Positions 1 to 64,000 of a DNA stretch of 64,000 nt are shown in pieces; positions within the stretch are counted from its first letter, which is position 1; the number at the start of each line of letters is the position of its first letter. The translations under genes were made by a program, and so were the position numbers. Under the pieces are notes generated by a model, which was given only the letters and a program-made list of their open reading frames with translations, made no database searches and was not told where the DNA came from. Source of the DNA: Candidatus Woesebacteria bacterium RIFCSPHIGHO2_01_FULL_39_32 (GTDB lineage: Bacteria > Patescibacteriota > Microgenomatia > UBA8517); contig MGGJ01000004.1 of assembly GCA_001792345.1 (NCBI GenBank), forward strand, positions 74,090-138,089, in the 5' to 3' direction.

Positions 1-778
1 CGGCAGCATCTCTGATCCGCTGAAGTGCCTGTTTATCTTTTTTGAGGTCAACCGCATTATCTTTCTTGAACTCTTCGGCAATATAATCAACTACTACCGC
101 GTCAAAATCATCCCCTCCCAGGTGCGTATCTCCGTTCGTGGCTTTGACTTCAAAAACCCCATCGCCGAGTTCCAAAATTGAGATATCGAAAGTTCCTCCA
201 CCAAGGTCATAAACCGCAATTTTCTCGGCTTTCTTCTTCTCAAGTCCGTACGACAATGATGCGGCAGTCGGCTCATTAATTATTCTTTCAACTTTAAAGC
301 CCGCAATTTCACCAGCCTGTTTTGTTGCCTGACGCTGGGCATCATCAAAATATGCCGGAACAGTAATGACAGCTTTATCTACCGACTCACCTAAATAGGC
401 TTCTGCGTCTTTTTTCAGCTTCATCAAAATCCGAGCCGAAATTTCTTGAGGAGTATATTCCTTACCCTCGACAACAACGACTGCCATTCCGTCTTTTCCT
501 GCTTTAACTTCGTACGGAACCATATCGATTGTTCTTTTAACTTCAGGGTCTTCGAACCTTCGACCCATAAGACGCTTAATAGAATAAATCGTGTTGTCCG
601 GATTAAGAATCATCTGACGTTTGGCAACGTCCCCCACAAGGTTTTTTACTGGTTCGACAACAGAAGGGGTAATGTTTCTGCCAGTATCAGCGGCCGGAAT
701 CACCTTTGGGTGACCGGCTTCCATGACCGATACAACTGAATTTGTTGTTCCTAAATCAATTCCAACAATTTTTGACAT
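1..778 (-). CDS. dnaK: Molecular chaperone DnaK (Hsp70), N-terminal part; gene continues beyond window start
   Basis: Reverse translation from ATG at 778 gives [35 protein letters not shown]..., canonical Hsp70 N-terminal ATPase motifs ([16 protein letters not shown]); forward-strand ORF 446..739 is an antisense artefact. Confidence 0.95.
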
Positions 779-793
779 ACTTAAGCTTTCTAA

Positions 794-1270
794 TTACTCC
801 TTTTTGTCTCCGTTAGCTGGCGGATTTCCTCCATAGACTTTTACTTTTACTGCTCTCACTATCGGCCCGTCTTTAACCATCCACCCATCTTGCAGAACTT
901 CAGCTATCTTTCCCTTTTTATCCTTTTCGCTAGTTTTCTCGATTTCGAGAACCTCATGAATATAGGCATCAAAAATGTCACCTACACTCGTGTTAATTTT
1001 TACAATACCTTCTTCTTCCAATACCTTATTAAGCTGCCCTATCACTTGCCCCAATCCTTCATCCTTAAGGTGCTCTTGCGCTCTAGCGAGCATATCTAAG
1101 ATAGGTAAAAGTTTCTCAAATAATACTACGCTTCCCGCCTTTATAATTTCTTCCTTCTCCCTTTCAACCCTTTTCCTTAGATTATCATAATCCGCCAGTG
1201 CCCTTGCAAGCTGAATTTTCAACTCTACTACTTCTACTTCTGTGGCACCTTGAGACTTTCCTCTCTTCAT
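794..1270 (-). CDS. grpE: Nucleotide exchange factor GrpE
   Basis: 158 aa, coiled-coil N-terminus (DYDNLRKRVEREKEE) and C-terminal beta domain typical of GrpE; lies between hrcA and dnaK. Confidence 0.88.
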   Translation of the reverse strand: MKRGKSQGATEVEVVELKIQLARALADYDNLRKRVEREKEEIIKAGSVVLFEKLLPILDMLARAQEHLKDEGLGQVIGQLNKVLEEEGIVKINTSVGDIFDAYIHEVLEIEKTSEKDKKGKIAEVLQDGWMVKDGPIVRAVKVKVYGGNPPANGDKKE

Positions 1271-2001
1271 CTTGCTCCAACCTCCTCTATGAGGTCTCTA
1301 AAATACCTTATAACTGGGATAACTCGAGAGTAGGCAAGTCTCGTAGGACCAATAACTCCTATTGCCCCGTGTCTACCTTGTAATTCAAAATGACTTCCTA
1401 CAACGCCAATTGGAAGAAACCCCGGCCAACCAAGCTCTTCACCAAAAATCACTTCGACAGGAGAGCCCCCTGTCATTCTGGTAAAGAAAAGCTCGTGCAT
1501 TCTTTGAACCTCCTCGATAAACGAGAAAAGCTGGCTAGTTGCAGTTGGATCAGTAAATTCCGGATGGTGGAATATGTGTGAATATCCTGCATGCCACAAC
1601 TTGTCCTCATTATCTATGGTGGCTACTGCTAGCGACTGCGTCGCATGGGAAAGTGAGTGTGTTGCCTCATCAAGTATTTCGTCATAATCATTCTTGGCAT
1701 CCATTACATCTTCTTTGGCCTTCACCTCATCGGCCAAGCTCATTTGTTTTTCTTCCATAAGCTGGTCTATGTAAAATTTCATTGCCTTTGGAGTTGGAAC
1801 ACGACCGGCTGAAGTATGGGGTTGGCGCAAATATCCCATTGTGGTTAGCGCCATCATCTCGTTTCTGATGGTTGCAGGAGATACACCCAGGCTATATTTC
1901 TTCTCTAATGATTCCGAACCGATGGGTTCAGCCGCCTCAATATATTCATCAATAAGGGCTTTTAAAATATGTGTTTGTCGTGAGGATATTGCGTCAGACA
2001 T
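1267..2001 (-). CDS. hrcA: Heat-inducible transcription repressor HrcA
   Basis: 244 aa, winged-helix N-terminus (TQLLKALIDEYI-like), overlaps grpE start by 4 nt; CIRCE element just upstream. Confidence 0.88.
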   Translation of the reverse strand: MSDAISSRQTHILKALIDEYIEAAEPIGSESLEKKYSLGVSPATIRNEMMALTTMGYLRQPHTSAGRVPTPKAMKFYIDQLMEEKQMSLADEVKAKEDVMDAKNDYDEILDEATHSLSHATQSLAVATIDNEDKLWHAGYSHIFHHPEFTDPTATSQLFSFIEEVQRMHELFFTRMTGGSPVEVIFGEELGWPGFLPIGVVGSHFELQGRHGAIGVIGPTRLAYSRVIPVIRYFRDLIEEVGAR

Positions 2002-2033
2002 AAATTAAAAATTATAGAAATTTTGAAAAAGGA

Positions 2034-2060
2034 TTAGCAGAAGAGTACCATGAGTGCTAA
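2034..2060 (-). promoter_or_regulatory. CIRCE operator (HrcA binding site) upstream of hrcA-grpE-dnaK
   Basis: TTAGCAGAA-GAGTACCAT-GAGTGCTAA: right arm perfect CIRCE consensus (GAGTGCTAA), left arm TTAGCA conserved, 9-nt spacer; 33 bp upstream of hrcA start. Confidence 0.75.
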
Positions 2061-2065
2061 TTCAT

Positions 2066-2096
2066 GTCAAGTGCTTCGACTCGCTCGGCACTTGAC
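2066..2096. other. Perfect 9-bp inverted repeat GTCAAGTGC-N13-GCACTTGAC between murJ 3' end and hrcA promoter (candidate terminator/insulator hairpin)
   Basis: Seen directly; GC-rich stem in AT-rich context, directly downstream of murJ stop (minus strand); no clear U-tract. Confidence 0.35.
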
Positions 2097-2124
2097 CCTG
2101 AGATCATCGAATGGGTCAAGCCCC

Positions 2125-3852
2125 CTATAAACCTGGAGTGTCTGACGTGGGCGGGGCTACCTGTTCTTCCTCCTTTTTGGGAATTGGAGCTACCTGTCTT
2201 CGTATAAAAACTCTTTTTATCTGATTAAAAAATACCCAAACTTCCTGAGAACCGAAAGCAATAGATAATCCGATATATAAAACTGCTCCAGTTAGAAGAA
2301 CAAACATTGTCAAGATCAGAAGGTTTGCTGTATAGCGAGTGTCTAATACAAATCTTTGAAAAGGAATATATTTATCTGCATCGATTCTACCCAAAAAAGA
2401 AAGTTCTTTCACCCAAACACTCCTATCGAAAAACTTAAGCATGAAGTACATAAAAGTTCCTGAAAAGGCAGATGCAAAGGTCGACTTTGCAAATGGTTTC
2501 AAGAGCTTTAACGAAAATGAACCAAATTGTTTATTGATGAGATAAAAAAGAAAAAACGATTGCACAAATACTCCAATAGTCAAAGCTGCCGCAAGACCCC
2601 ATACTTCAAAATGAAAAACTCTGATGAAAAGGTAATCCAGAATTAAGGTAAGAATAATAGCGCCAACTGAAATAACTACAGGTGTTTTTGTATTATGAAG
2701 TGCGTAAAAACCCCGCGCCATTATGGCATTAGCAGATTGGAACACTATTCCTACTCCGAAGGCCGAAAGTACATAGCCTGTTTGAACTGTTGCTTCCCAA
2801 CCGAAAATATCGGTACCATAGACAAGTCGGACAATCGGAACCCTAAGAACAATAAGTGCTGCGGAAACAGGAAGAACTAAAAACACTACTTGATACAAAG
2901 CATCCAGTAGTGTTTTCTTGAATTTCCGAAGATCATCGGATTGCCGGGCTAAAGTAGGTAGCGCCGCTTTTGCAATTGAAGTTCCGAAAAGGCCTATAGG
3001 CAAAAGTTGTAGAGTATTCCCGAATGTATAATACGTATACGCCGGAACAGATATTAGCGATGCAAAAAATAGCTCAGCCGATTTGGAAATCTGCAAAAAA
3101 GAAGTTTCAATAAGTCTCGGAAAAGCCAATCTTCCTATTTTTCTAACATCTTCATTTACTTCTATTTTTGGCTTAAATCTAAACCCAAACGCATAAGCAA
3201 AAGGGAGTTGAACAATAAAATGCGAAAATGCCCCCACTACTACTCCGATAACCGGAGCAAGAAGCCCGAACTTTGGTGCGAGGAAAAGTGTCCCTAGAAT
3301 TATTCCTAGATTATAAAAAAGCGGTGCCAGCGCAGGAATCAGAAACCGCCGTAATGATTCAAGAACTCCAGTTAAAACATAGCTGACAACAAAAAATCCT
3401 TGTGCCGCAAAAAGAATTCGGGCTAAGTAGGCAATCTGTTGCTGATCGGCTAAGTTGTATCCGGGGGCAAGTAATCCATAAAGTTTATCTGCTGAAATAC
3501 TTAAAACGAGTGCGACAGATATAAAGATTACTAAACCAAGGTTTACTACAGTTGAGGCAATTTCCCACGCGTGACTATTGCCTTTTTTCAAGCTCTTTGT
3601 AAAAACGGGAATGAAGGCGGAGGAAAAAGTTCCGAAAACTAAAATCTCAAATAACAGGTCGGGTAAACGAAACGCGGCAAAAAACAAAGAAAGCTCACTA
3701 GGGGTAAAAAAGTGGGCAAGCACACGCTGTCTTACCAAACCCAAAACCCTCGAGGCAACTATCATAATCATTATTATCGTCGCCGCTGATAGTACACTTT
3801 CCTGAGGATTGGTTAAAAATCGTTTACCCTTTTGAATAATCTTATTAACCAT
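2125..3852 (-). CDS. murJ: Lipid II flippase MurJ (MviN family), with ~25-aa Pro/Glu-rich C-terminal tail
   Basis: 575 aa, 14 predicted TM helices, N-terminal RVLGLVRQ-like motif typical of MurJ/MOP superfamily. Confidence 0.82.
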   Translation of the reverse strand: MVNKIIQKGKRFLTNPQESVLSAATIIMIMIVASRVLGLVRQRVLAHFFTPSELSLFFAAFRLPDLLFEILVFGTFSSAFIPVFTKSLKKGNSHAWEIASTVVNLGLVIFISVALVLSISADKLYGLLAPGYNLADQQQIAYLARILFAAQGFFVVSYVLTGVLESLRRFLIPALAPLFYNLGIILGTLFLAPKFGLLAPVIGVVVGAFSHFIVQLPFAYAFGFRFKPKIEVNEDVRKIGRLAFPRLIETSFLQISKSAELFFASLISVPAYTYYTFGNTLQLLPIGLFGTSIAKAALPTLARQSDDLRKFKKTLLDALYQVVFLVLPVSAALIVLRVPIVRLVYGTDIFGWEATVQTGYVLSAFGVGIVFQSANAIMARGFYALHNTKTPVVISVGAIILTLILDYLFIRVFHFEVWGLAAALTIGVFVQSFFLFYLINKQFGSFSLKLLKPFAKSTFASAFSGTFMYFMLKFFDRSVWVKELSFLGRIDADKYIPFQRFVLDTRYTANLLILTMFVLLTGAVLYIGLSIAFGSQEVWVFFNQIKRVFIRRQVAPIPKKEEEQVAPPTSDTPGL

Positions 3853-3973
3853 ATCTGATTGATATTTCGAACTTGTTAGATTATACTCGCGACAGAGAAT
3901 AGTAATAAAGAACTAAAGAGAATAGTGTATTATACTTTCCTCTAAATTACTTTAGTTTTTTATTCTTAATAAA

Positions 3974-4267
3974 ATGCCTGTAACAAAAACCGCAAAAAGA
4001 GCCCTAAGAAGCTCGAAAAGGAAGGAAGTTGTAAATAAAAGGGTATCGGGGGAACTTGGTGCAAGTATTAGAATTGCAAAGAAAAGTAAACGGGAGGAAG
4101 ATATAAAGAAAGCAATTTCCTTTGCCGATAGGGCTGCAAAGACACACATTGTTCATAAAAATAAAGCTGCTCGTATAAAAAGTGCACTTTCTAAACTCCT
4201 TCTCAAAAAAGCTGCAAAAACAACAAAGATCGTAAAGAAAACCAAAAAAGCCTCAAAGAAAAACTAA
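3974..4267 (+). CDS. rpsT: 30S ribosomal protein S20 with Lys-rich C-terminal extension
   Basis: MPVTKTAKRALRSSKRK...NKAARIKS matches bS20 N-terminal signature; 97 aa. Confidence 0.85.
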   Translation: MPVTKTAKRALRSSKRKEVVNKRVSGELGASIRIAKKSKREEDIKKAISFADRAAKTHIVHKNKAARIKSALSKLLLKKAAKTTKIVKKTKKASKKN

Positions 4268-4390
4268 CTTTCATTCAACTTCTTTATTGTGATATATTGA
4301 GAGTGAAACTAGAACATAGTACAAAGGGCAAAGTACAAAGGAAATTTCTTTGTTGTTAGTTCTTTGAACTTTGTTCTGCGCGAAGCGCCT

Positions 4391-5002
4391 ATGGCTGCCC
4401 AAAACAAAACCGAAATTAACCTTCTTCCCCAGAAAGGGTTTGAGGCAACAACTACGGGAAGAATTTTGGCTTGGATACTTTCAACGTTTAGAGTGATAGT
4501 AATCGTGACGGAAATTATCGTTATGATTGCTTTTCTTTCTCGATTCTGGCTAGATGCCCAAAACTCAGATCTAGATGAAAAATTAGATGAAAAAAAAGCA
4601 CTACTGTCTACCTCGCTTACTTTTGAGAACCAATTCAGAGACACACAGAAACGGCTTTCTGTTTTCTCCCAAATTACATCACAAGAAAGTGTATTGAGTA
4701 GTTCTCTCAAGGATATCGCTTCACATTTACCCGACGATCTTTTTCTATCTTCGGTTACATTTAATAAAAATTCTTATACCATAGAAGGTATTACTCCGAA
4801 CGAACGAAGCATCCAACAACTCATTGTCAATCTGGGTTCCAGTGGGATTTTTCAAAGCGTTGGTCTTAATGAAATCAGTTCTGATGTACGAAGTCCCGAT
4901 TTATTAAATTTCAAGCTAATCGCAAATTTCAAACAAACCGAACCAGAAGATAATTCGGCAACACTTGAAGGGGAGGAGGTACCAGAAGAGGTATCCGAGT
5001 AA
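4391..5002 (+). CDS. PilN-like fimbrial assembly protein (type IV pilus inner-membrane component)
   Basis: EINLLP motif at N-terminus followed by single TM helix (ILAWILSTFRVIVIV) and periplasmic domain; ORF track begins at TTG 4364, first ATG is 4391. Confidence 0.6.
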   Translation: MAAQNKTEINLLPQKGFEATTTGRILAWILSTFRVIVIVTEIIVMIAFLSRFWLDAQNSDLDEKLDEKKALLSTSLTFENQFRDTQKRLSVFSQITSQESVLSSSLKDIASHLPDDLFLSSVTFNKNSYTIEGITPNERSIQQLIVNLGSSGIFQSVGLNEISSDVRSPDLLNFKLIANFKQTEPEDNSATLEGEEVPEEVSE

Positions 5003-5007
5003 AATTT

Positions 5008-5697
5008 ATGTATCCTGGTTGGAGAAATAACTATCTAAGATATAAAACTTACTTTTTAAACGTATTGGGCAGATACAGGGAAAGGGCAGACGTGCGGGTT
5101 TATCTGGAAATACTGCTTTCTCTTACCGCAATCTCAATTTTTTCCGTCTTTGCCCTTCGACCAACTTTGCTAACCATAGCCGAGTTAATCAAAGAAATAG
5201 AATCCAAAAAACTTACTCTTACCCAAATGGAAGAAAAAATAAATAACTTATCCCAGGCCCAAACATTATTTGATAGGGAAAGAGGAAAAATAGTACTTTT
5301 GGACACCTCCATACCCCAAAAAATCGATCCTGTTATTTTTGCCCGGCAGATGGAAGGTCTATCTTCAAAACATCAATCCCAAATTCTTGAAGTCTTAACG
5401 GGCTCAACTCCAATTTCAGGAGAAGTGGTAATCGGAAGCTCAACCGACTCATCCAGTAGCTCGCGAGATGTTGAAGCACTACCAGAAGGTACGCTAACCT
5501 TCAAATATTCAATTCAATTAGTGTCTGCTTTAGATCAATTTACAGCACTTTCCAACTTCCTTTCTGATCTTGAACAACTTCGGCTACCTTCCAAATTAGA
5601 TTCTCTAAGCCTAAGTACAACCGAAATAGATCAAGAAAAATTTTTGTTAATGAGAATAGAAGGAAGATTGCCATATTATTCGAAAGGAGTGGAGTGA
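5008..5697 (+). CDS. PilO-like pilus assembly protein (bitopic, coiled-coil then periplasmic domain)
   Basis: 229 aa, one TM (ILLSLTAISIFSVFAL), coiled-coil segment, position immediately after PilN-like gene; family call by architecture only. Confidence 0.45.
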   Translation: MYPGWRNNYLRYKTYFLNVLGRYRERADVRVYLEILLSLTAISIFSVFALRPTLLTIAELIKEIESKKLTLTQMEEKINNLSQAQTLFDRERGKIVLLDTSIPQKIDPVIFARQMEGLSSKHQSQILEVLTGSTPISGEVVIGSSTDSSSSSRDVEALPEGTLTFKYSIQLVSALDQFTALSNFLSDLEQLRLPSKLDSLSLSTTEIDQEKFLLMRIEGRLPYYSKGVE

Positions 5698-5698
5698 A

Positions 5699-6016
5699 AT
5701 GAAAAAACCAAAAGCCCCAAGATTAGTAACTGTAGCCATATTTACAACTATTACCATTATCTTCTGGGTATTTTTCAGTCTTTATGGTATATTTACCTCA
5801 AAAGCTCCCGTTGAAGTTGATCCCAAACTTCTGGAACCTCTCGATCCGTCTTTAGACATTAACGCGCTAACACAACTTGAAGGAAGAGTGTTTTTCGAAG
5901 AAGGTGACTTTGCTTCACCAACTTTAATCATTCAACCTGTTGTTACACCACCACCCGAACAGCCCCCTTCCGAAACCGTAGCAACAGAATCGGCAGAAGA
6001 ATTACTATCAGAATAA
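5699..6016 (+). CDS. Small bitopic membrane protein with Pro-rich C-terminus (pilus operon member, PilP-like position)
   Basis: 105 aa, start 2 nt after pilO-like stop; one TM; function unknown. Confidence 0.45.
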   Translation: MKKPKAPRLVTVAIFTTITIIFWVFFSLYGIFTSKAPVEVDPKLLEPLDPSLDINALTQLEGRVFFEEGDFASPTLIIQPVVTPPPEQPPSETVATESAEELLSE

Positions 6017-6068
6017 AAATAAAAATTGTGAGTTGATTTAAAAATAAACACACTTTATTATTAATTAT

Positions 6069-7217
6069 ATGCCCGACCTTAGCCAAAATACTGATCCGAA
6101 AATTTCTGGTTCTTTTCCACCCGATCCTGGAGGTACTTCCTCCGATCAGGAGGAACCAACAACTTCTTATCCAAATCCCCTTGGTAATCCGGGTAACCCT
6201 GTACTTACACCCCCCCCTTCTTCGCCCCAAATTCTTACCGATACTGGCCAGACTGATTCATCTTCTCCGATTGTACAAACCACATCAGGTGGCTCTAATA
6301 ATCCACCCCCTCAACCAGACACAGTTGTCAACGCCCCACATGCACCCAAAAAATATGGAGGAAAAAAAGTAATTGCTACAATTTTTGGAGTGCTTCTTCT
6401 TATCGGAGGCGTGACAGTAGGAGTTCTCCTGGTACAACGCCAACAGCTACTTGAACAAGAAGCGTCGAGTGGAGATACACCCCCGTCGTGTCCATCAGAC
6501 ACCCAATTGCTGTTCTCCAATTCAGGAGATCTACATGTTGGAGATACAGTGGGATCGGGTGGATCAATAAGTTCTATGCAAGGCTCATGGAAGGTAGCCT
6601 CTCGGAATGGAGTGCTTATGGCGGAAAGTGGGGCAAAAATCACCGTAGATTTTCCAAATTCTACTCATCTTGATACTGCTTTAATTTATGATAATGATCC
6701 GAAATCAGGAGAACAGCCTTGGTCAATAAATGGTGTAAGCTTACCCGTAACGGACAATAATGAATGGGGTCCTCCCTTTAATTTGAATTTAACTGCAACT
6801 CAAATGGTCTTTAATAATGGCGGGGATAGTCCACATTTTAATATTTGTATTAAACCACCAACCATTACAGCTACACCAACAGCTACACCACCAAATACAC
6901 CGACGTTAACTCCTCCACCAGAAATTACAGCAGAGTGTAGCGCTGTTAAAGCATATGATAGTGAGTGGAATCTTCTTTCCTCAACTGATCTTGCAAATCT
7001 TAAGGCGGGAGATGTTGTAAGATTTACGGTATCAGGTACAGCTTCTAGTGGAACTTTCGATAAAGCTCGATTCACAATAAATGGTGTACTTCGAGCTGAA
7101 GTTACGACTAAAAAACCTGGGAGTAATGAATTTTACGATCAATATACTGTTCCAGTCGGGGTAACAACATTTAATGTTTCGGCTCAAATCCACCATACAG
7201 ATCTTGGGTGGTTTTAA
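6069..7217 (+). CDS. Secreted/anchored Pro-Thr-Ser-rich surface protein
   Basis: 382 aa; low-complexity P/T/S N-terminal region, internal TM (VIATIFGVLLLIGGVTVGVLLV), PT-linker TITATPTATPPNTPTLTPPP; no recognisable catalytic domain. Confidence 0.5.
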   Translation: MPDLSQNTDPKISGSFPPDPGGTSSDQEEPTTSYPNPLGNPGNPVLTPPPSSPQILTDTGQTDSSSPIVQTTSGGSNNPPPQPDTVVNAPHAPKKYGGKKVIATIFGVLLLIGGVTVGVLLVQRQQLLEQEASSGDTPPSCPSDTQLLFSNSGDLHVGDTVGSGGSISSMQGSWKVASRNGVLMAESGAKITVDFPNSTHLDTALIYDNDPKSGEQPWSINGVSLPVTDNNEWGPPFNLNLTATQMVFNNGGDSPHFNICIKPPTITATPTATPPNTPTLTPPPEITAECSAVKAYDSEWNLLSSTDLANLKAGDVVRFTVSGTASSGTFDKARFTINGVLRAEVTTKKPGSNEFYDQYTVPVGVTTFNVSAQIHHTDLGWF

Positions 7218-7223
7218 CAAAAT

Positions 7224-7970
7224 ATGAAAGATTTATTTAAAGGCAAAGTAGTAACAGCACTTGTAGTAATAGCCACTGTGATTTTGGCGGGGGTAGCCAT
7301 ATTTACTGCAGTGAGGCTTTACCAACTTAGACGTGAGCCTGTTGCACCTACTGCACCCGAAAGCGAACCTGCTGCATGGGATTGTAGTAAATACACTTTC
7401 TCTGTAAGCGGAACCGGAGTAGTTTCCGTAAACAATCAGTCGACAAGGAACGAACCCTCCCAACAAGCCAAGGTGTATATCAATGGAAATTTGGTTAATA
7501 CCTTCGATGTCCCTGCTCTACCAATGGGACAAAGTGCTACACTAGGCACAGTCCAGGTCCCTACTGGCTCTTTCAATTGGAGGGTAGTCGGAACTCAAGA
7601 TTGTCAAAGCTCAGGTACATCATCTGGCGGTCCTGTTGCCTGCGAAAGTCTCGCCTTCTCACTTACGGAAAATTCACCTACACCCACTATTACTGGTACA
7701 GTCACTCCCAGTCTAACACCCACATCAACACCAACAGGCACTCCTTCTCCCACCTTACCACCCGACGTAACAGCTACCCCTACTCCTACTAATCCTCCTG
7801 GTGCAACTTCTACTTCAACGCCCACGCCAACGCAAGGTGGTGGTATTGCGGCAGCTTCCCCCACACCGGGTGGAGCCGCTCTTCCTGACGCAGGAATTAG
7901 TACTCCAACACTGCTAGCTTTAACTGTTGGAATCTTAATGCTAATAGGTGCACTTCTACTTGCTTTGTAA
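7224..7970 (+). CDS. Surface protein with N-terminal signal anchor, PT-rich linker and C-terminal LPDAG + hydrophobic segment
   Basis: 248 aa; TPTITGTVTPSLTPTSTPTGTPSPT linker; C-terminus ...AALPDAGISTPTLLALTVGILMLIGALLLAL* resembles LPXTG-type sorting signal lacking basic tail. Confidence 0.5.
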   Translation: MKDLFKGKVVTALVVIATVILAGVAIFTAVRLYQLRREPVAPTAPESEPAAWDCSKYTFSVSGTGVVSVNNQSTRNEPSQQAKVYINGNLVNTFDVPALPMGQSATLGTVQVPTGSFNWRVVGTQDCQSSGTSSGGPVACESLAFSLTENSPTPTITGTVTPSLTPTSTPTGTPSPTLPPDVTATPTPTNPPGATSTSTPTPTQGGGIAAASPTPGGAALPDAGISTPTLLALTVGILMLIGALLLAL

Positions 7971-8012
7971 TTTAAGTATTCACCAACTTATCTTAATTGA
8001 TATACTTTTAAG

Positions 8013-9662
8013 GTGGTTATGCGTGGAATGAAAGACTTAAGCAAAAAAATTAACTTTTGGGAGATCTTTTTTTTTGCAATTCTATTCATTTTTTCCTCCT
8101 TTCTTATGTGGAAAACCTTCAGAGTCAACTCCTCCGGCAACATGCAAGTTGCAACGAGAGTATGGAGTGATTTTGCCGCCACCATTCCCCTTATTCGTTC
8201 TTTTTCGTATGGATCAAACTTCCCTATTCAATACCCAATTTTTGCGGGACCCCCAATTCGCTACCACTTCGTATTTTTCGCTGTGGTTGGCTTTCTTGAA
8301 AAAATAGGATTAAGGATCGATTGGGCACTTAATGGCTTGAGTGTTCTTGGATTTTTTCTACTTTGCTTTGTAATCTATCTAGTCGGAAAAACAGTATTTA
8401 AAAGCCGAAGTGTAGGGATTCTTTCTGTCATACTTTTCCTTTTTAATGGATCTTTTGGTTTTCTAGAATTTTTCAAAAGACACCCTTTATCTCTAAACAC
8501 TTTTACGGACATAATTAAAAATACAGAGTTTTCATCTTTCGGGCCGTACGACGGAAAAATAGTTTCTGCTTTTTGGAGTCTTAACATATTTACAAATCAA
8601 AGACATCTATCCTTAGCCTACGCTTCATTTATTTTTTTGGTTTTGTCAATTTTCTATTTCTCAAAACATCCAAAAAAGTTTACTTGGACTTTAAGCTTAC
8701 TTTTAGGTATTTTTTTAGGATTATTCCCATTTATACACCTTGCTGTTTTTGCAATGATGGGAATTGCTATTTTTACCTTTTTTATTCTATATCCTAAGAT
8801 TCGAGTAAAGTTAATCGTGCTAGGTCTCATCGCCATTACCCTCGCGGTTCCTCAATACTTTTATATGGGCAAGTCGGCAAACCAAACAGAGCTTTTCAAT
8901 CCCGGGTATTTAATTGGGAATAAAACCCCATTTGGAATTTTGACCTATTGGATTATGAACTTAGGAATTGGCCTGTTATTAGCGCCTGTTGGTTTTATCT
9001 TTGCTAAAAGATCACAAAGAAAAGTTTTTTTGCCTTTCCTGATTTTATTCCTGGTTGGAAACCTTTTTCGTTTTTCTGCTGAGGTCGCCGCAAATCATAA
9101 ATTTTTTAATCTCTTCGTAATCGGCATGAATTTCTATGTTGCATTAACTCTCGTAAAAATTTGGAGAGTCAAAATATTCGGGAAAATAGCAGCCATACTT
9201 TTATTAATACCTCTTACTCTCACCGGCATCATAGACTTTTTTCCAATTGTCAACGATAGACATATTGAACTTCTCGACTATCCAAACGATCCGAAAGTTA
9301 GCTTTATAGTCGAAAATACGGATCCCGATTCTACTTTCTTAAATTCCCAATTTCTTTACCACCCCGCTTCGGTTGCCGGAAGAAAAATCTTTATGGGCTG
9401 GCCGTATTTTCCGTGGTCGGCGGGATACGACACTCACGAAAGAGGACAAAAATTGGATGCACTTTATAGTTCTAATAATAAAGTCTTCGTATGCAACTTA
9501 CTTCTTCAAAGCAACATTGACTATGTGACGGTCCAAGACACAAGTAACGATCGCGACTTCCCTGATATAAATATTGATTTTTTTGAACAAAATTTCAGGC
9601 TTATCTATAAGGATTCCGAAAGTGAATTTAGAATTTTCGATGTTTCTTCAAGTTGCCGATAG
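8013..9662 (+). CDS. Large polytopic membrane protein, GT-C-like (ArnT/PMT-family-like) glycosyltransferase candidate
   Basis: 549 aa, >12 TM helices, long extracytoplasmic C-terminal domain; architecture of GT-C fold transferases; no soluble GT motif. Confidence 0.5.
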   Translation: MVMRGMKDLSKKINFWEIFFFAILFIFSSFLMWKTFRVNSSGNMQVATRVWSDFAATIPLIRSFSYGSNFPIQYPIFAGPPIRYHFVFFAVVGFLEKIGLRIDWALNGLSVLGFFLLCFVIYLVGKTVFKSRSVGILSVILFLFNGSFGFLEFFKRHPLSLNTFTDIIKNTEFSSFGPYDGKIVSAFWSLNIFTNQRHLSLAYASFIFLVLSIFYFSKHPKKFTWTLSLLLGIFLGLFPFIHLAVFAMMGIAIFTFFILYPKIRVKLIVLGLIAITLAVPQYFYMGKSANQTELFNPGYLIGNKTPFGILTYWIMNLGIGLLLAPVGFIFAKRSQRKVFLPFLILFLVGNLFRFSAEVAANHKFFNLFVIGMNFYVALTLVKIWRVKIFGKIAAILLLIPLTLTGIIDFFPIVNDRHIELLDYPNDPKVSFIVENTDPDSTFLNSQFLYHPASVAGRKIFMGWPYFPWSAGYDTHERGQKLDALYSSNNKVFVCNLLLQSNIDYVTVQDTSNDRDFPDINIDFFEQNFRLIYKDSESEFRIFDVSSSCR

Positions 9663-9663
9663 C

Positions 9664-10893
9664 ATGACTAAATCGACATTAAAAACAATTATTTTTATTA
9701 GTTTAATCTTATTTCTGTCGGTCTTTCCCCGTGTTTGGAATTTATCTGAAAAACCCCCCATTATTGTCGACGAACACGCAAATATCAGGATGTTAAAAGA
9801 AGTAATCGAGAAGGGCGAATTTGACATAACCAAATTTCACTGGGATTTCAGCAAGACGATTCTGTCTTATTACCCTACAATTTTTTTATTTCAAATTTTG
9901 GGACCCAGAAATCACTTACTGGCTTTAAGGCTTACTTCTGTAATCTTCAGCCTCCTAGCTTTGCTTCCCTTTTACCTCATTGTTAAAAAATTAACAGACG
10001 ATAAAATTGCTTTTATTACAACGCTTCTTTTTTCGTATAGCTACTTTTTCCTACAGTTTTCCCGTGTTGGTTGGGTGGATATTACTTCTGTGATAACTGT
10101 GGGGCTTTACCTTTTTCTTTTCCTAAACTTAGGTTTAAGATCTCTAACTAAAAGGTCAAATTTTTGGATCGCCACATCCGGAATAATTTCCGGATTAATA
10201 TTTTATGCATACCGATCAGGAATTATTTACATTACTTTATCACTTTTCTATTTAGCAACTTCGCTTTACTTAAAGAAAGTGGAGTTTAAAAGGGCACTAA
10301 AATACCTATTAATTTTTATTTCCACTTTCATTATCACCATTACCCCTTGGGTAATTAAAACCTCTCAAAATTTAGATAAATATAACCTGCGAGCTCGTGT
10401 TGTAGATATAAGAAATGTAAACATACCCTACCATGGACTAACTGATAAAAAGGACATATATAAGTATCAAATAACCACATCGGTTAAGTCTTGGTTACTT
10501 CTTGAAAGCATAGATGGAGGAGGATCGGAAAATCCCCGCTACCTTCCACTGAAAGTTCCGCCCCTAAATATCCTTGTGAGGGTGTCATTTTGGATTGGGA
10601 GCTTGATAATAATCTTAAATAAAAAACACTTTCAGAAAATGTATGTCTGGCTCCTTATAATTTTAGTGACTATATTATTAGGACAGGTTCTAACTGTTGA
10701 TCCTCCAAACGGCGCTCGCGCACTAATTGCTTTGCCTTCTTACTACATTATTTCTTCGATAACATTCTCGCAAGTCTATGTAAAAAGTCATAAAAATAAA
10801 TTTGTACTTGCAGCACTTATCTTTTTAGCCTTTTTCTTTTCTTTATACGACTTATATACTTATCAACTGTGGATGGAATGGATAAGGGTATAG
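9664..10893 (+). CDS. Polytopic membrane protein, GT-C/PMT_2-like glycosyltransferase candidate
   Basis: ATG 1 nt after preceding stop (ORF-track start 9574 overlaps upstream gene and is rejected); VDEH acidic motif in first loop as in ArnT/PMT enzymes; ~11 TM. Confidence 0.5.
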   Translation: MTKSTLKTIIFISLILFLSVFPRVWNLSEKPPIIVDEHANIRMLKEVIEKGEFDITKFHWDFSKTILSYYPTIFLFQILGPRNHLLALRLTSVIFSLLALLPFYLIVKKLTDDKIAFITTLLFSYSYFFLQFSRVGWVDITSVITVGLYLFLFLNLGLRSLTKRSNFWIATSGIISGLIFYAYRSGIIYITLSLFYLATSLYLKKVEFKRALKYLLIFISTFIITITPWVIKTSQNLDKYNLRARVVDIRNVNIPYHGLTDKKDIYKYQITTSVKSWLLLESIDGGGSENPRYLPLKVPPLNILVRVSFWIGSLIIILNKKHFQKMYVWLLIILVTILLGQVLTVDPPNGARALIALPSYYIISSITFSQVYVKSHKNKFVLAALIFLAFFFSLYDLYTYQLWMEWIRV

Positions 10894-10903
10894 TTTATTT
10901 TCA

Positions 10904-12922
10904 ATGCAACAGGATATTTTATACATAATTAACTGGTGGTTAACTATTTTCTTTGTGGGGTTAATCAACGTTCCGTTAACCTGGTTGATTTTCAAAAAAT
11001 TCATTGACCGGGGATATGGCTTTTCAAAAACATTAGGAGTTCTTTTTAGTAGTTTTATCGTCTTTTTACTATCCATATTCCATCTGTTTCCCTTTAGCAC
11101 TTTTATTATTTACTTCAGTCTTTTCCTGCTTCTTTGCTTCAATATCTACGTAATTTCTACTCATAGAGAAAGGTTTTTTAGAGATCTTTTGAAAAGTTGG
11201 CGGGTTATCATCTTCCAAGAAATTCTTTTTATGGGCGGATTAATTTTGTGGTCGTTAGTGCGGGGATATCAGCCTGGCATAAACGGCTTAGAGAAATTTA
11301 TGGATTTCGGCTTCATTAACTCTCTTTTACGCTCCGAGTACCTTCCTCCTACCGACATGTGGTTTGCCGGGGAATCCATAAATTATTACTGGTACGGCCA
11401 CTTTGTAACTGCATTTCTTACAAAGCTTTCCCAAATCCCATCCGGAATTACCTACAACCTCATGCTTGCAACAATACTGGGCTTAGGTTTAACTTCAGCC
11501 TTTTCTATCTCTTCCTCTTTAGTGCAAAGTCTGAGATTAAACTTAAATAAAAAGGTTGTATTAATGGCAGGTATCATTTCTGCAATACTTCTCATCTTTG
11601 CCGGAAACTTTCATACCCCTTACTTTGCTTTAAAAAATGGCAAAGATACCTATTGGTATCCTGATGCCACAAGATTTATTGGCTATAACCCCGACACAAA
11701 TGATAAGACTATCCATGAATTTCCCATGTATTCTTTTGTCGTATCCGACCTACACGCACATCTAATTAATTTTCCTTTCGTACTTTTATATATTGCGCTT
11801 CTTTTTCGAACATTATCGAAGAAGAAGAGACTTATAGCAGACTATGTATTAACAGGATTTGTATTGGGAGTAATGTTCATGACGAATGCCTGGGATTTTG
11901 CAAATTACTCTTTGGTTACTGGAATTGCAACTCTCCTTTTTGCTTTAAAACGAAGGGGGTTAAAATTAATCTCATTTTTTGAATCGGGAGTCTCAACGAT
12001 ATCCATTGTATTTATTGGTTTGGTAACGACTGTACCGTTTCTATTAAACTTTGATTCCATCGCGCAAGGAGTCAGTACTGTAAACGCCCACTCATCAGTC
12101 TGGCAACTAGCAATCCTCTGGGGATTTCCGGCAGTTCTCACAATAATTTTCGGATACGGGATATACCGAATTTGGCCGAAAATGAAACGGGCAGATATTT
12201 TTGTTTTAGCTCTCCTTGTTTCTTCATTGTTCTTAATAATTTTGCCGGAAGTTATTTACGTAAAAGACATTTATATCGGAAGTCACCACAGAGCAAATAC
12301 TATGTTTAAACTTACTTACCAGGCATTTGTAATGAGCTACCTATCTTCGGGGTATATTGTCGTTAGGAGTCTATCAATTATTAAGCGGGTATATTTTAAA
12401 CTTTTACTTGGAGGTTTTTTCGCAATAGTTTTCGCCTCTATTCTTTGGTACCCATCTTTCGCAATTAAATCCTATTACGGGAATTTGAAAGAATATAAAG
12501 GGCTATCAGGAGAAACTTGGTTTAGTGATTCTTATCCGGAACTTTACTCTCTCACTCTTTGGATCCGGGAAAATATTAATGGACAACCCGTAATCTTGGA
12601 GGCACCAGGCGATTCCTATACCGAATATAATGTAGTTTCTTCCTATACCGGATTGCCTACGGTTTCAGGATGGTTTGTCCACGAGTGGTTATGGCGTGGA
12701 ACCGCAGATATTCCACAAGCAAGAGTTTCCGAAATTACAGAGATTTATACTAGTGAGGATAGCAACTACACCCAATCGCTTTTAAACAAATATAGAGTGG
12801 AATATGTAATTATCGGAGATTTTGAAAGGGAAAAGTTCCCAAATCTTTACGAACAAAAGTTTAACCAACTAGGAAAGGTTGTTTATTCAAGCGGAAATAC
12901 ACGGTTGTACAGGCTAAATTAA
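10904..12922 (+). CDS. DUF2298 / Chlor_Arch_YYY-family large membrane protein (putative GT-C glycosyltransferase)
   Basis: 672 aa; motif PPTDMWFAGESINYYWYGHF matches the conserved 'YYY' block of DUF2298/TIGR03662; many TM helices plus C-terminal soluble domain. Confidence 0.6.
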   Translation: MQQDILYIINWWLTIFFVGLINVPLTWLIFKKFIDRGYGFSKTLGVLFSSFIVFLLSIFHLFPFSTFIIYFSLFLLLCFNIYVISTHRERFFRDLLKSWRVIIFQEILFMGGLILWSLVRGYQPGINGLEKFMDFGFINSLLRSEYLPPTDMWFAGESINYYWYGHFVTAFLTKLSQIPSGITYNLMLATILGLGLTSAFSISSSLVQSLRLNLNKKVVLMAGIISAILLIFAGNFHTPYFALKNGKDTYWYPDATRFIGYNPDTNDKTIHEFPMYSFVVSDLHAHLINFPFVLLYIALLFRTLSKKKRLIADYVLTGFVLGVMFMTNAWDFANYSLVTGIATLLFALKRRGLKLISFFESGVSTISIVFIGLVTTVPFLLNFDSIAQGVSTVNAHSSVWQLAILWGFPAVLTIIFGYGIYRIWPKMKRADIFVLALLVSSLFLIILPEVIYVKDIYIGSHHRANTMFKLTYQAFVMSYLSSGYIVVRSLSIIKRVYFKLLLGGFFAIVFASILWYPSFAIKSYYGNLKEYKGLSGETWFSDSYPELYSLTLWIRENINGQPVILEAPGDSYTEYNVVSSYTGLPTVSGWFVHEWLWRGTADIPQARVSEITEIYTSEDSNYTQSLLNKYRVEYVIIGDFEREKFPNLYEQKFNQLGKVVYSSGNTRLYRLN

Positions 12923-14035
12923 AATGTTTTTGACCCATTCGTGAATTTCACTCCAATCTTCATTTTTGGGAATAAAAACATATAAGTTGTCGTATATGGG
13001 TGAATAGACAGGTCGCTCCAAGAAGTCTTCCGGTAAAACATAAGACTGTATGGAGTCACGGGCCGAAAGCGAACGGCGCGCCAATATTGCACCAGCGCCC
13101 GAACCTATATCAGTTTCTATAGCATCCTCAACAGCTTTCTTTAATTCTAACAATTTTCGGGGAGAAAAAATAATCTCGCGACTAAGTGCCTTATTTTTAA
13201 TTGCCGAAAGAATTCTTTGTTGTCTTTCTGCTCGAGCAAAGTCCGTCCCTTCATCTCCCTCAGCATTGCGGGATCGAACAAACTTTAAAGCAGTTTCCCC
13301 GTCCATGTGCTGAGTTCCTTTCTCAAACGCGATAGTTTCATAACGACATTTATACCCTGGGTCACCGTCACATAAATCATTTTCCCGGCCGGCAATGGGA
13401 TATTTCTCATCTACAAAACTCCTCTCGACTTCGACCTCTATTCCACTCAAAACATCAATAATCTTTTTAAATCCTGAAAAATCAACCAGAAGTGCATAAT
13501 GTACTGGTTGACCCACTATCTCTTCAACACTAGCTTTAGCTAAAACAATACCGCCATCGCTCTGTTTTTTGTTCCCCCAATAATAAACACTATTTAACTT
13601 TGTACGAAGGTCCGTTATCCAAATATCCCGCGGAAGGGAGATTAGATCAATAGAGGGTTTTTTGTGGTTTATCGAAGCAAATATAATAGTGTCTGTTAAG
13701 TCAGGTGCTTCATGACCTTCTCCTCCCTTACCTAAAATTAGTATATTGGTTCGTCCCTCCTGCGAAGTAATTTTTCCCTCAGGGGTAAATATGAAATCTC
13801 TTGTCAAGGCAAAATAGTAACCAACATTAGTTCTGCCTATATATCTCGCCGAAGAGAGAATAACCAAATATAATATTAAAATTACTCCCGCTAAAAAAAA
13901 CGATCTCAAAACCCAAGTATGTTTGAGAACTCTACGTTTCAGTCGATTAAAAAACAGTTTTTTCTTGTCCAATTTCATTTGTGAGATATCGGCCTCGAGC
14001 TTAATTGGATTTAAAGGTTTGCCTTCTTTTTGCAT
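12914..14035 (-). CDS. LytR-CpsA-Psr (LCP) family cell-wall glycopolymer phosphotransferase
   Basis: 373 aa; N-terminal TM, ILILGKGG...DTIIFASIN...ISLPRD core typical of LCP domain; 3' end overlaps DUF2298 gene by 9 nt (convergent). Confidence 0.85.
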   Translation of the reverse strand: MQKEGKPLNPIKLEADISQMKLDKKKLFFNRLKRRVLKHTWVLRSFFLAGVILILYLVILSSARYIGRTNVGYYFALTRDFIFTPEGKITSQEGRTNILILGKGGEGHEAPDLTDTIIFASINHKKPSIDLISLPRDIWITDLRTKLNSVYYWGNKKQSDGGIVLAKASVEEIVGQPVHYALLVDFSGFKKIIDVLSGIEVEVERSFVDEKYPIAGRENDLCDGDPGYKCRYETIAFEKGTQHMDGETALKFVRSRNAEGDEGTDFARAERQQRILSAIKNKALSREIIFSPRKLLELKKAVEDAIETDIGSGAGAILARRSLSARDSIQSYVLPEDFLERPVYSPIYDNLYVFIPKNEDWSEIHEWVKNILI

Positions 14036-14131
14036 GGTAGAATGATATACCGCTTGAGTTTAAAATCAAGTGTGCCCGAAGAAAAATTCTCTAAGAAGCG
14101 GGCAAGCTAAAACTTAATATATATTGTATAA

Positions 14132-16030
14132 ATGAAAAACTCAAACGAACTTCTCTTGGGACTTAATCCGCATCAGAAAGAAGCAGTAACATACGAAGGT
14201 GGATCACTTCTGGTTCTGGCGGGAGCAGGAAGCGGAAAAACCCGAGTTCTGACACATAGAGTTGCATGGTTCATTGGACACAAAAAAGCTTACCCCGAAA
14301 ATGTGCTCTTGCTTACTTTTACTAATAAGGCGGCGGGAGAAATGAAAGAAAGGGTACTTAGATTAACAAAGCAAGCCCCAGCATTTGCTGGTACTTTTCA
14401 CTCATTTTGTGTAAGGGTTTTGAGGAAAAGCGGACAAGCAATTGATATTGCTCCGAACTTTCTGATTTATGATGATGACGATTCGAAAGAGGCAATTAAA
14501 GAAATTCTAAGCGAGCTAAACCTCTCAACAGATAAATATAATCCCAATGCGATTGCCTCACAAATTTCAGAAGCAAAAAATCAGATGCTCACTCCTACTT
14601 TATATTCAGAATTTGTTAATGGAGAATGGCAGGAAAAAATTTTTAAAATTTGGACCGAATACGAAAAGTTGATGAAAAAGACTGGTGCGCTTGATTTTGA
14701 CGATTTACTCCTGAAAACCGTTCAACTTTTTGATCAAAGTCCCCAAACCCTAGATCGCTGGCAAAACATGTTGACTTACATTTTCGTTGACGAATGGCAG
14801 GATACGAATAAGGTCCAATATAAAATGACTAAACAACTTGTGGGTAATAGCGAAAACCTGACTGCAGTTGGCGACGCTGCACAGTCTATATATTCATGGC
14901 GTGGAGCAGATTATCGAAACATAAACTATTTGATGAAGGACTTTCCTAAGATTAAGGTGGTTAATCTCGAACAAAATTACCGCTCTACTCAAGTGATTCT
15001 TGATGCAGCAAACTCAGTAATAAAAAGAAACACAAGTCATCCGATTTTAAATCTTTGGACGAATAAAAATGGTGGTAAAAAAATAAAAATTTATAGAGCG
15101 AGAAGTGAACTGGAAGAAGCTTCTTTTATAATTAACGAAGTTGATAAACTAATAACTGAAGGGTTTGAGTTTAGAGACGTCGCGGTTTTATATCGAACAA
15201 ACGCCCAGTCTCGTGTTTTGGAAGAAGCTTTTTTACACGCAGGAATTCCATACACATTAGTTGGTGGAGTAAGGTTTTATTCCCGTAAAGAAATAAAGGA
15301 TGTTCTTTCTTACTTAAGACTTTCGGTTAATTCAAAAGATATCGTATCCAGAAAAAGAATTGAAAAGCTGGGTAAAAGGCAATACGAAAAGTTCAAAGAG
15401 TTTTCAAAAGAATTAAATCCTAATTTAGAAAACATAACCACTCTAGATTTAATGGACACAGTGTTACAAAAGGTAGATTATTTATCAAAGTATCAACGGG
15501 AAACGGAAGAAAATATAGTAAGACTCGAAAACATAAAAGAACTCCGTTCTGTCGCAACAGAATTTCCTAATATTAATGACTTCTTGGAAAACGTCGCCTT
15601 GATTGAGGCCGAACAGGATGAGTCAGGAAAAATCCAAGCTACCAGCTACAAGCTACCAGCTACTAATAACAAAGTTACGCTCATGACTCTGCATGCCGCC
15701 AAGGGTCTTGAATTTCCAATCATTTTTATCGTCGGCATGGAAGAAGGACTTTTCCCCCACTCAAGAAGTCTATTTGACATGAAAGAATTAGAAGAAGAAA
15801 GAAGGCTCGCTTATGTCGGCATAACAAGAGCAAAAGATATTCTATATTTAACTTATGCCAACCGCCGCCTATTCTTCGGCCAACGGACTAGTAACCCACC
15901 GTCACGGTTCATTATCGACATTCCGGAAGATTTATTGGAAGGAGTAGAAAATAGTTATTTAGATATTGAGGTTAAAGAAAAGTTTGACTCTAACTTTGAC
16001 GACGACATCGACGACACTATCAACTTCTAA
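14132..16030 (+). CDS. pcrA: ATP-dependent DNA helicase PcrA/UvrD family
   Basis: 632 aa; Walker A AGAGSGKT, helicase motifs (VDEWQD, TLHAAKGLEFP, VGITRAK). Confidence 0.9.
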   Translation: MKNSNELLLGLNPHQKEAVTYEGGSLLVLAGAGSGKTRVLTHRVAWFIGHKKAYPENVLLLTFTNKAAGEMKERVLRLTKQAPAFAGTFHSFCVRVLRKSGQAIDIAPNFLIYDDDDSKEAIKEILSELNLSTDKYNPNAIASQISEAKNQMLTPTLYSEFVNGEWQEKIFKIWTEYEKLMKKTGALDFDDLLLKTVQLFDQSPQTLDRWQNMLTYIFVDEWQDTNKVQYKMTKQLVGNSENLTAVGDAAQSIYSWRGADYRNINYLMKDFPKIKVVNLEQNYRSTQVILDAANSVIKRNTSHPILNLWTNKNGGKKIKIYRARSELEEASFIINEVDKLITEGFEFRDVAVLYRTNAQSRVLEEAFLHAGIPYTLVGGVRFYSRKEIKDVLSYLRLSVNSKDIVSRKRIEKLGKRQYEKFKEFSKELNPNLENITTLDLMDTVLQKVDYLSKYQRETEENIVRLENIKELRSVATEFPNINDFLENVALIEAEQDESGKIQATSYKLPATNNKVTLMTLHAAKGLEFPIIFIVGMEEGLFPHSRSLFDMKELEEERRLAYVGITRAKDILYLTYANRRLFFGQRTSNPPSRFIIDIPEDLLEGVENSYLDIEVKEKFDSNFDDDIDDTINF

Positions 16031-17139
16031 TGGAAATAAAAGAGGTTACGGAAAAAGATAAAGCGGCTTTTAATAAAGTTGCTATTCATCCCTTGCAATC
16101 TTGGGAGTGGGGGGAATTTAGGGAAAGAGCGGGAAATAAAGTTGTAAGGCTTGCAAGGTTCCGAACCTTGCAAAACAAAAGACAAGAATTAACCGATTCC
16201 ATTCAAGTCGTATTTAGTAGAATACCCAAAACAAATTACAAAATTGGGACAGTAATTAAAGGGCCAAAACCAACAAAAGAAATTCTTGATGCACTTAAGG
16301 ATTTGGCAAAAGAGGAAAACGCGATTTTCATAAAACTCGAACCCAACATTCCAGTTTCTATTAACCATCAACCGTTATCCATTAACCATCATTCTATATC
16401 CTCAACGCATGATCTGCAAGTCAATAAATTAATTAACCTTCTAAAATCAAGCGGCTCCGTTAAAGGAAAAACTTTATTCACCCCCACAACATTTTGGATT
16501 GACTTAACCCCGTCGGAAGAGGAACTTATGAAAAGTTTTAATTCAAAAACTCGCTACAATATTCGCCTAGCCCAAAAACACGGGGTTGAAGTATTCGAAG
16601 ACAATTCGGATAAAGCATTTGAAAGATATATTGAATTAACTCGAGAAACGGTTGAAAGACAAGGCTTTTATTCCCACACCGAAAAATACCACATGCTGAT
16701 GTGGGAATATCTTCATAAAATCCCACGACAAAGTCGGGTCAAGTTTTCAAAATCCCAAATCCCAATAGCAAGATTATTAACGGCAAAATATAAAAAAGAA
16801 ATTATTACAACATGGATCGTTTTCGTCTGGCACAATTTTCTTTATTATCCCTACGGTGCCTCATCTGACAAATATAAAAACGTCATGGCGAATAATTTAA
16901 TGATGTGGGAAGCGATTCGATACGGTAAATCACTCGGTCTAAAAACTTTTGATCTTTGGGGAAGGGAAGAAGGGAAAGGATTTACAAAGTTTAAAGAGGG
17001 TTATAATCCGCAAGTTGTCGAATTTCTCGGTACCTGGGATCTGGTGACATCTCCCCTTTACAGTCCATACAGATCTGCTGAATTCCTCCGCTGGCAAACC
17101 CTGAGGACCAAAAGCAAATTTATAAAACCAAAGTTTTAA
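16030..17139 (+). CDS. FemAB-family peptidoglycan branch aminoacyltransferase (FemX/MurM-like)
   Basis: 369 aa; QSWEWGEF and KTRYNIRLAQK motifs of Pfam FemAB; TAATG overlap with pcrA stop. Confidence 0.75.
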   Translation: MEIKEVTEKDKAAFNKVAIHPLQSWEWGEFRERAGNKVVRLARFRTLQNKRQELTDSIQVVFSRIPKTNYKIGTVIKGPKPTKEILDALKDLAKEENAIFIKLEPNIPVSINHQPLSINHHSISSTHDLQVNKLINLLKSSGSVKGKTLFTPTTFWIDLTPSEEELMKSFNSKTRYNIRLAQKHGVEVFEDNSDKAFERYIELTRETVERQGFYSHTEKYHMLMWEYLHKIPRQSRVKFSKSQIPIARLLTAKYKKEIITTWIVFVWHNFLYYPYGASSDKYKNVMANNLMMWEAIRYGKSLGLKTFDLWGREEGKGFTKFKEGYNPQVVEFLGTWDLVTSPLYSPYRSAEFLRWQTLRTKSKFIKPKF

Positions 17140-17981
17140 TGACTGATCTTCGCCAAACTCCTGAGTACGCAAAATATATGTCTGTTATCGGTTGGATAGT
17201 CGATAGAAAAAATGGAGTTAATTATTTTATTAGAAAATTCCCAATAATAGGTTCATTCGTCAAAATCCAGAGACCTGAAAAAATTGACTTTGGTCAGATA
17301 AACAAAATCGCAAAAAAATACCGTGCGTTCCAAATCATTATTGAACCTGTTTTAGGTTCCGGTATCGGGTCCGAGGTTCCCAAGTCAATTATAAGGCAAA
17401 GTTTCAAACAAAGTAAATCTCCCTTCGTACCAGCTAAGACAATTCACATCGATCTGACCAAATCAGAAAGTCAGCTTCTCGAGAAAATGCATTATAAAAC
17501 TCGCTACAACATCAAAATCGCTAGCAAAAAGGGAGTAAAAATAAAACTTTCAAAGGATATTCAAAACTTCGCTAATTTTTGGCAAGAGTGTGCAAAAAAA
17601 CAAAGAGGAATGTTTATATCGCAAAAAAGAGAAATTATTGAGCTTTACAAAGCATTTGGTAAAAAAGCGCATCTTATTCTGTGTTATCTTGGTGAAGAAT
17701 TGGTCTCGGGAATTTTATTAATTAGAACAAAAGATATTGCCTACTATATGTATGCTGCATCATCGGACTTAGGTAAGAAATTTTTCGCACCGACACTAAA
17801 TGCATGGGTGTCAATACGACTTGCCAAAAAACTTAGGTGTAAGATTTTTGACTTTGAAGGAGCATACGACGAGCGTTTCCCGTTAAAATCCTGGAAAGGC
17901 TTTACCCGTTTCAAAAAATCTTTCGGCGGCAAAGAGGTCGAATATCCAGGAGCATTTGTTAGGTATAGAATTCCGATCTAA
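17139..17981 (+). CDS. FemAB-family aminoacyltransferase, second shorter paralog
   Basis: 280 aa; KTRYNIKIASKKGV motif; TAATG overlap with upstream fem gene. Confidence 0.7.
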   Translation: MTDLRQTPEYAKYMSVIGWIVDRKNGVNYFIRKFPIIGSFVKIQRPEKIDFGQINKIAKKYRAFQIIIEPVLGSGIGSEVPKSIIRQSFKQSKSPFVPAKTIHIDLTKSESQLLEKMHYKTRYNIKIASKKGVKIKLSKDIQNFANFWQECAKKQRGMFISQKREIIELYKAFGKKAHLILCYLGEELVSGILLIRTKDIAYYMYAASSDLGKKFFAPTLNAWVSIRLAKKLRCKIFDFEGAYDERFPLKSWKGFTRFKKSFGGKEVEYPGAFVRYRIPI

Positions 17982-18004
17982 AATAAATTAAAGGTTCTAT
18001 TTGT

Positions 18005-18439
18005 ATGACTAGTATTAATAAATATTCAAGATTAATTGAACCTTCAATAATAGCGATTGTTCTTTTGTTGAGTTGGTATAAATTCAGTTTTTATCCAAAA
18101 CCTTGGCAAGGAGGAAGGGATACATTTATTTTTGATGTATTAACAAAGTATTATCCTGCTTTTTTATTTCTCGTACTTACCTTCGGATTAAATTTCCTAA
18201 GAAATAATAACTTGGCGTTAAAGAATAAAAAAATACAATTTATAGTAGGTTTTATGCTTTTAGTTTTAATTCCGTCAATTCTTGTAATTAATTACGAAGG
18301 TAAGTTTGGAAACGAAAGTTGTCTCGATATCTGCATCAATTTTTCACCCCCTATTGAGGTATTAATAGTCTCCATATTCAACCTCATTCCATTCTCAATA
18401 TTTTTCTTTATTGTTAACTTCTGGCTAAAGAAGAAATAA
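18005..18439 (+). CDS. Hypothetical 4-TM membrane protein
   Basis: 144 aa hydrophobic ORF with good coding periodicity; no recognisable motif. Confidence 0.4.
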   Translation: MTSINKYSRLIEPSIIAIVLLLSWYKFSFYPKPWQGGRDTFIFDVLTKYYPAFLFLVLTFGLNFLRNNNLALKNKKIQFIVGFMLLVLIPSILVINYEGKFGNESCLDICINFSPPIEVLIVSIFNLIPFSIFFFIVNFWLKKK

Positions 18440-18441
18440 AA

Positions 18442-18780
18442 ATGTGGAAAGCAATTTCACTTAAACAACCTTGGGCGGATTTGGTCTGCGAGGGGAAAAA
18501 GACTGTTGAGACAAGAAAGTGGAAAACTAATTATCGAGGTAACCTCATAATTTGTTCTTCGAAAAAACCAAATATTTATCCTAATGGATACGCCCTTTGT
18601 ATGGTCGAACTTTATGATATTAAGCCAATGAAAATGATAGATGAGAAAGATGCTTGTATTAAACTTTATCCTGGTGCATACAGTTGGTTTTTGAGAAACC
18701 TTCGTAAAATAGATCCACCCATTCCAATCAAAGAAAGTCTTGGAATTTTCGAATTGGAAATTCCCATTTTATTAGGATAA
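18442..18780 (+). CDS. ASCH-domain (PUA-like) protein
   Basis: 112 aa; LKQPWADLVCEGKKTVETRKW..YRG.LIIC matches ASCH domain consensus. Confidence 0.6.
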   Translation: MWKAISLKQPWADLVCEGKKTVETRKWKTNYRGNLIICSSKKPNIYPNGYALCMVELYDIKPMKMIDEKDACIKLYPGAYSWFLRNLRKIDPPIPIKESLGIFELEIPILLG

Positions 18781-18792
18781 TATTTATACACG

Positions 18793-19290
18793 ATGAAAAA
18801 TTTTGTAATTCTTTTGATTGTATTACTCATAGGAGTTACTGTTGTCGGAGGTTTTTATTTTCTCGGAAAAGGAACAAAAAAGGGCTCCGTTGTCCCCCTA
18901 AACGAAGTAACTCCTACACCAAATATTCAAAAGGGAACAATTGAAGGATCTCTAAGTTTTCCAAGCGAACAAATTCCTGCTGACATGTTAGTCTGTGCTG
19001 AAACATTAGAAGAATCTTTGGTAGCATGCACGGAAAAACATATTAAGGATTCAAAATACACATATAGAGAGGGATTTCAACTTGAGGTTCCGATAGGTGA
19101 GTATTACGTATACGCGATGGTCCCAAACTTCGGAAATGGTTACAAAGCTTATTACAGCGAGTTTGTAACCTGTGGACTCTCCGTAGACTGCGCTTCACAC
19201 GAGCCGATTATTGTCGAAGTTAAATCTGGGCAAACAACAGATGGGGTAAACCCACAAGATTGGTACAACCAACCTACCCCAACCCCTTAA
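18793..19290 (+). CDS. Secreted hypothetical protein with N-terminal signal anchor
   Basis: 165 aa; N-terminal hydrophobic helix then Cys-containing soluble domain; unknown family. Confidence 0.45.
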   Translation: MKNFVILLIVLLIGVTVVGGFYFLGKGTKKGSVVPLNEVTPTPNIQKGTIEGSLSFPSEQIPADMLVCAETLEESLVACTEKHIKDSKYTYREGFQLEVPIGEYYVYAMVPNFGNGYKAYYSEFVTCGLSVDCASHEPIIVEVKSGQTTDGVNPQDWYNQPTPTP

Positions 19291-19750
19291 TTAACCTTTT
19301 AATCCTTTCCCTGTTTTCTTCAATCAATTCCTTCTGTTCAGGCCAAAACATGGGAGGTAAGTTGTCGATATCAAACCATTTAAGAATATAGTTTTCATCT
19401 TCTTGTAAATTTTGAGTACCATCTGCTTGTTCTGTAAGAAACAGAAAATAATGAGTTGTTCTCCACTCGTTCTTCTCAAAAGTTAACCTTTCTTTAGCTC
19501 CTAGTTCTGCAACTAAAGTAAGGTCATTAAGTCCAGTCTCTTCGGCTATTTCTCTTTTTGCAGCATCTTCGAAACCTTCTCCCTTTTCCAGTCTCCCTTT
19601 GGGAAGCAGATAATCATCAAATTTAGGATCTCTTATTAAAGCGATTAGTAATTTATTTCCTTCTATGCGAATAATAACTCCTCCTGCGGAAATGTCAGAA
19701 GGAAAACTTTTATCTTTCGGCTTTATATACCAACTTTTATCAATTTTCAT
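19274..19750 (-). CDS. NUDIX hydrolase
   Basis: 158 aa; Nudix box GRLEKGEGFEDAAKREIAEETGL (GX5EX7REUXEEXGU). Confidence 0.8.
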   Translation of the reverse strand: MKIDKSWYIKPKDKSFPSDISAGGVIIRIEGNKLLIALIRDPKFDDYLLPKGRLEKGEGFEDAAKREIAEETGLNDLTLVAELGAKERLTFEKNEWRTTHYFLFLTEQADGTQNLQEDENYILKWFDIDNLPPMFWPEQKELIEENRERIKRLIKGLG

Positions 19751-22698
19751 TGCCCGTCTCCTCTACAAAAGAGGCTAAATTCACACTTTTCGCAAAGAAA
19801 GTTGCCAGAACATTTGAAGGCGGATTCTTCGATTTCTTGGCGAACTTTATGTATTTCTTCAACCGCTTCCTCTAGTTGTTCTTTTGTTCTTTTTGAAGTG
19901 AGTTTATCCTGGGTGTCTAAAAAGTAAAGTGAGAGACTGACTTCTTCAGGAAGTTTGTTAAATGGTTCCTCTCTTATTGATGTTGACGCCAAGGCATAAA
20001 AAGTAAGCTGTAGGTTTTTATCAACTTCACTCTGAGACGGAATTGTTGCACCTGTTTTGTAATCGACTATCTCCAAAGATCCATCTGATGCGACATCGAC
20101 CCTGTCCATTACCCCACCAATCTTAAGGGGTTTTTCTTTTTCTTTAAATGGCAATGGAAGTGTAAATCTTTGTTCCAAAAGGGCCGGAATTCTTTTGGGA
20201 TCAAACCCCTCTTTCAAAAATCCCGCTAAATAAAGCTTACCTTTTTCAAAAAATTTCGTCTCATGAGTCTTACTCGTAAATCCTTCCTTCACCCATCTTT
20301 CTTCCAAAATATTAAAAATCAATTTTTCACTTGCAGCTTCTCCTCCTTTTATTCTTGTATAAAATTCTTTGAGAGTTTCATGAATTGAAGTACCAAAACT
20401 TTGACTTGCTGAGGGAGGAGTCGGAACCTTATAGATATATCTGAGTTTGTAATGCAAAGGACAGGTTCGGAAAGTTTCAATTTGGGAAAAGGAAAGGTAA
20501 TCGATATGGATAGGTAGCTTGTAGCTAGTAGCATGTAGCATGGTCTCACTTGGCGGCTTGTAATCTAAGAAACTTAGTTGTTGACCTTCGTCTTTAGATT
20601 GTTCAGCGGCTATCGCCTCGTCACCAAGTGCTTCAAAAATGAAAGGTGAAAGTTTCTTCTCTCTTTTTGCCTCGCCATAATAGTCAGCTGCCGTAAAATA
20701 AAGCCTTTCTTTTGCTCTAGTCATACCGACATAAAAAAGTCTCCTTTCTTCCTGAAGATGATAATCACCTTGTGGTAAGACTTCTTTTATTAACACATCA
20801 GGAATTGGAATCTGTTCTCTTCTTTCAATTGTTGGAAATCTTTGAGAGACCAAGTTAACCAGAAATACTACAGGAAACTCCAAACCCTTTGCAGAATGAG
20901 CGGTTAGAATACTGACCGCATTTGCTTTCGTCCAGTCAAAATCTGCCGCAAGTGGAGATTCTCCTAGCTCACTTGATAACTCAATCCAGTCAACAATTGC
21001 AGATACTGTTGCGTCTTCATGTTCAACTTCGTAAGTTTTTAACTTATCGAAAAATTTGGAAATGTTCAGAGCTTTCTTTTCTGCTTCTGCAGTATCCGGA
21101 TTAAGAAGCTTTTGTAAAAGACCGGTATCTTCTAAAAAATAATATAAAAGCTGTCCAGCTGTTTCTTTCTTAACCAAATCAAAGTGCTTATTAATTATTT
21201 TTAATATCTTATTTGTCTTCTCTTTTGTTTCGTCGCCCACAAAGATATCGTCTAGTTTTTCGCATGCCTCAAAAAGAGACAAATTATATTTTTTGGCATA
21301 GTTACCTATATATATTAAGTCTCTTGATGCTATACCAAAATAATCAATAGAAAGTAGTCGATAAAAAGAAACCGAGTCCTCAAAATCATAGAGTACTTTT
21401 AAATAAGAAATCAGATCAATTATTTCGGGTTGCCGGAAAAGTCTTCCAGGACCCAAAAATTGATAGGGAATTGCGTTACGTTGAAATGCGCGGATAAAAG
21501 GTTCGGAATGATTGTTTGCCCTGACAAGAATGGCTATGTCGCCGTAATTAAAAGGTGGTCGGTGGTCGGTGGTCAGTGAACGGATTTCTTTTACAACTGC
21601 TTCGGCTTCATTTTCAACCCTATCTTTGTGAATAAATACAACCGGTTCTCCTCCCCTTGGATTTTTGACACTTAGTAAATTTTTATCTATACCGAGTTTC
21701 GATTCCAACGTATCAGGATTATTGTGCTGAATTAGTCTATACGCATGGTCAAGAATTGTTTGGGTAGAGCGATAGTTTTTGGTCAGTACAATTGTTTTAG
21801 CTTTTTTATAATCTTTTTTGAAGTACAAAATATTGGAAACTGCAGCCCCCCTAAATTTATAAATACTTTGTGAATCGTCTCCGACAACCGTTAAGTTACC
21901 GTTATTTTTAGGGGGAGCCAAAAGTTTTAGAAGTTCGTATTGTGCGACGTTTGTATCCTGAAACTCATCAACCAAAACATGAAAAAACTGTTTTTGATAA
22001 TTAGCTAAAATATTCGGTCTTTGTCTAAAAAGCTGCAAGGTTTTAACTATTAAATCCCCAAAATCCATCGCTCCTTCTTTAACTTTTAGTTCTTCATATT
22101 CTTTGTAAGCTCTCGCCAACTCCTCCCACTTTTCTATTTCTACTCCCCCCTCTTCGCTCAATTTGGATTTTGGAATTTGGATTTTGGAATTTACCCAGGT
22201 GAGATAGTCACTTGGGTTTATATCCTCATCCTGCAATCTTGAAAAGTGCTGAATCATTCCCCCGATAAACTTAGTTGGATTTCCTAAAGGTCTGAAATAA
22301 TCAAGTTCAAATTTAAAAAGGTTTCGGCGGGTCAACTGTATAGTTTCCGCCTCGGTCATTAGTTTATATCGAGGATCGAGCCCTATATGAAGTGCTTCAG
22401 CTCTCAAAATCCGATCGCAAAAAGAATGGAAAGTAGAAATCCACATTTGCGTATAGCCGTAAGGCATGGCAAGATCAACCCTTTCTTCCATCTCCCGAGA
22501 AGCTTTTTCGGTAAACGTCAGAGCCAAAATCTCTGAAGGCTTAGCAAAATCTTTCTGAATTAGATACTTAATCCGCTCGGTAATAACAGTGGTCTTTCCT
22601 GTTCCCGCACCGGCAATAATCAAAAGCGGTCCCTTTTTATACTTAACAGCCTCTAGCTGTTCCTCGTTTAATTTTTTCTCAATATTAGAATTAACCAT
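19747..22698 (-). CDS. UvrD-family helicase fused to C-terminal PD-(D/E)XK nuclease with 4-Cys cluster (AddA/AddB-like helicase-nuclease)
   Basis: 983 aa; Walker A AGAGTGKT, helicase motifs, C-terminal ...CSGNFLCEKCEFSLFC resembling Fe-S cluster of AddB/Cas4-type nucleases; overlaps NUDIX gene by 4 nt. Confidence 0.8.
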   Translation of the reverse strand: MVNSNIEKKLNEEQLEAVKYKKGPLLIIAGAGTGKTTVITERIKYLIQKDFAKPSEILALTFTEKASREMEERVDLAMPYGYTQMWISTFHSFCDRILRAEALHIGLDPRYKLMTEAETIQLTRRNLFKFELDYFRPLGNPTKFIGGMIQHFSRLQDEDINPSDYLTWVNSKIQIPKSKLSEEGGVEIEKWEELARAYKEYEELKVKEGAMDFGDLIVKTLQLFRQRPNILANYQKQFFHVLVDEFQDTNVAQYELLKLLAPPKNNGNLTVVGDDSQSIYKFRGAAVSNILYFKKDYKKAKTIVLTKNYRSTQTILDHAYRLIQHNNPDTLESKLGIDKNLLSVKNPRGGEPVVFIHKDRVENEAEAVVKEIRSLTTDHRPPFNYGDIAILVRANNHSEPFIRAFQRNAIPYQFLGPGRLFRQPEIIDLISYLKVLYDFEDSVSFYRLLSIDYFGIASRDLIYIGNYAKKYNLSLFEACEKLDDIFVGDETKEKTNKILKIINKHFDLVKKETAGQLLYYFLEDTGLLQKLLNPDTAEAEKKALNISKFFDKLKTYEVEHEDATVSAIVDWIELSSELGESPLAADFDWTKANAVSILTAHSAKGLEFPVVFLVNLVSQRFPTIERREQIPIPDVLIKEVLPQGDYHLQEERRLFYVGMTRAKERLYFTAADYYGEAKREKKLSPFIFEALGDEAIAAEQSKDEGQQLSFLDYKPPSETMLHATSYKLPIHIDYLSFSQIETFRTCPLHYKLRYIYKVPTPPSASQSFGTSIHETLKEFYTRIKGGEAASEKLIFNILEERWVKEGFTSKTHETKFFEKGKLYLAGFLKEGFDPKRIPALLEQRFTLPLPFKEKEKPLKIGGVMDRVDVASDGSLEIVDYKTGATIPSQSEVDKNLQLTFYALASTSIREEPFNKLPEEVSLSLYFLDTQDKLTSKRTKEQLEEAVEEIHKVRQEIEESAFKCSGNFLCEKCEFSLFCRGDGQ

Positions 22699-22715
22699 AT
22701 CGAAAGATTATACAC

Positions 22716-23420
22716 TCAATCTGCTTCTTGCCAGACTAAACTTAGCCAGAAAAGTTTAATGTTTATTATCCAAAAGAATAATAATCTTTTAAAATAAACT
22801 TTGAATCCTTTTTTTCTGAAATGGCGAATATCATCCACACCCACCAAATCAATTTTTTTAAGTTTTAATTTTTTCTTTTTAATAAATAAGTTCATATAAA
22901 ATTCTATTCCCCATTCTTGGGCTAGGGAGTTTTCTAAAATCTTATTTAAAATTTTTGTCTTAATAGCTCTCTCCCCAGACATTAGAGGTAATACATTCTT
23001 CCGAAGATATTGAAACCAATTTGGTCCTCTTTTTAAAACACCTATACAAACATCATAACCTTCGTTAGTTACGGGAGTCACCATTGAACCGATCTTTTCA
23101 TTTGTCAGGCCCTTTAAATCTACATCAATAAGTAAAGTAACTTCGCTTGTCACCTGCTTCAAACCTTTTTTAATGGCCCCTCCCTTTCCAATGTTTTTTT
23201 CAAGACGGAGGAGTTTGACGCTTTTGAATTTTTTAACTGCACCACTTGTCCCGTCAGTGGAACCATCATCGACTACCAAAATATCATCGATGTTAGCGGA
23301 ATTAATTAGTACTTTTAATACGTCTCCTATTCTATCTTTCTCGTCTAAACATGGAACTAGTGCGGTAACTTTCCAGTTTCTCATTTGTAATCTCATACAG
23401 TTTAACGCATGTGCTGTCAC
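22716..23420 (-). CDS. GT2 glycosyltransferase (polyprenyl-phosphate sugar synthase, DPM1/GtrB-like)
   Basis: LVPCLDE...VVDDGSTDGT... motif of GT-A family 2 enzymes; ~230 aa. Confidence 0.8.
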   Translation of the reverse strand: MTAHALNCMRLQMRNWKVTALVPCLDEKDRIGDVLKVLINSANIDDILVVDDGSTDGTSGAVKKFKSVKLLRLEKNIGKGGAIKKGLKQVTSEVTLLIDVDLKGLTNEKIGSMVTPVTNEGYDVCIGVLKRGPNWFQYLRKNVLPLMSGERAIKTKILNKILENSLAQEWGIEFYMNLFIKKKKLKLKKIDLVGVDDIRHFRKKGFKVYFKRLLFFWIINIKLFWLSLVWQEAD

Positions 23421-23475
23421 TATGTCTCTTGCACTGCTTCTTAATTCTCAAGTACTCTAAGGTAAGGAAACAAAA

Positions 23476-24048
23476 GTGTCTGCCCAACAATTTGACAGAA
23501 AAACGTATCGTGTGTTAGCTTTCGTTAGCACAACTTTAAGAATTTTACTCGGGCCAGCAATTTTTTTGTTTCCTACGTCCGCTACATTATGGACATTCTT
23601 AACTGACTGGGCAGATGGAGAGTTTTTTAAAAGAGCGGGGTTTACTAAATCCCGATATCAAACTATCGATAAAATTTTGGATTACTACTGGTACGTTTTT
23701 ATTCTTCTTTTTATTTTGTTCAATCCTGTTCCACAAAAAACACTTTTTTATTTTCTATTTGGTGTTAGAACAATAGGTCAACTTATCTATTTTATTAATC
23801 GCAAGGAAGAAGCTCTCTTCTTCTTCCCAAACGTATTTGAGATTCTCTTTTATGTATATGTTTTGTCTTTGGTAGTCCCACGAATGAATGAATATTTATA
23901 TCTTCCTAAACTTCTAAGCACGCTTGCGATAATAATTCCCGTTGTTTTAGTCAGAGAATACATTCTCCACATAAGAAAATCCAATTTAAGTTGGTTTTTT
24001 ACTGGTGTAAAAACTTACTGGGAAGATAGCGAAGAAGAAACTAACTAA
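23476..24048 (+). CDS. Membrane protein with CDP-alcohol phosphatidyltransferase-like motif
   Basis: 190 aa, ~5 TM; DWADGEFFKRAG...TIDKILD approximates D-x2-D-G-x2-A-R...G-x3-D-x3-D signature; tentative. Confidence 0.35.
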   Translation: MSAQQFDRKTYRVLAFVSTTLRILLGPAIFLFPTSATLWTFLTDWADGEFFKRAGFTKSRYQTIDKILDYYWYVFILLFILFNPVPQKTLFYFLFGVRTIGQLIYFINRKEEALFFFPNVFEILFYVYVLSLVVPRMNEYLYLPKLLSTLAIIIPVVLVREYILHIRKSNLSWFFTGVKTYWEDSEEETN

Positions 24049-24657
24049 TCTCGAAGAAAGTCTAGAATTTTTCCTATAACACTATCGTTTGGTTTTAACA
24101 TAAAGTCGTCATGGCTCCCTTTTAAATATAGGGTTTTATCGTTTTTAAGTTTAAGTCGCATTTGTTTTGCCTCTCTTTTGAAAAGCTCAAGCTTATTTAC
24201 AGAATTTGCAATAAGTACTTCCTTTTCCTTTATACTATCCAAGTTTATTTCCATGAATTACCGGAGAAACAAATACTAACCTTAAAATTCTCTTCGGCCA
24301 ATCAGCAGCTATTTTCAAAGCAATCGGTGCACCAAACGAATAGCCGAATATATTAACTGGACCATTTGTATAATGGTTGATTACAGTTTTTGCTAACTCG
24401 ACGCTATCCTCAATTGAATATTTTTCATCTTTCTTATAGTCATCTGATTCACCAATCCATCCCGGTAAATCAAAGCTTATAATTTTGTATTTGTCTAAAT
24501 TTTGATGAGAAAAAAGCCACCAAAAATAAATTCCGGAATGGGGAAAACTTGGTAGGGCTAACACGTAAATACTACCGTTTCCAAAGACATATGTTTGTAA
24601 ATTTTTATCTAAGTACCTGATTATTTCTTTATGGATTTGGAGGTTTTGGAGATGCAT
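24045..24657 (-). pseudogene. Alpha/beta hydrolase split into two overlapping ORFs (24235..24657 and 24045..24254) by a frameshift
   Basis: N-terminal ORF carries GYSFG (GXSXG nucleophile elbow) and ends HGNKLG*; the C-terminal piece (..KGSHDDFM..) is in a different frame overlapping by 20 nt. Confidence 0.45.
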
Positions 24658-24660
24658 GAA

Positions 24661-25968
24661 TTATTTAAGCTCAAGCAAAGCACTAGACACCACTTCTTCA
24701 AGCCTCGGATCTATTAGCGGGTTATCTTTTCTTATAGAATCATATACGAAATCATTTAGTTGTCTTCCGATACGCGTTGCCTCTTTGCCTCCTCTGTTAA
24801 GAAAAAATTCCATTTCTCTGACCTCAGCTACGATATCATCTGGGGTTGGCATACGATTTTCCCAATCCAATCTTTTTGCAGCTACCCCAGCTATTAGCTT
24901 TTTATTAACACCATCAATGATATAAACATCGGCTTTTCCACCCTTGTATTGCAGTTTTAACTCATTGAGTCTAGATGGATAATCTGTATAAATTCCTTCT
25001 ACTCCAAGAGCAACCAAAAGCATCATTTCCTCTGAATCATTAACATTCCAGATATAGACGGGGACTCCTAACTTTTTGCAAGCAACTATATAATCTATAT
25101 CGGGAAGTTTTTTCTGTCTCGCAATTTCCATTAGTTTTGCACCATACTCTTCATACAAAATCCTTGATTGGGCTTCCTCGCCACCCGGAGTGAAAAAGTC
25201 AAAATCTACAGACGAAGGTGTTTCGCCTCGCTTAACAGCAGCCATAAACTCGATAGTTTCTCTTGCACCCGCACTGCGTTTTATTCTACCGCCTGATAAT
25301 TCTTTAACTTTAATTAAGGGTTCCTCTGAAAAACCAGCTATAAAAACTCTGTCGTATGCATTATATTTTTCAATTACTCTTACCAGCTCGTCCTCGATAC
25401 CCTCATTAGCACCAAGCAGATGCATAGTAAATCGAATATTTGGAAATTTCGCCAAAGCTTCCTCTACGGTTGGAATATCTAAACCTTCTCCTCTGTAGGG
25501 AAAATTTTTGTAATCCTTTGTAAAATTATGGCCAGCGTCAAGTTTTTTAATTTGCTCTAAAGTTAATTCAGGAATAGTCCCTTTTACGTCGCTACTCGGG
25601 TCAATATCTTCAGCGCGAGGGGAGTGAGATATGATAATTGTTCCAATCTCGGAGTCGCTTTTTCCTTTTGTTATTCTTAGATCAATATCCAACCAGTCTG
25701 CTCCGTTTTCTAAAGCTTTTTCCATGGCTAGGATTGTTCCTTCCGGTGCTTCTCCCCCTCCAGATTTATGAGCTATATTTTGAACTTTATCTACTTTCTT
25801 ACCAAATTCCTGGCTGTGAGCTAAGTAGTTTACTTCTTCAGGTGTATAAGTATTAGTTTTTGAGAGAATTACGCTTGCAAGATCTTTCAACGCCTGTGTT
25901 GTTCCTTGCGATCCCTCTTTGGTTCTGATGGTTTTGTCTACTTCATTCTGTTCTGGTTGATCTGACAT
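24661..25968 (-). CDS. Glycerophosphodiester phosphodiesterase family protein (GDPD) with N-terminal extension
   Basis: 435 aa; HKSGGGEAPEGT...GADWLDIDLRITKG motifs of GDPD catalytic core. Confidence 0.75.
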   Translation of the reverse strand: MSDQPEQNEVDKTIRTKEGSQGTTQALKDLASVILSKTNTYTPEEVNYLAHSQEFGKKVDKVQNIAHKSGGGEAPEGTILAMEKALENGADWLDIDLRITKGKSDSEIGTIIISHSPRAEDIDPSSDVKGTIPELTLEQIKKLDAGHNFTKDYKNFPYRGEGLDIPTVEEALAKFPNIRFTMHLLGANEGIEDELVRVIEKYNAYDRVFIAGFSEEPLIKVKELSGGRIKRSAGARETIEFMAAVKRGETPSSVDFDFFTPGGEEAQSRILYEEYGAKLMEIARQKKLPDIDYIVACKKLGVPVYIWNVNDSEEMMLLVALGVEGIYTDYPSRLNELKLQYKGGKADVYIIDGVNKKLIAGVAAKRLDWENRMPTPDDIVAEVREMEFFLNRGGKEATRIGRQLNDFVYDSIRKDNPLIDPRLEEVVSSALLELK

Positions 25969-25984
25969 AATTTTGGTAAAATTT

Positions 25985-26968
25985 CTAATCTTCTATCTTT
26001 TTTACTTCTTTTTTTACTCCTTCACCCAAACTTCGGGTTGAAGTTATTTTTTGGCCGAGCTGAGTAAAGGAAGTCAGAACATTACTCATAATATTATAGG
26101 CGTTGTTTAGATGGCGCTGCAGAACCGATAAATTATCTTCTACTTTTGTGTAGTCCTTTTGAATAGCTCTAAGTGACGACAAAATTAATTGTGCTTCTTT
26201 CTCGATTTTTTGGCCTTCGAAACTCATTAAAATCGCCCGCATGTAGGCATAGAAAGTTGTGGGGGAAACAGGAAGCACTCTTTTGTCCCCCGCATATTCA
26301 AAAAGGCTTTGATTATTAACAATCTCGTAATAAACCGCCTCACTTGGTATATACATCAAAGCATAATCAATTGTTCCTTCGTCGGTTAAAATGTACTTTC
26401 TGGAAATCGCGTCGATGTGATTTCTAACATCTTTCTCGAACTGCCTTTCGTGAAGTTTCTTTTCAGAATCATCTTTCGAAGAACTCATTTTTCTAAAGTT
26501 TTCCATTGGAAACTTAGAGTCAACAGGGATAATCCCCGCAGAAGTTTTTATGGCTGCATCGACTTTTTCGCCAGATTTGAATGTATACTGAAGATGAAAA
26601 GATTGTTTAGGAAGCATTTGAGACAAAAGTTCTTTCAAAACCTGCTCCCCAATATTTCCCCTTAACTTTGGACTTCTCAAAAATTCCTGCAAATCTTTCA
26701 TTCCCCGTCCAATTTCGCTCATTTCTCCGATATTTTTTTGAACTTCCCCAATTACTCTTGCAGCATTATCCAATCTATCATTAAAGGACTTGCTTTGTTC
26801 ATTCAAACGGATGTTTGTGGTTTTTAAGTATTCTAAAAGTTCCTCAGAGGGTTTTTGTTTATCCGAAATCTCAGTTAATCTCTTATTTATAAATAACCCC
26901 AGTATTATTAAACTAGCTGCGACAACTACTACCAAAATAATTGGATCCATTAACTGTAATTTTACCAT
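25985..26968 (-). CDS. rmuC: DNA recombination protein RmuC
   Basis: 327 aa; N-terminal TM, long coiled coil, C-terminal RmuC nuclease-like domain (IPVDSKFP...YALMYIPSEAVYYE). Confidence 0.8.
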   Translation of the reverse strand: MVKLQLMDPIILVVVVAASLIILGLFINKRLTEISDKQKPSEELLEYLKTTNIRLNEQSKSFNDRLDNAARVIGEVQKNIGEMSEIGRGMKDLQEFLRSPKLRGNIGEQVLKELLSQMLPKQSFHLQYTFKSGEKVDAAIKTSAGIIPVDSKFPMENFRKMSSSKDDSEKKLHERQFEKDVRNHIDAISRKYILTDEGTIDYALMYIPSEAVYYEIVNNQSLFEYAGDKRVLPVSPTTFYAYMRAILMSFEGQKIEKEAQLILSSLRAIQKDYTKVEDNLSVLQRHLNNAYNIMSNVLTSFTQLGQKITSTRSLGEGVKKEVKKIED

Positions 26969-26993
26969 TCAACTGAGTTACAATGAAGGAGAC

Positions 26994-27335
26994 GTGAGAA
27001 AAATAGACTTTAGACAAAAACAAATTAAACTCAGGAAAAAATTTTTTCCGACTCTAATCATTACCGTTTTTTTATGGCTACTGGTTGGACTAGTGGTCTA
27101 CTTTGTTGACCCTGAAAACTATGGATCTATTCCTCTTCTCTTCTTCCTTTTTTTTCTGGCCCTACTTTTCACCCTTTCCACACTTTTCGCAAATACACGA
27201 AGGGGGCTGATTGCAACTTGCTCAATTACGGTTTTTCTTATTTTGCGTTATCTCGGAGTGGGAAATATCATTAATTTTTTACTTCTTTTGGGTTTAGCCA
27301 TTGCTTCCGAATTTTATTTTTCTAGAAGCGAATAA
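26994..27335 (+). CDS. Small 3-TM membrane protein
   Basis: GTG start preceded by AAGGAG 7 nt upstream; the longer ORF-track version (26790) would overlap rmuC by 180 nt and is rejected. Confidence 0.4.
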   Translation: MRKIDFRQKQIKLRKKFFPTLIITVFLWLLVGLVVYFVDPENYGSIPLLFFLFFLALLFTLSTLFANTRRGLIATCSITVFLILRYLGVGNIINFLLLLGLAIASEFYFSRSE

Positions 27336-27342
27336 AAACCTA

Positions 27343-27370
27343 TTGACACCCACAAGTCACTTGATATACT
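27343..27370 (+). promoter_or_regulatory. Sigma70-like promoter TTGACA-N16-TATACT upstream of yerC-like gene, followed by 5'-UTR hairpin TCCTCC-N14-GGAGGA
   Basis: Seen directly in the 27336-27448 intergenic region. Confidence 0.4.
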
Positions 27371-27448
27371 GCTTTTATCCTCCTTCACTGAAGTTACGGA
27401 GGACAAGCACTCATACTTCAATAAATAAAACTTCTGCCCAAGATTAAA

Positions 27449-27799
27449 ATGAGGACATCAGAAAAAAATTTAAACCCTTCTTTAAAAAAAGAGATTGAAA
27501 ACATTCTAACTCAAACGATATCTGATCTTCGCGACTTGAATGAAACAAAAGTGTTTTTGGAAGACTTTTTCAACAAATCAGAGTTGGAAGCTTTTACCAA
27601 AAGACTTGCTATAGCTTACTGGCTCAAAAAAGGAAGAAGCTACAATAACATTAAAGATAACTTAAAAGTTTCTAGCGCCACTATTGCAACTGTTCAATCC
27701 ATGATGGACAAACCAGGATTTAAGTTAGCCTTAAAAAAGATGGAGGCAGAAGAATGGGCAAACCAATGGGCAGAGAGGATAAAGAAATTCATTAAATAA
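27449..27799 (+). CDS. TrpR-related YerC/YecD-family HTH protein
   Basis: 116 aa; ...LAIAYWLKKGRSYNNIKDNLKVSSATIATV... matches YerC/YecD Trp-repressor-like family. Confidence 0.7.
   Translation: MRTSEKNLNPSLKKEIENILTQTISDLRDLNETKVFLEDFFNKSELEAFTKRLAIAYWLKKGRSYNNIKDNLKVSSATIATVQSMMDKPGFKLALKKMEAEEWANQWAERIKKFIK
27741..27799 (+). repeat. Direct repeat copy 1 (3' end of yerC-like gene)
   Basis: ~86% identical to 29089..29146 (ATGGAGGCAGAAGAATGGGCAAACCAATGGGCAGAGAGGATAAAGAAATTCATTAAATAA); homology may extend ~20 bp upstream. Confidence 0.8.
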
Positions 27800-28018
27800 G
27801 CCTGGCTAGTTATTGTGGCTTCTATCTTTCTTCCACTCACAAACTTTATATTTATCTTCTGTGGGGTAAGTTGGATCCAGTCGAAGCGGTTGAAGTAATT
27901 CTAAAGTAAAATATCTAGGTTCCTTCTCCAAAGTAACTCCCACATAAAATACTTCTGTTAGTATATTTCAACATAATAACATTTTTGCTATTATCTTATT
28001 ACACCAATAATTTTAGTT

Positions 28019-28510
28019 ATGGAATCTTCAATAAAAACATCAGAGAAGAACAGCGAGAAAATTTTAGTAGCTAAAATAAAAGTTGTAGTTAAAAGGTGGC
28101 ATGGATGGAGCCCCGAAGGATTCAAAATACCTCCGGAGGAGACTATCTATGATAAACCGTCTGGTTCAAGGTTAATTTTATCGGCTTCTAAACACAAAAT
28201 GGATGGGGTTTGGGGAGAGGAAGACCAAAGTACAGAAACGGTGCAAAGGGTGGACTTTATACTGAAAGAGGGATATAGAATCTTTATTTCCCCACACCCC
28301 AAGCTTAAAAATCAGGTAGATCTTGCCCCCGACTCAACGATAGAACCACTAAAAGGAAAAGTTTTTCCTCTCAGTCACGATTTACCCCTAGTTGGCGTAA
28401 CACTTAAGGTTGGAGAGAGTCTTATTATTGATCCTTTTAGACACGACGCAGGAGTCATTTACGAAATTACTATAATTGACATATACGAAAAAGGTAAAAA
28501 GCCAAATTAA
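28019..28510 (+). CDS. Hypothetical protein (163 aa), no recognisable domain
   Basis: Clean ORF inside the segment bracketed by the diverged direct repeats. Confidence 0.45.
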   Translation: MESSIKTSEKNSEKILVAKIKVVVKRWHGWSPEGFKIPPEETIYDKPSGSRLILSASKHKMDGVWGEEDQSTETVQRVDFILKEGYRIFISPHPKLKNQVDLAPDSTIEPLKGKVFPLSHDLPLVGVTLKVGESLIIDPFRHDAGVIYEITIIDIYEKGKKPN

Positions 28511-28529
28511 TAATTAGTAACTAATAACT

Positions 28530-29078
28530 ATGACTGTCACAAAAAGATTTATAATTGAGTGCTACGTTTGTGGAACCGAGTACTTTGGAGAGAAGGTATT
28601 ACTCGAAGACCGTGGCAAATCTATTCCTACACCCTATGTGAAGCGTGTGATGTGTCCCACCTGCAAAGCACCTTACAGACCAAAAAAAGACTTCTTTCTT
28701 CTTGTAGAAGATACTGTTCAAGATTTGGTTGGAGACAAAAATGGGGCAATTCAGAAAATTCTTGACTGCTGCCAATCTGAAAGCGACTTTGAGAAATGCG
28801 AAAAACAAATGCTTAATGAAATAAAAAGGTTTCCTAAACTTATAAATTCATTTGAACGTATAATTAAAGACAGGAAGGTTACGGGTCGCGACGTCGAAGA
28901 TCCCGATCTTACAAAATTTTTTGAACTTAAATTATCAAAATTAAAACAAATAAAAGAATTTTCGAATGAAGAGATAGAAGAAAAAATTCGAGAGGTAGTA
29001 AAAGAGGCAAAAGAATTATTACTTCAAACTAGAAATAAATATAAACAGAATTTGAAAGAAAACGACTTAAAAAATTAA
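28530..29078 (+). CDS. Hypothetical protein with N-terminal CxxC...CxxC zinc-ribbon and Lys/Glu-rich helical C-terminus
   Basis: 182 aa; CYVCGTEY...CPTCKAPY. Confidence 0.45.
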   Translation: MTVTKRFIIECYVCGTEYFGEKVLLEDRGKSIPTPYVKRVMCPTCKAPYRPKKDFFLLVEDTVQDLVGDKNGAIQKILDCCQSESDFEKCEKQMLNEIKRFPKLINSFERIIKDRKVTGRDVEDPDLTKFFELKLSKLKQIKEFSNEEIEEKIREVVKEAKELLLQTRNKYKQNLKENDLKN

Positions 29079-29088
29079 TAAGTTAAAA

Positions 29089-29146
29089 ATTGAAGCAGAA
29101 GAATGGGCAAATCAGTGGGCAGATAGGATTAAAAAAGTTCATTAAA
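29089..29146 (+). repeat. Direct repeat copy 2: displaced, diverged remnant of the yerC-like gene 3' end
   Basis: Translates to ...EAEEWANQWADRIKKVH*, a remnant of the C-terminus of the 27449..27799 protein. Confidence 0.8.
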
Positions 29147-29259
29147 TAGTTAATTGGTTGATTTGTTAATTGGTAAAATACTCCAAATGAATATTCGAGT
29201 CTCAATAATGATGGAAATGAAACTCTCTTAACGGGGGTTAATTTGCTATTTGTTATTTT

Positions 29260-29282
29260 AACCCTCGCAAGAGGGTTTTTTA
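29260..29282 (+). terminator. Rho-independent terminator AACCCTC-GCAA-GAGGGTT-TTTTT
   Basis: 7-bp GC-rich stem, tetraloop, T-run; downstream of repeat copy 2. Confidence 0.6.
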
Positions 29283-29341
29283 ATGCGCTCTAAAAGTCGG
29301 AAAAGAGATTAAATCCTTGAAACTATAGTAAAATATAAGCT

Positions 29342-30781
29342 ATGGCAAAGAAAAATTACTACATAACCACCACTCTGCCTTACGTGAATGCTGAACCCCA
29401 CATTGGATTTGCATTGGAAATTGCGCAGGCAGATGTGGTTGCGAGATTTAAAAAACTTCAAGGATATGATGTTTTTTTTAATTTTGGAACAGATGAGCAT
29501 GGCCAAAAAATATTCCGAAAGGCGATAGAAGAAAAAAAGGGCCCACAGAAATATGTGGATGAATATGCCAAAAAATTCGACCATTTAAAAGAAGCTCTTA
29601 ATTTAAGTTATAACAACTTTATTCGCACAACTGAGCCACATCACAAAAAGGCAGCTAAAGAAATTTGGAGATTATGCAAAAATAACGGCTTTATTCAAAA
29701 AGGTATCTACAAAGCAAAATACTGTGTTGGTTGCGAGCTGGAAAAACAAGACTCGGAATTAGAAGAAGGCAAATGCCCTCTTCACCCCAACTTGGAAATA
29801 GAACTTATTGAGGAAGAAAATTATTTTTTCAAATTCTCTTTATTCCAGAAAAAACTTCTCGATCTTTATAAAAGAAATCCAAAGTTTGTAATTCCAAAAC
29901 ATAGACTAACTGAGATTAGTAACTTTGTCTCTTCGGGCTTACAGGACTTCAGTGTATCTCGACTTAAGAAAAAAATGCCCTGGGGAATACCGGTGCCAGA
30001 TGATGATGAACATGTAATGTATGTCTGGTTTGACGCTTTAACTAACTATATTTCAGCATTAGGATGGCCCAATAACCCAAAAAAGTTTAAAGATTTCTGG
30101 GGAATAACTGAAAATCCGAACGCGATACAATTTGCAGGTAAGGACAATCTCCGTCAACAATCAGCAATGTGGCAAGCAATGTTAATGGCAGCAGGACTTC
30201 CACCAACAAAACAAATTTTAATCCACGGATTTATAACAATTGGTGGTCAAAAAATAAGTAAAAGTTTAGGAAACGTAGTAAATCCATATGATTTAGTTAA
30301 AAAATATGGGACAGATGCAACTAGATATTATTTGCTTGCAAAAATTCCGCCCTATGAAGATGGAGATTTTACTTATGATAAGTTTGAAGAAGCGCATAAC
30401 TCAGATCTTGCTAATGGTTTAGGAAATTTGATTGCGCGCGTTGCCGCAATGGCTGATAAGTCTAACTTTCAAGCACCCGAACCAAAACCACTTTCTTTTA
30501 GTAAAGAAGTAGTTGAATTCATTGGTGGTTACGAATTTGATAAGGCACTTGACTACATATGGTATCGAATAAAAAGAGCGGATGTTTTTATAAACAAAAG
30601 GGGCGTCTGGAATTTGAATGGAACACAAAAACAAGCAGCGCTTACTAATTTAGTTGGAAGAATTAGACAGATAGCTTATGACTTACAACCTTTTTTACCG
30701 GAAACAGCCCAAAAAATTGAAAGGCAGTTTAAAGGACCAAATATAAAATCGGAAAAACCTCTATTCCCTCGACTTAAATAA
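29342..30781 (+). CDS. metG: Methionyl-tRNA synthetase (short form, catalytic core)
   Basis: 479 aa; class I HIGH (PHIGFA) and KMSKS (KISKS) motifs, zinc knuckle CVGC...CPLH. Confidence 0.9.
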   Translation: MAKKNYYITTTLPYVNAEPHIGFALEIAQADVVARFKKLQGYDVFFNFGTDEHGQKIFRKAIEEKKGPQKYVDEYAKKFDHLKEALNLSYNNFIRTTEPHHKKAAKEIWRLCKNNGFIQKGIYKAKYCVGCELEKQDSELEEGKCPLHPNLEIELIEEENYFFKFSLFQKKLLDLYKRNPKFVIPKHRLTEISNFVSSGLQDFSVSRLKKKMPWGIPVPDDDEHVMYVWFDALTNYISALGWPNNPKKFKDFWGITENPNAIQFAGKDNLRQQSAMWQAMLMAAGLPPTKQILIHGFITIGGQKISKSLGNVVNPYDLVKKYGTDATRYYLLAKIPPYEDGDFTYDKFEEAHNSDLANGLGNLIARVAAMADKSNFQAPEPKPLSFSKEVVEFIGGYEFDKALDYIWYRIKRADVFINKRGVWNLNGTQKQAALTNLVGRIRQIAYDLQPFLPETAQKIERQFKGPNIKSEKPLFPRLK

Positions 30782-30831
30782 TTAAAGTTACCTATGAATC
30801 AATTATTGAGACATAAAGTTGAATTCTAATT

Positions 30832-30868
30832 ATTCGTAGCCATTCGTAGCATTCGTACACATTCGCAG
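30832..30868 (+). repeat. Four tandem ~9-10-bp direct repeats (ATTCGTAGC / CATTCGTAGC / ATTCGTACAC / ATTCGCAG) 10 bp upstream of GT2 start
   Basis: Seen directly; candidate transcription-factor binding iteron. Confidence 0.5.
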
Positions 30869-30877
30869 ATTAGTATT

Positions 30878-32371
30878 ATGATAAGAAAATTTGTTCTTAA
30901 ACACGAAAGGTTTTTTTACAGGCTTTTGGAAATATTGCCGGGATTTTTTTCCTGGAACGTAATACTTTTTCCCTACTGGGGTATTTTTGTTATTCCTAAT
31001 GCGGTTGCTTACTTTATTCTTTCTTACAACATTTACTGGTTTTACCAATCTTTTCAAATTGCAGTAACAGGAATAATCGCTCATTTCAGAGTCCAGGCAT
31101 CAATGAATTTTGACTGGCTAGGAGATCTGAAAAACTTTCCCGATTGGGAGAAAGTAAATCATATGGTGATTATTCCAACTTACAAAGAACCGCAATATAT
31201 TTTGGAAAGAACGATTGATTCGCTATTGGCACAAACTCTTCCGAAAAAACAATTAAGCGTAGTTATTGCCCAAGAGGATAGAGCACCCTTTGAGGATAAA
31301 GTTACAAAAATGAAAAATCTTCAAGATAAATATGGAAAACAATTTGGTAACTTTCTCGTCACTCTTCACAAACTGGCTGCCGGAGAAGTTATAGGTAAAG
31401 CATCAAATGAAAGAGATGCTGCAATTTGCTCAAAGAAAGAGCTTGTTGATAAGAAGGGAATGAATATATATTACTTAACCGTAACCAGCTGTGACGCTGA
31501 TCATGTATTTCACCGAAATCATTTTGCTTCTTTAACTTTCAAATTCTTAGATGATCCCCAAAGATATCTTAAATTCTGGCAACCGGCAGTACTTTTTTAT
31601 AATAATATATGGAGAGTTCCCGCTCTCATTCGCGTCCCAAATATTCTGGGATCTGTATTTGCTCTCTCACAACTTCCGCGGCGCGACAGGCTTATTAGTA
31701 CTTCTAATTACTCTTTGTCGCTAAAACTACTCCACGAAATAGACTATTGGGATGCTGACAAAATTCCCGAAGATTGGGGAATATTTTTCAAGGCTTATTA
31801 TAAAAAACAAGGACAGGTCGAAGTTGAGCCCAATTATTTACCTGTTTATGCCGATGCACCAGAATCCACGAGCTTTCGTAAAACCTTAAAAAACATGTAT
31901 GACCAGAGAAAAAGATGGGCCTGGGGAGTTTCGGATGACCCGTGGATTATAAAGAATTATTTTTTTACACCAGGGGTTCCTTTTTTACAAAAGACTTTAC
32001 GGGTGCTTTATGTTATTCAATCTCATTTTTTGTGGCCAGTTCACTGGTTTGCAATTACAATTGGTCTTCAACTGCCTGCATTACTTAATCCAAGGTTTGC
32101 AAGAACGGCTCTTGGACATACAGTTCCCAGACTTTCATCGATAATCCTTACCGTTGCACTTGTGTTTCTTTTAGTTATGCTTGTTCTAGACAAAATATAT
32201 AGGCCTAAAAAACCGGAGGGGTTTCCTGCCTGGAAAGTTCTTTTGGGTCCATTGGAGTTTGTACTCATGCCCGTTGTCGGATTTTTCTTTTCTGCACTTC
32301 CCGGCATCGATGCGCATACAAGGTTGATGCTTGGTAAATATATAGAATACAAGGTCACCGAGAAAGTATAA
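30878..32371 (+). CDS. Membrane-integrated GT2 glycosyltransferase (processive beta-glycan synthase-like)
   Basis: 497 aa; N- and C-terminal TM helices, DAD (SCDADH) and QxxRW (QRKRWAWG) motifs. Confidence 0.8.
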   Translation: MIRKFVLKHERFFYRLLEILPGFFSWNVILFPYWGIFVIPNAVAYFILSYNIYWFYQSFQIAVTGIIAHFRVQASMNFDWLGDLKNFPDWEKVNHMVIIPTYKEPQYILERTIDSLLAQTLPKKQLSVVIAQEDRAPFEDKVTKMKNLQDKYGKQFGNFLVTLHKLAAGEVIGKASNERDAAICSKKELVDKKGMNIYYLTVTSCDADHVFHRNHFASLTFKFLDDPQRYLKFWQPAVLFYNNIWRVPALIRVPNILGSVFALSQLPRRDRLISTSNYSLSLKLLHEIDYWDADKIPEDWGIFFKAYYKKQGQVEVEPNYLPVYADAPESTSFRKTLKNMYDQRKRWAWGVSDDPWIIKNYFFTPGVPFLQKTLRVLYVIQSHFLWPVHWFAITIGLQLPALLNPRFARTALGHTVPRLSSIILTVALVFLLVMLVLDKIYRPKKPEGFPAWKVLLGPLEFVLMPVVGFFFSALPGIDAHTRLMLGKYIEYKVTEKV

Positions 32372-32479
32372 AATTATTGACCTTGTATTATATCGCTCAG
32401 CTTACTTTGTTTCTCAAAATAGATTTTTTTCGAAAGTCGTAAGATTCGCGATCGAGTATAAAGTAACGGAGAAAGTCTA

Positions 32480-33097
32480 ATGTTAAAAATTTATTTAGCC
32501 AGACATGGACAGGATGAGGATAATGCTAAAGGTCTACTAAACGGGAGGCGAGACAAATCATTGACTGAGCTAGGTATGGCGCAAGCAAAGGAACTTGCGG
32601 AAAAGATTAAAAGCAAAGATATTCACTTTGACATAATTTATACTTCTCCCCTTAAAAGAACTAAACAAACTGCGAAAATAATAGCCGAAGTTTTAAATTC
32701 AGAAAGACCAATAACTTTAAAAGAACTTCTAGAGAGAGATTTCGGAATTATGGCGGGTGAACCCCATACGAAAATCATCGAAATGTGTAGCCCCAACATA
32801 CTAGAAACTGAAAAGATCACATATTTTCTTTCCCCCAAGGGTGCAGAAACCTTTCCTCAACTTATCAAAAGAGCTGAAAAAATGCTGAACAAATTAGAGA
32901 GGCTTCATAAAGACGGTAATGTTTTACTAGTAACACACGGAGATTTTGGAAAAATGATATATGCCACTTATTATAAACTTTCTTGGAAAGACGTACTGAA
33001 ACAATTCCATTTTGGTAATTCTGATTTGCTTTTATTGTCAAAGAATTCACTGGCAAGTAGGTCTCATATTTTCAAGATAAAACAACATAATCTTTAA
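32480..33097 (+). CDS. Histidine phosphatase family protein (phosphoglycerate mutase-like)
   Basis: 205 aa; LARHGQ catalytic motif, ...VTHGDF... Confidence 0.75.
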   Translation: MLKIYLARHGQDEDNAKGLLNGRRDKSLTELGMAQAKELAEKIKSKDIHFDIIYTSPLKRTKQTAKIIAEVLNSERPITLKELLERDFGIMAGEPHTKIIEMCSPNILETEKITYFLSPKGAETFPQLIKRAEKMLNKLERLHKDGNVLLVTHGDFGKMIYATYYKLSWKDVLKQFHFGNSDLLLLSKNSLASRSHIFKIKQHNL

Positions 33098-33142
33098 AAG
33101 CTTCAGAAAAAAACTTATTGGATAGTATATAATCCGACAGAA

Positions 33143-33574
33143 ATGAAGGATATGGAACCCACCCATGAAATTCTTTGGTGGGACGCCGCCAAGAAGATTG
33201 CGGAAAGTTATGAAGGTGCAATGTTTGAAGCGCGTTTCGAATCGGTGCTCGACTCTCTTATAGAAAGTGGACTAATATCTTCCTGGGATAAAACAAAACG
33301 GAGAACTCAAGAAGACCGAATGGGAGTCGATTATTTTATAGAAATCGATGGATACTACATTCCCTGGCAGATAACCTCAACTCCCTCAGAGGCCAGAAAA
33401 CATCGAAGTTGGTTAAAAGATAGAGGAGGAGACCTAACTGATATTCCAATTACTTACATTAGGTCAAAAGAACATCATATGATGAGGAGTGTAACTTCTC
33501 TTGAAAAAGAAGTTCTTCTCAAAGCAGAAGACTATATTAAACAGAAAGAAACTCAACCTACTACTTTTTCCTGA
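33143..33574 (+). CDS. Hypothetical protein (143 aa)
   Basis: ORF only. Confidence 0.4.
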   Translation: MKDMEPTHEILWWDAAKKIAESYEGAMFEARFESVLDSLIESGLISSWDKTKRRTQEDRMGVDYFIEIDGYYIPWQITSTPSEARKHRSWLKDRGGDLTDIPITYIRSKEHHMMRSVTSLEKEVLLKAEDYIKQKETQPTTFS

Positions 33575-33637
33575 AGTCATTTACTTTCCTCTATCCACCC
33601 AATTGCCAAGGAAATTACACAGGGATATAATTTGATT

Positions 33638-36600
33638 ATGGATGATGTAACTCCAATTACTTCGAATAATGACGGTAGCCCTCAACCAGAAACAAATACC
33701 ATAAATATAAACTTTCGAAGTACCAATAAATTCGGTAAATTGGTAAGTTTCTTAAAAAACCTCTTAAATAATTTTAAAAATAAATTTTTACAAAAATGGT
33801 ATAAACTTCCTAGAAAATGGAAAGTTGTAATCGCGTCTTTTTCAGCAGTCCTGATTATTGTTGGAGGGCTCTTTCTTTATAAATTTATTAAATCAGGTGG
33901 ATTGAAAGATCTTGGGCGTAAAGAGGTTGATATTGCAGAATTTGGAGACTGGAAAAAATTGGTAATACCTCAAAGGCAAAAGCCTTTTTTTACACTTTCC
34001 GCTTCCACCGTCAGTAAATACGGAATTTTACCTACTGAAGCCCTCATTTTAAAGACCGAAAAACCCGTTGACGTCAATTTTATTAAGGAAAATATAGTTT
34101 CCTCGGTGCCGGTTGCAGTCGCTTCCATTGGCGGAACTGAATATAGGATTAGTCCGCAAAGAAACCTTGAGCTCGAAGAGGTACTTTCTATAAAATTAAG
34201 CGTTGAGGACAAAAATTATGAAGGGTATACTTTTGATCGCAATTATTCATGGGCGTATCAAAGTCAGGGGAAATTTAGAGTAGTAAGTAGTATTCCGGGA
34301 GATAAGAAAAACGAAGTTCCTGTAAATTCCGGTATTGAAATTGCTTTTAGTCAGGACGACTTTAACGATCCTACTCCCTTCGTTTCAGTTTCTCCTTCAA
34401 TCAATTTTCGTACAGAAGTACATGCAGATAGATTTGTTGTTGTGCCACTTGAACCATTGCAAGAAAAAACTATATATACGGTTACTTTGAGAAAAGGCTT
34501 GAATTTAAAATCACGCAATGATCCAATTAGTGAAGACTACTCATTCACCTTCCAAACGTTACAAAAAGGACGAGGTTATCAAATTCCGATGTTTAGCTTA
34601 TATGAAGATTTTCAACAAAGTTCTCCGTCAGAACCCTTTATTACTAAAGTGCAAACATATAACTGGAAGCAAGAAGATACCATAAAAGCCGAAGTCTATA
34701 GATTCCCTACATCTTCCGCATTTATCGACTCCAGGAAAAGAATTGATGAAATTCAGAGTAGTTGGATGACTTATTACGCAGAAGAAGAAGCCGTAGAAAC
34801 ATCCAGCTTGGAAAAAGTAATGACGGTTGATCTTAAAGTTCAAAATAAGGATAACATTAACTATCTTCAACTACCCGACAAATTACCTCAAGGATTTTAT
34901 TTAATGCAATTTTGGTTTGGAAATAAAGACAAATTAGAACAGTTGTGGCTTCAATCGACAGAACTAACGGGATTTGTTTCTGTGGGTAAAGAGCAGACTG
35001 TTGTCTGGGCAAATAACTTAAATGGGGGTCCATCCTCAAACGCAGTAGTTAGAATTACCGGTTCGGGGCAAGATTACCGAACTTACGATAACGGAGCCTC
35101 TGTTTTTACTACCCCCTCGATCCTTTTCGAAAAAGAAAGACACTATGTTGAGATAGCCGATACAGAAGGTAATATTGTTATCATTCCTATAACGTCTCTC
35201 TCTGGCAACAATCCCGTCGGCAAGATTACCCAAAATGATTACATCTCCTACCTTTATAACGAGAGGTATTTATATAAACCCGGGGACACGGTTTATTTCT
35301 TTGGTGTAGTAAAAGAAAGATCAACAAATACTCCTCCGGGAAGTGCCACAATAATCTTAAGAAATTCATCATTTTCTGACAAAGAAGCGGTCCTTTCTAA
35401 AACAATTGTCCCAAGCTCCGATGGTTCCTTTTTGGATAATTTCAAATTGGAAGATATTCCATTAGGTTGGTACACCTTGGTTTTAAAAGTCGGCGATGTT
35501 GAAGTAGAAAGTACCAGTTTTTCCGTAACTCAGTTTGAAAAACCTGAAATGAAAATCGAGGTGCTAAGCAACAAAAAGGCCATGTTCACCGACGAGAAAG
35601 TTGACTACACGGCAAAAGTTAGCTTTTTTGATGAGACGCCTGCAAAAAATATTCCTATAACTACCCACGAGTCGACAACCAGTAATTCGACAAACCTAAC
35701 TACGGGAGAAAACGGAGAAGTAAACTATACCTACCAGACTAAATACAACGACAACTATTACTACTATTACCCTCACTATGAAACTGTAACTTTCATCCCA
35801 GCAATTGCCCAAGAATCTAACGTCGAAGGATTCGGCAGCGTTTACGTATTTGGAAGCCGCCTTATGATAAACTCCGATTCCGATCAGGAAGGTAATAACG
35901 CAAAAATAAAAGCAAATGTAAATAACGTTGATTTGAGTCGAATTAATTCGGGTGAGTCAAATGAATATAAAGGTAATCCCGCATCGGGCAAAGAGGTTGC
36001 ACTCACAGTTAAGAAAACGTGGTATGAGAGGGTTGAAAGTGGAACCTACTACGACTTCATAGAAAAAATAACAAGAAAAACCTATAACTATATCCGCCAC
36101 GAAGAGACGGTTGAAGAAAAGAAATTAACGACAGATGTAAACGGTGAGGTAAGCCACGAATTTCAACTGGAAGAAGGAAAAAGTTATAGCGCAGAGTTAA
36201 TGGTGAAAGACGGGAACGGACATCCTGCAAAAACAGGTGAGTATTATTACTACAGTTTGACAAGCTATGGTTATGGCGAGGGCCAGAAAGAATTCCCCCA
36301 GCTGAATTTAGATAAAGATGAAAGTACCTACTCTTTGGGTGAAGAAGTTAAATTAAACATCTTACTTGGCGAAAATGAATATCCCGACAATGATAAAAAT
36401 AGATTCCTATTTATATTAGCTAACCGTGGTCGGCAAGAAGTTATTCTAACAGATAACCCTCGTTACACATTTACATTCGACTCGAAGCACATTCCTAATA
36501 TTTACGTAGGAGCTTATATATTTACGGGTAAATATTACAGTCAGGTGTCAGCACCATGTCGCCGAGATTGGTATTGTTCCGATTACTATTATTATGGGGG

Positions 36601-38854
36601 TCAAAATTATTTTAGCGGATTTTTAATTTCCTATAAAAAAGAGGATAGCGAGCTAACTCTAACAATTGATGTCGATAAGGAAAAATACCAGCCAGGAGAG
36701 GATGCGAAAATAGGTGTGAAAGTGGAAAACAACGGTGTTGGTGTGCCAGGAGCAACCGTAAATCTGATACTTGTAGATGAAGCTTTGGCGGCTCTTGATG
36801 CAGTTAGAACTCCTTCTATCCTTTCTTCTCTTTACCAGTCTGTTGATAGTTTAATTTACTATAACTACAGTTCCCACGAACCCGTCCTTCCTGATCAGCC
36901 ACAAGCAGAAAGGGGTGGAGGCGGTGGAGGGGATAGGGATGTCTTCAAAGACGCAGCTTTTTTTGGCCGAGAGATCTCAGACGAAAGTGGAGTAGCCACT
37001 TTTTCATTTACACTACCGGATAATATAACCAGCTGGATTACCTACGCACAAGCCTTAACCTCAAGTGTTGAAGGAGGTCAGTCTGAAGTAAAAGTTATCG
37101 TAACAAAAGACTTCTTTATAACTAGTCAATTTCCAAAAGAATATTTAGTCAAAGATAAACCGGCTCTTACGGGAGGATCTTTTGGAAAGGGTTTACAAGA
37201 AGACTCTTATGTAGAGTTCAAGGCAATATTTTTCGAGAGCGAAAGAGAAATCTCAAATATTTCTAAGACCACGGGTGCATTCAAAAGTATTAATTTTCCC
37301 TTCCCCAACTTACAGGCAGGAGAATATAAAGTAAGCCTCAGGGGAAAGGTAAATAATTTGGAAGATGGGGTCCAGTTACCATTCAAGGCCATATCTTCAC
37401 GATTAAACTTCGAGCACTTCCAAAAATTCGATCTCGAAAAGGGCCAGGCTCTCACAAGAATCGATGCAACTGATATTTTGGAAGATAAACCAGTAAAACT
37501 TGTAATTAGCGATAGAGGTAAGGGAATATACTATTCAAGTTTAACCCGTTACTGTTATACGTGGAGTAATCGAGTTGAGAAACAAATTGCAAAGTTGTCT
37601 GCTTCGAAACTATTAGTCGAGAGGTTTGACGACAATGAATGTAAGGTCGATGCAGATACGCTAAAAGATTTTCAATATTTCGACGGAGGCTTAAGTCAGG
37701 TGGAGTGGGGAGGAAGTGATCTACCCACAACCGTTTGGGCGATATTTGTGGACCCAATTCCATTTGACAAAGATAAAATGATCAGTTTCTTTGAAAGTAA
37801 GTTGAATGAAGAAAATGGAGGAAATTTACAAAAAATATACTCTTCATGGGGGTTGACAATACTCGGTAAACCCAAAGTTAATGAACTCCAGATTCTAACT
37901 CAGTCTGCGCTAACTTACGAAGAAAAAGTAATTTTAGCAATGGCTCTTACCTCTGCTGGAGATACCGAAAAAGCAAGAGATTTATACTACGATATCCTCG
38001 CAGATTACGCATATGAATATCCCCCTTATATCAGAATTCAGGCGGAGTTGAAGGGAAAAAGTCAAATAGATAACTATATTGAAAATACTTCCAGGGCGCT
38101 ACTTTTGGGAAGCCTAGTCGAAAAAACTTACGACGAGGCAATGTTTAATTATCTTCGCGATTTCAGAAGCAATACCGAAGATGTCGTTATTGACCTTTCT
38201 AGTATTGCGTTTATAGACGAACAACTGAATAAATTGCCTGACGAAAATACAAGTATAAGTTTTGCTTCGGCAAACCAAAACGTACAAAAGGAATTGGAAA
38301 AAGGCCGGAACATGACTTTAAAGCTAAAAGCAAACGAACTTAATAACTTCAGTTTTAAAGTCCTGGAAGGTAAGGCGGAAGCTAATTTTAACTACTTTGT
38401 AGGAGCTCTTGGTCTTTCTGAATTACCTACCGATAATCTACTAAGTATTAAAAGAGAATTTAAAAAAGTAAAAGGGGAGGGTAGCAGCATAAAATCCGGT
38501 GACATTGTCGAAGTTAGAATAGATTTTAATTTAGATTTTGACAAATCCCCCACGGGTTGCTACACAATTACCGATTATTTACCCTCTGGACTAAAATATA
38601 TCTCAAACCCAAGTGCTTATGGATTAGAGGCAGAGGGTTGGATGAGCGAAAGGGAGGGTAATATCGTCGAAGGCTTTTTCTGTAATTCCCCCTGGTGGCG
38701 GGAATACGGCAAGAAATATATGATTTACTTTGCCAGAGCAGGCTCAGTTGGAGAATATGTTGCGGAACCTGCAATAATACAGTCGCTTAGGTACTTGTCA
38801 AATTTCCAGAAAACTCCCGAGCAAACTATAAAAATAGAAGCGTCGAATCTATAA
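33638..38854 (+). CDS. Alpha-2-macroglobulin-like MG-domain giant surface protein, thioester-less
   Basis: ~1739 aa; N-terminal TM anchor; VNLILVDEALAALDAV and FFGREISDESGVATFSFTLPDNITSW blocks match the A2M domain consensus (VDE..L.L / ETW.W...TVPDSITTW); no CxEQ thioester; first ATG 33638 (ORF track uses TTG 33632). Confidence 0.55.
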   Translation: MDDVTPITSNNDGSPQPETNTININFRSTNKFGKLVSFLKNLLNNFKNKFLQKWYKLPRKWKVVIASFSAVLIIVGGLFLYKFIKSGGLKDLGRKEVDIAEFGDWKKLVIPQRQKPFFTLSASTVSKYGILPTEALILKTEKPVDVNFIKENIVSSVPVAVASIGGTEYRISPQRNLELEEVLSIKLSVEDKNYEGYTFDRNYSWAYQSQGKFRVVSSIPGDKKNEVPVNSGIEIAFSQDDFNDPTPFVSVSPSINFRTEVHADRFVVVPLEPLQEKTIYTVTLRKGLNLKSRNDPISEDYSFTFQTLQKGRGYQIPMFSLYEDFQQSSPSEPFITKVQTYNWKQEDTIKAEVYRFPTSSAFIDSRKRIDEIQSSWMTYYAEEEAVETSSLEKVMTVDLKVQNKDNINYLQLPDKLPQGFYLMQFWFGNKDKLEQLWLQSTELTGFVSVGKEQTVVWANNLNGGPSSNAVVRITGSGQDYRTYDNGASVFTTPSILFEKERHYVEIADTEGNIVIIPITSLSGNNPVGKITQNDYISYLYNERYLYKPGDTVYFFGVVKERSTNTPPGSATIILRNSSFSDKEAVLSKTIVPSSDGSFLDNFKLEDIPLGWYTLVLKVGDVEVESTSFSVTQFEKPEMKIEVLSNKKAMFTDEKVDYTAKVSFFDETPAKNIPITTHESTTSNSTNLTTGENGEVNYTYQTKYNDNYYYYYPHYETVTFIPAIAQESNVEGFGSVYVFGSRLMINSDSDQEGNNAKIKANVNNVDLSRINSGESNEYKGNPASGKEVALTVKKTWYERVESGTYYDFIEKITRKTYNYIRHEETVEEKKLTTDVNGEVSHEFQLEEGKSYSAELMVKDGNGHPAKTGEYYYYSLTSYGYGEGQKEFPQLNLDKDESTYSLGEEVKLNILLGENEYPDNDKNRFLFILANRGRQEVILTDNPRYTFTFDSKHIPNIYVGAYIFTGKYYSQVSAPCRRDWYCSDYYYYGGQNYFSGFLISYKKEDSELTLTIDVDKEKYQPGEDAKIGVKVENNGVGVPGATVNLILVDEALAALDAVRTPSILSSLYQSVDSLIYYNYSSHEPVLPDQPQAERGGGGGGDRDVFKDAAFFGREISDESGVATFSFTLPDNITSWITYAQALTSSVEGGQSEVKVIVTKDFFITSQFPKEYLVKDKPALTGGSFGKGLQEDSYVEFKAIFFESEREISNISKTTGAFKSINFPFPNLQAGEYKVSLRGKVNNLEDGVQLPFKAISSRLNFEHFQKFDLEKGQALTRIDATDILEDKPVKLVISDRGKGIYYSSLTRYCYTWSNRVEKQIAKLSASKLLVERFDDNECKVDADTLKDFQYFDGGLSQVEWGGSDLPTTVWAIFVDPIPFDKDKMISFFESKLNEENGGNLQKIYSSWGLTILGKPKVNELQILTQSALTYEEKVILAMALTSAGDTEKARDLYYDILADYAYEYPPYIRIQAELKGKSQIDNYIENTSRALLLGSLVEKTYDEAMFNYLRDFRSNTEDVVIDLSSIAFIDEQLNKLPDENTSISFASANQNVQKELEKGRNMTLKLKANELNNFSFKVLEGKAEANFNYFVGALGLSELPTDNLLSIKREFKKVKGEGSSIKSGDIVEVRIDFNLDFDKSPTGCYTITDYLPSGLKYISNPSAYGLEAEGWMSEREGNIVEGFFCNSPWWREYGKKYMIYFARAGSVGEYVAEPAIIQSLRYLSNFQKTPEQTIKIEASNL

Positions 38855-38859
38855 GAGTC

Positions 38860-39660
38860 ATGAATAAACTACAAAAAATTCTAATCGCTTTGAGTCTTAT
38901 TTTTATGGTTTTGGTGATCGGAACGTTTCTTTTAAAAACACAAAAAGGAAAGGTTGCCGGGGTACAAACCTCGTCCGGAGAAACACCCATCCGCGGGATA
39001 ACATTGCCTCACCATAAATTGGCAGAGAAACTTATATTGGAATCTTTCGAGAGATTAAAAAACGAAAATTTCTCCTATGTAGTTATTTTGGGACCGAATC
39101 ATTTTGAACCGGAAATTAATTCTGTAGTGACCGCTAAAAGCATTCCCGAATATTCGTTTGATAACGAAGTAATACAAAAGTATTTGCAAAAATACCCAGA
39201 CATTGTTGTCTCAGGTGAATTAATCAATAAAGAACATAGCATCACTTTGCATTTACCATACATTCAAAATTACTTACCTAACGCCAAAATGCTTCCTTTA
39301 ATGATTTCACCTTATGCAAGTAAAAATGATTTATATGACAAAGTAAATTATCTGACATCAATCACTCCTTCCGATACTTTGTTCATTGCAAGTGTTGATT
39401 TTGCTCATGATGTTATGCAAGATACTGCGCTTAAAAATAATGAAGAAAGCATCGCCGCAATTTCCAGTTTTGACTACCAAACAATTTTAGATTTTGGAGA
39501 TGATCATATGGATTCACCGCTATCAATTTCAATGCTACTAAAATCGATGCAAAAAGAAGGTAGTACTAAATGGGAAACTTGGTATAGTAGTCATGCGGCT
39601 ATACTTGAAGGAGATCCCGCGATTCAAGGAACAAGTTATGTAATCGGAGTATTTAGGTAA
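38860..39660 (+). CDS. MEMO1/AmmeMemoRadiSam-system-protein-B-like protein with N-terminal TM
   Basis: 266 aa; ITLPHH and ILGPNHF motifs resembling MEMO-family His clusters. Confidence 0.45.
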   Translation: MNKLQKILIALSLIFMVLVIGTFLLKTQKGKVAGVQTSSGETPIRGITLPHHKLAEKLILESFERLKNENFSYVVILGPNHFEPEINSVVTAKSIPEYSFDNEVIQKYLQKYPDIVVSGELINKEHSITLHLPYIQNYLPNAKMLPLMISPYASKNDLYDKVNYLTSITPSDTLFIASVDFAHDVMQDTALKNNEESIAAISSFDYQTILDFGDDHMDSPLSISMLLKSMQKEGSTKWETWYSSHAAILEGDPAIQGTSYVIGVFR

Positions 39661-39770
39661 TTCTACAAACGCCTCCCCTACCAATTCACAAAAATTGCTA
39701 CCTATAGTTGTTAAGGTTTACAAAAACTATGCAGATATCGATTATTTGTTATCCCTGTTCTCTCCCCTAC

Positions 39771-39926
39771 TTAGCCTCCCCTTTTCTTCATCTCAATAAT
39801 AAGTTTTTCTGGAATCGGTCTGCAGGTGCAATACTTAGCATGTTCCTGATGCCATTTAATCCTTTGCTCTAAACTCGGGTTTTTGGGCATCCTATTTGCT
39901 CTGTGCCATTTTTCGTTAATGTTCAT
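39771..39926 (-). CDS. Unannotated 51-aa ORF translationally coupled (ATGA overlap) to the SDR gene
   Basis: MNINEKWHRANRMPKNPSLEQRIKWHQEHAKYCTCRPIPEKLIIEMKKRGG; His/Cys-containing, basic; not in ORF track (<60 aa). Confidence 0.3.
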   Translation of the reverse strand: MNINEKWHRANRMPKNPSLEQRIKWHQEHAKYCTCRPIPEKLIIEMKKRGG

Positions 39927-40711
39927 TTAACCTCTTTCAATGTTAGTCCAGCGTCAACGACAATATTTGCTCCCGTAATTGCGTCGTTTTCGGCAACGGA
40001 AATAACTGCTTGGGCAACTTCCTCGGGTTTAACAAATCTCTTAAGGGGAACCTCATTAATATACTTATCAATTTCATCTTTAGAAGAAAAATTCCACATT
40101 GGTGTCATTGTATATCCTGGTGAGATGCTAACAACACGAATGTGGGGAGCCACCATTATTGCTAGATTTTCCGAAAATGTGTTAAGCGCCGCTTTTGAAA
40201 GGGAATAAGAAAGAGAGTCGCCATAATAAGTAACTCCAGACTTGCCAGCAATTGACGATATATTAATTATTACTCCACCCTGACCCACCATTTTTAGGAA
40301 TTCCCTACAACATTCAACTGCACCAAATAGGTTAACAGTCAGTACCTCCTTCCATTGTTTTGTGTCTAGTGGATCCATATAAGTTCTCTCGATGCCGGAA
40401 ACGTTTACCAGCACATCAATCGAATCATATTTCTTTCGAATACTGTCAAACATTTCGGAAATTTCTTTCGCCTTTAGAAAGTCAGCGGAAACGGTCATAC
40501 ACTCGCCCTTTTCGTTACATATCTTTTTTTCTAACTCTTTTATTGAAGCTTCGTTTCTGGCGTGAAGAATTAGCTTGCACCCCTTTTTAGCAAAGGCGTA
40601 GGCTATAGCTTCACCGATTCCTCCGGAAGCTCCGGTTACCAGAACGACTTTGTCTTTGAGTTGCATTAAATGTATTTTACTCTCTTTAGCAATTAATTGA
40701 TTGATATTCAA
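39923..40711 (-). CDS. Short-chain dehydrogenase/reductase (SDR)
   Basis: 262 aa; TGASGGIGEAIA Rossmann motif, NISS..G catalytic region. Confidence 0.85.
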   Translation of the reverse strand: MNINQLIAKESKIHLMQLKDKVVLVTGASGGIGEAIAYAFAKKGCKLILHARNEASIKELEKKICNEKGECMTVSADFLKAKEISEMFDSIRKKYDSIDVLVNVSGIERTYMDPLDTKQWKEVLTVNLFGAVECCREFLKMVGQGGVIINISSIAGKSGVTYYGDSLSYSLSKAALNTFSENLAIMVAPHIRVVSISPGYTMTPMWNFSSKDEIDKYINEVPLKRFVKPEEVAQAVISVAENDAITGANIVVDAGLTLKEVK

Positions 40712-40724
40712 ATAATTTTGAAAA

Positions 40725-41696
40725 ATGATACACTACCTAACTATGAGAAAGTTATTTCCCAAACTTTTATCAATTACAATTCTCTTTATGATTGTTGTAG
40801 CAATAGGTTTTATTCCAGTAAAACCCAGGAATGAAATAAAGGAAAAGATACCTCAAGAAACGGCAAAAGAAAAGCCACTTCTAAAGGGTTTCTCTATTAC
40901 ACCGAAAAGCTTTGAAAGTAAAGATTTCTTAGATTTTTTTGAAAGAATTAGGACATCATCAAATTTAGTGTTGTGGGCGGGCGATGTTAAAGAATTGGCA
41001 AATGAAAAATCCGTCGCCAATTCTCTTGCAACAATTTCCAAAAATTACGGTTTTACTCCCGTTATTATTGTTGAATGGGTAGACAAGAAGTTAATTTTAG
41101 ATTTTGTTTCAAAAGTAAAACCTCCTTATTTAGGAATCGGAAATGAAATTAACAGAGAAAGTTCTAGCTACATTCAAAAACTAGCCAAAGACTTTAGTGA
41201 AATTTATCCTGAAATTAAAAATGCTTCTCCCGAAACAAAAGTCTTCCCTATTTTTCAACTCGAGTTGATGAAAGGTCTTCGCGGAGGTTTATTTGGGGGG
41301 ATAAATGATGAGAGTAAAAACCAATGGAAGCTTCTAGATCAATTTCCAAAGGCAGATTTGATCGCTTTTACAACATATCCCGCACTAATTTATAAGGCAC
41401 CCTCAGAAATTCCGAATGATTACTACTCGGTAATTCTGACTTATACAGAAAAACCTGTTCTATTTACCGAAGTTGGGTGGTCAAGCAAAATCGATAACCC
41501 AAGTTGGGAAACCAGCGAAAGTGAGCAGGCAGAGTTTATAAAAATTTTCGAAGAAAGGGTAAATGAACCAGAGCCGGAATTTGCAATTTGGACTTTTATG
41601 TATGATCAAAATGTCCAAAAACCATTTGACACGATGGGACTCATTAGCCGTGATGGTAAAGAAAAGGAAGGGTGGAAAGTTTGGACAGAGGAATAA
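40725..41696 (+). CDS. Secreted TIM-barrel glycoside hydrolase, clan GH-A-like
   Basis: 323 aa; N-terminal TM/signal; GIGNEINRE (acid/base NE) and LFTEVGWSS (nucleophile TE-G) spacing typical of GH5/26/113. Confidence 0.45.
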   Translation: MIHYLTMRKLFPKLLSITILFMIVVAIGFIPVKPRNEIKEKIPQETAKEKPLLKGFSITPKSFESKDFLDFFERIRTSSNLVLWAGDVKELANEKSVANSLATISKNYGFTPVIIVEWVDKKLILDFVSKVKPPYLGIGNEINRESSSYIQKLAKDFSEIYPEIKNASPETKVFPIFQLELMKGLRGGLFGGINDESKNQWKLLDQFPKADLIAFTTYPALIYKAPSEIPNDYYSVILTYTEKPVLFTEVGWSSKIDNPSWETSESEQAEFIKIFEERVNEPEPEFAIWTFMYDQNVQKPFDTMGLISRDGKEKEGWKVWTEE

Positions 41697-41711
41697 TTAA
41701 TTTAAGAACCC

Positions 41712-41728
41712 GCGGAGGAAATGGTTTC
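41712..41728 (+). repeat. Repeat A copy 1 (GCGGAGGAAATGGTTTC)
   Basis: Between convergent genes 40725..41696 and 41729..42097. Confidence 0.85.
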
Positions 41729-42097
41729 CTATTTAGAGCTTTTTATTTGACGAACTTTATCGACCAAAAGGCCCACAAAGAAAAGCAATATGAGTGTGGC
41801 TGCATAACTAATAAGTACTACCCAAAATAAATTCTTAGAATGTGTAGCCCATGAATAATAACTCTCGGGAACTATAAAACTTAGGAAATCTACTAACAGT
41901 TTCCCTGGAATAGACAGCAAAATAATAATAGCTAGAGATATTGGAGCACAGATTACAAATATTCCACCGCTGCACTCATTAAGTAGCGGAACCAACATCG
42001 TTGCAAAACCTAAAAGAATCAAAATAATATATATCACAGGTAAACGATACCTGTACTTTAGTCCAAAAAATTTCTTAAAGAATTTCTTAATCTCCAT
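41729..42097 (-). CDS. Hypothetical 4-TM membrane protein
   Basis: 122 aa hydrophobic ORF. Confidence 0.4.
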   Translation of the reverse strand: MEIKKFFKKFFGLKYRYRLPVIYIILILLGFATMLVPLLNECSGGIFVICAPISLAIIILLSIPGKLLVDFLSFIVPESYYSWATHSKNLFWVVLISYAATLILLFFVGLLVDKVRQIKSSK

Positions 42098-42153
42098 ATA
42101 TAAGTAATATTATCACCATGTCTTGTCGAAAATGAAGGAAAACCTAGAAACTG

Positions 42154-42173
42154 TGGAATAAATGGTTTCTTAA
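42154..42173 (+). repeat. Repeat A copy 2 (degenerate: TGGAATAAATGGTTTCTTAA)
   Basis: Overlaps stop codon of RelE-like gene. Confidence 0.6.
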
Positions 42174-42434
42174 TCAATATACTTCATCATGACTCCCGAT
42201 TCTGTTAAAAAGAATCCTATTTTCTTCGATTGTAAAAATAATTCTAATATCGCTTGTTATTGAAATAGACCAGTTATTTTCCCCGGACAACTTATGAAGC
42301 CGTAACGATGGGTGTTTAGGATTGGTTGATAGAAGTTCAATTTGATGTCTAAGCTTAATTTTTAATTTAGGATTATTCTTGACTATTTTCTTTAAATTCC
42401 TATCAAAAGTTCTTGAGAAATAAACTTCGTACAT
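42174..42434 (-). CDS. Type II toxin, RelE/ParE superfamily
   Basis: 86 aa; ...LHKLSGENNWSISITSDIRIIFTIEENRILFNRIGSHDEVY matches RelE/ParE C-terminal consensus. Confidence 0.7.
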   Translation of the reverse strand: MYEVYFSRTFDRNLKKIVKNNPKLKIKLRHQIELLSTNPKHPSLRLHKLSGENNWSISITSDIRIIFTIEENRILFNRIGSHDEVY

Positions 42435-42465
42435 CTACTAAAATTATATAATAAATTACTCTACC

Positions 42466-42699
42466 CTAAATTGAGTCGAAGTATTTTTTTATATCCTTTT
42501 TTGTCTTTAGTGTAATAGCTTTTCCTTCTTTTATTTCTTTCCTGGTTTCCTCTGCCCACAAATCGTATTTACTTTGAGATATAACCTTTCTCAAGGAATC
42601 ACGGACAAGGTCGCTAAAAGAAGCATAAAAGCCTCCTCTTACAAGGGTTTCAGCTTGATTTTTCAATTTTTCGGGTAAAGATACATTTATTGTAACCAT
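42466..42699 (-). CDS. Ribbon-helix-helix antitoxin, ParD/CopG-like
   Basis: MVTINVSLPEKLKNQAETLVRGGFYASFSDLVRDSLRKV matches ParD family; start set at internal Met of ORF 42466..42714; 31 bp upstream of toxin gene. Confidence 0.65.
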   Translation of the reverse strand: MVTINVSLPEKLKNQAETLVRGGFYASFSDLVRDSLRKVISQSKYDLWAEETRKEIKEGKAITLKTKKDIKKYFDSI

Positions 42700-42753
42700 A
42701 CAACAATAATACAATCTTCGTACAATAAGTCAATATATAAAATTACTTAAGTT

Positions 42754-42773
42754 GCGGAGGAAATGGGTTTCTA
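42754..42773 (+). repeat. Repeat A copy 3 (GCGGAGGAAATGGGTTTCTA)
   Basis: Overlaps stop of peptidase gene; one-base insertion. Confidence 0.8.
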
Positions 42774-43394
42774 ATTGTTGTTAAACAAACCTTCAAAATT
42801 AAAATCTACAAACTTTTTATTTCTCTCGTCATACAATTTCGTTTCATTCTCTTTAAGCTTTAAAATATTAAGTCCCTTTTGCTCTGCAAATTTTTCGACT
42901 ATTTCTATTAACTCTTCATTACAATAATTAGAGTTATTAGTGTGGACAATCACTATAGTTTCACTGTCAGGAAATATACCTTCAATAAAGTCGATGGTCT
43001 TTCTGTCGCTTGTTTCATAAAAATATGGAGCCATAAGCATTGCACCGGCACTGTCACCAAGAATAACTATATCTTTCTTAAGAACACCGAAATCAAATCT
43101 TTTCCTTTGAAGGCCATCTTTTAAAGGAATAGTATCACCGCCGCAAAGAAAAATAAGATCGTAAATTCGCCAATTAATATCTTTAGTTTTATTCCCAACA
43201 ATATCTACTGTTTCTCCAAATTGAGGAATTATATGCTTATCGTAATAATGATTAGGCTTAGCCATTGTTACAAAACAGGTCTTTTTCCCTTTGGCAATTA
43301 GTTTCTTGATCGTTTTGGAGTATTCGTAGAGATAAGATTTTTCAAAACCATTAGGTTCATTTTTATTTAGCCCACCCCGAAATATAAGTTTCAT
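42771..43394 (-). CDS. Peptidase S51-like (dipeptidase E / cyanophycinase family)
   Basis: 207 aa; IFLCGGDT...IVILGDSAGAML matches S51 nucleophile-Ser region. Confidence 0.55.
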   Translation of the reverse strand: MKLIFRGGLNKNEPNGFEKSYLYEYSKTIKKLIAKGKKTCFVTMAKPNHYYDKHIIPQFGETVDIVGNKTKDINWRIYDLIFLCGGDTIPLKDGLQRKRFDFGVLKKDIVILGDSAGAMLMAPYFYETSDRKTIDFIEGIFPDSETIVIVHTNNSNYCNEELIEIVEKFAEQKGLNILKLKENETKLYDERNKKFVDFNFEGLFNNN

Positions 43395-43432
43395 AATCGT
43401 AGTATATCAATTTGGAGAATTTTCCAGAAGCC

Positions 43433-43449
43433 GCGGAGGAGATTGTTTC
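43433..43449 (+). repeat. Repeat A copy 4 (GCGGAGGAGATTGTTTC)
   Basis: In divergent intergenic region. Confidence 0.7.
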
Positions 43450-43481
43450 GGATTATCCTTATCAAGTGTTAAAATCGAAAT

Positions 43482-43751
43482 ATGGATAAATTACATAAAC
43501 TGGAGGAAAAAATAGAGAAAATTGAATCCAGAAATAGAAAGGTCGAAAACGATAAAGCTTGGGAAACAAGTTATGCAAGAAGGTTCTTACTATTCTTTTT
43601 TACTTATGTGTCAATCGGTCTTTATCTCAATGTAATTCAAATCAAAGACCCATGGCTTAATGCAATAGTTCCATCAATAGGATTCTTCCTTTCGACTCTC
43701 ACTCTCCCCTTCTTCAAATCTACTTGGCTAAAGAAAAGAAATAAAAGATAA
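43482..43751 (+). CDS. Small 2-TM membrane protein with N-terminal coiled-coil (paralog 1)
   Basis: 89 aa; ~80% aa identity to 52260..52532. Confidence 0.5.
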   Translation: MDKLHKLEEKIEKIESRNRKVENDKAWETSYARRFLLFFFTYVSIGLYLNVIQIKDPWLNAIVPSIGFFLSTLTLPFFKSTWLKKRNKR

Positions 43752-43759
43752 CTTTGGCC

Positions 43760-43776
43760 GCGGAGGAAATGGTTTC
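43760..43776 (+). repeat. Repeat A copy 5 (GCGGAGGAAATGGTTTC)
   Basis: 9 bp after stop of paralog 1. Confidence 0.85.
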
Positions 43777-43797
43777 GGTTTCTTATATACTAAGTTA

Positions 43798-44082
43798 ATG
43801 AATAAATATTTGCGTTATTTATTTGTCCTGATATTTATTTTCTCTCTCTATCACTTTTTGAGAGATTTACTACAGACATTTAGCGTCGATAATTTCTTTA
43901 TAAACATTCTTCACAGACCCCACATCTGGTGTAGTCCGTATTGCAATTATGTAACCTATCCCCTGGACACGCTTGGAATTGTAGGCAGTTTTATCGTGTT
44001 AAGAAGAAACCGCGTGGGAATTCTGGGTGTGCTTATTTTTATATCCTTACCTCTTTGGTCGCTTGCTGTATTATTACCTTAG
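43798..44082 (+). CDS. Small 3-TM membrane protein
   Basis: 94 aa hydrophobic ORF. Confidence 0.4.
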   Translation: MNKYLRYLFVLIFIFSLYHFLRDLLQTFSVDNFFINILHRPHIWCSPYCNYVTYPLDTLGIVGSFIVLRRNRVGILGVLIFISLPLWSLAVLLP

Positions 44083-44098
44083 AAAATTTTTTTAACCA

Positions 44099-44115
44099 GC
44101 GGAGAAAATGGTTTC
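44099..44115 (+). repeat. Repeat A copy 6 (GCGGAGAAAATGGTTTC)
   Basis: 17 bp after preceding stop; followed by TATAAT 13 nt before next ATG. Confidence 0.75.
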
Positions 44116-44155
44116 TTCTTTATAATTATATTTAAAATGCTTATAATATTTGTAA

Positions 44156-44710
44156 ATGTTTCAAGAAAATTCGGCCGAACGTCGTCCTAAATTTTCCGCA
44201 TCTGTAGGTGTTATTCCTTTATATGAAAGTCCAGATGGATCAAAAGGTGTGGTTTTGGGCTTAAGAATTGAGGATGGCTTATGGACTCCTATAGCGGGCG
44301 GTCTCGAAAATCAGGAGTATGACTTGGAAGCTTTATGCAGAGAATGGCAAGAAGAAACAGGATTAAATCCAGAAGAATCTCTACAATTATTTCCCATTCC
44401 ACTTACAACAACTTCGCCGCAGCCAGGAAAAACTTCTGTCGGCATAACATATATCGGAAAATATACTGGCCCAGCGTTACCTTTAAGAGCTTGGGGCGAT
44501 GAAATAGAAGTACTTGAATCATTCGCGCCAGAAAGATTAAAAAATCTATTAGACAATCCTGAAGGCCACCTTTTTCGTCCTGACTTAAATTTAGGTAACT
44601 TAACAGCGATCCTGACTCTTTTATCACCAAATGACGGGGTGCAAACAATATTATTGAATAGAGCACGACAATCCACCCAAAGATTCATTAAAGAGGATAC
44701 ATATTTCTAA
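44156..44710 (+). CDS. NUDIX-family hydrolase (divergent)
   Basis: 184 aa; GGLENQEYDLEALCREWQEETGL Nudix-box-like. Confidence 0.55.
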   Translation: MFQENSAERRPKFSASVGVIPLYESPDGSKGVVLGLRIEDGLWTPIAGGLENQEYDLEALCREWQEETGLNPEESLQLFPIPLTTTSPQPGKTSVGITYIGKYTGPALPLRAWGDEIEVLESFAPERLKNLLDNPEGHLFRPDLNLGNLTAILTLLSPNDGVQTILLNRARQSTQRFIKEDTYF

Positions 44711-44715
44711 AAACC

Positions 44716-44732
44716 GCGAAGGAAATGGTTTC
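44716..44732 (+). repeat. Repeat A copy 7 (GCGAAGGAAATGGTTTC)
   Basis: 6 bp after NUDIX stop; followed 19 bp later by repeat B copy 1. Confidence 0.8.
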
Positions 44733-44751
44733 TTAAGATTTTTTATTCGAA

Positions 44752-44770
44752 GCTAATTTGAAGACAAATT
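44752..44770 (+). repeat. Repeat B copy 1 (GCTAATTTGAAGACAAATT)
   Basis: Just 3' of minus-strand nitrilase gene. Confidence 0.85.
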
Positions 44771-44772
44771 AT

Positions 44773-45552
44773 TTATTTTATTTCTAGTTTCTTTTTTGGC
44801 TGCCACCAGGAATCAAACTCTCGAGCCTTTGTAACCTCATCCAAATCCAACTCTTCATAAAGAATCTCTTTGTGATTAATGCTCCCTTCCTTTAAAACCC
44901 CTCTTATAGGACTTACAATCAATGACCTTCCGAAAGAGTTTGTCGCTATATTTAAATTACCCGATACTAAAATAAAAGACCTGCTCGCAAAAGCACCATA
45001 TACATATAGCGCTTTTACATACTCTTGAGTGTTCAATTCCTTCCAGCCAATCGACCATGTAGGAATACAAATAATTTCGGCGCCTTGATTGTTAAATTTC
45101 TCATATAAAAAATGTGAGAACTTGTTGAAGCCATCCTTGCAAATAAGCATCCCTAATTTTCCTATTTCTGTTTTTTCGACCTCTAAAGTATTCCCGGCAA
45201 CAACTCCAATGTTTTCTATTTCAGGTTTTGCTGGGTAAATTTTTCTGTGCGATACAACGGATTTTCCTTCAGGAGAAATAATATAGCCTTGGTTATAATA
45301 CTTGCCGTCTTTTTTAGTGTAAAAACTTGTCGCGAGAAAAACACTGTGTTTCTTTGCAACTTCTATGAGTTTCGGCAAATAATCTATTTCTTTTTCCTTC
45401 AACTCCCCAACTTCTCCGACGGCAGTTTCTGGAGCAACTATTAATTTTGCACCTGCCCACGAAGCCTGTGAAACCATTTCGTTAAGTTTCTTAAAGGAAG
45501 CACTAGATTCTTCGGGAGCGTCGTATTGTAGAACTGCAACTTTAACTTTCAT
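44773..45552 (-). CDS. Carbon-nitrogen hydrolase (nitrilase superfamily)
   Basis: 259 aa; E (APET), K (HRKIY), C (LICKDG) catalytic triad spacing. Confidence 0.8.
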   Translation of the reverse strand: MKVKVAVLQYDAPEESSASFKKLNEMVSQASWAGAKLIVAPETAVGEVGELKEKEIDYLPKLIEVAKKHSVFLATSFYTKKDGKYYNQGYIISPEGKSVVSHRKIYPAKPEIENIGVVAGNTLEVEKTEIGKLGMLICKDGFNKFSHFLYEKFNNQGAEIICIPTWSIGWKELNTQEYVKALYVYGAFASRSFILVSGNLNIATNSFGRSLIVSPIRGVLKEGSINHKEILYEELDLDEVTKAREFDSWWQPKKKLEIK

Positions 45553-45572
45553 TAACCAAATTCTACTCCGGA

Positions 45573-45591
45573 GCTAATTTGAAGACAAATT
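45573..45591 (+). repeat. Repeat B copy 2
   Basis: 20 bp upstream of nitrilase start. Confidence 0.85.
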
Positions 45592-45595
45592 TATC

Positions 45596-45904
45596 CTAAG
45601 CTGACTGAATTTCAAACTTAGTTTTTTTAGGATCGAAGGCTTTAATATTTTTCTTTACGTCCAATATTTCAATCCCTAAAATTTTACCCTTAGCATCTTC
45701 GTCCACTAAAACAGTATCCGTTACTTTTCTGGTTCGGCTATATTTTCCTTTTGCTAATTCCAAATAAACTGCGTCTTCTTTTTTATCGTATTGTATTTTC
45801 ATAATTATTTTTTCAGGATTATCAATTGTTTCTGTTACAGTCTTTTGAGAAATATTTCTCCTTTTAAGTTGCTTTATGGCATGTCCAGAAAAGTTGACGG
45901 GCAT
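45596..45904 (-). CDS. Fused DUF4258-like (short N-terminal) / DUF2283-like (C-terminal) small protein; TA-related
   Basis: 102 aa; C-terminal MKIQYDKKEDAVYLELAKG...KILGIEIL matches DUF2283; N-terminal FSGHAIKQLKRRNIS resembles DUF4258. Confidence 0.5.
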   Translation of the reverse strand: MPVNFSGHAIKQLKRRNISQKTVTETIDNPEKIIMKIQYDKKEDAVYLELAKGKYSRTRKVTDTVLVDEDAKGKILGIEILDVKKNIKAFDPKKTKFEIQSA

Positions 45905-45926
45905 AAAAACATTATAAAATAATCTC

Positions 45927-45949
45927 GGAGTTAATTTGAAAACAAACTT
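45927..45949 (+). repeat. Repeat B copy 3 (degenerate)
   Basis: GGAGTTAATTTGAAAACAAACTT, 3 mismatches. Confidence 0.6.
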
Positions 45950-45967
45950 TAAACATCGTATTTGAAA

Positions 45968-46552
45968 TTAGTAACCCCAGGCCTTCCTCTTCCCTGCTTT
46001 CATAATATTCCACGAACCATCCTGTTGGCGCATCATTACATAATAAGACGGTCTTTTAAAGCTCGAGTGTTCTTCATCACCAAGTCTAATTTCTAATAAC
46101 TTTGGTACATATGGCTCCGGAACTTTACCTAATATATCTGTTGAAATTGCTTTAACTTCCTTCGCTCTAAGAAAATCCGTGGAGATATTATAGTCAAGCT
46201 TCTCAACCACACCTTTTGAATCAAACCATAACTGTGCGCCAGTTAACTCATACTCACTTTCCCTCTCTAATAATACTGCTGCTGCCTTCGAATCGTCCAA
46301 CTCCCCCAATCCAAAGTAACCCTTTTGTTCGATTAAGACATCTGCGTGTGTTCCCTTTGGAAATAGTCCAGAAGCTACTTTATCTTTAGAAATTCGAGCA
46401 AGACAAGAAATATAACCCGGAAACTTACCAATGACAGCGCCTCGACCTTCACGAATTAATCCTTGCCACTCACCTTCAGTTAATAAACGGTTATAAAAAG
46501 GTCTGGGGGCAACATCTATTCCCGCTTGGATTTCCTCTGAATCTAAAACCAT
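45968..46552 (-). CDS. Hypothetical protein (194 aa)
   Basis: ORF only. Confidence 0.45.
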   Translation of the reverse strand: MVLDSEEIQAGIDVAPRPFYNRLLTEGEWQGLIREGRGAVIGKFPGYISCLARISKDKVASGLFPKGTHADVLIEQKGYFGLGELDDSKAAAVLLERESEYELTGAQLWFDSKGVVEKLDYNISTDFLRAKEVKAISTDILGKVPEPYVPKLLEIRLGDEEHSSFKRPSYYVMMRQQDGSWNIMKAGKRKAWGY

Positions 46553-46578
46553 TTCAACCTTATTATACCTCTCTAGAA

Positions 46579-46597
46579 GCTAATTTGAAGACAAATT
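46579..46597 (+). repeat. Repeat B copy 4
   Basis: 27 bp upstream of start of 45968..46552. Confidence 0.85.
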
Positions 46598-46675
46598 ATT
46601 TTAGTTTTGTCATAATAATACATAAGGTGTTACTTTATTTTGAGCTAAAATCCAATACCTGTGTTAAATTAACAT

Positions 46676-47287
46676 ATGTTTTTATTGAAGAAGTATTATT
46701 GGGAAGTCAAAGAAACAAAAAGTAAAGGAAGGGGTGTTTTCGCAAGGAAACCAATTTCGGCAGGCACACTTATTGGCGATTACGTTGGAAAATTGGTTCA
46801 CTTGAAAGATGTAGATTTTGATAAAGAAAAAGGAAATCTGTATCTGATGTATTACAATGACACAACAGGTATTTACCCCAGCTTAAGAAAACCGGGCATT
46901 CATCTTCTAAATCATTCGTGTTCTCCTAATTGCTGGATTTTTAAATTTAAAAGACACACTTTGGTTTTTGCATTAAAGAATATTATGAATGGAGACGAGT
47001 TGACAATTTCTTACCTCCTTCCTCCAGGTAAGCTTTGTACGAACTGCACACATAAATGCTTCTGCGAAAGCAAGGTTTGTACAAAATCGATGCATTTAAC
47101 GGAAGGTGGATATAAAAAATGGCAGGATTTTCAAGATAAAGAAGAAAGGAAAGGAAAATATAGAAAAATTATAAATGAAAACGCATTAAAACTGTTGGCA
47201 AAATATCCGAAATCTATTTCCAAAAGTTATATTGTAAAAATTAAAAATTTAGAGATTACACAAAACCTTTCCATCTCGCTAATTTGA
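46676..47287 (+). CDS. SET-domain protein (lysine methyltransferase-like)
   Basis: 203 aa; LLNHSCSPNC SET signature and post-SET Cys cluster; its TGA stop lies inside repeat B copy 5. Confidence 0.75.
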   Translation: MFLLKKYYWEVKETKSKGRGVFARKPISAGTLIGDYVGKLVHLKDVDFDKEKGNLYLMYYNDTTGIYPSLRKPGIHLLNHSCSPNCWIFKFKRHTLVFALKNIMNGDELTISYLLPPGKLCTNCTHKCFCESKVCTKSMHLTEGGYKKWQDFQDKEERKGKYRKIINENALKLLAKYPKSISKSYIVKIKNLEITQNLSISLI

Positions 47288-47296
47288 AGACAAATT
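47278..47296 (+). repeat. Repeat B copy 5
   Basis: Overlaps stop codon of SET gene. Confidence 0.85.
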
Positions 47297-47308
47297 TATT
47301 TTGTTAAA

Positions 47309-48160
47309 CTAAACAGCAAGAATCACCAGTCCCAACATTAACAAAAATATACCGATTTTCTGCTCTTTTGCTAACTTTTCCTTCAGAAAAAGTAGCGCCA
47401 AGAATATTGTCACAACAGGCGCCGCAGCAACAACTGGCGCAACGATAGATGCATAAGTACTATTTACACCCAAAGAGTAACCAAGATAACCCATACTACT
47501 TAGTATTCCCAAAAGTGCAGCTAGTTTATAAGAATAATTAGTAATAGATAAACTTTTTTCTTTATATAAAGTAAGTATAGTTAAAAACAACACACCCGAG
47601 ATGGTTGTGAGAATAATTATCTCTAACCAACCAATTTTAACGGTCATATCACCTATTAAGATAAATGACGTACCCCAAAAGAACATTGCTAACAGACCAT
47701 ATGGAACTGATCTATCAGTGATTACTAGCTTAAGATTTTTGAAATTTTTTAAATTTATTGAAACCAATATAGTCCCGACAACAACAAGTACAACAGAACC
47801 AACTTGAATTGGCAAAAGAATTTCAGAAAGAAATAATATTGAAAAAAGAATTATTATCACCGAATAAGAAGAAGCTATCGGAGACAAAACCGATAGATTA
47901 CCAACTTGCGTCCCTTTGAAAAAAGAAAGACCCCCTAAAGTAGTTATTATTCCCGCAATAAAACCTACGACAAACTCTCCGGTACTTATTTCAAAAAGGT
48001 TTGTTGTTCGACCGGAAACAAACGAAATACATAAAAGGTAGAAAAGCATGAAGATGGCATTCCACAACATTCCTTTTAAGAATCCTGCAGATTTAGAAAG
48101 AAATACTATAACATAATCGGCGACTCCAAAACCCACAAGTCCTATCAATGCATAAACCAT
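47309..48160 (-). CDS. EamA/DMT-superfamily transporter
   Basis: 283 aa, 10 TM, duplicated EamA-like halves. Confidence 0.7.
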   Translation of the reverse strand: MVYALIGLVGFGVADYVIVFLSKSAGFLKGMLWNAIFMLFYLLCISFVSGRTTNLFEISTGEFVVGFIAGIITTLGGLSFFKGTQVGNLSVLSPIASSYSVIIILFSILFLSEILLPIQVGSVVLVVVGTILVSINLKNFKNLKLVITDRSVPYGLLAMFFWGTSFILIGDMTVKIGWLEIIILTTISGVLFLTILTLYKEKSLSITNYSYKLAALLGILSSMGYLGYSLGVNSTYASIVAPVVAAAPVVTIFLALLFLKEKLAKEQKIGIFLLMLGLVILAV

Positions 48161-48179
48161 ATATTAATATTACCCCGAA

Positions 48180-48198
48180 GCTAATTTGAAGACAAATT
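48180..48198 (+). repeat. Repeat B copy 6
   Basis: 19 bp upstream of start of 47309..48160. Confidence 0.85.
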
Positions 48199-48246
48199 AT
48201 TAACAGACTGTTCTTACTAACAATTAAATATTGATATAATCAAATC

Positions 48247-49110
48247 ATGTCGGGAGTAATAGCAGCAATTTATTCCTCATTTTTTCTCGCATTATCTCAA
48301 GCTTCTTTGAAAAAAAGCTACAGGGAACTTTCTCCATCTGTTGCATTTTTCTTTGACACCCTTTTTGGTTTAGCTCTTTGGGTACCTCTAGCATTATTCT
48401 TCGGCATCAATCTGATATTCTTCAAAGAGGTCCTTTTATTTGCAGTTCTATCAGCAGTTTTATCCGAAGCATTATATTTTTATGCGCTATCTAAAGGACA
48501 GTTAAGCGTAACCACAATTCTTATTGGTAGCTACCCGATTTATACTATTTTGTTTTCTTATTTGATCAATAGAGAGATATTAACTCCGTTACAAGCATTA
48601 TTTATCGGAATAACAATCTTCGGAACACTAATTTCATACCTGCCTTCAAAATTAAACAAAGATGAATTGAAAAAAAGCGGCGTTCTGATATGGCCAATAA
48701 TAGCGGCGGTTGCAGTTGGTTTATCTGATACCTTGTCCAAGAAAATTATAAACAAAACTGAAGATTTTACGTTTCTTTTTGCACTAGCCCTAGTCCAAAT
48801 ACCGGTTTCGCTGACATACCTAAAACTTGAAAGGCAAAATATTATAAAAGAGCTAAAAGTAGTAAAAGCAAAAGCATATGATTATAAAAATGCAATAGCC
48901 GGATCACTGTTTAATATTATCGGCACTGGGCTTCTGTGGATCGCCTTTTCAAAGACTCTTGCTTCGATTGCTTCTCCGATAACTGCTACAAGCGGGGTTT
49001 TGGTAATTATAATTGCACTACTTTTTCTTGACGAGAAAATATCATTAAAACAAATAGCCGGAATATTTTTAGTCATTCTGGGTATAATTGGAATTGCGAT
49101 TCTAGTTTAA
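48247..49110 (+). CDS. EamA/DMT-superfamily transporter
   Basis: 287 aa, 10 TM. Confidence 0.7.
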   Translation: MSGVIAAIYSSFFLALSQASLKKSYRELSPSVAFFFDTLFGLALWVPLALFFGINLIFFKEVLLFAVLSAVLSEALYFYALSKGQLSVTTILIGSYPIYTILFSYLINREILTPLQALFIGITIFGTLISYLPSKLNKDELKKSGVLIWPIIAAVAVGLSDTLSKKIINKTEDFTFLFALALVQIPVSLTYLKLERQNIIKELKVVKAKAYDYKNAIAGSLFNIIGTGLLWIAFSKTLASIASPITATSGVLVIIIALLFLDEKISLKQIAGIFLVILGIIGIAILV

Positions 49111-49113
49111 AAT

Positions 49114-49584
49114 ATGCAGAAAAATCAAATTGTTTCATATTCAGGAATAGAGGGTCTACTTAAAGTAACCCAAAATTCTCTCAGCGCAGAAGGAGAGCTT
49201 CTAATTTTTGAAACTAGTTATGCATCACTAAACGACATGTTTACTAAAGATCAGGCGGAAGAAATCAGAAATGAATTTGTAAACAAGAAAATTAAAATTA
49301 GAGAGCTGACAAATCATGCTTATCACGAAACATACACTCATGTTAGGGATTTTCATGAAAAAGTAATGAATATTCGTTACATAAACCCAAACAGGCTTCA
49401 AATTAAAGTAGAAACGCTTATATATAATAATGTCGTGGCATTATACGAGCCCAAAAAAGACGGTTTCTGCCTTGAAATTTACAGCAAAGAGTTGGCCGAT
49501 CAACAAAGACAACTATTTGAATTTATTTGGAAACAAGCAGATAGACCAATAATCGGTAAGGGTGGTAGGACTTCTATTTTCTAG
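49114..49584 (+). CDS. Hypothetical protein (156 aa)
   Basis: 3 nt after transporter stop, likely co-transcribed. Confidence 0.45.
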   Translation: MQKNQIVSYSGIEGLLKVTQNSLSAEGELLIFETSYASLNDMFTKDQAEEIRNEFVNKKIKIRELTNHAYHETYTHVRDFHEKVMNIRYINPNRLQIKVETLIYNNVVALYEPKKDGFCLEIYSKELADQQRQLFEFIWKQADRPIIGKGGRTSIF

Positions 49585-49586
49585 GA

Positions 49587-49605
49587 GCTAATTTGAAGAC
49601 AAATT
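49587..49605 (+). repeat. Repeat B copy 7
   Basis: Starts 2 nt after stop of 49114..49584. Confidence 0.85.
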
Positions 49606-49610
49606 ACCGA

Positions 49611-49985
49611 TTATAGGTAGTAAGCTACCTCTATCTTTATTCTGTCAGGATCTTCGAAATATACTGCATAGTACCCCTCTTCATATTCAGGAAAGGGTTT
49701 TGGTGTGTCGTATAAAGTAGGAATTTTATTAGGTTTAAGAAATTCGTTACAGAATTTATCAACATCTTCCTTGGAGTTTACCCTGAATGCTATATGGTTT
49801 AATCCAACTCTTTTTCTGTGGAAACCTTTAATAACGTATTTTCCCTCTGCCTGATCAAACCAGATGGTCGTTCCCCCATTCATAAAGGCAAATACCTTCT
49901 TCTCATTAACAATTTCCTTATAGTCTAAAAGGGTAAGGAGTTTGTTATAGAAATTATAAGATTTGTTTAAATCTGAAACGTACAA
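49611..49985 (-). CDS. VOC-family protein (glyoxalase/bleomycin-resistance/dioxygenase fold)
   Basis: 124 aa; GLNHIAFRV and paired betaalphabetabetabeta modules; TTG start in ORF track. Confidence 0.65.
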   Translation of the reverse strand: MYVSDLNKSYNFYNKLLTLLDYKEIVNEKKVFAFMNGGTTIWFDQAEGKYVIKGFHRKRVGLNHIAFRVNSKEDVDKFCNEFLKPNKIPTLYDTPKPFPEYEEGYYAVYFEDPDRIKIEVAYYL

Positions 49986-50031
49986 GTTGATATGTCCGAC
50001 TGTAGATTTTATAAAACTATTTTATCCCAGA

Positions 50032-50050
50032 GCTAATTCGAAGACAAATT
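50032..50050 (+). repeat. Repeat B copy 8 (GCTAATTCGAAGACAAATT)
   Basis: 1 mismatch. Confidence 0.75.
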
Positions 50051-50159
50051 GTTTCAGATTTTTGACACTGGTTAATTTTATCTATTCTCCTCAACCCCTA
50101 CCAGTCTTGGTTTCTTCACTTTCTCGTTTGAAATCTTATTGATGTCTCTGACATTTAGA

Positions 50160-50813
50160 CTACCTAGAAAGTCTTTCTAATAAACCATATTCAACATACC
50201 AAGGAAAAACTCCATCCTCAGGATAAATAAATTCGTGAGGACCAATCTCCATGGAAGGTTTTTTAAAAGAACGTACGCCTCGCGGCTCTCTTAATTGGTA
50301 CCCTGTTAATTGCCGTACGACTTCTATTTCTTCATCGGATAACCCAAGTGTTATGGTTTGCCTATCAAACTCTCTTGAAGAGTGTCTAATTGTGAGAGGA
50401 CTTCCGCGCAAATTAATAACTGTGCGTTTGTCATTTACTGTAATTCTATAACAATATTCAAGCACTGCCCTGAGCCGCGATTGCATAGGCTGAGCGTATT
50501 CTTCGGCTTTAACAATATCTTCAGTATTCACCACATGTACGCCATCGATGTCGCTTCCATTATTTGCTTCACCGTGCGCTATTGAACCATACACAAACAT
50601 GCCTCTATATTCCGGATTTATAGACATTTCTTCTAATACTAAACTTCCTAAGATACTTCTGACCGAATGTTGATCTTGCAAATCAAGAGCATCTGGGAGT
50701 TCTACATGAGTTAAAAATGATACATCAGGAATACGTATTTTATCCGGATATACAAAAAGTGGTTTTTCTGGAAGTATTCGTTTTTCTTGTCCTGATTCTT
50801 CGTCACCAACCAT
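50160..50813 (-). CDS. Nucleotidyltransferase-fold protein (minimal NTase, ANT/Lnu-like)
   Basis: 217 aa; YGSIAHGEANNGSDIDGVHVV fits hG[GS]x9-13DhD NTase motif. Confidence 0.5.
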   Translation of the reverse strand: MVGDEESGQEKRILPEKPLFVYPDKIRIPDVSFLTHVELPDALDLQDQHSVRSILGSLVLEEMSINPEYRGMFVYGSIAHGEANNGSDIDGVHVVNTEDIVKAEEYAQPMQSRLRAVLEYCYRITVNDKRTVINLRGSPLTIRHSSREFDRQTITLGLSDEEIEVVRQLTGYQLREPRGVRSFKKPSMEIGPHEFIYPEDGVFPWYVEYGLLERLSR

Positions 50814-50877
50814 ATTAATAAATCCAAAAGTAAAGATACATTAACGGAATTATACCAGCTTAGAATACTTAGAGAAA

Positions 50878-51363
50878 TTACCTTAGGGGAATTGAGAACC
50901 AGCGGGGAACTTTTTTCATATAGCCTGAATATTCTTTACCAAACTTCTTTTTTAGTTCGGGCTCTTCTTTGTAAATGATAACCAATTGAAAGAGGACAAC
51001 TGCAGCAAGAACATAAAAGAGAAGTAGTATGTGACCGAAAATCATAAAAACTCCTAAAAATGCCAGCAAGACGGCGGCGTACATGGGATTGCGACTATAT
51101 CCATAAAAGCCTTTGGAAATAAGTTTTTTTGGCGATTCGATAATAACTGGTGTGACTCTACCTGTTAATAAATGCTGGTGCATCGTATATAAAGTTGCCG
51201 AAAAACCAAAAAGAAAGAAAATAAATCCTAGGGTTCTTAGCAGACTGTTATCAAAAACTGGTAAATTGTAAATGACGTTGAGCCGAATTAAATATACAGG
51301 AACAACAAACCAAGCAAAGACCAAAATAAAAAGTCCGAGAAGTAATGTCAACGCACTTTTCAT
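50878..51363 (-). CDS. Isoprenylcysteine carboxyl methyltransferase (ICMT)/phospholipid methyltransferase family membrane protein
   Basis: 161 aa; GFYGYSRNPMYAAVLL motif, 4 TM. Confidence 0.7.
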   Translation of the reverse strand: MKSALTLLLGLFILVFAWFVVPVYLIRLNVIYNLPVFDNSLLRTLGFIFFLFGFSATLYTMHQHLLTGRVTPVIIESPKKLISKGFYGYSRNPMYAAVLLAFLGVFMIFGHILLLFYVLAAVVLFQLVIIYKEEPELKKKFGKEYSGYMKKVPRWFSIPLR

Positions 51364-51381
51364 TATAGTTATTATATCAAT

Positions 51382-52155
51382 TTAATTCCGCCTTTTGTGG
51401 AAGGATTTCTGATGTGCAAGGAACTTTTGAGCTTCAACCGATACTCTTTTCTTCTCCCTGTAATTAGATTTTTCAACAAAACGGTTAAATAATTTAAGTA
51501 CTTTTTCAAATCTCAGCTCTGCAATTTTAAGTCTTGAGAAATTATAGACAATGTAATCTCTGTACATATTTTTATCGGCCAAATTTATAAGTGGATGTTT
51601 TCTTCTTACTATCCTTATCATCGCGACCTCAACGTGTGGGTTTGGAATAAAGTCGTGTCGTCGAAAATTCCAAAAAATATCAATTTCAAACCATGGTTTT
51701 AATAATACCGATACCATTGAGTTCTTGTTGTCAAAAGGCATTCCAATAAATCTTCTTGCCGCTTCTTTTTGGATCACTATATAAGCTTCTAAAAAATTAT
51801 CATCGTCGGTTAATTTTCTTAAAACGCCGGAGGTTATATTGAAAGGAATGTTTGAAAAAACTTTGTAGGAGTAAGGCGGCATCCTGAAATTTAGAAAATC
51901 ACCTCGAATTAGTTCTAAGTTCTTTGCATTTTTATATTTTTCTTTTAGGTGAAAGTAAAGTTTTCTATCAAGTTCAATCGCGGTAACTCTTCCGGCAACT
52001 TTCAACAATTCTTGGGTAATAATTCCTCTACCGGGACCGATTTCGATAACTTTGTCATTTTTACCAAGAGAAGATTTCCGAATTAATTTAGCGATAAGCT
52101 TCGGATTGACAAGATTGTTCTGTGAGTAGAGCCTCCGCCTTTGTTTGTACAACAT
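51382..52155 (-). CDS. rRNA adenine N6-dimethyltransferase family (Erm/KsgA)
   Basis: 257 aa; YSQN..., VIEIGPGRG SAM motif, NIPFNITS motif IV; size and N-terminus more Erm-like than KsgA-like. Confidence 0.75.
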   Translation of the reverse strand: MLYKQRRRLYSQNNLVNPKLIAKLIRKSSLGKNDKVIEIGPGRGIITQELLKVAGRVTAIELDRKLYFHLKEKYKNAKNLELIRGDFLNFRMPPYSYKVFSNIPFNITSGVLRKLTDDDNFLEAYIVIQKEAARRFIGMPFDNKNSMVSVLLKPWFEIDIFWNFRRHDFIPNPHVEVAMIRIVRRKHPLINLADKNMYRDYIVYNFSRLKIAELRFEKVLKLFNRFVEKSNYREKKRVSVEAQKFLAHQKSFHKRRN

Positions 52156-52259
52156 AGCGGAGTCTCCTTATAATTATGGTTACCATATATTTTTCCTTCT
52201 AAAGCTAATCAGCTTTGTGTGTATTTTATCTCAAAGCCTTCTTGAAGTAAAATATAAAC

Positions 52260-52532
52260 ATGGATAAACTTCAAAAACTGGAGGAAAAAATTAGTAAAAT
52301 TGAAGCTAGGAACAGAAAAGTTGAAGCAGATAAATCTTGGGAGACGAGCTACACAAGAAGAGTTCTGCTTTTTGTTTTTACGTACATCTCAATTGGGCTT
52401 TATCTAAATGTGATTCAGGTTGAAAACCCTTGGCTTAATGCAATTGTTCCCTCAATCGGATTTTTGCTTTCAACTCTTACTCTTCCCTTCTTCAAAAACC
52501 TCTGGATGAAAAAACGAAACGGAAAAATTTAG
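52260..52532 (+). CDS. Small 2-TM membrane protein (paralog 2 of 43482..43751)
   Basis: 90 aa, ~80% identical to paralog 1. Confidence 0.5.
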   Translation: MDKLQKLEEKISKIEARNRKVEADKSWETSYTRRVLLFVFTYISIGLYLNVIQVENPWLNAIVPSIGFLLSTLTLPFFKNLWMKKRNGKI

Positions 52533-52537
52533 AGGCA

Positions 52538-52554
52538 GTAGAGGAAATGGTTTC
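52538..52554 (+). repeat. Repeat A copy 8 (GTAGAGGAAATGGTTTC)
   Basis: 6 bp after stop of paralog 2. Confidence 0.75.
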
Positions 52555-52635
52555 TTAATCCCCGTCTTAATTAATCTTGACAAACTTGTTAATAACATCT
52601 ACTGTTTTAATAGAACACTCATTTATTTCAAAAAT

Positions 52636-53526
52636 ATGGCCAAAAAGGCTAAGTCTGCAAACTTCTTTAACAAAATAATTGTTCTGGCATTGGCAGTAAT
52701 ATCCTTAGCTTTGATAACCGTTGCGACAACACAAAAACAAACCAATTACGACATAAGAACAGGGGCTACTTACAATCCAAAAATTGACCCCGATGATTTT
52801 ACTACAAACATAACAAATAAATACTTTACGCTTCCTGTCGGGAAAAAAATGGTTTATGAGGGCGATACCGAGGAGGGACGCGAAAGAATAGAAATAACAA
52901 TTCCAGGCGATAAGAAGAAAATTATGGGAGTTGAGACCCTTTTGTATCGCGACAAGGCCTGGCTCGACTCAAACGGAGACGGGAAATGGAGTAAGAAGGA
53001 GATGATTGAGGACACGCGAGATTATCTAGCCCAAAACAAGAAAACGGGTGATGTTTGGTATTTCGGCGAGGAAGTAAATAACTATGAGGATGGAGAACTT
53101 ATTGACCACGACGGTTCCTGGCTGGCGGGAGATGATAGATACCCAGGCGCATTACCTGGCATTTGGGTTAAGCAAAATCCAAAAGTAGGAGAGGTATACT
53201 TGCAGGAATTTTATAAGGGAAAAGCGGAAGATACGGTCAAAGTTTTATCAACGCATGCAACAGTAAAAACCTCGCTTGGCAAATTTAAAGACTGTTTGAG
53301 AACAAAGGACTTCACTCCGTTAGAACCCGATGCTCTGGAAAACAAATACTACTGTCCCAACGCAGTGATTAAAAATATCGGCTCAACTGTACTTATAAAA
53401 GATTTAGCAAATGATGAACAGCTGGAACTTTCTAAATTAACTGTTGGAAAAACTGACGATGACAAAGATGATGAAGACGATGACAAAGATAATGACCGTG
53501 ATGGCGATGAGGAAGAAGATGATTAG
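52636..53526 (+). CDS. Secreted protein with poly-acidic (D/E-rich) C-terminal tail
   Basis: 296 aa; N-terminal signal anchor; C-terminus DDDKDDEDDDKDNDRDGDEEEDD. Confidence 0.5.
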   Translation: MAKKAKSANFFNKIIVLALAVISLALITVATTQKQTNYDIRTGATYNPKIDPDDFTTNITNKYFTLPVGKKMVYEGDTEEGRERIEITIPGDKKKIMGVETLLYRDKAWLDSNGDGKWSKKEMIEDTRDYLAQNKKTGDVWYFGEEVNNYEDGELIDHDGSWLAGDDRYPGALPGIWVKQNPKVGEVYLQEFYKGKAEDTVKVLSTHATVKTSLGKFKDCLRTKDFTPLEPDALENKYYCPNAVIKNIGSTVLIKDLANDEQLELSKLTVGKTDDDKDDEDDDKDNDRDGDEEEDD

Positions 53527-53528
53527 GA

Positions 53529-53547
53529 GCTAATTTGAAGACAAATT
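53529..53547 (+). repeat. Repeat B copy 9
   Basis: Begins 3 nt after stop of 52636..53526. Confidence 0.85.
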
Positions 53548-53551
53548 ATTT

Positions 53552-53860
53552 TTAAATAAGCTTACTACGATGGGTTAGAATATTTCCCCATGTCATCATT
53601 TTTTCAGCCCAATCAATGGAATCTTTCGGTCCCTCTAGTCCTTCGCTTTCAAGTTGTTTATAGTGTCTGAGAAAATCTTTCAAAGTATCTTTAAAGGGAG
53701 TTCTAAATGAACTTGAATCAAGAGTTTCAATGTAATTACTCGTATTCGAAATAAAAGTTTGTATCCTTTTTCTCTTACCTAAGTAATCATCGGCTGCCCA
53801 ATTACCAATCCTGTTTAAATTCATCGCAATATCTAAAATTTTTTGTTTATTACCTGTCAT
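53552..53860 (-). CDS. Hypothetical small protein (102 aa), downstream member of overlapping gene pair
   Basis: 4-nt overlap with upstream gene. Confidence 0.4.
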   Translation of the reverse strand: MTGNKQKILDIAMNLNRIGNWAADDYLGKRKRIQTFISNTSNYIETLDSSSFRTPFKDTLKDFLRHYKQLESEGLEGPKDSIDWAEKMMTWGNILTHRSKLI

Positions 53861-54180
53861 AAAAGTAAGCTTCTGACAATCTTATCAAACCTTTTTCTAA
53901 TTTGTTTTGACATTATATCGCGGCTTGGATTATCTTGATTGGGACGCAAATTAATCATGGAGTTGTAATCAATTTCTTTCGTTTCCAAGTCCAATCCTCC
54001 ACCCCATAGATTAATTTTGTGTGAACCATCGTCCAGAAGTTCTTTTTCTTCATCAACGTGTCTATCTTCTCCCGCAGATATCATTTCGCGCTCAATGTCA
54101 ACGACAATCTTAATATATCCTTTAAAGTGTTCCGCAATTTTATTCAACTCGGACCCATTGGCCTTTCTTCTAATAATCAT
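53857..54180 (-). CDS. Hypothetical small protein (107 aa), upstream member of overlapping pair (possible TA module)
   Basis: ORF, overlap architecture. Confidence 0.4.
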   Translation of the reverse strand: MIIRRKANGSELNKIAEHFKGYIKIVVDIEREMISAGEDRHVDEEKELLDDGSHKINLWGGGLDLETKEIDYNSMINLRPNQDNPSRDIMSKQIRKRFDKIVRSLLL

Positions 54181-54212
54181 ACCTGGCTCATTTTACCACG
54201 ATTTTAAGCAAA

Positions 54213-54231
54213 GCTAATTTGAAGACAAATT
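54213..54231 (+). repeat. Repeat B copy 10
   Basis: 33 bp upstream of start of 53857..54180. Confidence 0.85.
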
Positions 54232-54245
54232 ATTTTCCCAGGTCT

Positions 54246-55106
54246 TTACAAAGATATCAACACTAACCCACCAACTATAGCTAAAATACCAACCATCTTA
54301 TTTCGGTCAATTTTTTCTTTTAAAAATACTTTAGCCAAAAGTACTGAGACCAAAGCGAATGCGCTACCGATCGGAGCAACTATAGAAGCTTGTGTTCCTG
54401 ACACTCCAAATGAATAGCTGAAAAATCCACCAATATCGAAAAGTCCAATTAGTAAAAGTAATTTTAGAGGAAACTTTGTTGATTTAGGAATAAACACACT
54501 TTTGGAAAATAATATATAACCTACTAAAAGTAAAAGTACGAAAAATCTGAAAATAAATGCAGGTAAAAACCATCCCAGCTCTTTGGTGGCAAAAACTAAA
54601 AGGAAAAGAGAGATTCCCCACCCGAGCATTGCCATAACTCCTTCCTTAACACCGACCAAGAAGTTTACTTTTTTTGACTTGACAAGATCCGAAATGTTTA
54701 CTGAAAGCATAACTATTCCAACGACAATCATCCCGATTGCCAAAACCTGTGAAGTACTTAAAGACTCTTTTAAAAATACCACTCCCAAAAGCGCAACCAC
54801 CAATCCCCATGCTGCGCCAACCGGACCAACCAGTGAAACTTCCGCTTTTTCCAAGCCTCTATAAAAAGAAAGGTAAGCAACCACTTGTAATACTGCTACA
54901 ACAACCAATAGAGAAACGTTTTGGGAAACTAAAGTAAAAGTGAAGGAGTTAAAATTTACAAGAAAAAAAAGCAGTCCAACAAGAAATCCAAAAAACTGCA
55001 TCCAAAAAAGTGTTAAAACATTTCCTAATTTACGTGAAGCTATAGCGGCTAAAAATATAGCTGTCCCCCAGAAAACCATCGATAAAAAACCTGCGATAAT
55101 TCCCAT
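54246..55106 (-). CDS. EamA/DMT-superfamily transporter
   Basis: 286 aa, 10 TM. Confidence 0.7.
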   Translation of the reverse strand: MGIIAGFLSMVFWGTAIFLAAIASRKLGNVLTLFWMQFFGFLVGLLFFLVNFNSFTFTLVSQNVSLLVVVAVLQVVAYLSFYRGLEKAEVSLVGPVGAAWGLVVALLGVVFLKESLSTSQVLAIGMIVVGIVMLSVNISDLVKSKKVNFLVGVKEGVMAMLGWGISLFLLVFATKELGWFLPAFIFRFFVLLLLVGYILFSKSVFIPKSTKFPLKLLLLIGLFDIGGFFSYSFGVSGTQASIVAPIGSAFALVSVLLAKVFLKEKIDRNKMVGILAIVGGLVLISL

Positions 55107-55139
55107 AGTTTAAGCTATTTGTAGTTTACCACCAGAAGC

Positions 55140-55481
55140 TCATTTTGTAACTATTTCATTCGTAGGGATAATTCGGCTTCTTGTTTTCTTATTTTTTGGG
55201 AAACCTGTTGGGAGGAGGTATCCTTGCCAGTCGCCCTCGCCGATTGAAAGTTCCAAATGAAGTTGATCTACTAATTTAGGTTCGTCTTTGACATTGTAAA
55301 TTCTGTATTCGCCTTTTGCCAGCTTTTGATCTGTTTTGTGGTTGCGGTGGGTTGCAACGAGTATCTCTCCAATTGTTTTTGTATATATCCAAACAAAAGT
55401 AATCTTTCCAAGTTTCAAAACCTTTACATCATTTCTGGTCTCAACCAAAGAATACTTTCCTTTTTTCAGAAGTTTAATCAT
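55140..55481 (-). CDS. Hypothetical protein (113 aa)
   Basis: ORF only. Confidence 0.4.
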   Translation of the reverse strand: MIKLLKKGKYSLVETRNDVKVLKLGKITFVWIYTKTIGEILVATHRNHKTDQKLAKGEYRIYNVKDEPKLVDQLHLELSIGEGDWQGYLLPTGFPKNKKTRSRIIPTNEIVTK

Positions 55482-55500
55482 GCTTAATTATATATCCCAC

Positions 55501-55926
55501 TCAAGGATTTTTCTTTACAAATACTAAGCCTGAGGCAATTGCTTGCACAAGAATTGCTATACTCCAGGTAAGAATCATCACAAATGATACCTGAAAGCTA
55601 CTATACGAAATAAGCATTCCTGGAATTGTAATCAACCAGTAGGAGGCGGCAAATTGGCAACATCTCCAAAAGACGTCTCTTTCTTTAAAAAGATGCTTAG
55701 TCTTATCCCACACCCAAGCCAATATTATTCCAACGACAAATGGGTGAATAAAAATATAAGACATTAATGGGTCACTCCAGGGTCTGAAAAGGGCTGGGTT
55801 TTGATATTCGGCAGCAAGACTCGGAAAAAGGACACCCCAGAGCCAGTTCAAAACTATTCCGACTACCAACATCGCAACTCCGGCCAAGATGCCTGTCGTG
55901 ACAATTTTTCTATTCATATTTCTCAC
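55501..55926 (-). CDS. Hypothetical 4-TM membrane protein
   Basis: 141 aa. Confidence 0.4.
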   Translation of the reverse strand: MRNMNRKIVTTGILAGVAMLVVGIVLNWLWGVLFPSLAAEYQNPALFRPWSDPLMSYIFIHPFVVGIILAWVWDKTKHLFKERDVFWRCCQFAASYWLITIPGMLISYSSFQVSFVMILTWSIAILVQAIASGLVFVKKNP

Positions 55927-56042
55927 CTTCTCTCTGCAATAATTGTACTCCTTACCCCTACAACGATTCAGTGATAGTTCTCACAATAATTTATATTGTT
56001 TCAAAAATTGGTACTGCCATTCCGCACGTTCTATAATTAGCC

Positions 56043-56756
56043 ATGAACGAAATTCCTGACGAGACATTGAATCTATTGCAGGACCCCATTTTCACTGAAA
56101 AAGGCCAATTAAGAGAACAGGAAAAGTTAAAACGGTCAGCAGAAGAAATATTAGAAAGAGTAGTATCATCTGCTTCTCCAGAAAACTCGAAGGTTGTACA
56201 ATTTTTAACTTTAGCTGAAGCGTTACAAAAAGGAGAACCAGTGGTTTTTTCTGATGAGGAACAAGGTAAAACTGAGGTGCATATGTTTACTCCACTTAGT
56301 TCGAGATTAAAACCTAAAGAGGTTATTGAGAAATATGACTATAATGACAGAAGATGGTATCAACCCGATTCTTTACCACCAAGCCACGCCGCAATGGTAA
56401 TAACGAAAGGTAAGCATATTGAAGGAAAATCAGCCCAGAAGTTATTTGTAGTTGTTGAACCATCAGGCCAAGTAATGTGTTATCACTACGGCGTTTTTCC
56501 ATCGGGTAAACCAGAGGGATTTCCTACTGAAAGCGAAATGGAAAAGAATCCAACTTCTGTAGGTTTTAGAACCGATAATGTTTATTACAAAAGGGAAAAT
56601 TTAGACAGCGAAAACGTTAAGGGCATTTTAACAGCAATAGCTAGAGAATTAGATTTAAATATTCCTACAAATGCACAAAAGTTTGATAAACCAATTACGG
56701 ATTATTTGCCAAAATATCTTGGAAGTTCGGGTGAAGAAATCTCACAGAGTCAATAA
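56043..56756 (+). CDS. Hypothetical protein (237 aa)
   Basis: ORF only. Confidence 0.45.
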   Translation: MNEIPDETLNLLQDPIFTEKGQLREQEKLKRSAEEILERVVSSASPENSKVVQFLTLAEALQKGEPVVFSDEEQGKTEVHMFTPLSSRLKPKEVIEKYDYNDRRWYQPDSLPPSHAAMVITKGKHIEGKSAQKLFVVVEPSGQVMCYHYGVFPSGKPEGFPTESEMEKNPTSVGFRTDNVYYKRENLDSENVKGILTAIARELDLNIPTNAQKFDKPITDYLPKYLGSSGEEISQSQ

Positions 56757-57313
56757 ATTAGAGGAATTAATCCCTTTACGTCCTTTTTGTAACTCTCGTA
56801 CTCCTTGCCGAATTCTCTTATTAGTTCTTCCTCCTCTACTCTCATGCGATAAATTAATATAAAAAAGTTTAAGGTGAATAAAACAAACATTATTCCTGAA
56901 CGCATTACAAATATTCCAGAAAACATCATCAATAGATTTGCAAAATACATTGGATGTCTGCAAAGCGAGTAGGGTCCTTCTCTAATCAGTTTGTGGTCTT
57001 GAATTATTCTTGCGGAACCACTCCATTGCTTGCCCAATACAATCCTGCTCCACTCGTTTAATACTGCCGAGGTAACAAACAACACAATGGCTATTGCAAG
57101 AACATTTGTACCGATTTTTATAGAAGTATTAATTAAAAAGTAAACGAATAACCCATAAAATATAAGAGAGATCAAAAGAGGTAGTTCGCCAACTAAATTT
57201 AATCTTTTCCTTTTCACGACATGTGTTTGAACTTTTTTAACGATAACCGTGGGAATTCTGTAGAAAAGCCAATAAACAATAATTATTAGAGCAAATATTA
57301 GTTTTGTTTCCAC
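56750..57313 (-). CDS. ICMT/phospholipid methyltransferase family membrane protein (second copy)
   Basis: 187 aa; LCRHPMYFANLLMMFSG motif. Confidence 0.65.
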   Translation of the reverse strand: METKLIFALIIIVYWLFYRIPTVIVKKVQTHVVKRKRLNLVGELPLLISLIFYGLFVYFLINTSIKIGTNVLAIAIVLFVTSAVLNEWSRIVLGKQWSGSARIIQDHKLIREGPYSLCRHPMYFANLLMMFSGIFVMRSGIMFVLFTLNFFILIYRMRVEEEELIREFGKEYESYKKDVKGLIPLIY

Positions 57314-57831
57314 AACAATTTAAATTTCTTCACAAGTGCTGGAGTTAACGGCTTGGCCTTTTTCCACAAGTCATTGAAGAATATTTTTAGAGACTTTGCT
57401 AAATTCTTGTCGTAGATTTTGAAATTAATCAAATCATCAATTGGGAAAGGAAACTCTAAAACAACAATACTCTCATCCCTTATAGACATACTATATCCAT
57501 GATGGTCCAAATATCGGACTTCTATCCCTTGTTCAAGCCTTTTAAGATTTTTCTCTAGAGATTGAGGTGAATTTATATTTTCAATAAATCGAGTTTTAAT
57601 CTTGTCTTCGTTAACCGCTTTTTTTCTGGCCAGTACTGATTTGGGTAACGGTAAATTTAAAGTAGCTTCGGGAGCAATCAATATTAGATTCTCTTTTTTT
57701 ATTTCATTCCAGCCGCTTATTCTCACTTCAATTGCTTGTTTCTCACCAATAAAAATTTCAAGCTTGTTTGGATACTTAAAAGATTTTTTTAATAACCAAG
57801 CGGGGACGGTGGAAATCTTATTATCAGACAT
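57298..57831 (-). CDS. Hypothetical protein (177 aa)
   Basis: ORF, overlaps downstream gene start by 16 nt. Confidence 0.4.
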   Translation of the reverse strand: MSDNKISTVPAWLLKKSFKYPNKLEIFIGEKQAIEVRISGWNEIKKENLILIAPEATLNLPLPKSVLARKKAVNEDKIKTRFIENINSPQSLEKNLKRLEQGIEVRYLDHHGYSMSIRDESIVVLEFPFPIDDLINFKIYDKNLAKSLKIFFNDLWKKAKPLTPALVKKFKLLWKQN

Positions 57832-57900
57832 TATGTTGCCTCATTATACACTCGCTTTAAATATTTTTGCTGATTTTTATAGCCGCTGAAAAATTGTTAC

Positions 57901-58476
57901 TTAAAGCCATTGCGGTTTCAAATTTTTGGATGAACGCTCAACAACAATTTTTACTCTTCCTTTTCTTGTCTCATCCCTTTTCGCACTTAATATCCAGAAG
58001 ATATAGGCTAGCTGTTGAGAATTTGAAAAATTATCAAAATTTTTATATGCCGAAACATTCTCCTTAAGAGCTCTTTTCAAATCAGGTGGAAGGCCTGGTT
58101 TTGTTTTTGAAGAATAGGCAGCTTGCCACTTTCCAGTCTTTTTGGCATATTTAATAGTTTTAAGTCCAGCCCCAGTCATCTTTCCCTCTTTTATCATCTT
58201 TAAGGCTCTTTTTTTGTTGAGAAGCGACCAAACACTATCGGGGTTTCGTGGTGAAAAACGCTGCATATACTTTTCAGCGTCAATACTCCTTACTTTCCCA
58301 TCTATCCACCCAAAACAAATTGCTTCTTCAACCGCATCGTTATAGGCAATACTAAACTTGCCTGTGTGTTTCTTAAAATAAATAAGCCAAACTTCCTTTT
58401 CCTTGTCATGGTAATTCTTAAGCCACTTTCTCCATTTATTTCTATTCTCCACAAATAAAGTTTCCGTTATCTCCAT
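57901..58476 (-). CDS. YdeI/OmpD-associated (OmdA) family protein
   Basis: 191 aa; ...ICFGWIDGKVRSID...RFSPRNPDSVWS... matches YdeI/OmdA domain. Confidence 0.6.
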   Translation of the reverse strand: MEITETLFVENRNKWRKWLKNYHDKEKEVWLIYFKKHTGKFSIAYNDAVEEAICFGWIDGKVRSIDAEKYMQRFSPRNPDSVWSLLNKKRALKMIKEGKMTGAGLKTIKYAKKTGKWQAAYSSKTKPGLPPDLKRALKENVSAYKNFDNFSNSQQLAYIFWILSAKRDETRKGRVKIVVERSSKNLKPQWL

Positions 58477-58510
58477 GTTAGTAGTGTAACAAAATTGAAG
58501 GTCAATAACT

Positions 58511-58846
58511 TTATTTTGTAGAAAGATAGGCTACGGGAATTAATCCCAAAAGTCCACCTCCGAAAAAGGCTAAGACCCCCGAAAGTAGAGCAACAAGAAT
58601 CATTCCAAAATTTTTCGTCAACTTCTTCTTTGAAAGAATCAGAAAAGAAAGTACCAAAGAAATAATTACTGCAACTAAACCTCCAAATCTCATACCAAAC
58701 TCAATACTACTTTCTCCCGCCACCAAACCCATTATTCCTCCGATAAGAGCTCCGACGATCACAATTAGTAGTAAGTATGAAAGATAAAATCCCAAAGCTT
58801 CCTTTGTAGTTCTTTTATACTTAAATTCCATTAATTTCTTAAACAT
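58511..58846 (-). CDS. Hypothetical 3-TM Gly-rich membrane protein
   Basis: 111 aa. Confidence 0.4.
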   Translation of the reverse strand: MFKKLMEFKYKRTTKEALGFYLSYLLLIVIVGALIGGIMGLVAGESSIEFGMRFGGLVAVIISLVLSFLILSKKKLTKNFGMILVALLSGVLAFFGGGLLGLIPVAYLSTK

Positions 58847-58913
58847 CTTAAATTGAGCCTATCACATATGCTACACTGAAATCAATCCTTCGACTACGCT
58901 CAGGATAAATATC

Positions 58914-60296
58914 ATGGAAAATGTTTTTAACCAAAGTATTTGGGGAGATGAAGGTTTTTCGGCAATTCTTTCTATGAAGAGTTTGCCTGAAATAATAAAA
59001 ATAATTTCCAAAGACACATCTCCCCCCCTTTGGAATATTTTTGAAAACCTTGCGTTTCAAACATTTGGTACAAGCGAAGTTGTAATACGAGGACTCTCAC
59101 TTACTTTCTTTCTCGGCGCAATCTTTTTTACCTACAAAATAGCGTCATTTTTATTCAGTCGTAAAACGGGTTTTTTGGCAGCCCTCTTAACATTCCTAAA
59201 CCCATTTTTCTTCATTTATGCTTTTGAGGGGCGGATGTATTCGATAATGAGCCTCGGAGTTGCCGCTTCTATGTATTTTTACCTGCGAATTTTTTATAAC
59301 GAGGAAAAAATAAGACGCCGAGATAAATTAGGTTATATATTCTTCACACTTTGGGCACTTTACTCGCACCACTTTGCCTTTTTCGCCGTAGCGGTGCAAG
59401 GGTTATGGTGGCTTTATGAGTTGACTTTCGGCAAAAGAGTTAGAGCCAAAAAGATGTTTAAGTTATTTTTAATTACGGGAGCCGGTTATATCCCCTGGTT
59501 ATATCCCTTGTACACACAAACAAAAATGGTGGGTGGAGGATTTTGGTTGGGTACACCAAATACAGAAGACTTGGAGAAATTAATTCATGAGTATATTTAT
59601 AAAGGAATTGTAAACGAAAATCTTAAATTCCCAATTCTTAATATGCCGCTTTACCAAGCTTCCTGGTATGTAGTACTAGTTGTCGCAGTATTTCGAAAAT
59701 GGTGGAAAAACATTAAAAAAACTGTATTTTTTTTACTCTGGTTTTTTGGCCCGATACTACTTACCTGGTTTATCTCCCAAAAATTCCAATCAATTTTTTT
59801 CAATCGATATTTACTTTATACGATTCCAGCAGCAATGTTAGTCTTAGTATCTTCTAGGAGCAAGCTTTCAATTATCCCACTAACAGTACTTGCAATATTT
59901 TTCGGGATAATGGACTACAACTACTTTACTCACCCAACAAAACTTCCCTTCAGAGAAATGGCTACTTATGTAAAAGAAATAAAATCTGAAGATGACTTTC
60001 TAATAAATTGGTACAGCAACGGAACCCATCATATCTGGGAAACAAAATATTACGGAATCCCGGCTCCAATTTATGTATCAAGAGAAGGGGAACTGCCTTT
60101 CTTTGTAGGTACTGCACTGATGGAGGAAAAAGATATCATCCACCAAATTCCGGATGGAGTATCTCGCGTCGGTGTCGTAACAAGTGGCCCAATTGAAGAA
60201 ATAAGTCTTACTGGTTATAAACAAGATGAAATTAAGAGATTTGATGGATTGAAGTTCGTTTGGCTTAGCGCTTCGGCTTTTAATTCGGAGGAGTAA
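58914..60296 (+). CDS. GT-C-like (GT39/ArnT-like) membrane glycosyltransferase candidate
   Basis: 460 aa; WGDEGFS acidic motif in first loop, ~11 TM then C-terminal soluble domain. Confidence 0.55.
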   Translation: MENVFNQSIWGDEGFSAILSMKSLPEIIKIISKDTSPPLWNIFENLAFQTFGTSEVVIRGLSLTFFLGAIFFTYKIASFLFSRKTGFLAALLTFLNPFFFIYAFEGRMYSIMSLGVAASMYFYLRIFYNEEKIRRRDKLGYIFFTLWALYSHHFAFFAVAVQGLWWLYELTFGKRVRAKKMFKLFLITGAGYIPWLYPLYTQTKMVGGGFWLGTPNTEDLEKLIHEYIYKGIVNENLKFPILNMPLYQASWYVVLVVAVFRKWWKNIKKTVFFLLWFFGPILLTWFISQKFQSIFFNRYLLYTIPAAMLVLVSSRSKLSIIPLTVLAIFFGIMDYNYFTHPTKLPFREMATYVKEIKSEDDFLINWYSNGTHHIWETKYYGIPAPIYVSREGELPFFVGTALMEEKDIIHQIPDGVSRVGVVTSGPIEEISLTGYKQDEIKRFDGLKFVWLSASAFNSEE

Positions 60297-60336
60297 ATCA
60301 CGAAATATAAATATCGTTGGCAAAGTATTTTAGTCA

Positions 60337-60855
60337 TCAATTAAGACTTTGTTTGATCAAGCTGACACATTCATCAATGGATAATTGTTCTGTATCTAGA
60401 CTTATTGCACCCGGAATAAATGTTCTTTCAAGTTGATTATAAATTTTCGCGATAGCTTCATCTCCCATCGGTTTGCGGCAACCCTCCTTAACGCCTGGCC
60501 GATTCCTGTCTCTGTCTTGTAAAGTGGCTAGGGAGCACATAATTTGAAAGACTTTTACCTTGATTCCTCTTTTTTCGGCTTCCTTTACTGCTAACGGGAT
60601 TATAAATGGATCAAAGAATATTTTTTCCATTACCACAGAAAAGCCGTTGTCCAATAAATATTGTAGTGTCGTCAAAGCACATTCATCGACATATCTTTGT
60701 TCCTCTAGGGAAGTATCGCCAGAAAAAAAGTCTTTCAAATTATCGACTTTCAGCCAAACGATTTTTTTATTAAAATTTCTCAACTTTTTGGCGATTGTCG
60801 TCTTTCCACTCGCCGGAGCGCCTCTAATAACGGCTAAGAATTGTTTAGAAAACAT
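60337..60855 (-). CDS. P-loop NTPase / AAA_33-type kinase
   Basis: 172 aa; Walker A GAPASGKTT. Confidence 0.6.
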   Translation of the reverse strand: MFSKQFLAVIRGAPASGKTTIAKKLRNFNKKIVWLKVDNLKDFFSGDTSLEEQRYVDECALTTLQYLLDNGFSVVMEKIFFDPFIIPLAVKEAEKRGIKVKVFQIMCSLATLQDRDRNRPGVKEGCRKPMGDEAIAKIYNQLERTFIPGAISLDTEQLSIDECVSLIKQSLN

Positions 60856-60872
60856 AAGGTTAATATTAGCAC

Positions 60873-61127
60873 TTAATTATAAACTGTCGCTCTATGACCG
60901 ACAGCAATTATTTCGACAAGTTTGTCTTTCTTATTCACTTTATAAATTACTCTAAAAACTCCAAGTTTGTAGGAAAACCTTCCAGTAAGTTCACGGGTAA
61001 GAGGTTTTCCAATGAAGGGATTTTCTTTTATTTCTTTTAGAGCCATCAATACGGCCCTTTGTCTTCTTTTTGAAATTTGCTTTAACTTTTTTCTTGCTTG
61101 AACCGAAATTCGAAGTTTATACATCAA
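60873..61127 (-). CDS. Type II toxin RelE/ParE family
   Basis: 84 aa; ...LTGRFSYKLGVFRVIYKVNKKDKLVEIIAVGHRATVY matches RelE. Confidence 0.7.
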   Translation of the reverse strand: MMYKLRISVQARKKLKQISKRRQRAVLMALKEIKENPFIGKPLTRELTGRFSYKLGVFRVIYKVNKKDKLVEIIAVGHRATVYN

Positions 61128-61392
61128 GCTTTAATTCTTTTTTAAGTTCTTCAAACGTCACGTATTTACCATCTTTTAAATCTTTTTCGCCTTGTTTAAT
61201 TGAGGTAACTAACTCCTGATCAGACAAAATATCCACCGTCTCCTTCCAACTTTCAAATTCGTCATGGGACATAAGAACTGCTTCAGGTTTACCCTTAACT
61301 GTTATTACAAATTCCTCCAGCAGTCGACTTGCCCTGTCTACAAGTGTAGTAAGGTTTTCTCTAGCTTTGGTAATAGGTAATGTCTTTGCCAT
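61117..61392 (-). CDS. Phd/YefM-family antitoxin
   Basis: 91 aa; N-terminal MAKTLPITKARENLTTLVDRA... YefM fold; 11-nt overlap with toxin. Confidence 0.75.
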   Translation of the reverse strand: MAKTLPITKARENLTTLVDRASRLLEEFVITVKGKPEAVLMSHDEFESWKETVDILSDQELVTSIKQGEKDLKDGKYVTFEELKKELKLDV

Positions 61393-61493
61393 AACAGCAT
61401 ATTACATAATTCTGTACACTATGTCAATGATTCAAGGTTATGATTGTTCTGGCTCTCTTTAGGAATTTTGTGCTAAACTGAAATCACACTCCT

Positions 61494-63008
61494 ATGAAGA
61501 AGAATAATTCGGTATTCGGTTTTCTTAATGACAAATTACATACTCCAACTTGGCTATTTATACTATTAATAATAGTCTTTGTCTTCCGCATTCCTTCCTT
61601 TTTTGAACCTTATTCATATGGTGATGAGATGATTTATTTGACACTCGGGCATGCAATCCGACAAGGAATTCCTTTATATAGCGGAGTACACGATAATAAA
61701 CCTCCACTTTTATATATCATGGCTGCAATCGCTGGAAGTCTATTCTGGTTCAAAGCAATCTTAACTTTGTGGATGTTGGTGACAATTTTTATCTTTTGGA
61801 AACTAACGGAAGTACTTTTTCCGAAAAATCTTAGAGCTCAACAGTTTGCAACAATCATTTTTGCAATTCTTACCACAATCCCCCTTCTCGAAGGAAACAT
61901 TGTTAACGCAGAACTATTTATGATAGGTCCAACTATATTAGGATTTTTTATTCTTCTGTCCCGAAAGTTAAGCTCAAAAAGCCTTTTTTTTGCGGGTACG
62001 CTTTTTTCCGTCGCAACTTTATTCAAGGTTCCAGCAAGCTTTGACATCCCAGCTATCGTCTTTTTCTGGTTAGCGACAAACAAGCTTAATGCCAAAAATT
62101 TAAAACTCACTTTTAAAAGTACAATAATTCTCGGTTTGGGTTTTGTAACACCCATTCTTCTCACTTTTATTTGGTATTTTCTGCAAGATGCATTCAGTCA
62201 ATATTTAGTCGCCGCGTTTTTACAAAACGTTGGTTACCTTTCCAGCTGGCGTCCAGGAGATGTCCAGGAGCCCTTTCTTGTCCGTAATCTACCTCTTTTA
62301 ATACGCGTCGGGGTTGTTGTTGTAGGGCTTTTGACTCTCTACAAAGTCCGTAAACAAATTTCTCCGACCTTTATCATCGCAACAGTCTGGTTACTCTTAA
62401 GTCTTTTTGCGGTCACCCTCTCCGAGCGTCCCTATCCGCATTATCTTATACAGTCAATTCCAGCTGTATCTATCTTAATGGGTATTCTTTTTACACATCA
62501 GAACAAAGAGCAGGTTTTTACAATTATTCCTTTAACACTCGCTATCTTTGTTCCCTACTATTTCAATTTTTGGCGTTACCCTACATTGCCTTACTATGTT
62601 AGATTTGTGAGATTTGTAGCTGGATCTCTATCTCGCGACGAGTATATAAACTCTTACGGATCGCACGTCCCAACAAATTACAAAATAGCTGAATATTTAC
62701 TTTCTGTCACAAAGAAAGATGAAAAGATTTTTGTTTGGGGAGAAAGTTCCCCGATATATGCATTAACACGAAGGCTTCCACCAACAAAATATGTAGCCGA
62801 CTACCACATAAGAGATTTTTCGACACCTTACGAAACAGTAACAGCTCTATCGAGGAAAATGCCAAGTTTTATCGTAATATTACCAAATGCACCAATTTTC
62901 CCTGAATTGGAGACCTTCTTGTCTAGAAACTACGGTCTTACTGAGACTATTGACGGTGCCACAATCTGGAAACTTCTCGGTCCTAAAGTTCGCGCCCTCA
63001 TTTCGTAA
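61494..63008 (+). CDS. GT-C-like polytopic membrane glycosyltransferase candidate
   Basis: 504 aa; YGDEMIY acidic loop motif, >10 TM, C-terminal soluble domain. Confidence 0.55.
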   Translation: MKKNNSVFGFLNDKLHTPTWLFILLIIVFVFRIPSFFEPYSYGDEMIYLTLGHAIRQGIPLYSGVHDNKPPLLYIMAAIAGSLFWFKAILTLWMLVTIFIFWKLTEVLFPKNLRAQQFATIIFAILTTIPLLEGNIVNAELFMIGPTILGFFILLSRKLSSKSLFFAGTLFSVATLFKVPASFDIPAIVFFWLATNKLNAKNLKLTFKSTIILGLGFVTPILLTFIWYFLQDAFSQYLVAAFLQNVGYLSSWRPGDVQEPFLVRNLPLLIRVGVVVVGLLTLYKVRKQISPTFIIATVWLLLSLFAVTLSERPYPHYLIQSIPAVSILMGILFTHQNKEQVFTIIPLTLAIFVPYYFNFWRYPTLPYYVRFVRFVAGSLSRDEYINSYGSHVPTNYKIAEYLLSVTKKDEKIFVWGESSPIYALTRRLPPTKYVADYHIRDFSTPYETVTALSRKMPSFIVILPNAPIFPELETFLSRNYGLTETIDGATIWKLLGPKVRALIS

Positions 63009-63044
63009 TCTCCTTCGGATTTTGCTAAAATCAGTGAGTAATAT

Positions 63045-63419
63045 ATGAAGATATTAATAAAAAAGAGTGCCTTGCAAAAAAAACTGTCTATTGAGAGGGT
63101 TCCACTTAAAAACTTTGTGTACTTATCCTTCATAATTAGTATTGTAGGCATCCTCTTAATCTTTCTTTTACAAAGTAAGCTTCCTCCGGAGGTACCACTT
63201 TTTTACGGACTTCCTGAGGGAGAAGAACAACTAACGACTTCATTAGGACTAACATTGCCTTTGGTTGGCTCTCTTATCATTACTATTCTTAATACAATTA
63301 CTGTATTTTTTTTACAAAATTCCTTTTTACAGAAAACTCTCGTTTTGGTATCATTCGCAGTAAGTTTTCTTTCATTTGTAACCATTGTCAAAATAACACT
63401 ATTAGTGGGAAGTTTTTAA
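63045..63419 (+). CDS. Small 3-TM membrane protein
   Basis: 124 aa. Confidence 0.4.
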   Translation: MKILIKKSALQKKLSIERVPLKNFVYLSFIISIVGILLIFLLQSKLPPEVPLFYGLPEGEEQLTTSLGLTLPLVGSLIITILNTITVFFLQNSFLQKTLVLVSFAVSFLSFVTIVKITLLVGSF

Positions 63420-63423
63420 CTAA

Positions 63424-64000
63424 ATGAGTATATTAACTACCCTTGTAATTATACCCGCTTTCGTATCAGCGTGTATCACTTACTTTGTTACTCCTCTAGT
63501 TATTCGTCTTGCAGGACGACTAGGAATAATAGATGATCCAAAAAAACATACACACCCCAAAGTTATTCACACATATCCGGTTCCTCGAGGGGGCGGTATT
63601 CCCCTATTTACAGGGATATTCATTGCCTCAATTGTATTCTTACCAATTGATAAACATCTCATAGGAATTCTAATAGGGGCCTTTATACTAATCGTGCTTG
63701 GAATAATTGATGACAAACTTGATATAAACCCATATAAAAGGCTTCTCATTCAATTTATCGCAGCAGGTATCCCCATAGCTTTCGGAATAGGAATCTCGTT
63801 TCTTACCAATCCATTTAACGGCATCATCGATCTTTCATACCCCCGCATAACTTTTGAGTTTTTAGGCGAACAAAGAAACATATGGATTTTATCTGATATT
63901 TTTGCTCTTTTTTGGCTTGTAACTCTCATGAACTTCGTTAATATAGGGGCAAGCGGACTTGATGGACAACTTTCAGGAACAACGGCAATTGCCGCGGGAA
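63424..64000 (+). CDS. MraY/WecA-family (GT4) polyprenyl-phosphate sugar-1-phosphate transferase, N-terminal part; continues past window end
   Basis: PRGGGIP and IDDKLDI motifs of the MraY/WecA family; multiple TM. Confidence 0.75.
   Translation, partial: MSILTTLVIIPAFVSACITYFVTPLVIRLAGRLGIIDDPKKHTHPKVIHTYPVPRGGGIPLFTGIFIASIVFLPIDKHLIGILIGAFILIVLGIIDDKLDINPYKRLLIQFIAAGIPIAFGIGISFLTNPFNGIIDLSYPRITFEFLGEQRNIWILSDIFALFWLVTLMNFVNIGASGLDGQLSGTTAIAAG

Follow-up and report, generated by a model that had tools for sequence, protein, structure and literature searches.

A two-gene insert bracketed by direct repeats of a yerC 3' end in a Woesebacterium

Described cases of gene-end replacement

Hotspots that lie between conserved core genes and lack an integrase turn over their cargo by homologous recombination in the flanks. 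Free-standing homing endonuclease genes can carry a replacement gene end, as exemplified by the atp6 gene of fungal mitochondria. A third kind of replacement is that of the element e14 (and phage 21) in icd of Escherichia coli, where the end exchange is described as altering mainly synonymous sites and two conservative residues (PMC13626634, citing Hill et al. 1989). For the effector-immunity arrays of the Rhs, CDI and T6SS systems, displacement of 3' ends has been proposed to occur via homology-facilitated illegitimate recombination (PMC5361080).

Bacteria of the Candidate Phyla Radiation (CPR) have tiny genomes with few recognisable mobile elements, and their gain of accessory genes is poorly documented. 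The locus described here, in a 64-kb stretch of DNA from an uncultured Woesebacterium (the window), is a clean, datable example of accessory-gene entry into a recombination hotspot without a visible integrase. A cassette appears to have entered the 3' end of a TrpR/YerC-like gene (yerC) via short coding homology, left the host gene intact and taken its terminator, with the old gene end remaining as a scar. The insert is not a new class of mobile element; its value is that of a case study and of a marked hotspot for comparative work.

As in icd with e14 or phage 21, a replacement 3' end keeps the gene functional, and the native end lies at the far junction, where it forms the short pseudogene icdC in E. 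coli. The element e14, a prophage remnant of 15 kb, encodes its own integrase and excises upon SOS induction, whereas the insert is 1.3 kb long, has no recombinase, gives no sign of excision and belongs to a gene family without a fixed link to the target gene. The locus shares with the Rhs, CDI and T6SS arrays the homology-anchored incoming DNA, which brings a new 3' end and downstream gene(s) and orphans the old end downstream without the involvement of a recombinase (PMC5361080). However, the swapped ends in those arrays are polymorphic, encoding different toxins accompanied by cognate immunity genes, which gives the exchange its selective logic, whereas the peptides encoded by the two yerC ends hardly differ and nothing in the cargo is recognisable as a toxin or immunity feature. 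Like the integrase-less hotspots, the locus combines conserved flanks (yerC and metG) with small, highly variable cargo, mosaic flanking alleles and an absence of mobility genes from most variants. Because a double crossover in the flanks does not produce a duplicated gene end, the displaced remnant would record an additional single-crossover or illegitimate event. The fungal atp6 case is similar in that a foreign end supplants the native end, which persists downstream, and endonuclease genes of one family occur in the yerC-metG spacer of relatives; it differs in that neither the insert nor the window contains an endonuclease.

The repeated yerC end and the cargo between its copies

The product of yerC matches the Trp_repressor family in Pfam (PF01371, E 2.7e-13, 50.2 bits against a gathering cut-off of 27), and the gene order RmuC-TM-yerC-metG is kept in about 70 related Woesebacteria loci (L numbers designate the loci of other genomes). 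The features of the locus are listed in Table 1.

Table 1. Features of the yerC-metG region, in positions of the window
Feature	Coordinates	Strand	Remarks
TrpR/YerC-like gene, 116 aa	27449..27799	+	PF01371; now apparently a hybrid, the last 21 codons being copy 1
Repeat copy 1	27736..27799	+	functional yerC 3' end, K..MEAEEWANQWAERIKKFIK and stop; differs from copy 2 at third positions alone (9/9 from 27740)
Insert leader, 219 bp	27800..28018	+	dissimilar to the native DNA downstream of yerC; no predicted + strand terminator
ORF163	28019..28510	+	small all-beta protein family of about 19 clusters; uncharacterised
ORF182	28530..29078	+	N-terminal CxxC...CxxC zinc ribbon, then helical bundle; rare family, 5 distant relatives
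Repeat copy 2	29085..29149	+	displaced yerC 3' end, frameshifted by one extra A; collinear with the closest relative
Native conserved element: hairpin and intrinsic terminator (stem 29260-29277 and T-run)	29208..29282	+	terminator scan; conserved in L036, L038 and L061
metG (methionyl-tRNA synthetase)	29342..30781	+	conserved to the right of yerC; bounds the hotspot on that side

The last 21 codons and the stop codon of yerC (copy 1) recur 6 nt past the stop of ORF182 (copy 2). The copies agree at 55/65 positions (about 85%), and an A-run of copy 2 is longer by one A. Their local alignment score of 81 compares with 23 +/- 2.7 and a maximum of 38 in shuffles over 4 kb (z about 21-24 against shuffles) and with a maximum of 29 in a flank-versus-flank test. 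Beyond the stop codons, the similarity is not significant (downstream local score 23 against 18.4 +/- 2.5, equalled by 18/300 shuffles), and neither tblastn nor blastn found parts of yerC other than the last 21 codons in 27800-29341. The longest exact block common to both copies measures 17 nt (GCAGAAGAATGGGCAAA) and sits in the most conserved yerC codons across all lineages, where identity is expected anyway.

As written, copy 2 translates to IEAEEWANQWADRIKKVH and a stop. Removing the extra A yields an ending, ...RIKKFIK and stop, identical to that of copy 1, so that the peptide from both copies reads ...EAEEWANQWA(E/D)RIKKFIK; the two peptides are clade-specific and equal except for M/I and E/D. 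From 27740 on, the copies differ by substitutions exclusively at third codon positions (9/9), and four of the variant states of copy 2 are also present in the functional allele of L039. The confinement of the changes to third positions, the common peptide and the states shared with L039 show that both copies evolved as coding ends of working genes. Judged from these patterns, the copies are two functional alleles from related lineages, as opposed to a target-site duplication or a decayed tandem gene. At the variant sites, copy 1 is L036/L041-like and copy 2 L001/L039-like, each along its whole length; with the states thus shared by other lineages, the sites are compatible with either copy, or half of one, being the incoming one.

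Copy 2 and the 135 nt downstream of it, including the terminator, align collinearly with L036, the closest relative, from its yerC end into the DNA beyond (29092-29281 of the window against L036 5217-5391, 73%, E 6e-22). This collinearity marks copy 2 as the displaced native yerC end. The first-pass annotation had described the recurring yerC-like 3' end, which proved real albeit with coordinates a few bases short on each side. It had also placed the original terminator 3' of copy 2, and a terminator-like hairpin and T-run were indeed found there by the scan (29260-29282) and are conserved in three relatives. Its statement that copy 2 still translates to the gene ending holds once the extra A is removed; as written, copy 2 is frameshifted by that A. 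An ancient tandem duplication, named there as the competing case, is excluded by the lack of yerC homology upstream of copy 2 in the insert.

The insert, about 1.29 kb, consists of a 219-bp leader followed by ORF163 and ORF182. The leader has matches among the roughly 70 yerC loci only within the same species, and it carries at 27901-27914 a metG-promoter-like CTAAAGTAAAATAT, a 14-nt match to 29323-29336. The terminator scan predicted no + strand terminator between yerC and ORF163. Both ORFs are real but uncharacterised genes, which define two small families, ORF163-like and ORF182-like, travelling together or with other partners. C11, C14, C42 and C45 are invariant in the ORF182 family, and the AF2 model of ORF182 (mean pLDDT 82.8) gave no informative match in a fold search. 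The only other ORF163-ORF182 pair was observed in L092, where the ORF182 relative (P0021) lies directly 3' of the ORF163 relative; this pair ends at a contig edge and is not followed by metG. Because ORF163 is paired with different proteins in other genomes, one of them of 166 aa, the two cargo genes probably encode a small accessory protein pair.

ORF163 has relatives in at least 9 further genomic contexts, in none of which yerC is adjacent or a duplicated gene end flanks the gene. Flanking repeats were rejected as a property of ORF163 modules; among 11 other loci of the family, only L025 has any, and these are copies of a dispersed GC-rich repeat and not a gene end. The same two-gene pair within similar repeats, for which the first-pass annotation had recommended a search, was not found at these loci. 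Its description of two ORFs of no recognisable function between the copies agrees with our searches. The defence or addiction module that it had considered is unsupported; PADLOC returned nothing for the cargo proteins at E up to 1, PHROGs and Pfam gave sub-threshold matches only, and none of the three produced a match to a toxin, immunity or defence family. A defence or toxin-antitoxin function was therefore rejected.

The yerC-metG spacer in related genomes

ORF163 and ORF182 are absent from all of the about 70 related yerC loci, in many of which just 4-110 bp separate yerC from metG. The cargo is foreign to the yerC locus, and relatives offer empty sites such as the first-pass annotation had proposed to look for. 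The spacer cargo differs in almost every lineage, comprising LAGLIDADG homing endonucleases, a toxin-antitoxin pair, Ham1 and orphans. In close relatives, inserts unrelated to this one occupy varying positions in the spacer, which argues for a recombination hotspot rather than a single att site. Furthermore, metG is found as two deeply divergent types whose distribution is discordant with the flanks. The unrelated cargo at varied points and the discordant metG types suggest frequent recombination at the locus, and by this comparison the yerC-metG spacer is a hypervariable recombination hotspot. Homologous LAGLIDADG genes, 38-64% identical, occupy the spacer in three lineages (L005/L043, L036 and L048); they show LAGLIDADG_3 at about the Pfam cut-off together with HTH domains.

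A second, independent case of a displaced yerC end, with different cargo, is present in one other lineage. There, in L006/L051, a decayed yerC end of L007/L056 type lies behind an unrelated ORF of 196 aa, with an alignment score of 79-105 against 16 +/- 2.4 for shuffles. Relative to the remnant in the window, its start is shifted by no more than about 10 nt. L050 and L052, 90%-identical relatives of L006/L051, are empty. Among the filled spacers, alignment with each locus's own yerC end and an nhmmer profile detected such remnants only in the window and in L006/L051; candidates in L002 (marginal, low-complexity) and L084 (a mis-called gene end) were discarded.

Origin of the insert

Family and fold searches of ORF163 and ORF182 revealed no recombinase, transposase or endonuclease in the insert, and terminal inverted repeats are lacking at 27800 and 29084. 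No recombinase was detected among the ten integrase-sized ORFs of the 64-kb window, and no integrase was seen at the about 70 yerC loci. All contigs read with an identical YerC protein carry the insert (24/24), without a same-species empty site or excision product among them, and five possible excision-product proteins are absent from the protein collection. A phage or plasmid origin was rejected because phage records gave no DNA match, viral contigs contained no relatives of either cargo protein family, and a BFVD fold search was negative. As integration target, a tRNA or other RNA gene was dismissed (the window contains no tRNA, and Rfam gave no family at E below 0.29 for 26500-30000), as was a dif/Xer-type site in the repeat, which by eye lacks palindromic arms. 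A transposon or insertion sequence was also discarded, the transposase and inverted repeats being absent and the repeat being 64 bp long and 85% identical with third-position differences only. A free-standing homing endonuclease cassette was rejected since ORF163 and ORF182 show no such family or fold and tblastn found no homologue of the L005/L036/L048 genes in the window.

Nothing supports a self-mobile element. The absence of an integrase noted in the first-pass annotation is confirmed for the insert and for the integrase-sized ORFs of the window, and its proposal of a mobile element, be it integrative, hitchhiking or a non-canonical module, finds no support in the form of a recombinase, inverted repeats or an excised form. 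The insertion into a gene 3' end that it had recognised, with a replacement end and a displaced remnant at the far junction, is supported by the collinearity of copy 2, the empty sites and the foreign cargo.

With slightly better than even confidence, we attribute the insert to recombination-driven displacement of the yerC 3' end by a two-gene cassette acquired horizontally from a related Woesebacterium. The incoming DNA would have carried the last 21 yerC codons of that lineage, and recombination would have used this short yerC-end homology at the hotspot between yerC and metG. Most naturally, host recombination functions would have joined a circularised fragment to the chromosome in one reciprocal (Campbell-type) crossover; alternatively, a one-sided homologous exchange could have been completed by illegitimate joining 6 nt past the ORF182 stop. 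In the resulting order, the cargo would separate an intact yerC of hybrid origin from the displaced native yerC end, behind which lie the native terminator and metG. The insert would now form a fixed and immobile portion of the yerC transcription unit, with transcription presumably continuing to the old terminator. The second displaced end in L006/L051, the frequent recombination in the spacer and the published precedents of the T6SS/Rhs arrays (PMC5361080) and of icd/icdC around e14 (PMC13626634) also speak for this reading. Against it, 64 bp of homology at 85% identity is a poor RecA substrate, so that a crossover by host functions alone would be rare. A donor genome with the order yerC, 219-bp leader, ORF163 and ORF182 was not found. 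The searches for a recombinase covered 64 kb of the genome, and one encoded outside this stretch may have taken part. Since the variant sites favour neither copy as the incoming one, the whole structure of copy 1, cargo and copy 2 may have been made in another lineage and brought here by flanking homologous recombination.

The earlier reading, a site-specific integrative module (attP and cargo) that a tyrosine or serine recombinase from another part of the genome would mobilise in trans, would take the yerC 3' end as attB and the insert as a satellite or decayed island that restores the gene like e14 in icd. Direct repeats duplicating the 3' end of the target gene are indeed present, and the geometry, with the replacement end on the left and the displaced end on the right, is that of known 3'-end integrations (e14/icd-icdC, PMC13626634). 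The 17-nt block GCAGAAGAATGGGCAAA could act as the core, and the L006/L051 remnant begins near the same position. Moreover, private variants of copy 2 cluster on the left and those of copy 1 on the right (against L036 and L001), as a reciprocal crossover predicts, albeit at 6 sites only and with states shared by L039/L041. Yet we regard such a module as unlikely, given that the insert has no recombinase and the ten integrase-sized ORFs of the window are other things. Neither the recurrence of one family at the same att site nor coexisting excised and empty forms were observed: the cargo relatives at their other loci are never linked to yerC or such repeats, and the inserts of the nearest relatives lie at other spacer points. 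The absence of integrases from the yerC loci, of an excised form from the 24 contigs and the protein collection, and of viral or phage relatives argues in the same direction.

A by-product of homing would start from a LAGLIDADG break in the spacer, with repair copying the donor allele and cargo from one homologous side while the other end was joined non-homologously, so that the recipient yerC end was left behind; the endonuclease gene would not have been transferred or would have been lost later. This is quite improbable in our view: the endonuclease gene is absent from both window (tblastn) and insert, even though homologous genes reside in the same spacer of three lineages, metG alleles are mosaic across lineages and two independent remnants start at nearly the same conserved codons. 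The endonuclease gene of each of the three lineages borders on metG and not on yerC, which makes the 5' end of metG the more likely target, and the candidate enzymes have no known cleavage site. In-situ duplication would account for the direct repeats, whether yerC was duplicated in tandem and then decayed or a target-site duplication of the transposon kind was formed, the two ORFs having originated or landed between the copies; this reading is almost certainly wrong. Just the last 21 codons are doubled, without other yerC similarity in 27800-29084, and differences confined to third positions (9/9), several matching alleles of other lineages, are unexpected under neutral decay of copy 2 from an identical copy; the 3-4 changes derived in copy 2 would all fall on third positions with p of about 0.01-0.04. 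The 64 bp also far exceed the target duplications of transposons, whose terminal inverted repeats and transposase are absent.

In a further reading, which we consider very doubtful, small cassettes would dock at the 3' end of yerC in Woesebacteria without the help of a recombinase. Such cassettes would carry the last ~20 yerC codons, loop out between the flanking repeats and, after DNA uptake, re-insert into naive yerC genes of related cells. If so, this would constitute a homology-addressed cassette system in episymbiotic CPR bacteria, and the window and L006/L051 would be its footprints.

The repeated yerC end and its empty sites

In this Candidate Phyla Radiation genome, a TrpR/YerC-like gene (yerC) and metG are separated by a 219-bp leader and two genes, ORF163 and ORF182, and the 3' end of yerC (copy 1) recurs behind them as copy 2. 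A repeat search returned two segments, 27736-27787 versus 29085-29136 (85%) and 27780-27798 versus 29130-29148 (89%), whose spacing shifts by one base and thus implies a single indel. Over the whole repeat, 27736-27799 versus 29085-29149, 55 of 65 positions are identical. The local alignment score of 81 compares with 23 +/- 2.7 in a shuffle test across 4 kb and with a maximum of 29 in the comparison of the 450-nt flanks. The repeat and the insertion described in the first-pass annotation are real, and their geometry had been read correctly. The similarity runs from yerC codon 97 exactly to the stop codon; the spacers 3' of the two copies share no significant likeness, and the sequence between the copies repeats nothing else of yerC. 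At 29260-29282, 3' of copy 2, lies a terminator-like hairpin with a T-run. No plus-strand terminator was predicted between yerC and ORF163, and both inserted genes are probably carried on the yerC transcript through to this old terminator.

Related loci and contigs (L numbers) were gathered from genomes (18) and metagenomes (52). All those with their flanks on the contig retained the RmuC-TM-yerC-metG synteny, and ORF163 and ORF182 were absent from every locus in the set except L033, a contig of the same species. At many of these loci, yerC ends just 4-110 bp before metG; the empty sites that the earlier reading had proposed to look for in relatives do exist. The closest relative overall, L036 (RmuC 80%, MetRS 71%, glycosyltransferase 82%, YerC 82%), aligns over its yerC 3' end plus 115 nt of downstream sequence with copy 2 and the terminator region (29092-29281; 73% over 190 nt, E 6e-22), and the hairpin-plus-terminator element at 29208-29282 is also kept in L038 and L061. 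By this collinearity, copy 2 continues directly into the ancestral downstream DNA, and L036, judging from the alignment, shows the uninterrupted state of the junction. Within the species, the insert looks fixed, as it was present in 24 of the 24 contigs read with an identical YerC protein and none of five conceivable excision-product proteins occurred in a collection of 15 billion proteins.

Features of the window and of related loci (plain coordinates; those of related loci refer to their own contigs)
Feature	Locus	Position	Remark
Gene order	window		GDPD(-), RmuC(-), small membrane protein, TrpR/YerC-like gene, ORF163, ORF182, metG, glycosyltransferase
TrpR/YerC-like gene	window	27449-27799	PF01371, E 2.7e-13
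ORF163	window	28019-28510	
ORF182	window	28530-29078	
metG	window	29342-30781	
~75-nt element	window	29208-29282	
~75-nt element	L036	5318-5391	
~75-nt element	L038	5587-5659	
~75-nt element	L061	~760-832	
TAGTA(A/T)AAT box	window	29323-29336	
TAGTA(A/T)AAT box	L007, L012, L015, L056		immediately before metG
LAGLIDADG-like gene	L005	6519-7469	spacer cargo, homologous in L005/L043, L036 and L048
LAGLIDADG-like gene	L043	5519-6466	spacer cargo
LAGLIDADG-like gene	L036	6193-7218	spacer cargo
LAGLIDADG-like gene	L048	1297-1560	spacer cargo
Ham1 gene	L036		spacer cargo
SAM_HAT-like gene	L038		spacer cargo
Phd/YefM-type pair	L054	2081-2576 (minus strand)	spacer cargo
Glyoxalase-like ORF	L064		spacer cargo, named from its sequence only
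B3/4-domain gene	L075		spacer cargo
Several orphan ORFs			spacer cargo
ORF with ATGA start	L004	6351	
ORF with ATGA start	L008	6351	
ORF with ATGA start	L016	6336	
ORF with ATGA start	L045	1979	
Conserved yerC 3' end	L084	452-611	
Dispersed repeat copies	L025	1-179 and 1605-1769	
Dispersed repeat copy	L022	6654-6927	
Dispersed repeat copy	L023	5187-5390	
899-aa protein gene	L093	52-2751	

Allelic copies and the origin of the insert

Without its extra A, copy 2 ends in frame on the same peptide as copy 1, EAEEWANQWA(E/D)RIKKFIK and stop. All nine substitutions between them from 27740 on fall on third codon positions; seven are synonymous, and the remaining two are M/I and E/D. The working yerC of the related locus L039 has four of the copy 2 states (GAA, AAT, CAG and GAT), and the ATA-AAG-AAA of copy 1 occurs in L041. 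By sequence, copies 1 and 2 are alleles rather than the product of a fresh duplication. That the similarity stops at the stop codon fits two diverged alleles with coding parts under selection and 3' flanks free to drift apart. Copy 2 shows no clear sign of decay other than the extra A, so its coding role was lost recently.

Allelic flanking direct repeats are the expected product of a single reciprocal crossover. A circular molecule carrying a yerC-3'-like segment would have recombined with the chromosomal yerC end, the crossover being catalysed either by the host's homologous recombination functions or in trans by a site-specific recombinase; alternatively, a one-sided homologous exchange could have been completed by an illegitimate join. 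This alternative, homology-facilitated illegitimate recombination, is a documented, recombinase-free route to 3'-end displacement and has been proposed for T6SS and Rhs arrays (PMC5361080). We lean modestly towards a recombinase-free event of the hotspot type, because the cargo is not tied to yerC at other loci, none of ~70 loci showed a recombinase, and the inserts of neighbouring lineages lie at other positions. The label of mobile element, which the first-pass annotation had attached to the insert, is not supported.

The geometry here is exactly that of e14, the prophage remnant in the 3' end of E. coli icd (PMC13626634), and our view of the genome spans 64 kb; site-specific integration of an integrative element into the yerC 3' end keeps some weight on these grounds but is held to be unlikely. 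A break made by LAGLIDADG endonucleases resident at the locus, followed by one-sided repair, seems more doubtful still. An in-situ duplication is hardly credible: neither it, followed by neutral decay of copy 2, nor a target-site duplication would yield the third-position pattern, as the three to four changes derived in copy 2 all fall on third positions (p ~0.01-0.04). With displacement by incoming DNA as the preferred reading, the yerC insert adds a further example of a process already known, 3'-end displacement, in an unusual organism, placed at a well-defined hypervariable spacer and carrying two orphan protein families.

A second displaced yerC end was found at L006/L051, where yerC is followed by an unrelated 196-aa ORF and then by a decayed yerC 3' end of the L007/L056 type, which runs on into the metG promoter. 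This remnant scores 79 and 105 (shuffles, 16 +/- 2.4) and starts at GAAGAA (Glu-Glu) codons, within ~10 nt of the start of copy 2 in the window. L050 and L052, with left flanks 90% identical to those of L006/L051, are empty sites. Identity to L056 is 97% over the final 40 nt before metG but only 71-74% in the flanks, which suggests that the whole copy-cargo-copy structure may also pass from one lineage to another through ordinary recombination in the flanks.

The yerC-metG spacer and the metG 5' region

The contents of the yerC-metG spacer vary by lineage, and the insertion points among the nearest relatives of the window are not the same: the window insert lies within the yerC end, 5' of the terminator, that of L038 lies 3' of the terminator, and that of L036 at the metG start. 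Across the window and ~60 loci compared, the MetRS at the conserved position is of two deeply divergent types, one 58-71% and the other 38-51% identical to the window MetRS. The distribution of these types is at odds with RmuC and YerC similarity and suggests that metG alleles may have been replaced by recombination. The varied cargo, insertion points and MetRS types point to frequent recombination rather than a single att site.

In three Woesebacteria lineages, the LAGLIDADG-like genes are the immediate upstream neighbours of metG; they are 38-64% identical, have N-terminal HTH domains and adjoin both divergent metG types. In L054, a Phd/YefM-type antitoxin gene directly follows yerC and overlaps a small ORF, taken to be the toxin, that had no Pfam match; metG was not found on this contig. 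At four loci, the ORF after yerC begins with an ATGA overlapping the yerC stop, which suggests possible translational coupling. These ORFs have the look of older occupants that have become integrated into the spacer; by eye, those of L016 and L045, 74-75 aa long, seem related. In L084, the conserved yerC 3' end lies ~60-130 nt past the apparent end of the yerC match, suggesting that yerC on this contig has a frameshift or a small internal insertion, or was misassembled.

In four lineages, the yerC-metG spacer contains the ~75-nt element, which is conserved far better than the sequence around it. The element is made up of GATGGAAATG, a hairpin and a perfect intrinsic terminator, AACCCTCGCAAGAGGGTTTTTT, and its AACTCTC, GGGGGTT, AACCCTC and GAGGGTT motifs could form attenuator-like alternative pairings; no Rfam family matched it. 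Further downstream, L036 5536-5564 matches window 29326-29355 at 93% over 30 nt, and the L036 Ham1 gene starts with the metG promoter-like box and first codons of the window (ATGGCAAAGAAAAA). The metG of L036 itself has a different start (MSSKKFY), overlapping the end of the endonuclease gene. The arrangement resembles an insertion into the 5' end of metG that supplied a replacement start, the mirror of the yerC 3' case. In many lineages, the TAGTA(A/T)AAT box stands just 5-7 nt before the metG start codon, a position that suggests a potentially leaderless or near-leaderless metG mRNA. A near-copy of this box occurs in the 219-bp leader of the insert (27901-27914), with no ORF behind it.

The cargo protein families

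The ORF163 family comprises ~19 clusters, which are 36-63% identical and share many invariant residues. Its members were found in nine or more other genomic contexts, which have no neighbours in common and contain no mobility genes. An unrelated 164-167-aa ORF precedes the ORF163 relative in several genomes, and the relative is solitary in two. In L092, an ORF163 relative (45% identity) is followed by an ORF182 relative (29%), so the two genes form a recurring unit, though the pairing is not obligatory. A search of 1.84 billion representatives gave only five distant relatives of ORF182, with four cysteines invariant across all of them. AF2 modelled ORF163 as all-beta (mean pLDDT 68) and ORF182 as a zinc ribbon with a helical bundle (pLDDT 83); fold searches with both models gave no informative match, Pfam, PADLOC and PHROGs gave none above threshold, and no phage or viral relatives of the cargo were found. 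Flanking direct repeats are not a trait of the ORF163 gene family: among 11 other testable loci they were present only at L025, as copies of a dispersed GC-rich repeat.

In another organism (L025, L022 and L023), a 166-aa ORF and an ORF163-like gene share a 1279-bp block whose sequence is 100% identical between contigs that differ in their flanks. Copies of a ~175-nt dispersed repeat, in direct or inverted orientation, border the block; this repeat holds a GC-rich hairpin, GGAGGCGCGGCGGGTGGGGGCGCCGCGCCGGAG, and could be MITE-like or may simply be breaking assemblies. In L093, a gene for an 899-aa protein with faint DUF8128 / TraG-D_C-like similarity lies ~1.2 kb upstream of an ORF182-family member, a possible link of this member to a conjugation-type gene cluster.

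Follow-up and report, generated by a model that had tools for sequence, protein, structure and literature searches.

In Candidatus Woesebacteria, a CPR bacterium from groundwater, an array spanning 12.5 kb of the chromosome is a succession of units with one or two genes apiece, and either of two short conserved hairpin motifs, A or B, bounds each unit. All sites share one polarity and a set placement with respect to genes, their long forms have two helices, and related arrays are mosaics of units with breakpoints inside the site cores. The best reading, at a probability of roughly one half, is that the cassettes of a chromosomal array recombine at folded sites resembling attC, via a recombinase encoded elsewhere. 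It behaves like an integron cassette array, with neither integron-type sites nor an integrase nearby, and no published description of such an array was found. An earlier note on this DNA had described repeat-bounded units with a single site orientation in a CPR-like host, and both observation and host are confirmed.

The window, i.e. the whole 64-kb stretch analysed, contains 10 B sites, 8 A sites (1 weak) and 1 decayed B site. The B core is GCTAATTTGAAGACAAAT and the A core GGAGGAAATGGTTTC. With up to 3 mismatches permitted in a pattern search, GCTAATTTGAAGACAAAT has 10 copies, all on the + strand (0.16 expected from shuffles), and the A pattern, CGCGGAGGAAATGGTTTC, has 7, also all on the + strand (0.04 expected). 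Over the whole window nhmmer yields exactly 10 significant B and 8 A sites, on the + strand only and none outside 41706-54236, the counts and strand being those of the earlier note. Every site is at a gene boundary. Of the 17 intervals between the 18 sites, the one from A at 44711 to B at 44744 is empty, leaving the 16 units previously counted; most are of one or two genes, and one has four with the decayed B inside. An A block is followed by a B block, within which A site 8 lies, and the genes are on both strands, as had been noted. Pfam matched the gene contents proposed earlier: a ParE/YafQ toxin with an RHH antitoxin, peptidase S51, NUDIX, CN-hydrolase, a DUF4258-DUF2283 fusion, SET, EamA (2 within the array and 1 just past its end), glyoxalase/VOC, nucleotidyltransferase, PEMT/ICMT and RrnaAD (Erm-like). 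DUF5674 was matched as well, and several proteins had no family match. The features are listed below from left to right, where 'both searches' denotes pattern search plus nhmmer, and L and f numbers are related loci and gene families.

40725..41696, +: left flank gene, secreted 323-aa protein, no family match and not a recombinase; by eye it looks like a TIM-barrel glycosidase
41706..41735, +: A site 1, GAACCCGCGGAGGAAATGGTTTCC, the array's first site, 14 nt past the left-flank gene stop (E = 1.2e-7)
41729..42097, -: unit 1, hypothetical protein, 122 aa, stop codon abutting A site 1
42148..42175, +: A site 2, degenerate, TGTGGAATAAATGGTTTC (weak, E = 0.016)
42174..42714, -: unit 2, ParE/YafQ-type toxin (42174-42434) and RHH/CcdA-like antitoxin (42466-42714) (Pfam)
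42749..42776, +: A site 3 (both searches)
42771..43394, -: unit 3, peptidase S51 (Pfam)
43427..43455, +: A site 4 (both searches)
43482..43751, +: unit 4, small membrane-like protein, 89 aa, paralogue of 52260-52532
43756..43781, +: A site 5 (both searches)
43798..44082, +: unit 5, hypothetical protein, 94 aa
44094..44121, +: A site 6 (both searches)
44156..44710, +: unit 6, NUDIX hydrolase (Pfam)
44711..44775, +: adjacent A site 7 (44711-44737) and B site 1 (44744-44775) with no gene between, the changeover from A block to B block; such a pair also recurs at 13 loci
44773..45552, -: unit 7, CN-hydrolase of the nitrilase family (Pfam), also in L005 at 80% nt identity with B on both sides
45559..45595, +: B site 2, AATTCTACTCCGGAGCTAATTTGAAGACAAATT (both searches)
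45596..45904, -: unit 8, DUF4258-DUF2283 fusion (Pfam)
45919..45950, +: B site 3, 3 core mismatches
45968..46552, -: unit 9, hypothetical protein, 194 aa
46569..46602, +: B site 4 (both searches)
46676..47287, +: unit 10, SET-domain protein, final codons overlapping B site 5 (Pfam)
47278..47301, +: B site 5, converging genes on either side, without the -10-like left arm
47309..48160, -: unit 11, EamA transporter (Pfam)
48166..48202, +: B site 6 (both searches)
48247..49584, +: unit 12, EamA transporter (48247-49110) and hypothetical protein, 156 aa (49114-49584)
49577..49607, +: B site 7 (both searches)
49611..49985, -: unit 13, glyoxalase/VOC protein (Pfam)
50018..50054, +: B site 8, 1 mismatch
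50160..52155, -: unit 14, first part: nucleotidyltransferase (50160-50813), PEMT/ICMT methyltransferase (50878-51363), RrnaAD/Erm-like methyltransferase (51382-52155)
52222..52253, +: decayed B site, 72% identity to B site 8 over 32 nt
52260..52532, +: small protein, 90 aa, unit 4 paralogue (76% nt identity); both paralogues have an A site after them
52532..52560, +: A site 8, within the B block (both searches)
52636..53526, +: unit 15, hypothetical protein, 296 aa, with a C-terminal acidic 21-nt tandem repeat
53525..53552, +: B site 9 (both searches)
53552..54180, -: unit 16, hypothetical protein, 102 aa (53552-53860) and DUF5674 (53857-54180), recurring as a unit in L005, L007, L053 and L083
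54204..54236, +: B site 10, last detectable site (both searches)
54246..55106, -: EamA transporter (Pfam) between B site 10 and the conserved flank, a position occupied by other genes in other genomes
55140..55926, -: conserved right flank, 113-aa and 141-aa proteins (f14, f28)

The earlier note had seen the repeats as bare ~20-bp motifs lacking attC boxes. The latter part stands, there being no canonical RYYYAAC...GTTRRRY pair in the island, but the sites are hairpins, the short form of each family having a stem of 6-7 bp and the long form ~19 extra bases that provide a second, inner helix. This brings them closer to attC than had been thought, the long form having an outer stem joined through an asymmetric spacer to an inner stem with a small loop. 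For the inner helix of B-long, 3 pairs show compensatory changes, the observed covariation is reached by 0 of 500 shuffles, and 93% of cells are paired compared to 30-44% with the partner slid; A-long inserts differ in sequence, yet each folds. The short form, which accounts for the majority of sites, has a single weak AT-rich stem (about -4 kcal/mol) in which no covariation was found, and that is too little for two integron-type recombinase monomers. Efficient RecA-dependent exchange in E. coli usually needs ~23-27 bp, and the cores, 15 nt for A and 18-22 nt for B, are at or below this. The B core, 'spacer' included, is near-invariant across species whose cassettes are only ~75% identical.

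Comparative data, all from metagenome assemblies, comprise 415 sites in ~110 Woesebacteria contigs (289 B-short, 26 B-long and 100 A). Seven named Woesebacteria MAGs contain the B 20-mer, and 96 contigs from groundwater metagenomes contain it as a 19-mer. The 254 units have a median length of 701 bp, with 60% containing one gene and 32% two, and many encode toxin-antitoxin pairs, NUDIX, GNAT, glyoxalase or His-phosphatase, contents that match those of sedentary integron arrays. Not one of the 415 sites is inverted relative to its neighbours, and no locus has a site that points the other way. About 75% of array genes are on the strand opposite to the site as written; for these the median distance from core to stop is 4 nt for B and 1 nt for A, with the next ATG 30 nt (B) or 39 nt (A) farther on. 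B lies between two + strand genes at 12 of 161 junctions, against an expectation of 10.5 for site orientation unrelated to the genes, and is never flipped. Site orientation follows the array, not the gene. Neither the 64 kb nor the distant flanks of related loci yielded a motif away from unit boundaries, and occurrence at non-boundary positions, which the earlier note had recognized as counting against its proposal, is accordingly not what is seen.

The window's right flank (f14, f28, f40, f52, f53 and f72) is present in whole or part in L002, L050, L051, L113 and L122, where f14 and f28 with downstream PMT_2-like and glycosyltransferase genes mark the same locus. Several contigs, mostly from separate metagenome samples, have common flanking genes beside the array and differing units inside. 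Contig pairs drawn from different samples and 96-100% identical over one unit turn unrelated exactly inside a site core, e.g. L034/L071 (100% over 406 nt), L099/L119, L099/L117, L050/L075 and L057/L119. At ≥93% flank identity there are 35 such junction pairs, and all join like site types; homologous recombination predicts like-with-like exchange equally. The crossover may lie anywhere within the identical cores, at a fixed cleavage position or not. One precise unit insertion was found: L099 has one unit more than L117, with sites on both sides of it compared to the single site of L117. The f173 unit has an A site after it in L057 and a B site in L119 and L099, the breakpoint there being without homology, and the 19-nt insert of B-long is not strictly tied to either neighbouring unit. 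Several alternative neighbourhoods, such as those of the f19-f20 unit, each occur in at least 2 independent assemblies from different samples, and units are also reordered between divergent species (74-87% identity). In the source population the array is invariant among the contigs listed (9 of 23). The earlier note had pointed to conserved gene order in relatives as the outcome that would tell against cassettes; relatives are instead extensively reshuffled unit by unit, with breakpoints within the motifs.

The putative arrangement is a fixed chromosomal cassette array across Candidatus Woesebacteria, with integron logic and its own site type. A cassette would comprise one or two genes and a short directional hairpin site abutting the main gene's stop codon, and would be gained, lost or reordered by crossover inside the conserved core, A with A and B with B. 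By inference, this is the work of a site-specific recombinase whose gene lies elsewhere in the genome and which would recognize the site in folded single-stranded form; site orientation set by the array rather than by the genes would thereby be accounted for. The window yielded no recombinase, Pfam and probe searches agreeing with the earlier note on the lack of an integrase, and neither did the surroundings of the array, which that note had thought worth searching, with coverage of 6 kb beyond the window on the same contig and of ~110 related loci. Tyrosine, serine and HUH probes matched only an unrelated IS200-like insertion in L116; its TnpA was rejected as the array enzyme since the IS element that carries it, which interrupts a SET cassette, is of an ordinary kind and has GC-rich end hairpins unlike the sites. 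The core breakpoints bear out the proposal that the repeats are recombination points bounding cassettes, integron- or CALIN-like though non-canonical; recombination between the repeats is putatively site-specific, the alternative being homologous recombination.

A promoter role had been dismissed in the earlier note. However, B on the opposite strand has a sigma70-type promoter layout with a leaderless downstream gene, TTGTCT-N17-TAGAAT-N7-ATG, the ATG at B site 2 being the nitrilase gene start, and from this layout the site probably doubles as an expression signal. TTGTCT-N16/17-TA(G/A)AAT was scored at three B sites where the left neighbour starts. A -10-like hexamer is present 4-9 nt 5′ of the ATG in 51-64% of array genes compared to 25-33% elsewhere, and Shine-Dalgarno motifs are rare in both alike. 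The B site would give the -35 and spacer, and its variable left arm a -10 that ends ~7 nt upstream of the following gene's ATG, so that each cassette may be a self-contained, leaderless expression unit. A sites lack promoter geometry, though they have the same position and mosaicism as B. No terminator is listed at any site, and neither hairpin is followed by a U-tract.

The main rival, possible though distinctly less probable, is that the sites are composite terminator-promoter modules whose genes are shuffled by ordinary homologous recombination without a dedicated recombinase, the sequence being conserved as a strong promoter plus stem-loop and direct orientation kept since inverted copies would bring damaging inversions. 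Precedent is provided by PeSLs (promoter-early stem-loops), mobile regulatory cassettes of T4-type phages (PMC2839356, PMC4122927), which likewise combine a short composite stem-loop with sigma70-type promoter motifs between small non-essential genes of a hypervariable region, and where motif-to-motif exchange shuffles the intervening genes. The order hairpin, -35, N17, -10, N7, ATG on B's opposite strand, the enrichment of the -10 hexamer just 5′ of ATGs, the joining of like sites in 35 of 35 junction pairs, the loose association of the B-long insert with its neighbours and the failure to find a recombinase in the window or related loci all accord with this. Yet A sites, with no promoter geometry, are equal to B in position and mosaicism; a promoter does not need the constancy of the B core and 'spacer'; and about a quarter of B sites follow a + gene stop or lie between + genes, never flipped, where a promoter would fire antisense or into nothing. 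Further, cores of 15-22 nt are marginal RecA substrates, the f173 breakpoint is without homology, and the U-tract of a terminator is missing. Unlike PeSLs, the array is on a bacterial chromosome without phage genes, B has no match in viral contigs, the cores are shorter, and the motifs keep array polarity beside reversed genes.

A purely regulatory role for the motifs, as operators, promoters or terminators of an accessory-gene regulon, with the variation being ordinary gene-order change, is unlikely. B's promoter-like geometry fits, as does the presence of motifs in nearly all intergenic spaces, which puts any intergenic breakpoint near one, but orientation is tied to the array even at + / + junctions, breakpoints at 96-100% flank identity are inside an 18-nt core and not just intergenic, single-gene reshuffling between near-identical populations far exceeds ordinary synteny decay, and the motifs are missing from all non-array genes. 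Slightly less likely still is that they are selfish REP- or MITE-like hairpin repeats spread by HUH enzymes (RAYT or IS200-type), with the cassettes incidental; many REPs are also short one-strand hairpins beside stop codons and one related locus does have an IS200-type TnpA, though it is the IS element in the SET cassette described above, and the sites are not dispersed over the 64 kb but occur in a single 12.5-kb array, never form inverted pairs and lack a GTAG-type 5′ tetranucleotide. Mosaicism as an artefact of assemblers joining strains at shared repeats is very improbable. All comparative loci are metagenome contigs, many ending inside arrays, but the identical stretch of 20-35 nt is shorter than the final k-mers (k127, k141) in some contig names (non-JGI), several alternative orders each recur in at least 2 independent assemblies from different samples, and species at 74-87% identity likewise have reordered units.

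For the favored reading, cassettes exchanged at attC-like sites, a close parallel is with the cassette arrays of sedentary chromosomal integrons and with CALINs, the latter being clusters of attC sites lacking an integrase. In both systems the array has a fixed place in the chromosome and is built of units of ~0.5-1 kb with one or two genes, each unit carrying a single directional site at the main gene's 3′ end. Site orientation is uniform regardless of gene orientation, units are gained, lost and reordered between relatives, and toxin-antitoxin pairs, NUDIX, GNAT and glyoxalase are plentiful among the contents; the long forms also share the folded architecture of attC. In contrast to integrons, the array has no nearby IntI integrase and no RYYYAAC/GTTRRRY boxes, has two site families, an A block then a B block, and has cassettes that appear to carry their own promoters with no dependence on a common Pc. 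Whereas attC is 57-141 nt and conserves structure over sequence, A and B sites are 30-50 nt, mostly a single 6-7 bp stem, and almost invariant in core sequence across species.

Two other systems are also pertinent. The pdif sites are 28 bp (11-6-11) and alternate in orientation around each module, while A and B sites are all direct repeats without the 11-6-11 layout, and a 19-nt insert mid-site, as in their long forms, is not tolerable in a double-stranded Xer core site. Alike are small accessory modules, often toxin-antitoxin pairs, with short recombination sites at their edges, shuffled between replicons in the pdif case by a recombinase encoded elsewhere, the pdif/dif modules of Acinetobacter plasmids depending on XerC/XerD (PMC6449649). 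The HUH systems that act on single-strand hairpins, IS200/IS605 and REP/RAYT, differ in that the arrays have no associated TnpA or RAYT and the sites, at which no conserved cleavage tetranucleotide was identified, are neither dispersed nor paired. Their strand-specific recognition of short imperfect hairpins is nonetheless similar, and recognition in this style would explain both strict polarity and tolerance of loop inserts.

The two families of short repeats that an earlier note had placed at gene boundaries in this stretch are real: in pattern searches of the window GCTAATTTGAAGACAAAT (family B) occurs 10 times with up to three mismatches, against 0.16 expected, and CGCGGAGGAAATGGTTTC (family A) 7 times, against 0.04, always on the plus strand. 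Profile HMMs from an alignment of the copies detect exactly 10 B sites and 8 A sites over the 64 kb. The shared plus-strand orientation claimed for them holds for all 18, and none is at a position outside the array; a wider scatter had been raised as a possible objection. The features concerned are:

41706-54236: array, enclosing every A and B site of the window (profile HMM search)
42148, plus strand: A site, a weak profile HMM match
44711-44775, plus strand: A site followed directly by a B site
52222-52253: decayed B copy

Almost every intergenic gap of the array holds an A or B site and the region is split into 16 units, the number first proposed and now borne out by the site positions, while Pfam bears out the gene content (toxin-antitoxin, NUDIX and SET-domain genes among others) listed for them. 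Flanking genes are chromosomal (GrpE, HrcA, MurJ, a tRNA synthetase and UvrD). Scans of the window for tRNA genes and Rfam families gave no match, and promoter and terminator scans of the island gave no enrichment over shuffles. A third recurring intergenic motif, CCGTTGTCAAGAC, was discarded as a site class because it is the 5' region of a single toxin-antitoxin unit. Close to the island on its upstream side, at 33632-38854, this small CPR genome encodes a 1740-aa alpha-2-macroglobulin-like protein (Big_5, MG2 and A2M domains).

The exact B 20-mer is present in seven named Candidatus Woesebacteria MAGs, one of them with three separate contigs, and a B 19-mer in 96 metagenome contigs, for the most part from groundwater; the motif is missing from the 2.9 million viral contigs searched. 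The 20-mer is also present in three low-GC contigs labelled Gammaproteobacteria that share cassettes with Woesebacteria contigs. The GC content of these three (L005, L009 and L014; CAZVJU01, CAYSZS01), whose MAGs were submitted as 'uncultured Gammaproteobacteria', is 35-40%. They have A/B arrays, with cassettes in common with Woesebacteria contigs at 80-92% identity, and probably represent CPR DNA placed in the wrong bin. Over the window and about 110 related loci there are 289 short B, 26 long B and 100 A sites, with no locus of mixed site orientation (0 of 415 inverted). A strict order of A block then B block characterizes 35 of the 47 loci having both types, and at the changeover an A and a B site are often immediate neighbours, in that order, as in the pair at 44711-44775. 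Many loci, including L006, L007, L014, L038, L041, L110, L119 and L122, are on contigs that start or stop inside the array. Co-existing strain differences make assemblers end contigs, and such ends indirectly support the view that these populations are heterogeneous at the level of cassettes.

Between species (74-87% nucleotide identity) homologous units are reordered and have different neighbours, with homology blocks beginning and ending at sites. Sharper evidence comes from near-identical populations in different samples, where identity of 96-100% runs through the unit, the left arm and the core, and directly past the core the sequences are unrelated (loci L034/L071/L104, L099/L119, L050/L075/L119 and L075/L099). 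Mirror breaks, where identity extending leftward from the right flank ends at the left edge of the core, occur in L099/L117, L033/L099 and, at an A site, L057/L119. Junction pairs with flank identity of at least 93% comprise 19 with the same left and 16 with the same right side, all 35 being between like site types. Locus L099 has one unit more than L117, with a site on both sides of it where L117 has a single site. Several of the alternative neighbourhoods are each present in at least two independent assemblies, which argues against assembly chimeras. Reshuffling by unit, anticipated in the earlier note, is therefore present between related genomes, with the breakpoints inside cores; within the source population the array is invariant among the contigs listed (9 of 23). 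Its right flank is conserved in the window and, in part or whole, in five other loci with different units. Genomes also vary in the segment at 54.2-61.4 kb, from the last B site to the conserved glycosyltransferase genes, and a second toxin-antitoxin cluster, outside the array and devoid of A/B sites, is at 60337-61392 (zeta-toxin/AAA_33 kinase, ParE-like toxin and Phd/YefM antitoxin).

The sites themselves are minimal hairpins. Short B sites, with extended consensus aTTCTACTCCGGA-GCTAATTTGAAGACAAATTATT, have a 7-4-7 palindrome, TAATTTG-AAGA-CAAATTA, whose fold is about -4 kcal/mol. The 26 long copies carry a 19-nt loop insert, CTAATTTGAAG-[GRACGT NNN ACGTYC]-CWGGG-ACAAATT, and fold as two helices with an asymmetric internal loop. 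The inner helix has the compensatory variants GGACGT/ACGTCC, GAACGT/ACGTTC and GGGCGC/GCGCCC, with three pairs altered on both sides; 93% of its cells are paired versus 30-44% after sliding the partner by 1-3 columns, and this covariation was reached in none of 500 shuffles. Compensatory changes in the outer B stem were not found, and no covariation is claimed for it. A follows the same plan, with an outer stem GAARCC/GGKTTC, a short left spacer and a purine-rich right spacer (GGAGGAAAT), and in about a dozen copies a variable GC-rich hairpin of about 19 nt is inserted between CCGCG and GGAGG. A two-helix fold, with an asymmetric internal loop, characterizes the long forms (45-50 nt); the short forms, which make up about 85% of sites, have one stem of 6-7 bp. 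A central 19-nt insert would wreck a double-stranded core site and be harmless to a stem. Since such an insert is tolerated and polarity is at the level of the array, we infer recognition of the site in folded, single-stranded form. An apparent indel beside the B site at 45919-45950, in locus L018 relative to the window, proved to be a scaffold gap of Ns, and other 50-nt indels are within genes.

Units (n=254) have a median length of 701 bp, and 60% have one gene and 32% two. About three-quarters (75%) of the genes run opposite to the written site sequence. Their stop codons have a median distance from the core of 4 nt at B and 1 nt at A sites, and the next ATG is on the far side of the core, at 30 nt (B) or 39 nt (A). 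Followed along the gene, the order is therefore gene, stop, site, short gap and next ATG, the same as that of an integron cassette with its 3' site. B between two plus-strand genes (12 of 161 junctions) is as frequent as chance and never inverted. The contents are also like those of sedentary integron arrays: several toxin-antitoxin families, NUDIX, GNAT, glyoxalase, His-phosphatase, SET and DUF5674.

Read on the opposite strand, B gives ATTTGTCTTCAAATTAGCTCCGGAG-TAGAAT-N7-ATG, i.e. TTGTCT, 17 nt, TAGAAT, 7 nt and a start codon, and a consensus scan scored a sigma70-type promoter at three B sites whose left neighbour starts there. The -10-like left arm of B is present only where a gene needs it, being missing beside gene tails, and a -10-like hexamer 4-9 nt before the ATG is found for 51-64% of array genes versus 25-33% elsewhere. 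From this geometry, the distribution of the arm and the enrichment in array genes, B probably doubles as promoter of a leaderless cassette gene. Shine-Dalgarno motifs precede just 5-14% of genes in the whole window and related loci, and sequence features suggest that leaderless transcripts are widespread in this Woesebacteria lineage, most markedly for array genes. A is without promoter geometry, and the 39-nt gap beside it just fits a complete promoter of the gene's own. A U-tract after the B hairpin is absent.

The lack of an integrase gene in the window, as first reported, is upheld by Pfam and NCBIfam scans and by precomputed Pfam assignments, and the search for a recombinase adjoining the array found none in the window, 6 kb beyond it or the approximately 110 loci. 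The Pfam and NCBIfam scans yielded no recombinase among island and flank proteins, nor did precomputed Pfam for 9.7-64 kb and the 6 kb beyond. Probing all six-frame ORFs of the loci by phmmer with sequences of IntI1, XerD, gamma-delta resolvase and IS608 TnpA (used as probes only) gave no match for IntI1 or XerD, and the sole match was an IS200-like element in L116, unrelated to the arrays. In a Pfam census, 83 proteins of at least 130 aa from 12 genome loci matched 86 families, and the 25 commonest of these include no recombinase. Among 22 large proteins encoded in the flanks of metagenome loci (RpoB, an MltG-like protein, pilus genes, a tRNA synthetase) and inspected by eye, there was one mobile-element gene only, an rve-type transposase far out in the L116 flank. 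A left-flank 323-aa protein, of the right size for an integrase and adjoining the first site, was rejected: no recombinase in Pfam, NCBIfam or PDB sequences matched it, a signal/TM segment is present, and motifs seen by eye (GNEIN, FTEVGW) resemble those of glycosidases. The conserved right-flank families f14, f28, f40, f52 and f53 are likewise not recombinases; they comprise membrane glycosyltransferases of PMT_2 type and small unknown proteins.

A dedicated enzyme that acts on folded, attC-like sites may account for the arrays, and we give this reading, drawn from sequence comparison, a probability of about 0.5. It is favoured because cores are near-invariant across species and too short for efficient RecA-dependent exchange, because A sites exist without a promoter role, because the long forms have two helices, and because one junction has A in place of B, the breakpoint being where homology is lacking. 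A serious rival, on balance unlikely, is homologous recombination between promoter-terminator modules as in the PeSL (promoter-early stem-loop) cassettes of T4-type phages, where genes are shuffled in this way (PMC2839356, PMC4122927). The promoter-like look of B, the restriction of exchanges to like sites and the failure to find an enzyme all speak for it. PeSL combines a sigma70 promoter with a terminating stem-loop; B has promoter geometry and a hairpin lacking a U-tract, and A is promoterless. PeSL belongs to hyperplastic regions of T4-type phage genomes, while the array has chromosomal flanks and B is not in viral contigs. That the motif is purely regulatory is very improbable, given that polarity goes with the array, that breakpoints are inside cores and that all non-array genes are without motifs. 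The original dismissal of an ordinary promoter pattern therefore stands as regards an exclusively regulatory role and needs amending to the extent that B is probably a promoter as well.

Integrons provide one comparison. An attC site is an imperfect hairpin of 57-141 nt, with R box, spacer, L box and variable loop, and boxes R'' RYYYAAC and R' GTTRRRY. As had been noted, attC cores are missing: the island has no complementary RYYYAAC/GTTRRRY pair (1.08 expected in shuffles), and of 18 site regions 16 have neither box, two a lone GTTRRRY and none RYYYAAC. The outer stems are TAATTTG/CAAATTA in B and GAARCC/GGKTTC in A. A CALIN consists of two or more attC sites, recognized with the attC covariance model of IntegronFinder, and no integrase; detection of the present sites by that model is unlikely because the consensus boxes are missing. 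The array behaves as a sedentary integron or CALIN does, with a single co-oriented site at the ORF 3' end of each cassette, and with cassette gain, loss and reordering between related genomes. It differs in integrase, attC boxes and common promoter: an integron has an IntI-type tyrosine recombinase gene beside the array, where none was found here, and its promoterless cassettes run from a common Pc, whereas here, on consensus matches, most units have their own -10-like hexamer and B gives the -35. The pdif sites of Xer recombinases, 28 bp with a XerC-6-XerD layout, alternate in orientation around modules; A/B sites differ in orientation and layout, being direct repeats only, with a 7-4-7 palindrome and, in the long forms, a tolerated 19-nt central insert.

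To our knowledge, integrons are the only well-understood builders of single-gene cassette arrays. CPR genomes are small and thought poor in mobile elements. Here a CPR lineage repeatedly shows, at one conserved place in the chromosome, a cassette array that has site types of its own and bears signs of recent shuffling. Cassette arrays are a known kind of structure. In the searchable literature we found no description of the A/B motifs, of integrons in CPR bacteria/Patescibacteria or of integron-like arrays in them, in line with the initial view that no such system had been described. Tentatively, this could be a cassette-capture system of Woesebacteria, perhaps of other CPR bacteria, independent of integrons and served by a new, non-IntI enzyme. 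Such a recombinase, encoded away from the array, would recognize the two families of minimal single-strand hairpins in short and long form, and would act on self-expressed leaderless cassettes at a fixed place in the chromosome, inserting, excising and reordering them. Small-genome symbionts would so gain a dedicated accessory-gene store, a route by which ultra-small bacteria hold a flexible gene pool, and a second independent form of the integron solution, or a very divergent relative, would follow. Were homologous recombination between promoter-terminator modules responsible instead, the arrays would be, as far as found, the first cellular counterpart of phage PeSL. Because they are just 30-50 nt and very well conserved, the sites are practical handles: PCR or read-mining between them could yield the whole cassette pool of groundwater metagenomes, and the minimal hairpins could serve as bait for the enzyme.

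REP/RAYT and IS200/IS605 systems have dispersed repeats with a Y1 HUH transposase, whereas A/B sites are confined to arrays and the single TnpA belongs to an independent IS with other end hairpins. That IS200/IS605-type element (L116 1500-2060, on the reverse complement of the stored locus, with B on the plus strand) is inside a SET-domain cassette directly after the last B site, and has a 149-aa TnpA and GC-rich end hairpins, CTACGGGT...ACCCGTAG and CTGCGGGT-TTAC-ACCCGCAG. Further along are a fragment of a second Y1-type transposase and the rve-type transposase. On the contig of the window itself (L025 18315-18956), about 3 kb past the window's right end and near the contig end, a LAGLIDADG homing-endonuclease gene is beside a PD-(D/E)XK nuclease gene. 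Within the array, two paralogous small genes (43470-43741 and 52248-52519; 89 and 90 aa, 76% nucleotide identity) are in different parts, each followed by an A site though the second is within the B block; in L008 and L051 the site after a homologue is of type B. A 296-aa hypothetical protein has at its C-terminus an acidic, D/E-rich repeat, for which three 21-nt copies (GACGATGACAAAGATGATGAA-like) stand in tandem at 53455-53523.

Follow-up and report, generated by a model that had tools for sequence, protein, structure and literature searches.

Chromosomal integrons, and integron cassette arrays without the adjacent IntI tyrosine recombinase of a complete integron (CALINs), consist of small accessory genes along with toxin-antitoxin pairs, with a repeat associated with recombination at the border of each. 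The repeat, attC, is about 55-140 nt long and carries inverted core sites (R''/R', RYYYAAC/GTTRRRY). It forms an imperfect hairpin in which R box, unpaired spacer and L box lead to a variable tip, the base being conserved. These repeats are co-oriented and can be overlapped by stop codons, cassettes are typically promoterless and co-oriented, and arrays keep a fixed position while their content varies between relatives, including by exact gain or loss of single units. Small modules bounded by short sites are also known as pdif modules on Acinetobacter plasmids, where inverted Xer sites of ~28 nt with an 11-6-11 XerC/XerD layout flank modules, often of toxin-antitoxin or resistance genes, that are found in different contexts. 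Short intergenic repeats near gene 3' ends are typical of REP/BIME elements, which combine a conserved tetranucleotide with a palindrome and are dispersed, GC-rich, present in both orientations and linked to RAYT transposases. Finally, promoter-early stem-loops (PeSLs) of T4-type phages (PMC2839356, PMC4122927) are composite intergenic motifs carrying a sigma-70-like promoter and a stable G4...C4 stem-loop terminator; crossovers take place inside them, and mini-circles arise (PMC2839356).

Here we analyse two repeat families, A and B, in Candidatus Woesebacteria, an uncultured groundwater bacterium, where they are recombination-associated repeats at cassette junctions in a variable 12.5-kb region. 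The layout is integron-like, but the region has neither integron-type sites nor a neighbouring integrase. Our preferred reading, to which we give a probability of roughly 55%, is that A and B join mobile gene units (cassettes) into a chromosomal array.

Two Repeat Families in a Run of Small Accessory Genes

A run of ~22 small accessory genes has repeat A or B in nearly all of its intergenic gaps, regardless of gene strand (Table 1). All 18 copies lie on one strand within 12.5 kb (41.7-54.2 kb of the window, the whole 64-kb stretch of DNA analysed), spaced 38-2504 nt start to start, and a profile search found none in the remaining 51 kb. Only 50050-52535 within the array is without a clear repeat. 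The window sites are 22-30 nt long, in intergenic gaps of 21-90 nt.

Repeat A is a real family: the eight copies listed in the initial annotation were all recovered on the + strand by searching the 64-kb window for a 15-nt core (GGAGGAAATGGTTTC, at most two mismatches), with core starts at 41714, 42155 (degenerate), 42756 (1-nt insertion), 43435, 43762, 44101, 44718 and 52540, a match count not reached in any of 100 dinucleotide-preserving shuffles. The same search confirmed the degeneracy of A2 and the insertion in A3, and a profile search of the whole window added no further copy. The positions first given for the copies stand, except that the 22-mer starts 2 nt off at 41710, 43758, 44097, 44714 and 52536. 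Repeat B has ten copies, all on the + strand from 44752 to 54230 (core GCTAATTTGAAGACAAAT, 18 nt), bearing out the proposed division of the island into A on the left and B on the right. Where the two families meet, cores A7 (44718-44732) and B1 (44752-44769) are adjacent and form an 'empty' A-B joint of a kind also seen in other loci.

Table 1. Repeats, duplicated unit and conserved flank, in window coordinates.
Feature	Coordinates	Strand	Remarks
Conserved flank	29342..32371	+	Methionyl-tRNA synthetase (MetRS) + family-2 glycosyltransferase
Whole cassette array	41710..54230	+	18 junction repeats, order A1-A7, B1-B8, A8, B9, B10; ~22 small accessory genes
A1	41710..41731	+	Short form CCGCGGAGGAAATGGTTTCCTA; between stops of + gene 40725-41696 and - gene 41729-42097
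A2	42151..42172	+	Degenerate, ACTGTGGAATAAATGGTTTCTTA region; - gene 42174-42434 stop 4 nt rightward
A3	42752..42774	+	1-nt insertion, GTTGCGGAGGAAATGGGTTTCTA; abuts stop of - gene 42771-43394 (0 nt)
A4	43431..43452	+	CCGCGGAGGAGATTGTTTCGGA; flanked by two divergent gene starts
Duplicated unit, copy 1	43470..43779	+	89-aa membrane-protein gene + A5
A5	43758..43779	+	10 nt past stop of 89-aa gene 43482-43751
A6	44097..44118	+	18 nt past stop of gene 43798-44082
A7	44714..44735	+	7 nt past stop of NUDIX gene 44156-44710
B1 core	44752..44769	+	GCTAATTTGAAGACAAAT; - gene 44773-45552 stop 3 nt rightward
B2 core	45573..45590	+	Reverse strand TTGTCT-17 nt-TAGAAT-7 nt-ATG, into gene 44773-45552
B3 core	45930..45947	+	3 mismatches
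B4 core	46579..46596	+	
B5 core	47278..47295	+	Overlaps stop of SET gene 46676-47287
B6 core	48180..48197	+	Reverse strand TTGTCT-17 nt-TAATAT, into gene 47309-48160
B7 core	49587..49604	+	Flanked by two converging gene ends
B8 core	50032..50049	+	1 mismatch
Duplicated unit, copy 2	52248..52557	+	Same 89-aa gene (76% DNA identity) + A8
A8	52536..52557	+	7 nt past stop of 89-aa gene's second copy, 52260-52532
B9 core	53529..53546	+	Flanked by two converging gene ends
B10 core	54213..54230	+	Final repeat of array

Window array genes include toxin-antitoxin pairs, NUDIX, glyoxalase, EamA and methyltransferases. Taking the window and other loci together, the toxin-antitoxin pairs are ParE/RHH, HigB/HTH, BrnT/BrnA and PIN-like, and the remaining families also include GNAT, AHSA1 and HIT, a content typical of integron cassettes. 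One unit is duplicated, and the similarity between its copies runs from ~10 nt before the ATG to the A core. The array is flanked by housekeeping genes (GrpE, HrcA, MurJ, MetRS, UvrD), and the MetRS-glycosyltransferase pair precedes the array in five further Woesebacteria genomes too. These flanks, together with the absence of the B core from IMG/VR, rule out a location in a T4-type phage.

Repeats as Gene-Unit Boundaries Across Woesebacteria

Similar A and B arrays are present in at least 12 Woesebacteria genomes. Counted over 28 loci, the 150 A/B copies keep one orientation per locus throughout (150/150), usually with the A copies first and the B copies after. The strands of the genes to the left and right of the repeats are -- in 69 cases, +- in 28, -+ in 22 and ++ in 6; because the repeats are found in every gene context, they mark boundaries rather than serve genes of one direction. 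The B core is far better conserved than the sequence around it: the 18-mer is exact in ~12 species-level genomes, between which shared genes show only 70-85% DNA identity.

The position of repeat A at gene 3' ends, as described in the initial annotation, holds for seven of the eight copies, whose distance to a stop codon is 0-18 nt (A5 to A8 are 7-18 nt downstream of + strand gene stops, and A1 abuts the stop of the - gene at 41729-42097); it does not hold for A4, which retains the full left half AGAAGCCGCG. The distance from gene end to joint has a median of 0 nt, and that from gene start to joint a median of 32 nt (p = 9e-20): gene starts are set back from the joints by their own promoters, and gene ends abut. 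Repeat A would then lie at 3' ends through its role as a joint between gene units.

In most genes a -10 box precedes the ATG by 5-9 nt, which indicates leaderless mRNA, and leaderless promoters are the norm in this genome. Where a - strand gene starts on its left, repeat B has on its reverse strand a match to a -35 box (TTGTCT or TTCAAA), spaced as in a promoter from such a -10. Of the 41 B copies that have a - strand gene to their left, 18 carry a TAnnnT box exactly 7 nt from the core, vs 1 of the 19 others (p = 0.0026); in these 18 the -35 sits 17 nt from the -10, which itself is outside the conserved core. The predicted promoters on the B reverse strand probably drive real transcription. 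Repeat A has no promoter part and lies at no fixed distance from any promoter.

Rearrangement and Long Forms of the Repeats

Homologous units are reordered in related genomes and have different neighbours there. Ends of similarity blocks cluster at the repeats, 38 of 115 falling at most 25 nt from one (~3.5 expected by chance; maximum 11 in 1000 trials). An exact one-unit indel distinguishes BrnA-B-[DUF5615/DUF433]-B-NUDIX in one genome from BrnA-B-NUDIX in another. Additionally, two contigs with the same SET protein sequence share 99.7% identity on the right side of one B core and are unrelated on the left side, with the breakpoint exactly on the core, in metagenome assemblies where a chimeric join at a repeat is possible. 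Array order is identical in contigs of the same population from many groundwater samples, so turnover is slow.

The window copies are short forms of A and B. In other genomes the halves of each repeat flank an inserted GC-rich hairpin of 19 or 51 nt in A and ~18-19 nt in B, suggesting that the full site is a two-tier hairpin whose base is conserved and whose tip varies. Long forms of 45-85 nt do fold in this way (~14 A and 11 B sequences, limited covariation), and the inner hairpin of A shows compensatory changes (CCCGCC/GGCGGG, CCTGC/GCAGG, CGACC/GGTCG). The 6-7-bp stem of B shows single mutations without compensating changes, its stem-loop reaches just -3.3 to -4.1 kcal/mol, and the short forms (-3.3 to -4.3 kcal/mol) fold no better than shuffled sequence, so that the folding evidence comes from few sequences.

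A Model for Cassette Exchange

Each unit comprises a single gene or a pair, carries a leaderless promoter and is enclosed by direct copies of a core of 17-30 nt; the cores of an array all point alike whatever the direction of the genes. In this reading, recombination within the core deletes, inserts, reorders or swaps units, producing a hypervariable region whose chromosomal position, after MetRS and the glycosyltransferase, stays fixed. A putative site-specific recombinase dedicated to the arrays, with its gene at another place in the genome, may recognise the conserved core; long hairpin forms may be the active sites and short forms decayed ones.

No recombinase of any kind was seen among the annotated genes of the window, where a few ORFs lack a family match, nor in annotated loci of 20 kb at five further arrays. 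Searched by tblastn with IntI1, 409 kb of array loci gave no match, a weak test given the approximate query sequence. Homology over 18-30 nt might in principle suffice for rare recombination without a dedicated enzyme; with no recombinase found, the exchange may be site-specific or rest on short homology.

Alternative Explanations

The evidence bears differently on other accounts of the repeats. That repeat A acts at the RNA level, as a terminator or processing site at gene 3' ends with a translated mini-ORF (GGAGG-ATG-GTT-TCT-TAA), would fit its nearness to stop codons and the presence of both GGAGG and ATG in its core. Yet every copy is on the + strand with 14 of the 22 array genes on the -, and neither component of the element survives comparison. 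The supposed ribosome site has a spacing of just 2 nt in an organism where Shine-Dalgarno sites are rare (~9 of 76 genes). The mini-ORF is not conserved, because A copies in other genomes read ATGGGTTCTACTTG, ATGGAATCCAATCT, ACGGGTTCGAAG and ATAGGTTC; its + strand TAA comes partly from a TTA that is the right-hand - gene's stop codon in reverse complement and stands immediately 3' of the A core in many copies. The GAAA-TGG-TTTC hairpin proposed alongside it (-3.5 to -4.3 kcal/mol, z-scores -1.0 to +0.5) is no more stable than shuffled sequence, lacks a U-tract and is broken in most other genomes by GGGTTC in the core. We therefore regard an RNA-level role as very improbable, and an intrinsic terminator (GC-rich stem-loop plus U-tract) is ruled out by these weak folds and by a terminator scan that picked up no A or B repeat. 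A regulatory role of another kind, which we consider doubtful, would make A and B composite PeSL-like cassettes of promoter and stem-loop, kept for expression, with homologous recombination shuffling genes as a by-product and no dedicated recombinase. The correctly spaced -35 and -10 on the B reverse strand, followed by a leaderless start, are what such cassettes would contain; there is no recombinase near any array examined; and PeSLs likewise lie between small accessory genes in hyperplastic regions (PMC2839356), where crossovers within a conserved composite motif, as here, yield modular gene shuffling. However, repeat orientation tracks the array and not the gene, with 51 of 191 array genes (27%) pointing the opposite way; B1, B5, B7 and B9 in the window have no gene to drive; and a -35 box needs 6 nt, yet at least 18 nt are invariant across species. 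Unlike PeSLs, these motifs lie on the chromosome of a CPR bacterium, have a weak AT-rich stem-loop, too weak in its short form to terminate, and occur in hairpin-insert variants, and A has no fixed promoter part.

The resemblance to integrons is closer in layout than in sites. The 18 + strand repeats are co-oriented, separate ORFs and lie less than 4 kb apart, as at least two sites of an integron or CALIN do, and a canonical CALIN, with A and B as parts of attC and IntI encoded elsewhere, would account for the gene content, the 0.3-1.4 kb units, the uniform site polarity, the stops overlapping a site and the two-tier hairpins with variable tips. It is nevertheless improbable: no R''/R' pair spaced 35-130 nt was found on either strand of 41600-54300, where ~3 are expected in shuffled sequence, the window sites are shorter than attC, and no IntI-like gene was detected in the 409 kb of array loci searched. 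Also unlike in integrons, most array genes have their own -10 box, about a quarter are inverted relative to the sites, and the sites form two ordered families in several arrays per genome. The pdif/Xer layout does not apply, since all A/B sites are direct repeats and the arrays are chromosomal; the B palindrome has 6-7 bp arms around a 4-nt centre in place of 11-6-11. We give very little credence to A and B being small selfish repeats that enter the DNA between genes, whether as REP elements moved by RAYT or as MITE-like elements. Both families are short and lie between genes, and their GGAG-like motif with a small palindrome loosely recalls the REP GTAG and palindrome, but copies are confined to arrays, with none in the other 51 kb of the window, clustered in a single orientation per locus, and coincide with unit boundaries common to several genomes, and no Y1 or other transposase is present in the annotated loci.

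Implications for Woesebacteria

Beyond the reading of A and B as joints between mobile gene units, we tentatively propose that Woesebacteria (CPR/Patescibacteria) may have a means of gene capture that is analogous to integrons and new to description, with two-tier hairpin sites A and B, conserved at the base and variable at the tip, and a putative distant recombinase. Were this so, leaderless promoters would make cassettes self-expressed and hence tolerated in either orientation, and genomes of roughly 1 Mb would each maintain several such arrays.

Repeat Families and Their Setting

Between 41.7 and 54.2 kb of the window, about 22 small genes lie on both strands, and nearly every intergenic gap among them holds a copy of one of two repeats, A or B. 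The A repeat is a 22-mer (CCGCGGAGGAAATGGTTTCTTA) with a 15-nt core (GGAGGAAATGGTTTC) and occurs eight times, a count reached by no shuffled sequence, while its partner B (GCTAATTTGAAGACAAAT) occurs ten times; profile searches found no further copy of either in the 64-kb window. The A positions agree to within 2 nt with those in the initial annotation, and seven of the eight copies lie beside a stop codon, as had been stated there. We propose, with a probability of roughly 55%, that A and B mark the junctions between units in a hypervariable array of cassettes. The repeats are clustered, keep a uniform polarity regardless of gene direction, and separate units that are shuffled one by one with crossovers in the core. 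The core is strongly conserved across species, long forms carry a hairpin insert, and the reverse strand of B has a promoter-like layout.

The array lies within a cellular genome (G+C of 32-44% in 2-kb windows). It is flanked by housekeeping genes that include those for GrpE, HrcA, MurJ, UvrD-type helicases, and RmuC, with genes for MetRS, a family-2 glycosyltransferase, and a 1740-aa alpha-2-macroglobulin also in the flanks. One array unit pairs a ParE/YafQ toxin with an RHH antitoxin, and other array genes encode a peptidase S51, a NUDIX protein, a CN-hydrolase, a DUF4258/DUF2283 protein, a SET-domain protein, two EamA transporters, a glyoxalase, a nucleotidyltransferase, a PEMT/ICMT protein, an Erm/KsgA-like rRNA methyltransferase, and a DUF5674 protein. 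The 323-aa gene adjoining the first A copy was considered as an integrase for its size and rejected; it has no Pfam match, and its product looks like a membrane-anchored glycoside hydrolase.

Coordinates of repeat copies, associated signals, and neighboring features (window positions unless another locus, prefixed L, is named)
Feature	Coordinates	Strand
A core starts, first four copies	41714, 42155, 42756, 43435	+
A core starts, last four copies	43762, 44101, 44718, 52540	+
B copies (ten)	44752 to 54230	+
B long form with GACGTCRAACGTCC insert	L019 5583, L020, L021, L024, L176 9911, L180 8663	
Leaderless-layout examples	1267-2001, 12914-14035, 19747-22698, 29342-30781, most array genes	
Leaders with 8-bp inverted repeat	L001 ~2080-2140, ~3850-3910; L022 ~3630-3690	
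Duplicated unit (89-aa protein gene plus A)	43470-43779, 52248-52557	
89-aa protein genes	43482-43751, 52260-52532	
Gap with sequences resembling decayed B	52156-52259	
Four genes otherwise lacking a clear junction repeat	50050-52535	
Gap with sequence resembling A left half	55107-55139	
Cassette-like genes lacking intact repeats	54.2-58.8 kb	
52-nt direct repeat	27736-27787, 29085-29136	
Gap between Memo-like and dehydrogenase genes	39661-39922	

Several features at the margins of the repeat pattern were also observed. The gap ahead of the second 89-aa protein gene has AAAGCTAATCAGCTTTGTG and TCAAAGCCTTCTTGAAGTAAAAT, which look like decayed B copies, within a four-gene stretch otherwise lacking a clear junction repeat. 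Further right, a gap reads ...ACCACCAGAAGC up against a - strand gene's stop codon, a sequence similar to A's left half (CCAGAAGCC) but lacking the right half. The cassette-like genes in this region (EamA, ICMT, YdeI/OmdA, and DUF7436) lack intact repeats. Outside the array, a 52-nt direct repeat (85% identical) is found at the end of a Trp-repressor-like gene and just after the gene at 28530-29078, upstream of MetRS, and a 262-nt gap from a Memo-like gene to a short-chain dehydrogenase gene contains no ORF of at least 60 aa, public gene calls placing a 51-aa ORF there (L170 3096-3251).

Distribution, Polarity, and Movement of Units

The exact B 18-mer was scanned against one genome per species (596 Gb) and returned 27 loci. 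Eighteen of these belong to about 12 Woesebacteria/Patescibacteria genomes with several copies apiece, including one genome with arrays on three contigs; the other nine are single matches in unrelated phyla, about as many as an 18-mer would yield by chance in 596 Gb. IMG/VR contains no B core. Most multi-copy B loci also hold A, and across 28 loci and 150 copies there is one orientation per locus, with A almost always ahead of B. Seven locus entries, among which there are near-duplicates, have an "empty" A-B joint like that at 44714-44769. Metagenome and viral scans with the A core recovered real arrays in 4 of 142 loci, the other matches being almost all single chance ones, because GGAGGAAATG resembles a common ribosome-binding site followed by a start codon. 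The B core, as an exact 18-mer, is a simple marker for finding arrays in metagenomes. Six array loci (L003, L008, L015, L019, L020, and L026; CAYTOP01, CAZVJU01, CAYSZS01) come from MAGs named "uncultured Gammaproteobacteria" (SRP050083). These MAGs carry Woesebacteria-type arrays at 35-40% G+C and have genes in common with Woesebacteria, and the label is probably wrong.

With the repeats set as +, the arrays contain 140 - strand genes and 51 + strand genes, and A and B are found in all four neighbor-strand contexts. Gene ends lie a median of 0 nt from a repeat and gene starts a median of 32 nt off (p = 9e-20). The stop of a right-hand - strand gene commonly overlaps the right edge of the repeat, with TTA ending A or B.

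An all-against-all DNA comparison revealed units common to different genomes whose neighbors and order differ, and 38 of 115 similarity-block ends fall within 25 nt of a repeat, where about 3.5 are expected by chance. One locus reads BrnA-B-[DUF5615/DUF433]-B-NUDIX (L019) and another BrnA-B-NUDIX (L024). The two differ by exactly a single unit and a single repeat, and the crossover lies within GCTAATTTGAAGACAAA. The same SET protein, without any difference, is encoded on contigs L176 and L177. On the right side of one B core these contigs match at 99.7% identity for 12.1 kb; on its left side the gene sets are entirely different, and identity is down to 76% even in the flanking glycosyltransferase gene. 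MetRS and the glycosyltransferase precede the array in the window and in L019/L176, L177, L025, L178, and L182, and the content differs each time. Within the window's own population, array order is stable over many samples. A contig from another sample of this population (L174 1850-2040, corresponding to ~48160-48180) has a different sequence and an N run beside the sixth B copy, in place of the first part of the EamA gene; this may be either variation within the population at a B joint or an artefact of scaffolding.

One unit, an 89-aa membrane protein gene followed by A, is present twice in the window; the two are 76% identical and their similarity stops at the A core. Members of its family from Woesebacteria, Levybacteria, and DPANN archaea (Aenigmarchaeota, Diapherotrites) are still 60-70% identical, an unusually high cross-domain conservation for a tiny protein without a known family. 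It was considered as a mobile marker and rejected: its archaeal relative lies between two SRP GTPase genes and its Levybacteria relative after a PMT_2 glycosyltransferase, both housekeeping settings that lack repeats, so the family is not confined to cassettes.

Anatomy of the Repeats

The window copies of A are a short form in which AGAAGCCGCG is fused directly to GAGGAAATGGKTTC. In other genomes a long form places the same halves around a 19-nt (CTTGCCCGCCTCTGGTGGG and variants) or 51-nt insert, whose inner hairpin shows compensating changes (CCCGCC/GGCGGG, CCCACC/GGTGGG, CCTGC/GCAGG, CGACC/GGTCG). The B long form, CTAATTTGAAG-GACGTCRAACGTCCCNRG-GACAAAT, is found in more than 10 copies, and its fold is a two-tier hairpin (-9.4 kcal/mol for the + strand and -11.1 kcal/mol for the - strand); its palindromic, highly conserved insert of 18-19 nt (GACGTCRAACGTCC...) lies between GAAG and ACAAAT, at a place equivalent to that of the A inserts. 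Past the hairpin both repeats read GAGGA-AAAT, which suggests that A and B may share a common origin. Both families have a conserved base and a variable tip, and evidence for the outer stem is weak, the B stem showing single changes without compensation. Short-form folds are no better than those of shuffled sequence. Rfam returned no family in the window at gathering thresholds and nothing relevant in seven array loci at E <= 1.

Expression Signals

The sequence of B on its reverse strand is TAA-TTTGTCTTCAAATTAGC. Of 41 copies with the start of a - strand gene on their left, 18 have TAnnnT exactly 7 nt past the B core, giving a 17-nt spacer from TTGTCT, whereas only 1 of 19 copies has this box when the left neighbor is a + strand gene (p = 0.0026). 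Several other B copies have TATAAT 13-15 nt away, which places it 16-18 nt from TTCAAA, and an ATG follows 6-9 nt past the B-linked -10 box. A generic promoter scan was not enriched in this AT-rich DNA (56 sites against 47 +/- 6 expected from shuffling), so the promoter claim rests on the fixed-offset test. A stands at no fixed distance from any promoter. Three cassettes beside B have a leader in which a perfect 8-bp inverted repeat flanks the -10 box (TCGAAGGA-TTATAA-TCCTTCGA), an arrangement that looks like an operator site.

Most first-in-operon genes of the whole window have a TAnnnT box ending 5-9 nt ahead of the start codon, and a Shine-Dalgarno-like motif precedes only about 9 of 76 genes. 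This layout suggests that mRNAs of this Woesebacteria genome are leaderless by default. The initial annotation had placed A at gene 3' ends, with a mini-ORF and a weak hairpin, and had raised mapping of transcript ends as a check. A reading of A as a terminator with a mini-ORF fails for want of conservation and stability, on strand logic, and because Shine-Dalgarno motifs are so seldom used, and no A or B repeat scored in an intrinsic-terminator scan.

Competing Explanations

A cassette array of this kind would involve a site-specific recombinase recognizing the A and B cores. Pfam scans found no recombinase in the window, nor was one present in five annotated 20-kb loci, and tblastn with an approximate IntI1 query returned nothing in 409 kb of array loci. 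The main rival, which we consider doubtful, dispenses with such an enzyme: as in PeSL regions, the model for an expression motif accompanied by shuffling (PMC2839356), the motif would be kept for expression while ordinary short-homology recombination shuffles the units. The promoter-like layout of B is what this account would expect, but 27% of array genes run opposite to the usual gene direction with respect to the repeats, certain B copies are not followed by any gene they could drive, and A lacks the promoter part.

A canonical integron would likewise yield small genes separated by repeats, and we judge it decidedly improbable: zero RYYYAAC/GTTRRRY attC core sites were found in the window's array, the short-form A and B sites there are too short, and the cassettes have their own promoters. 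Tandem integration at a tRNA gene was ruled out, as the window has no tRNA or tmRNA gene. DNA uptake sequences, Chi/KOPS-type polar motifs, and dif/IMEX arrays were also rejected: A and B form clusters instead of being spread over the genome, a genome can have several arrays, and there is no switch in GC skew at the array.

Significance

We class the arrays as modular cassette arrays of the kind known from integrons and PeSL regions, and as members of neither family, because for each of the two some defining features were sought and not found. Full-text literature searches for Woesebacteria, Patescibacteria, or other CPR groups returned no account of attC sites or of arrays resembling integrons. 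If a dedicated recombinase exists, it would represent a second, independent solution to the problem solved by integrons, with shorter sites and self-expressed cassettes, and possibly a compact recombination tool. The B-linked promoters offer testable predictions on leaderless transcription in CPR bacteria. The genomes of these bacteria are tiny, dependence on host cells is presumed, and to our knowledge little is known of how they gain and lose genes. The arrays would serve them as a built-in platform on which accessory genes, including toxin-antitoxin pairs, NUDIX hydrolases, transporters, and methyltransferases, are swapped at fixed chromosomal sites.
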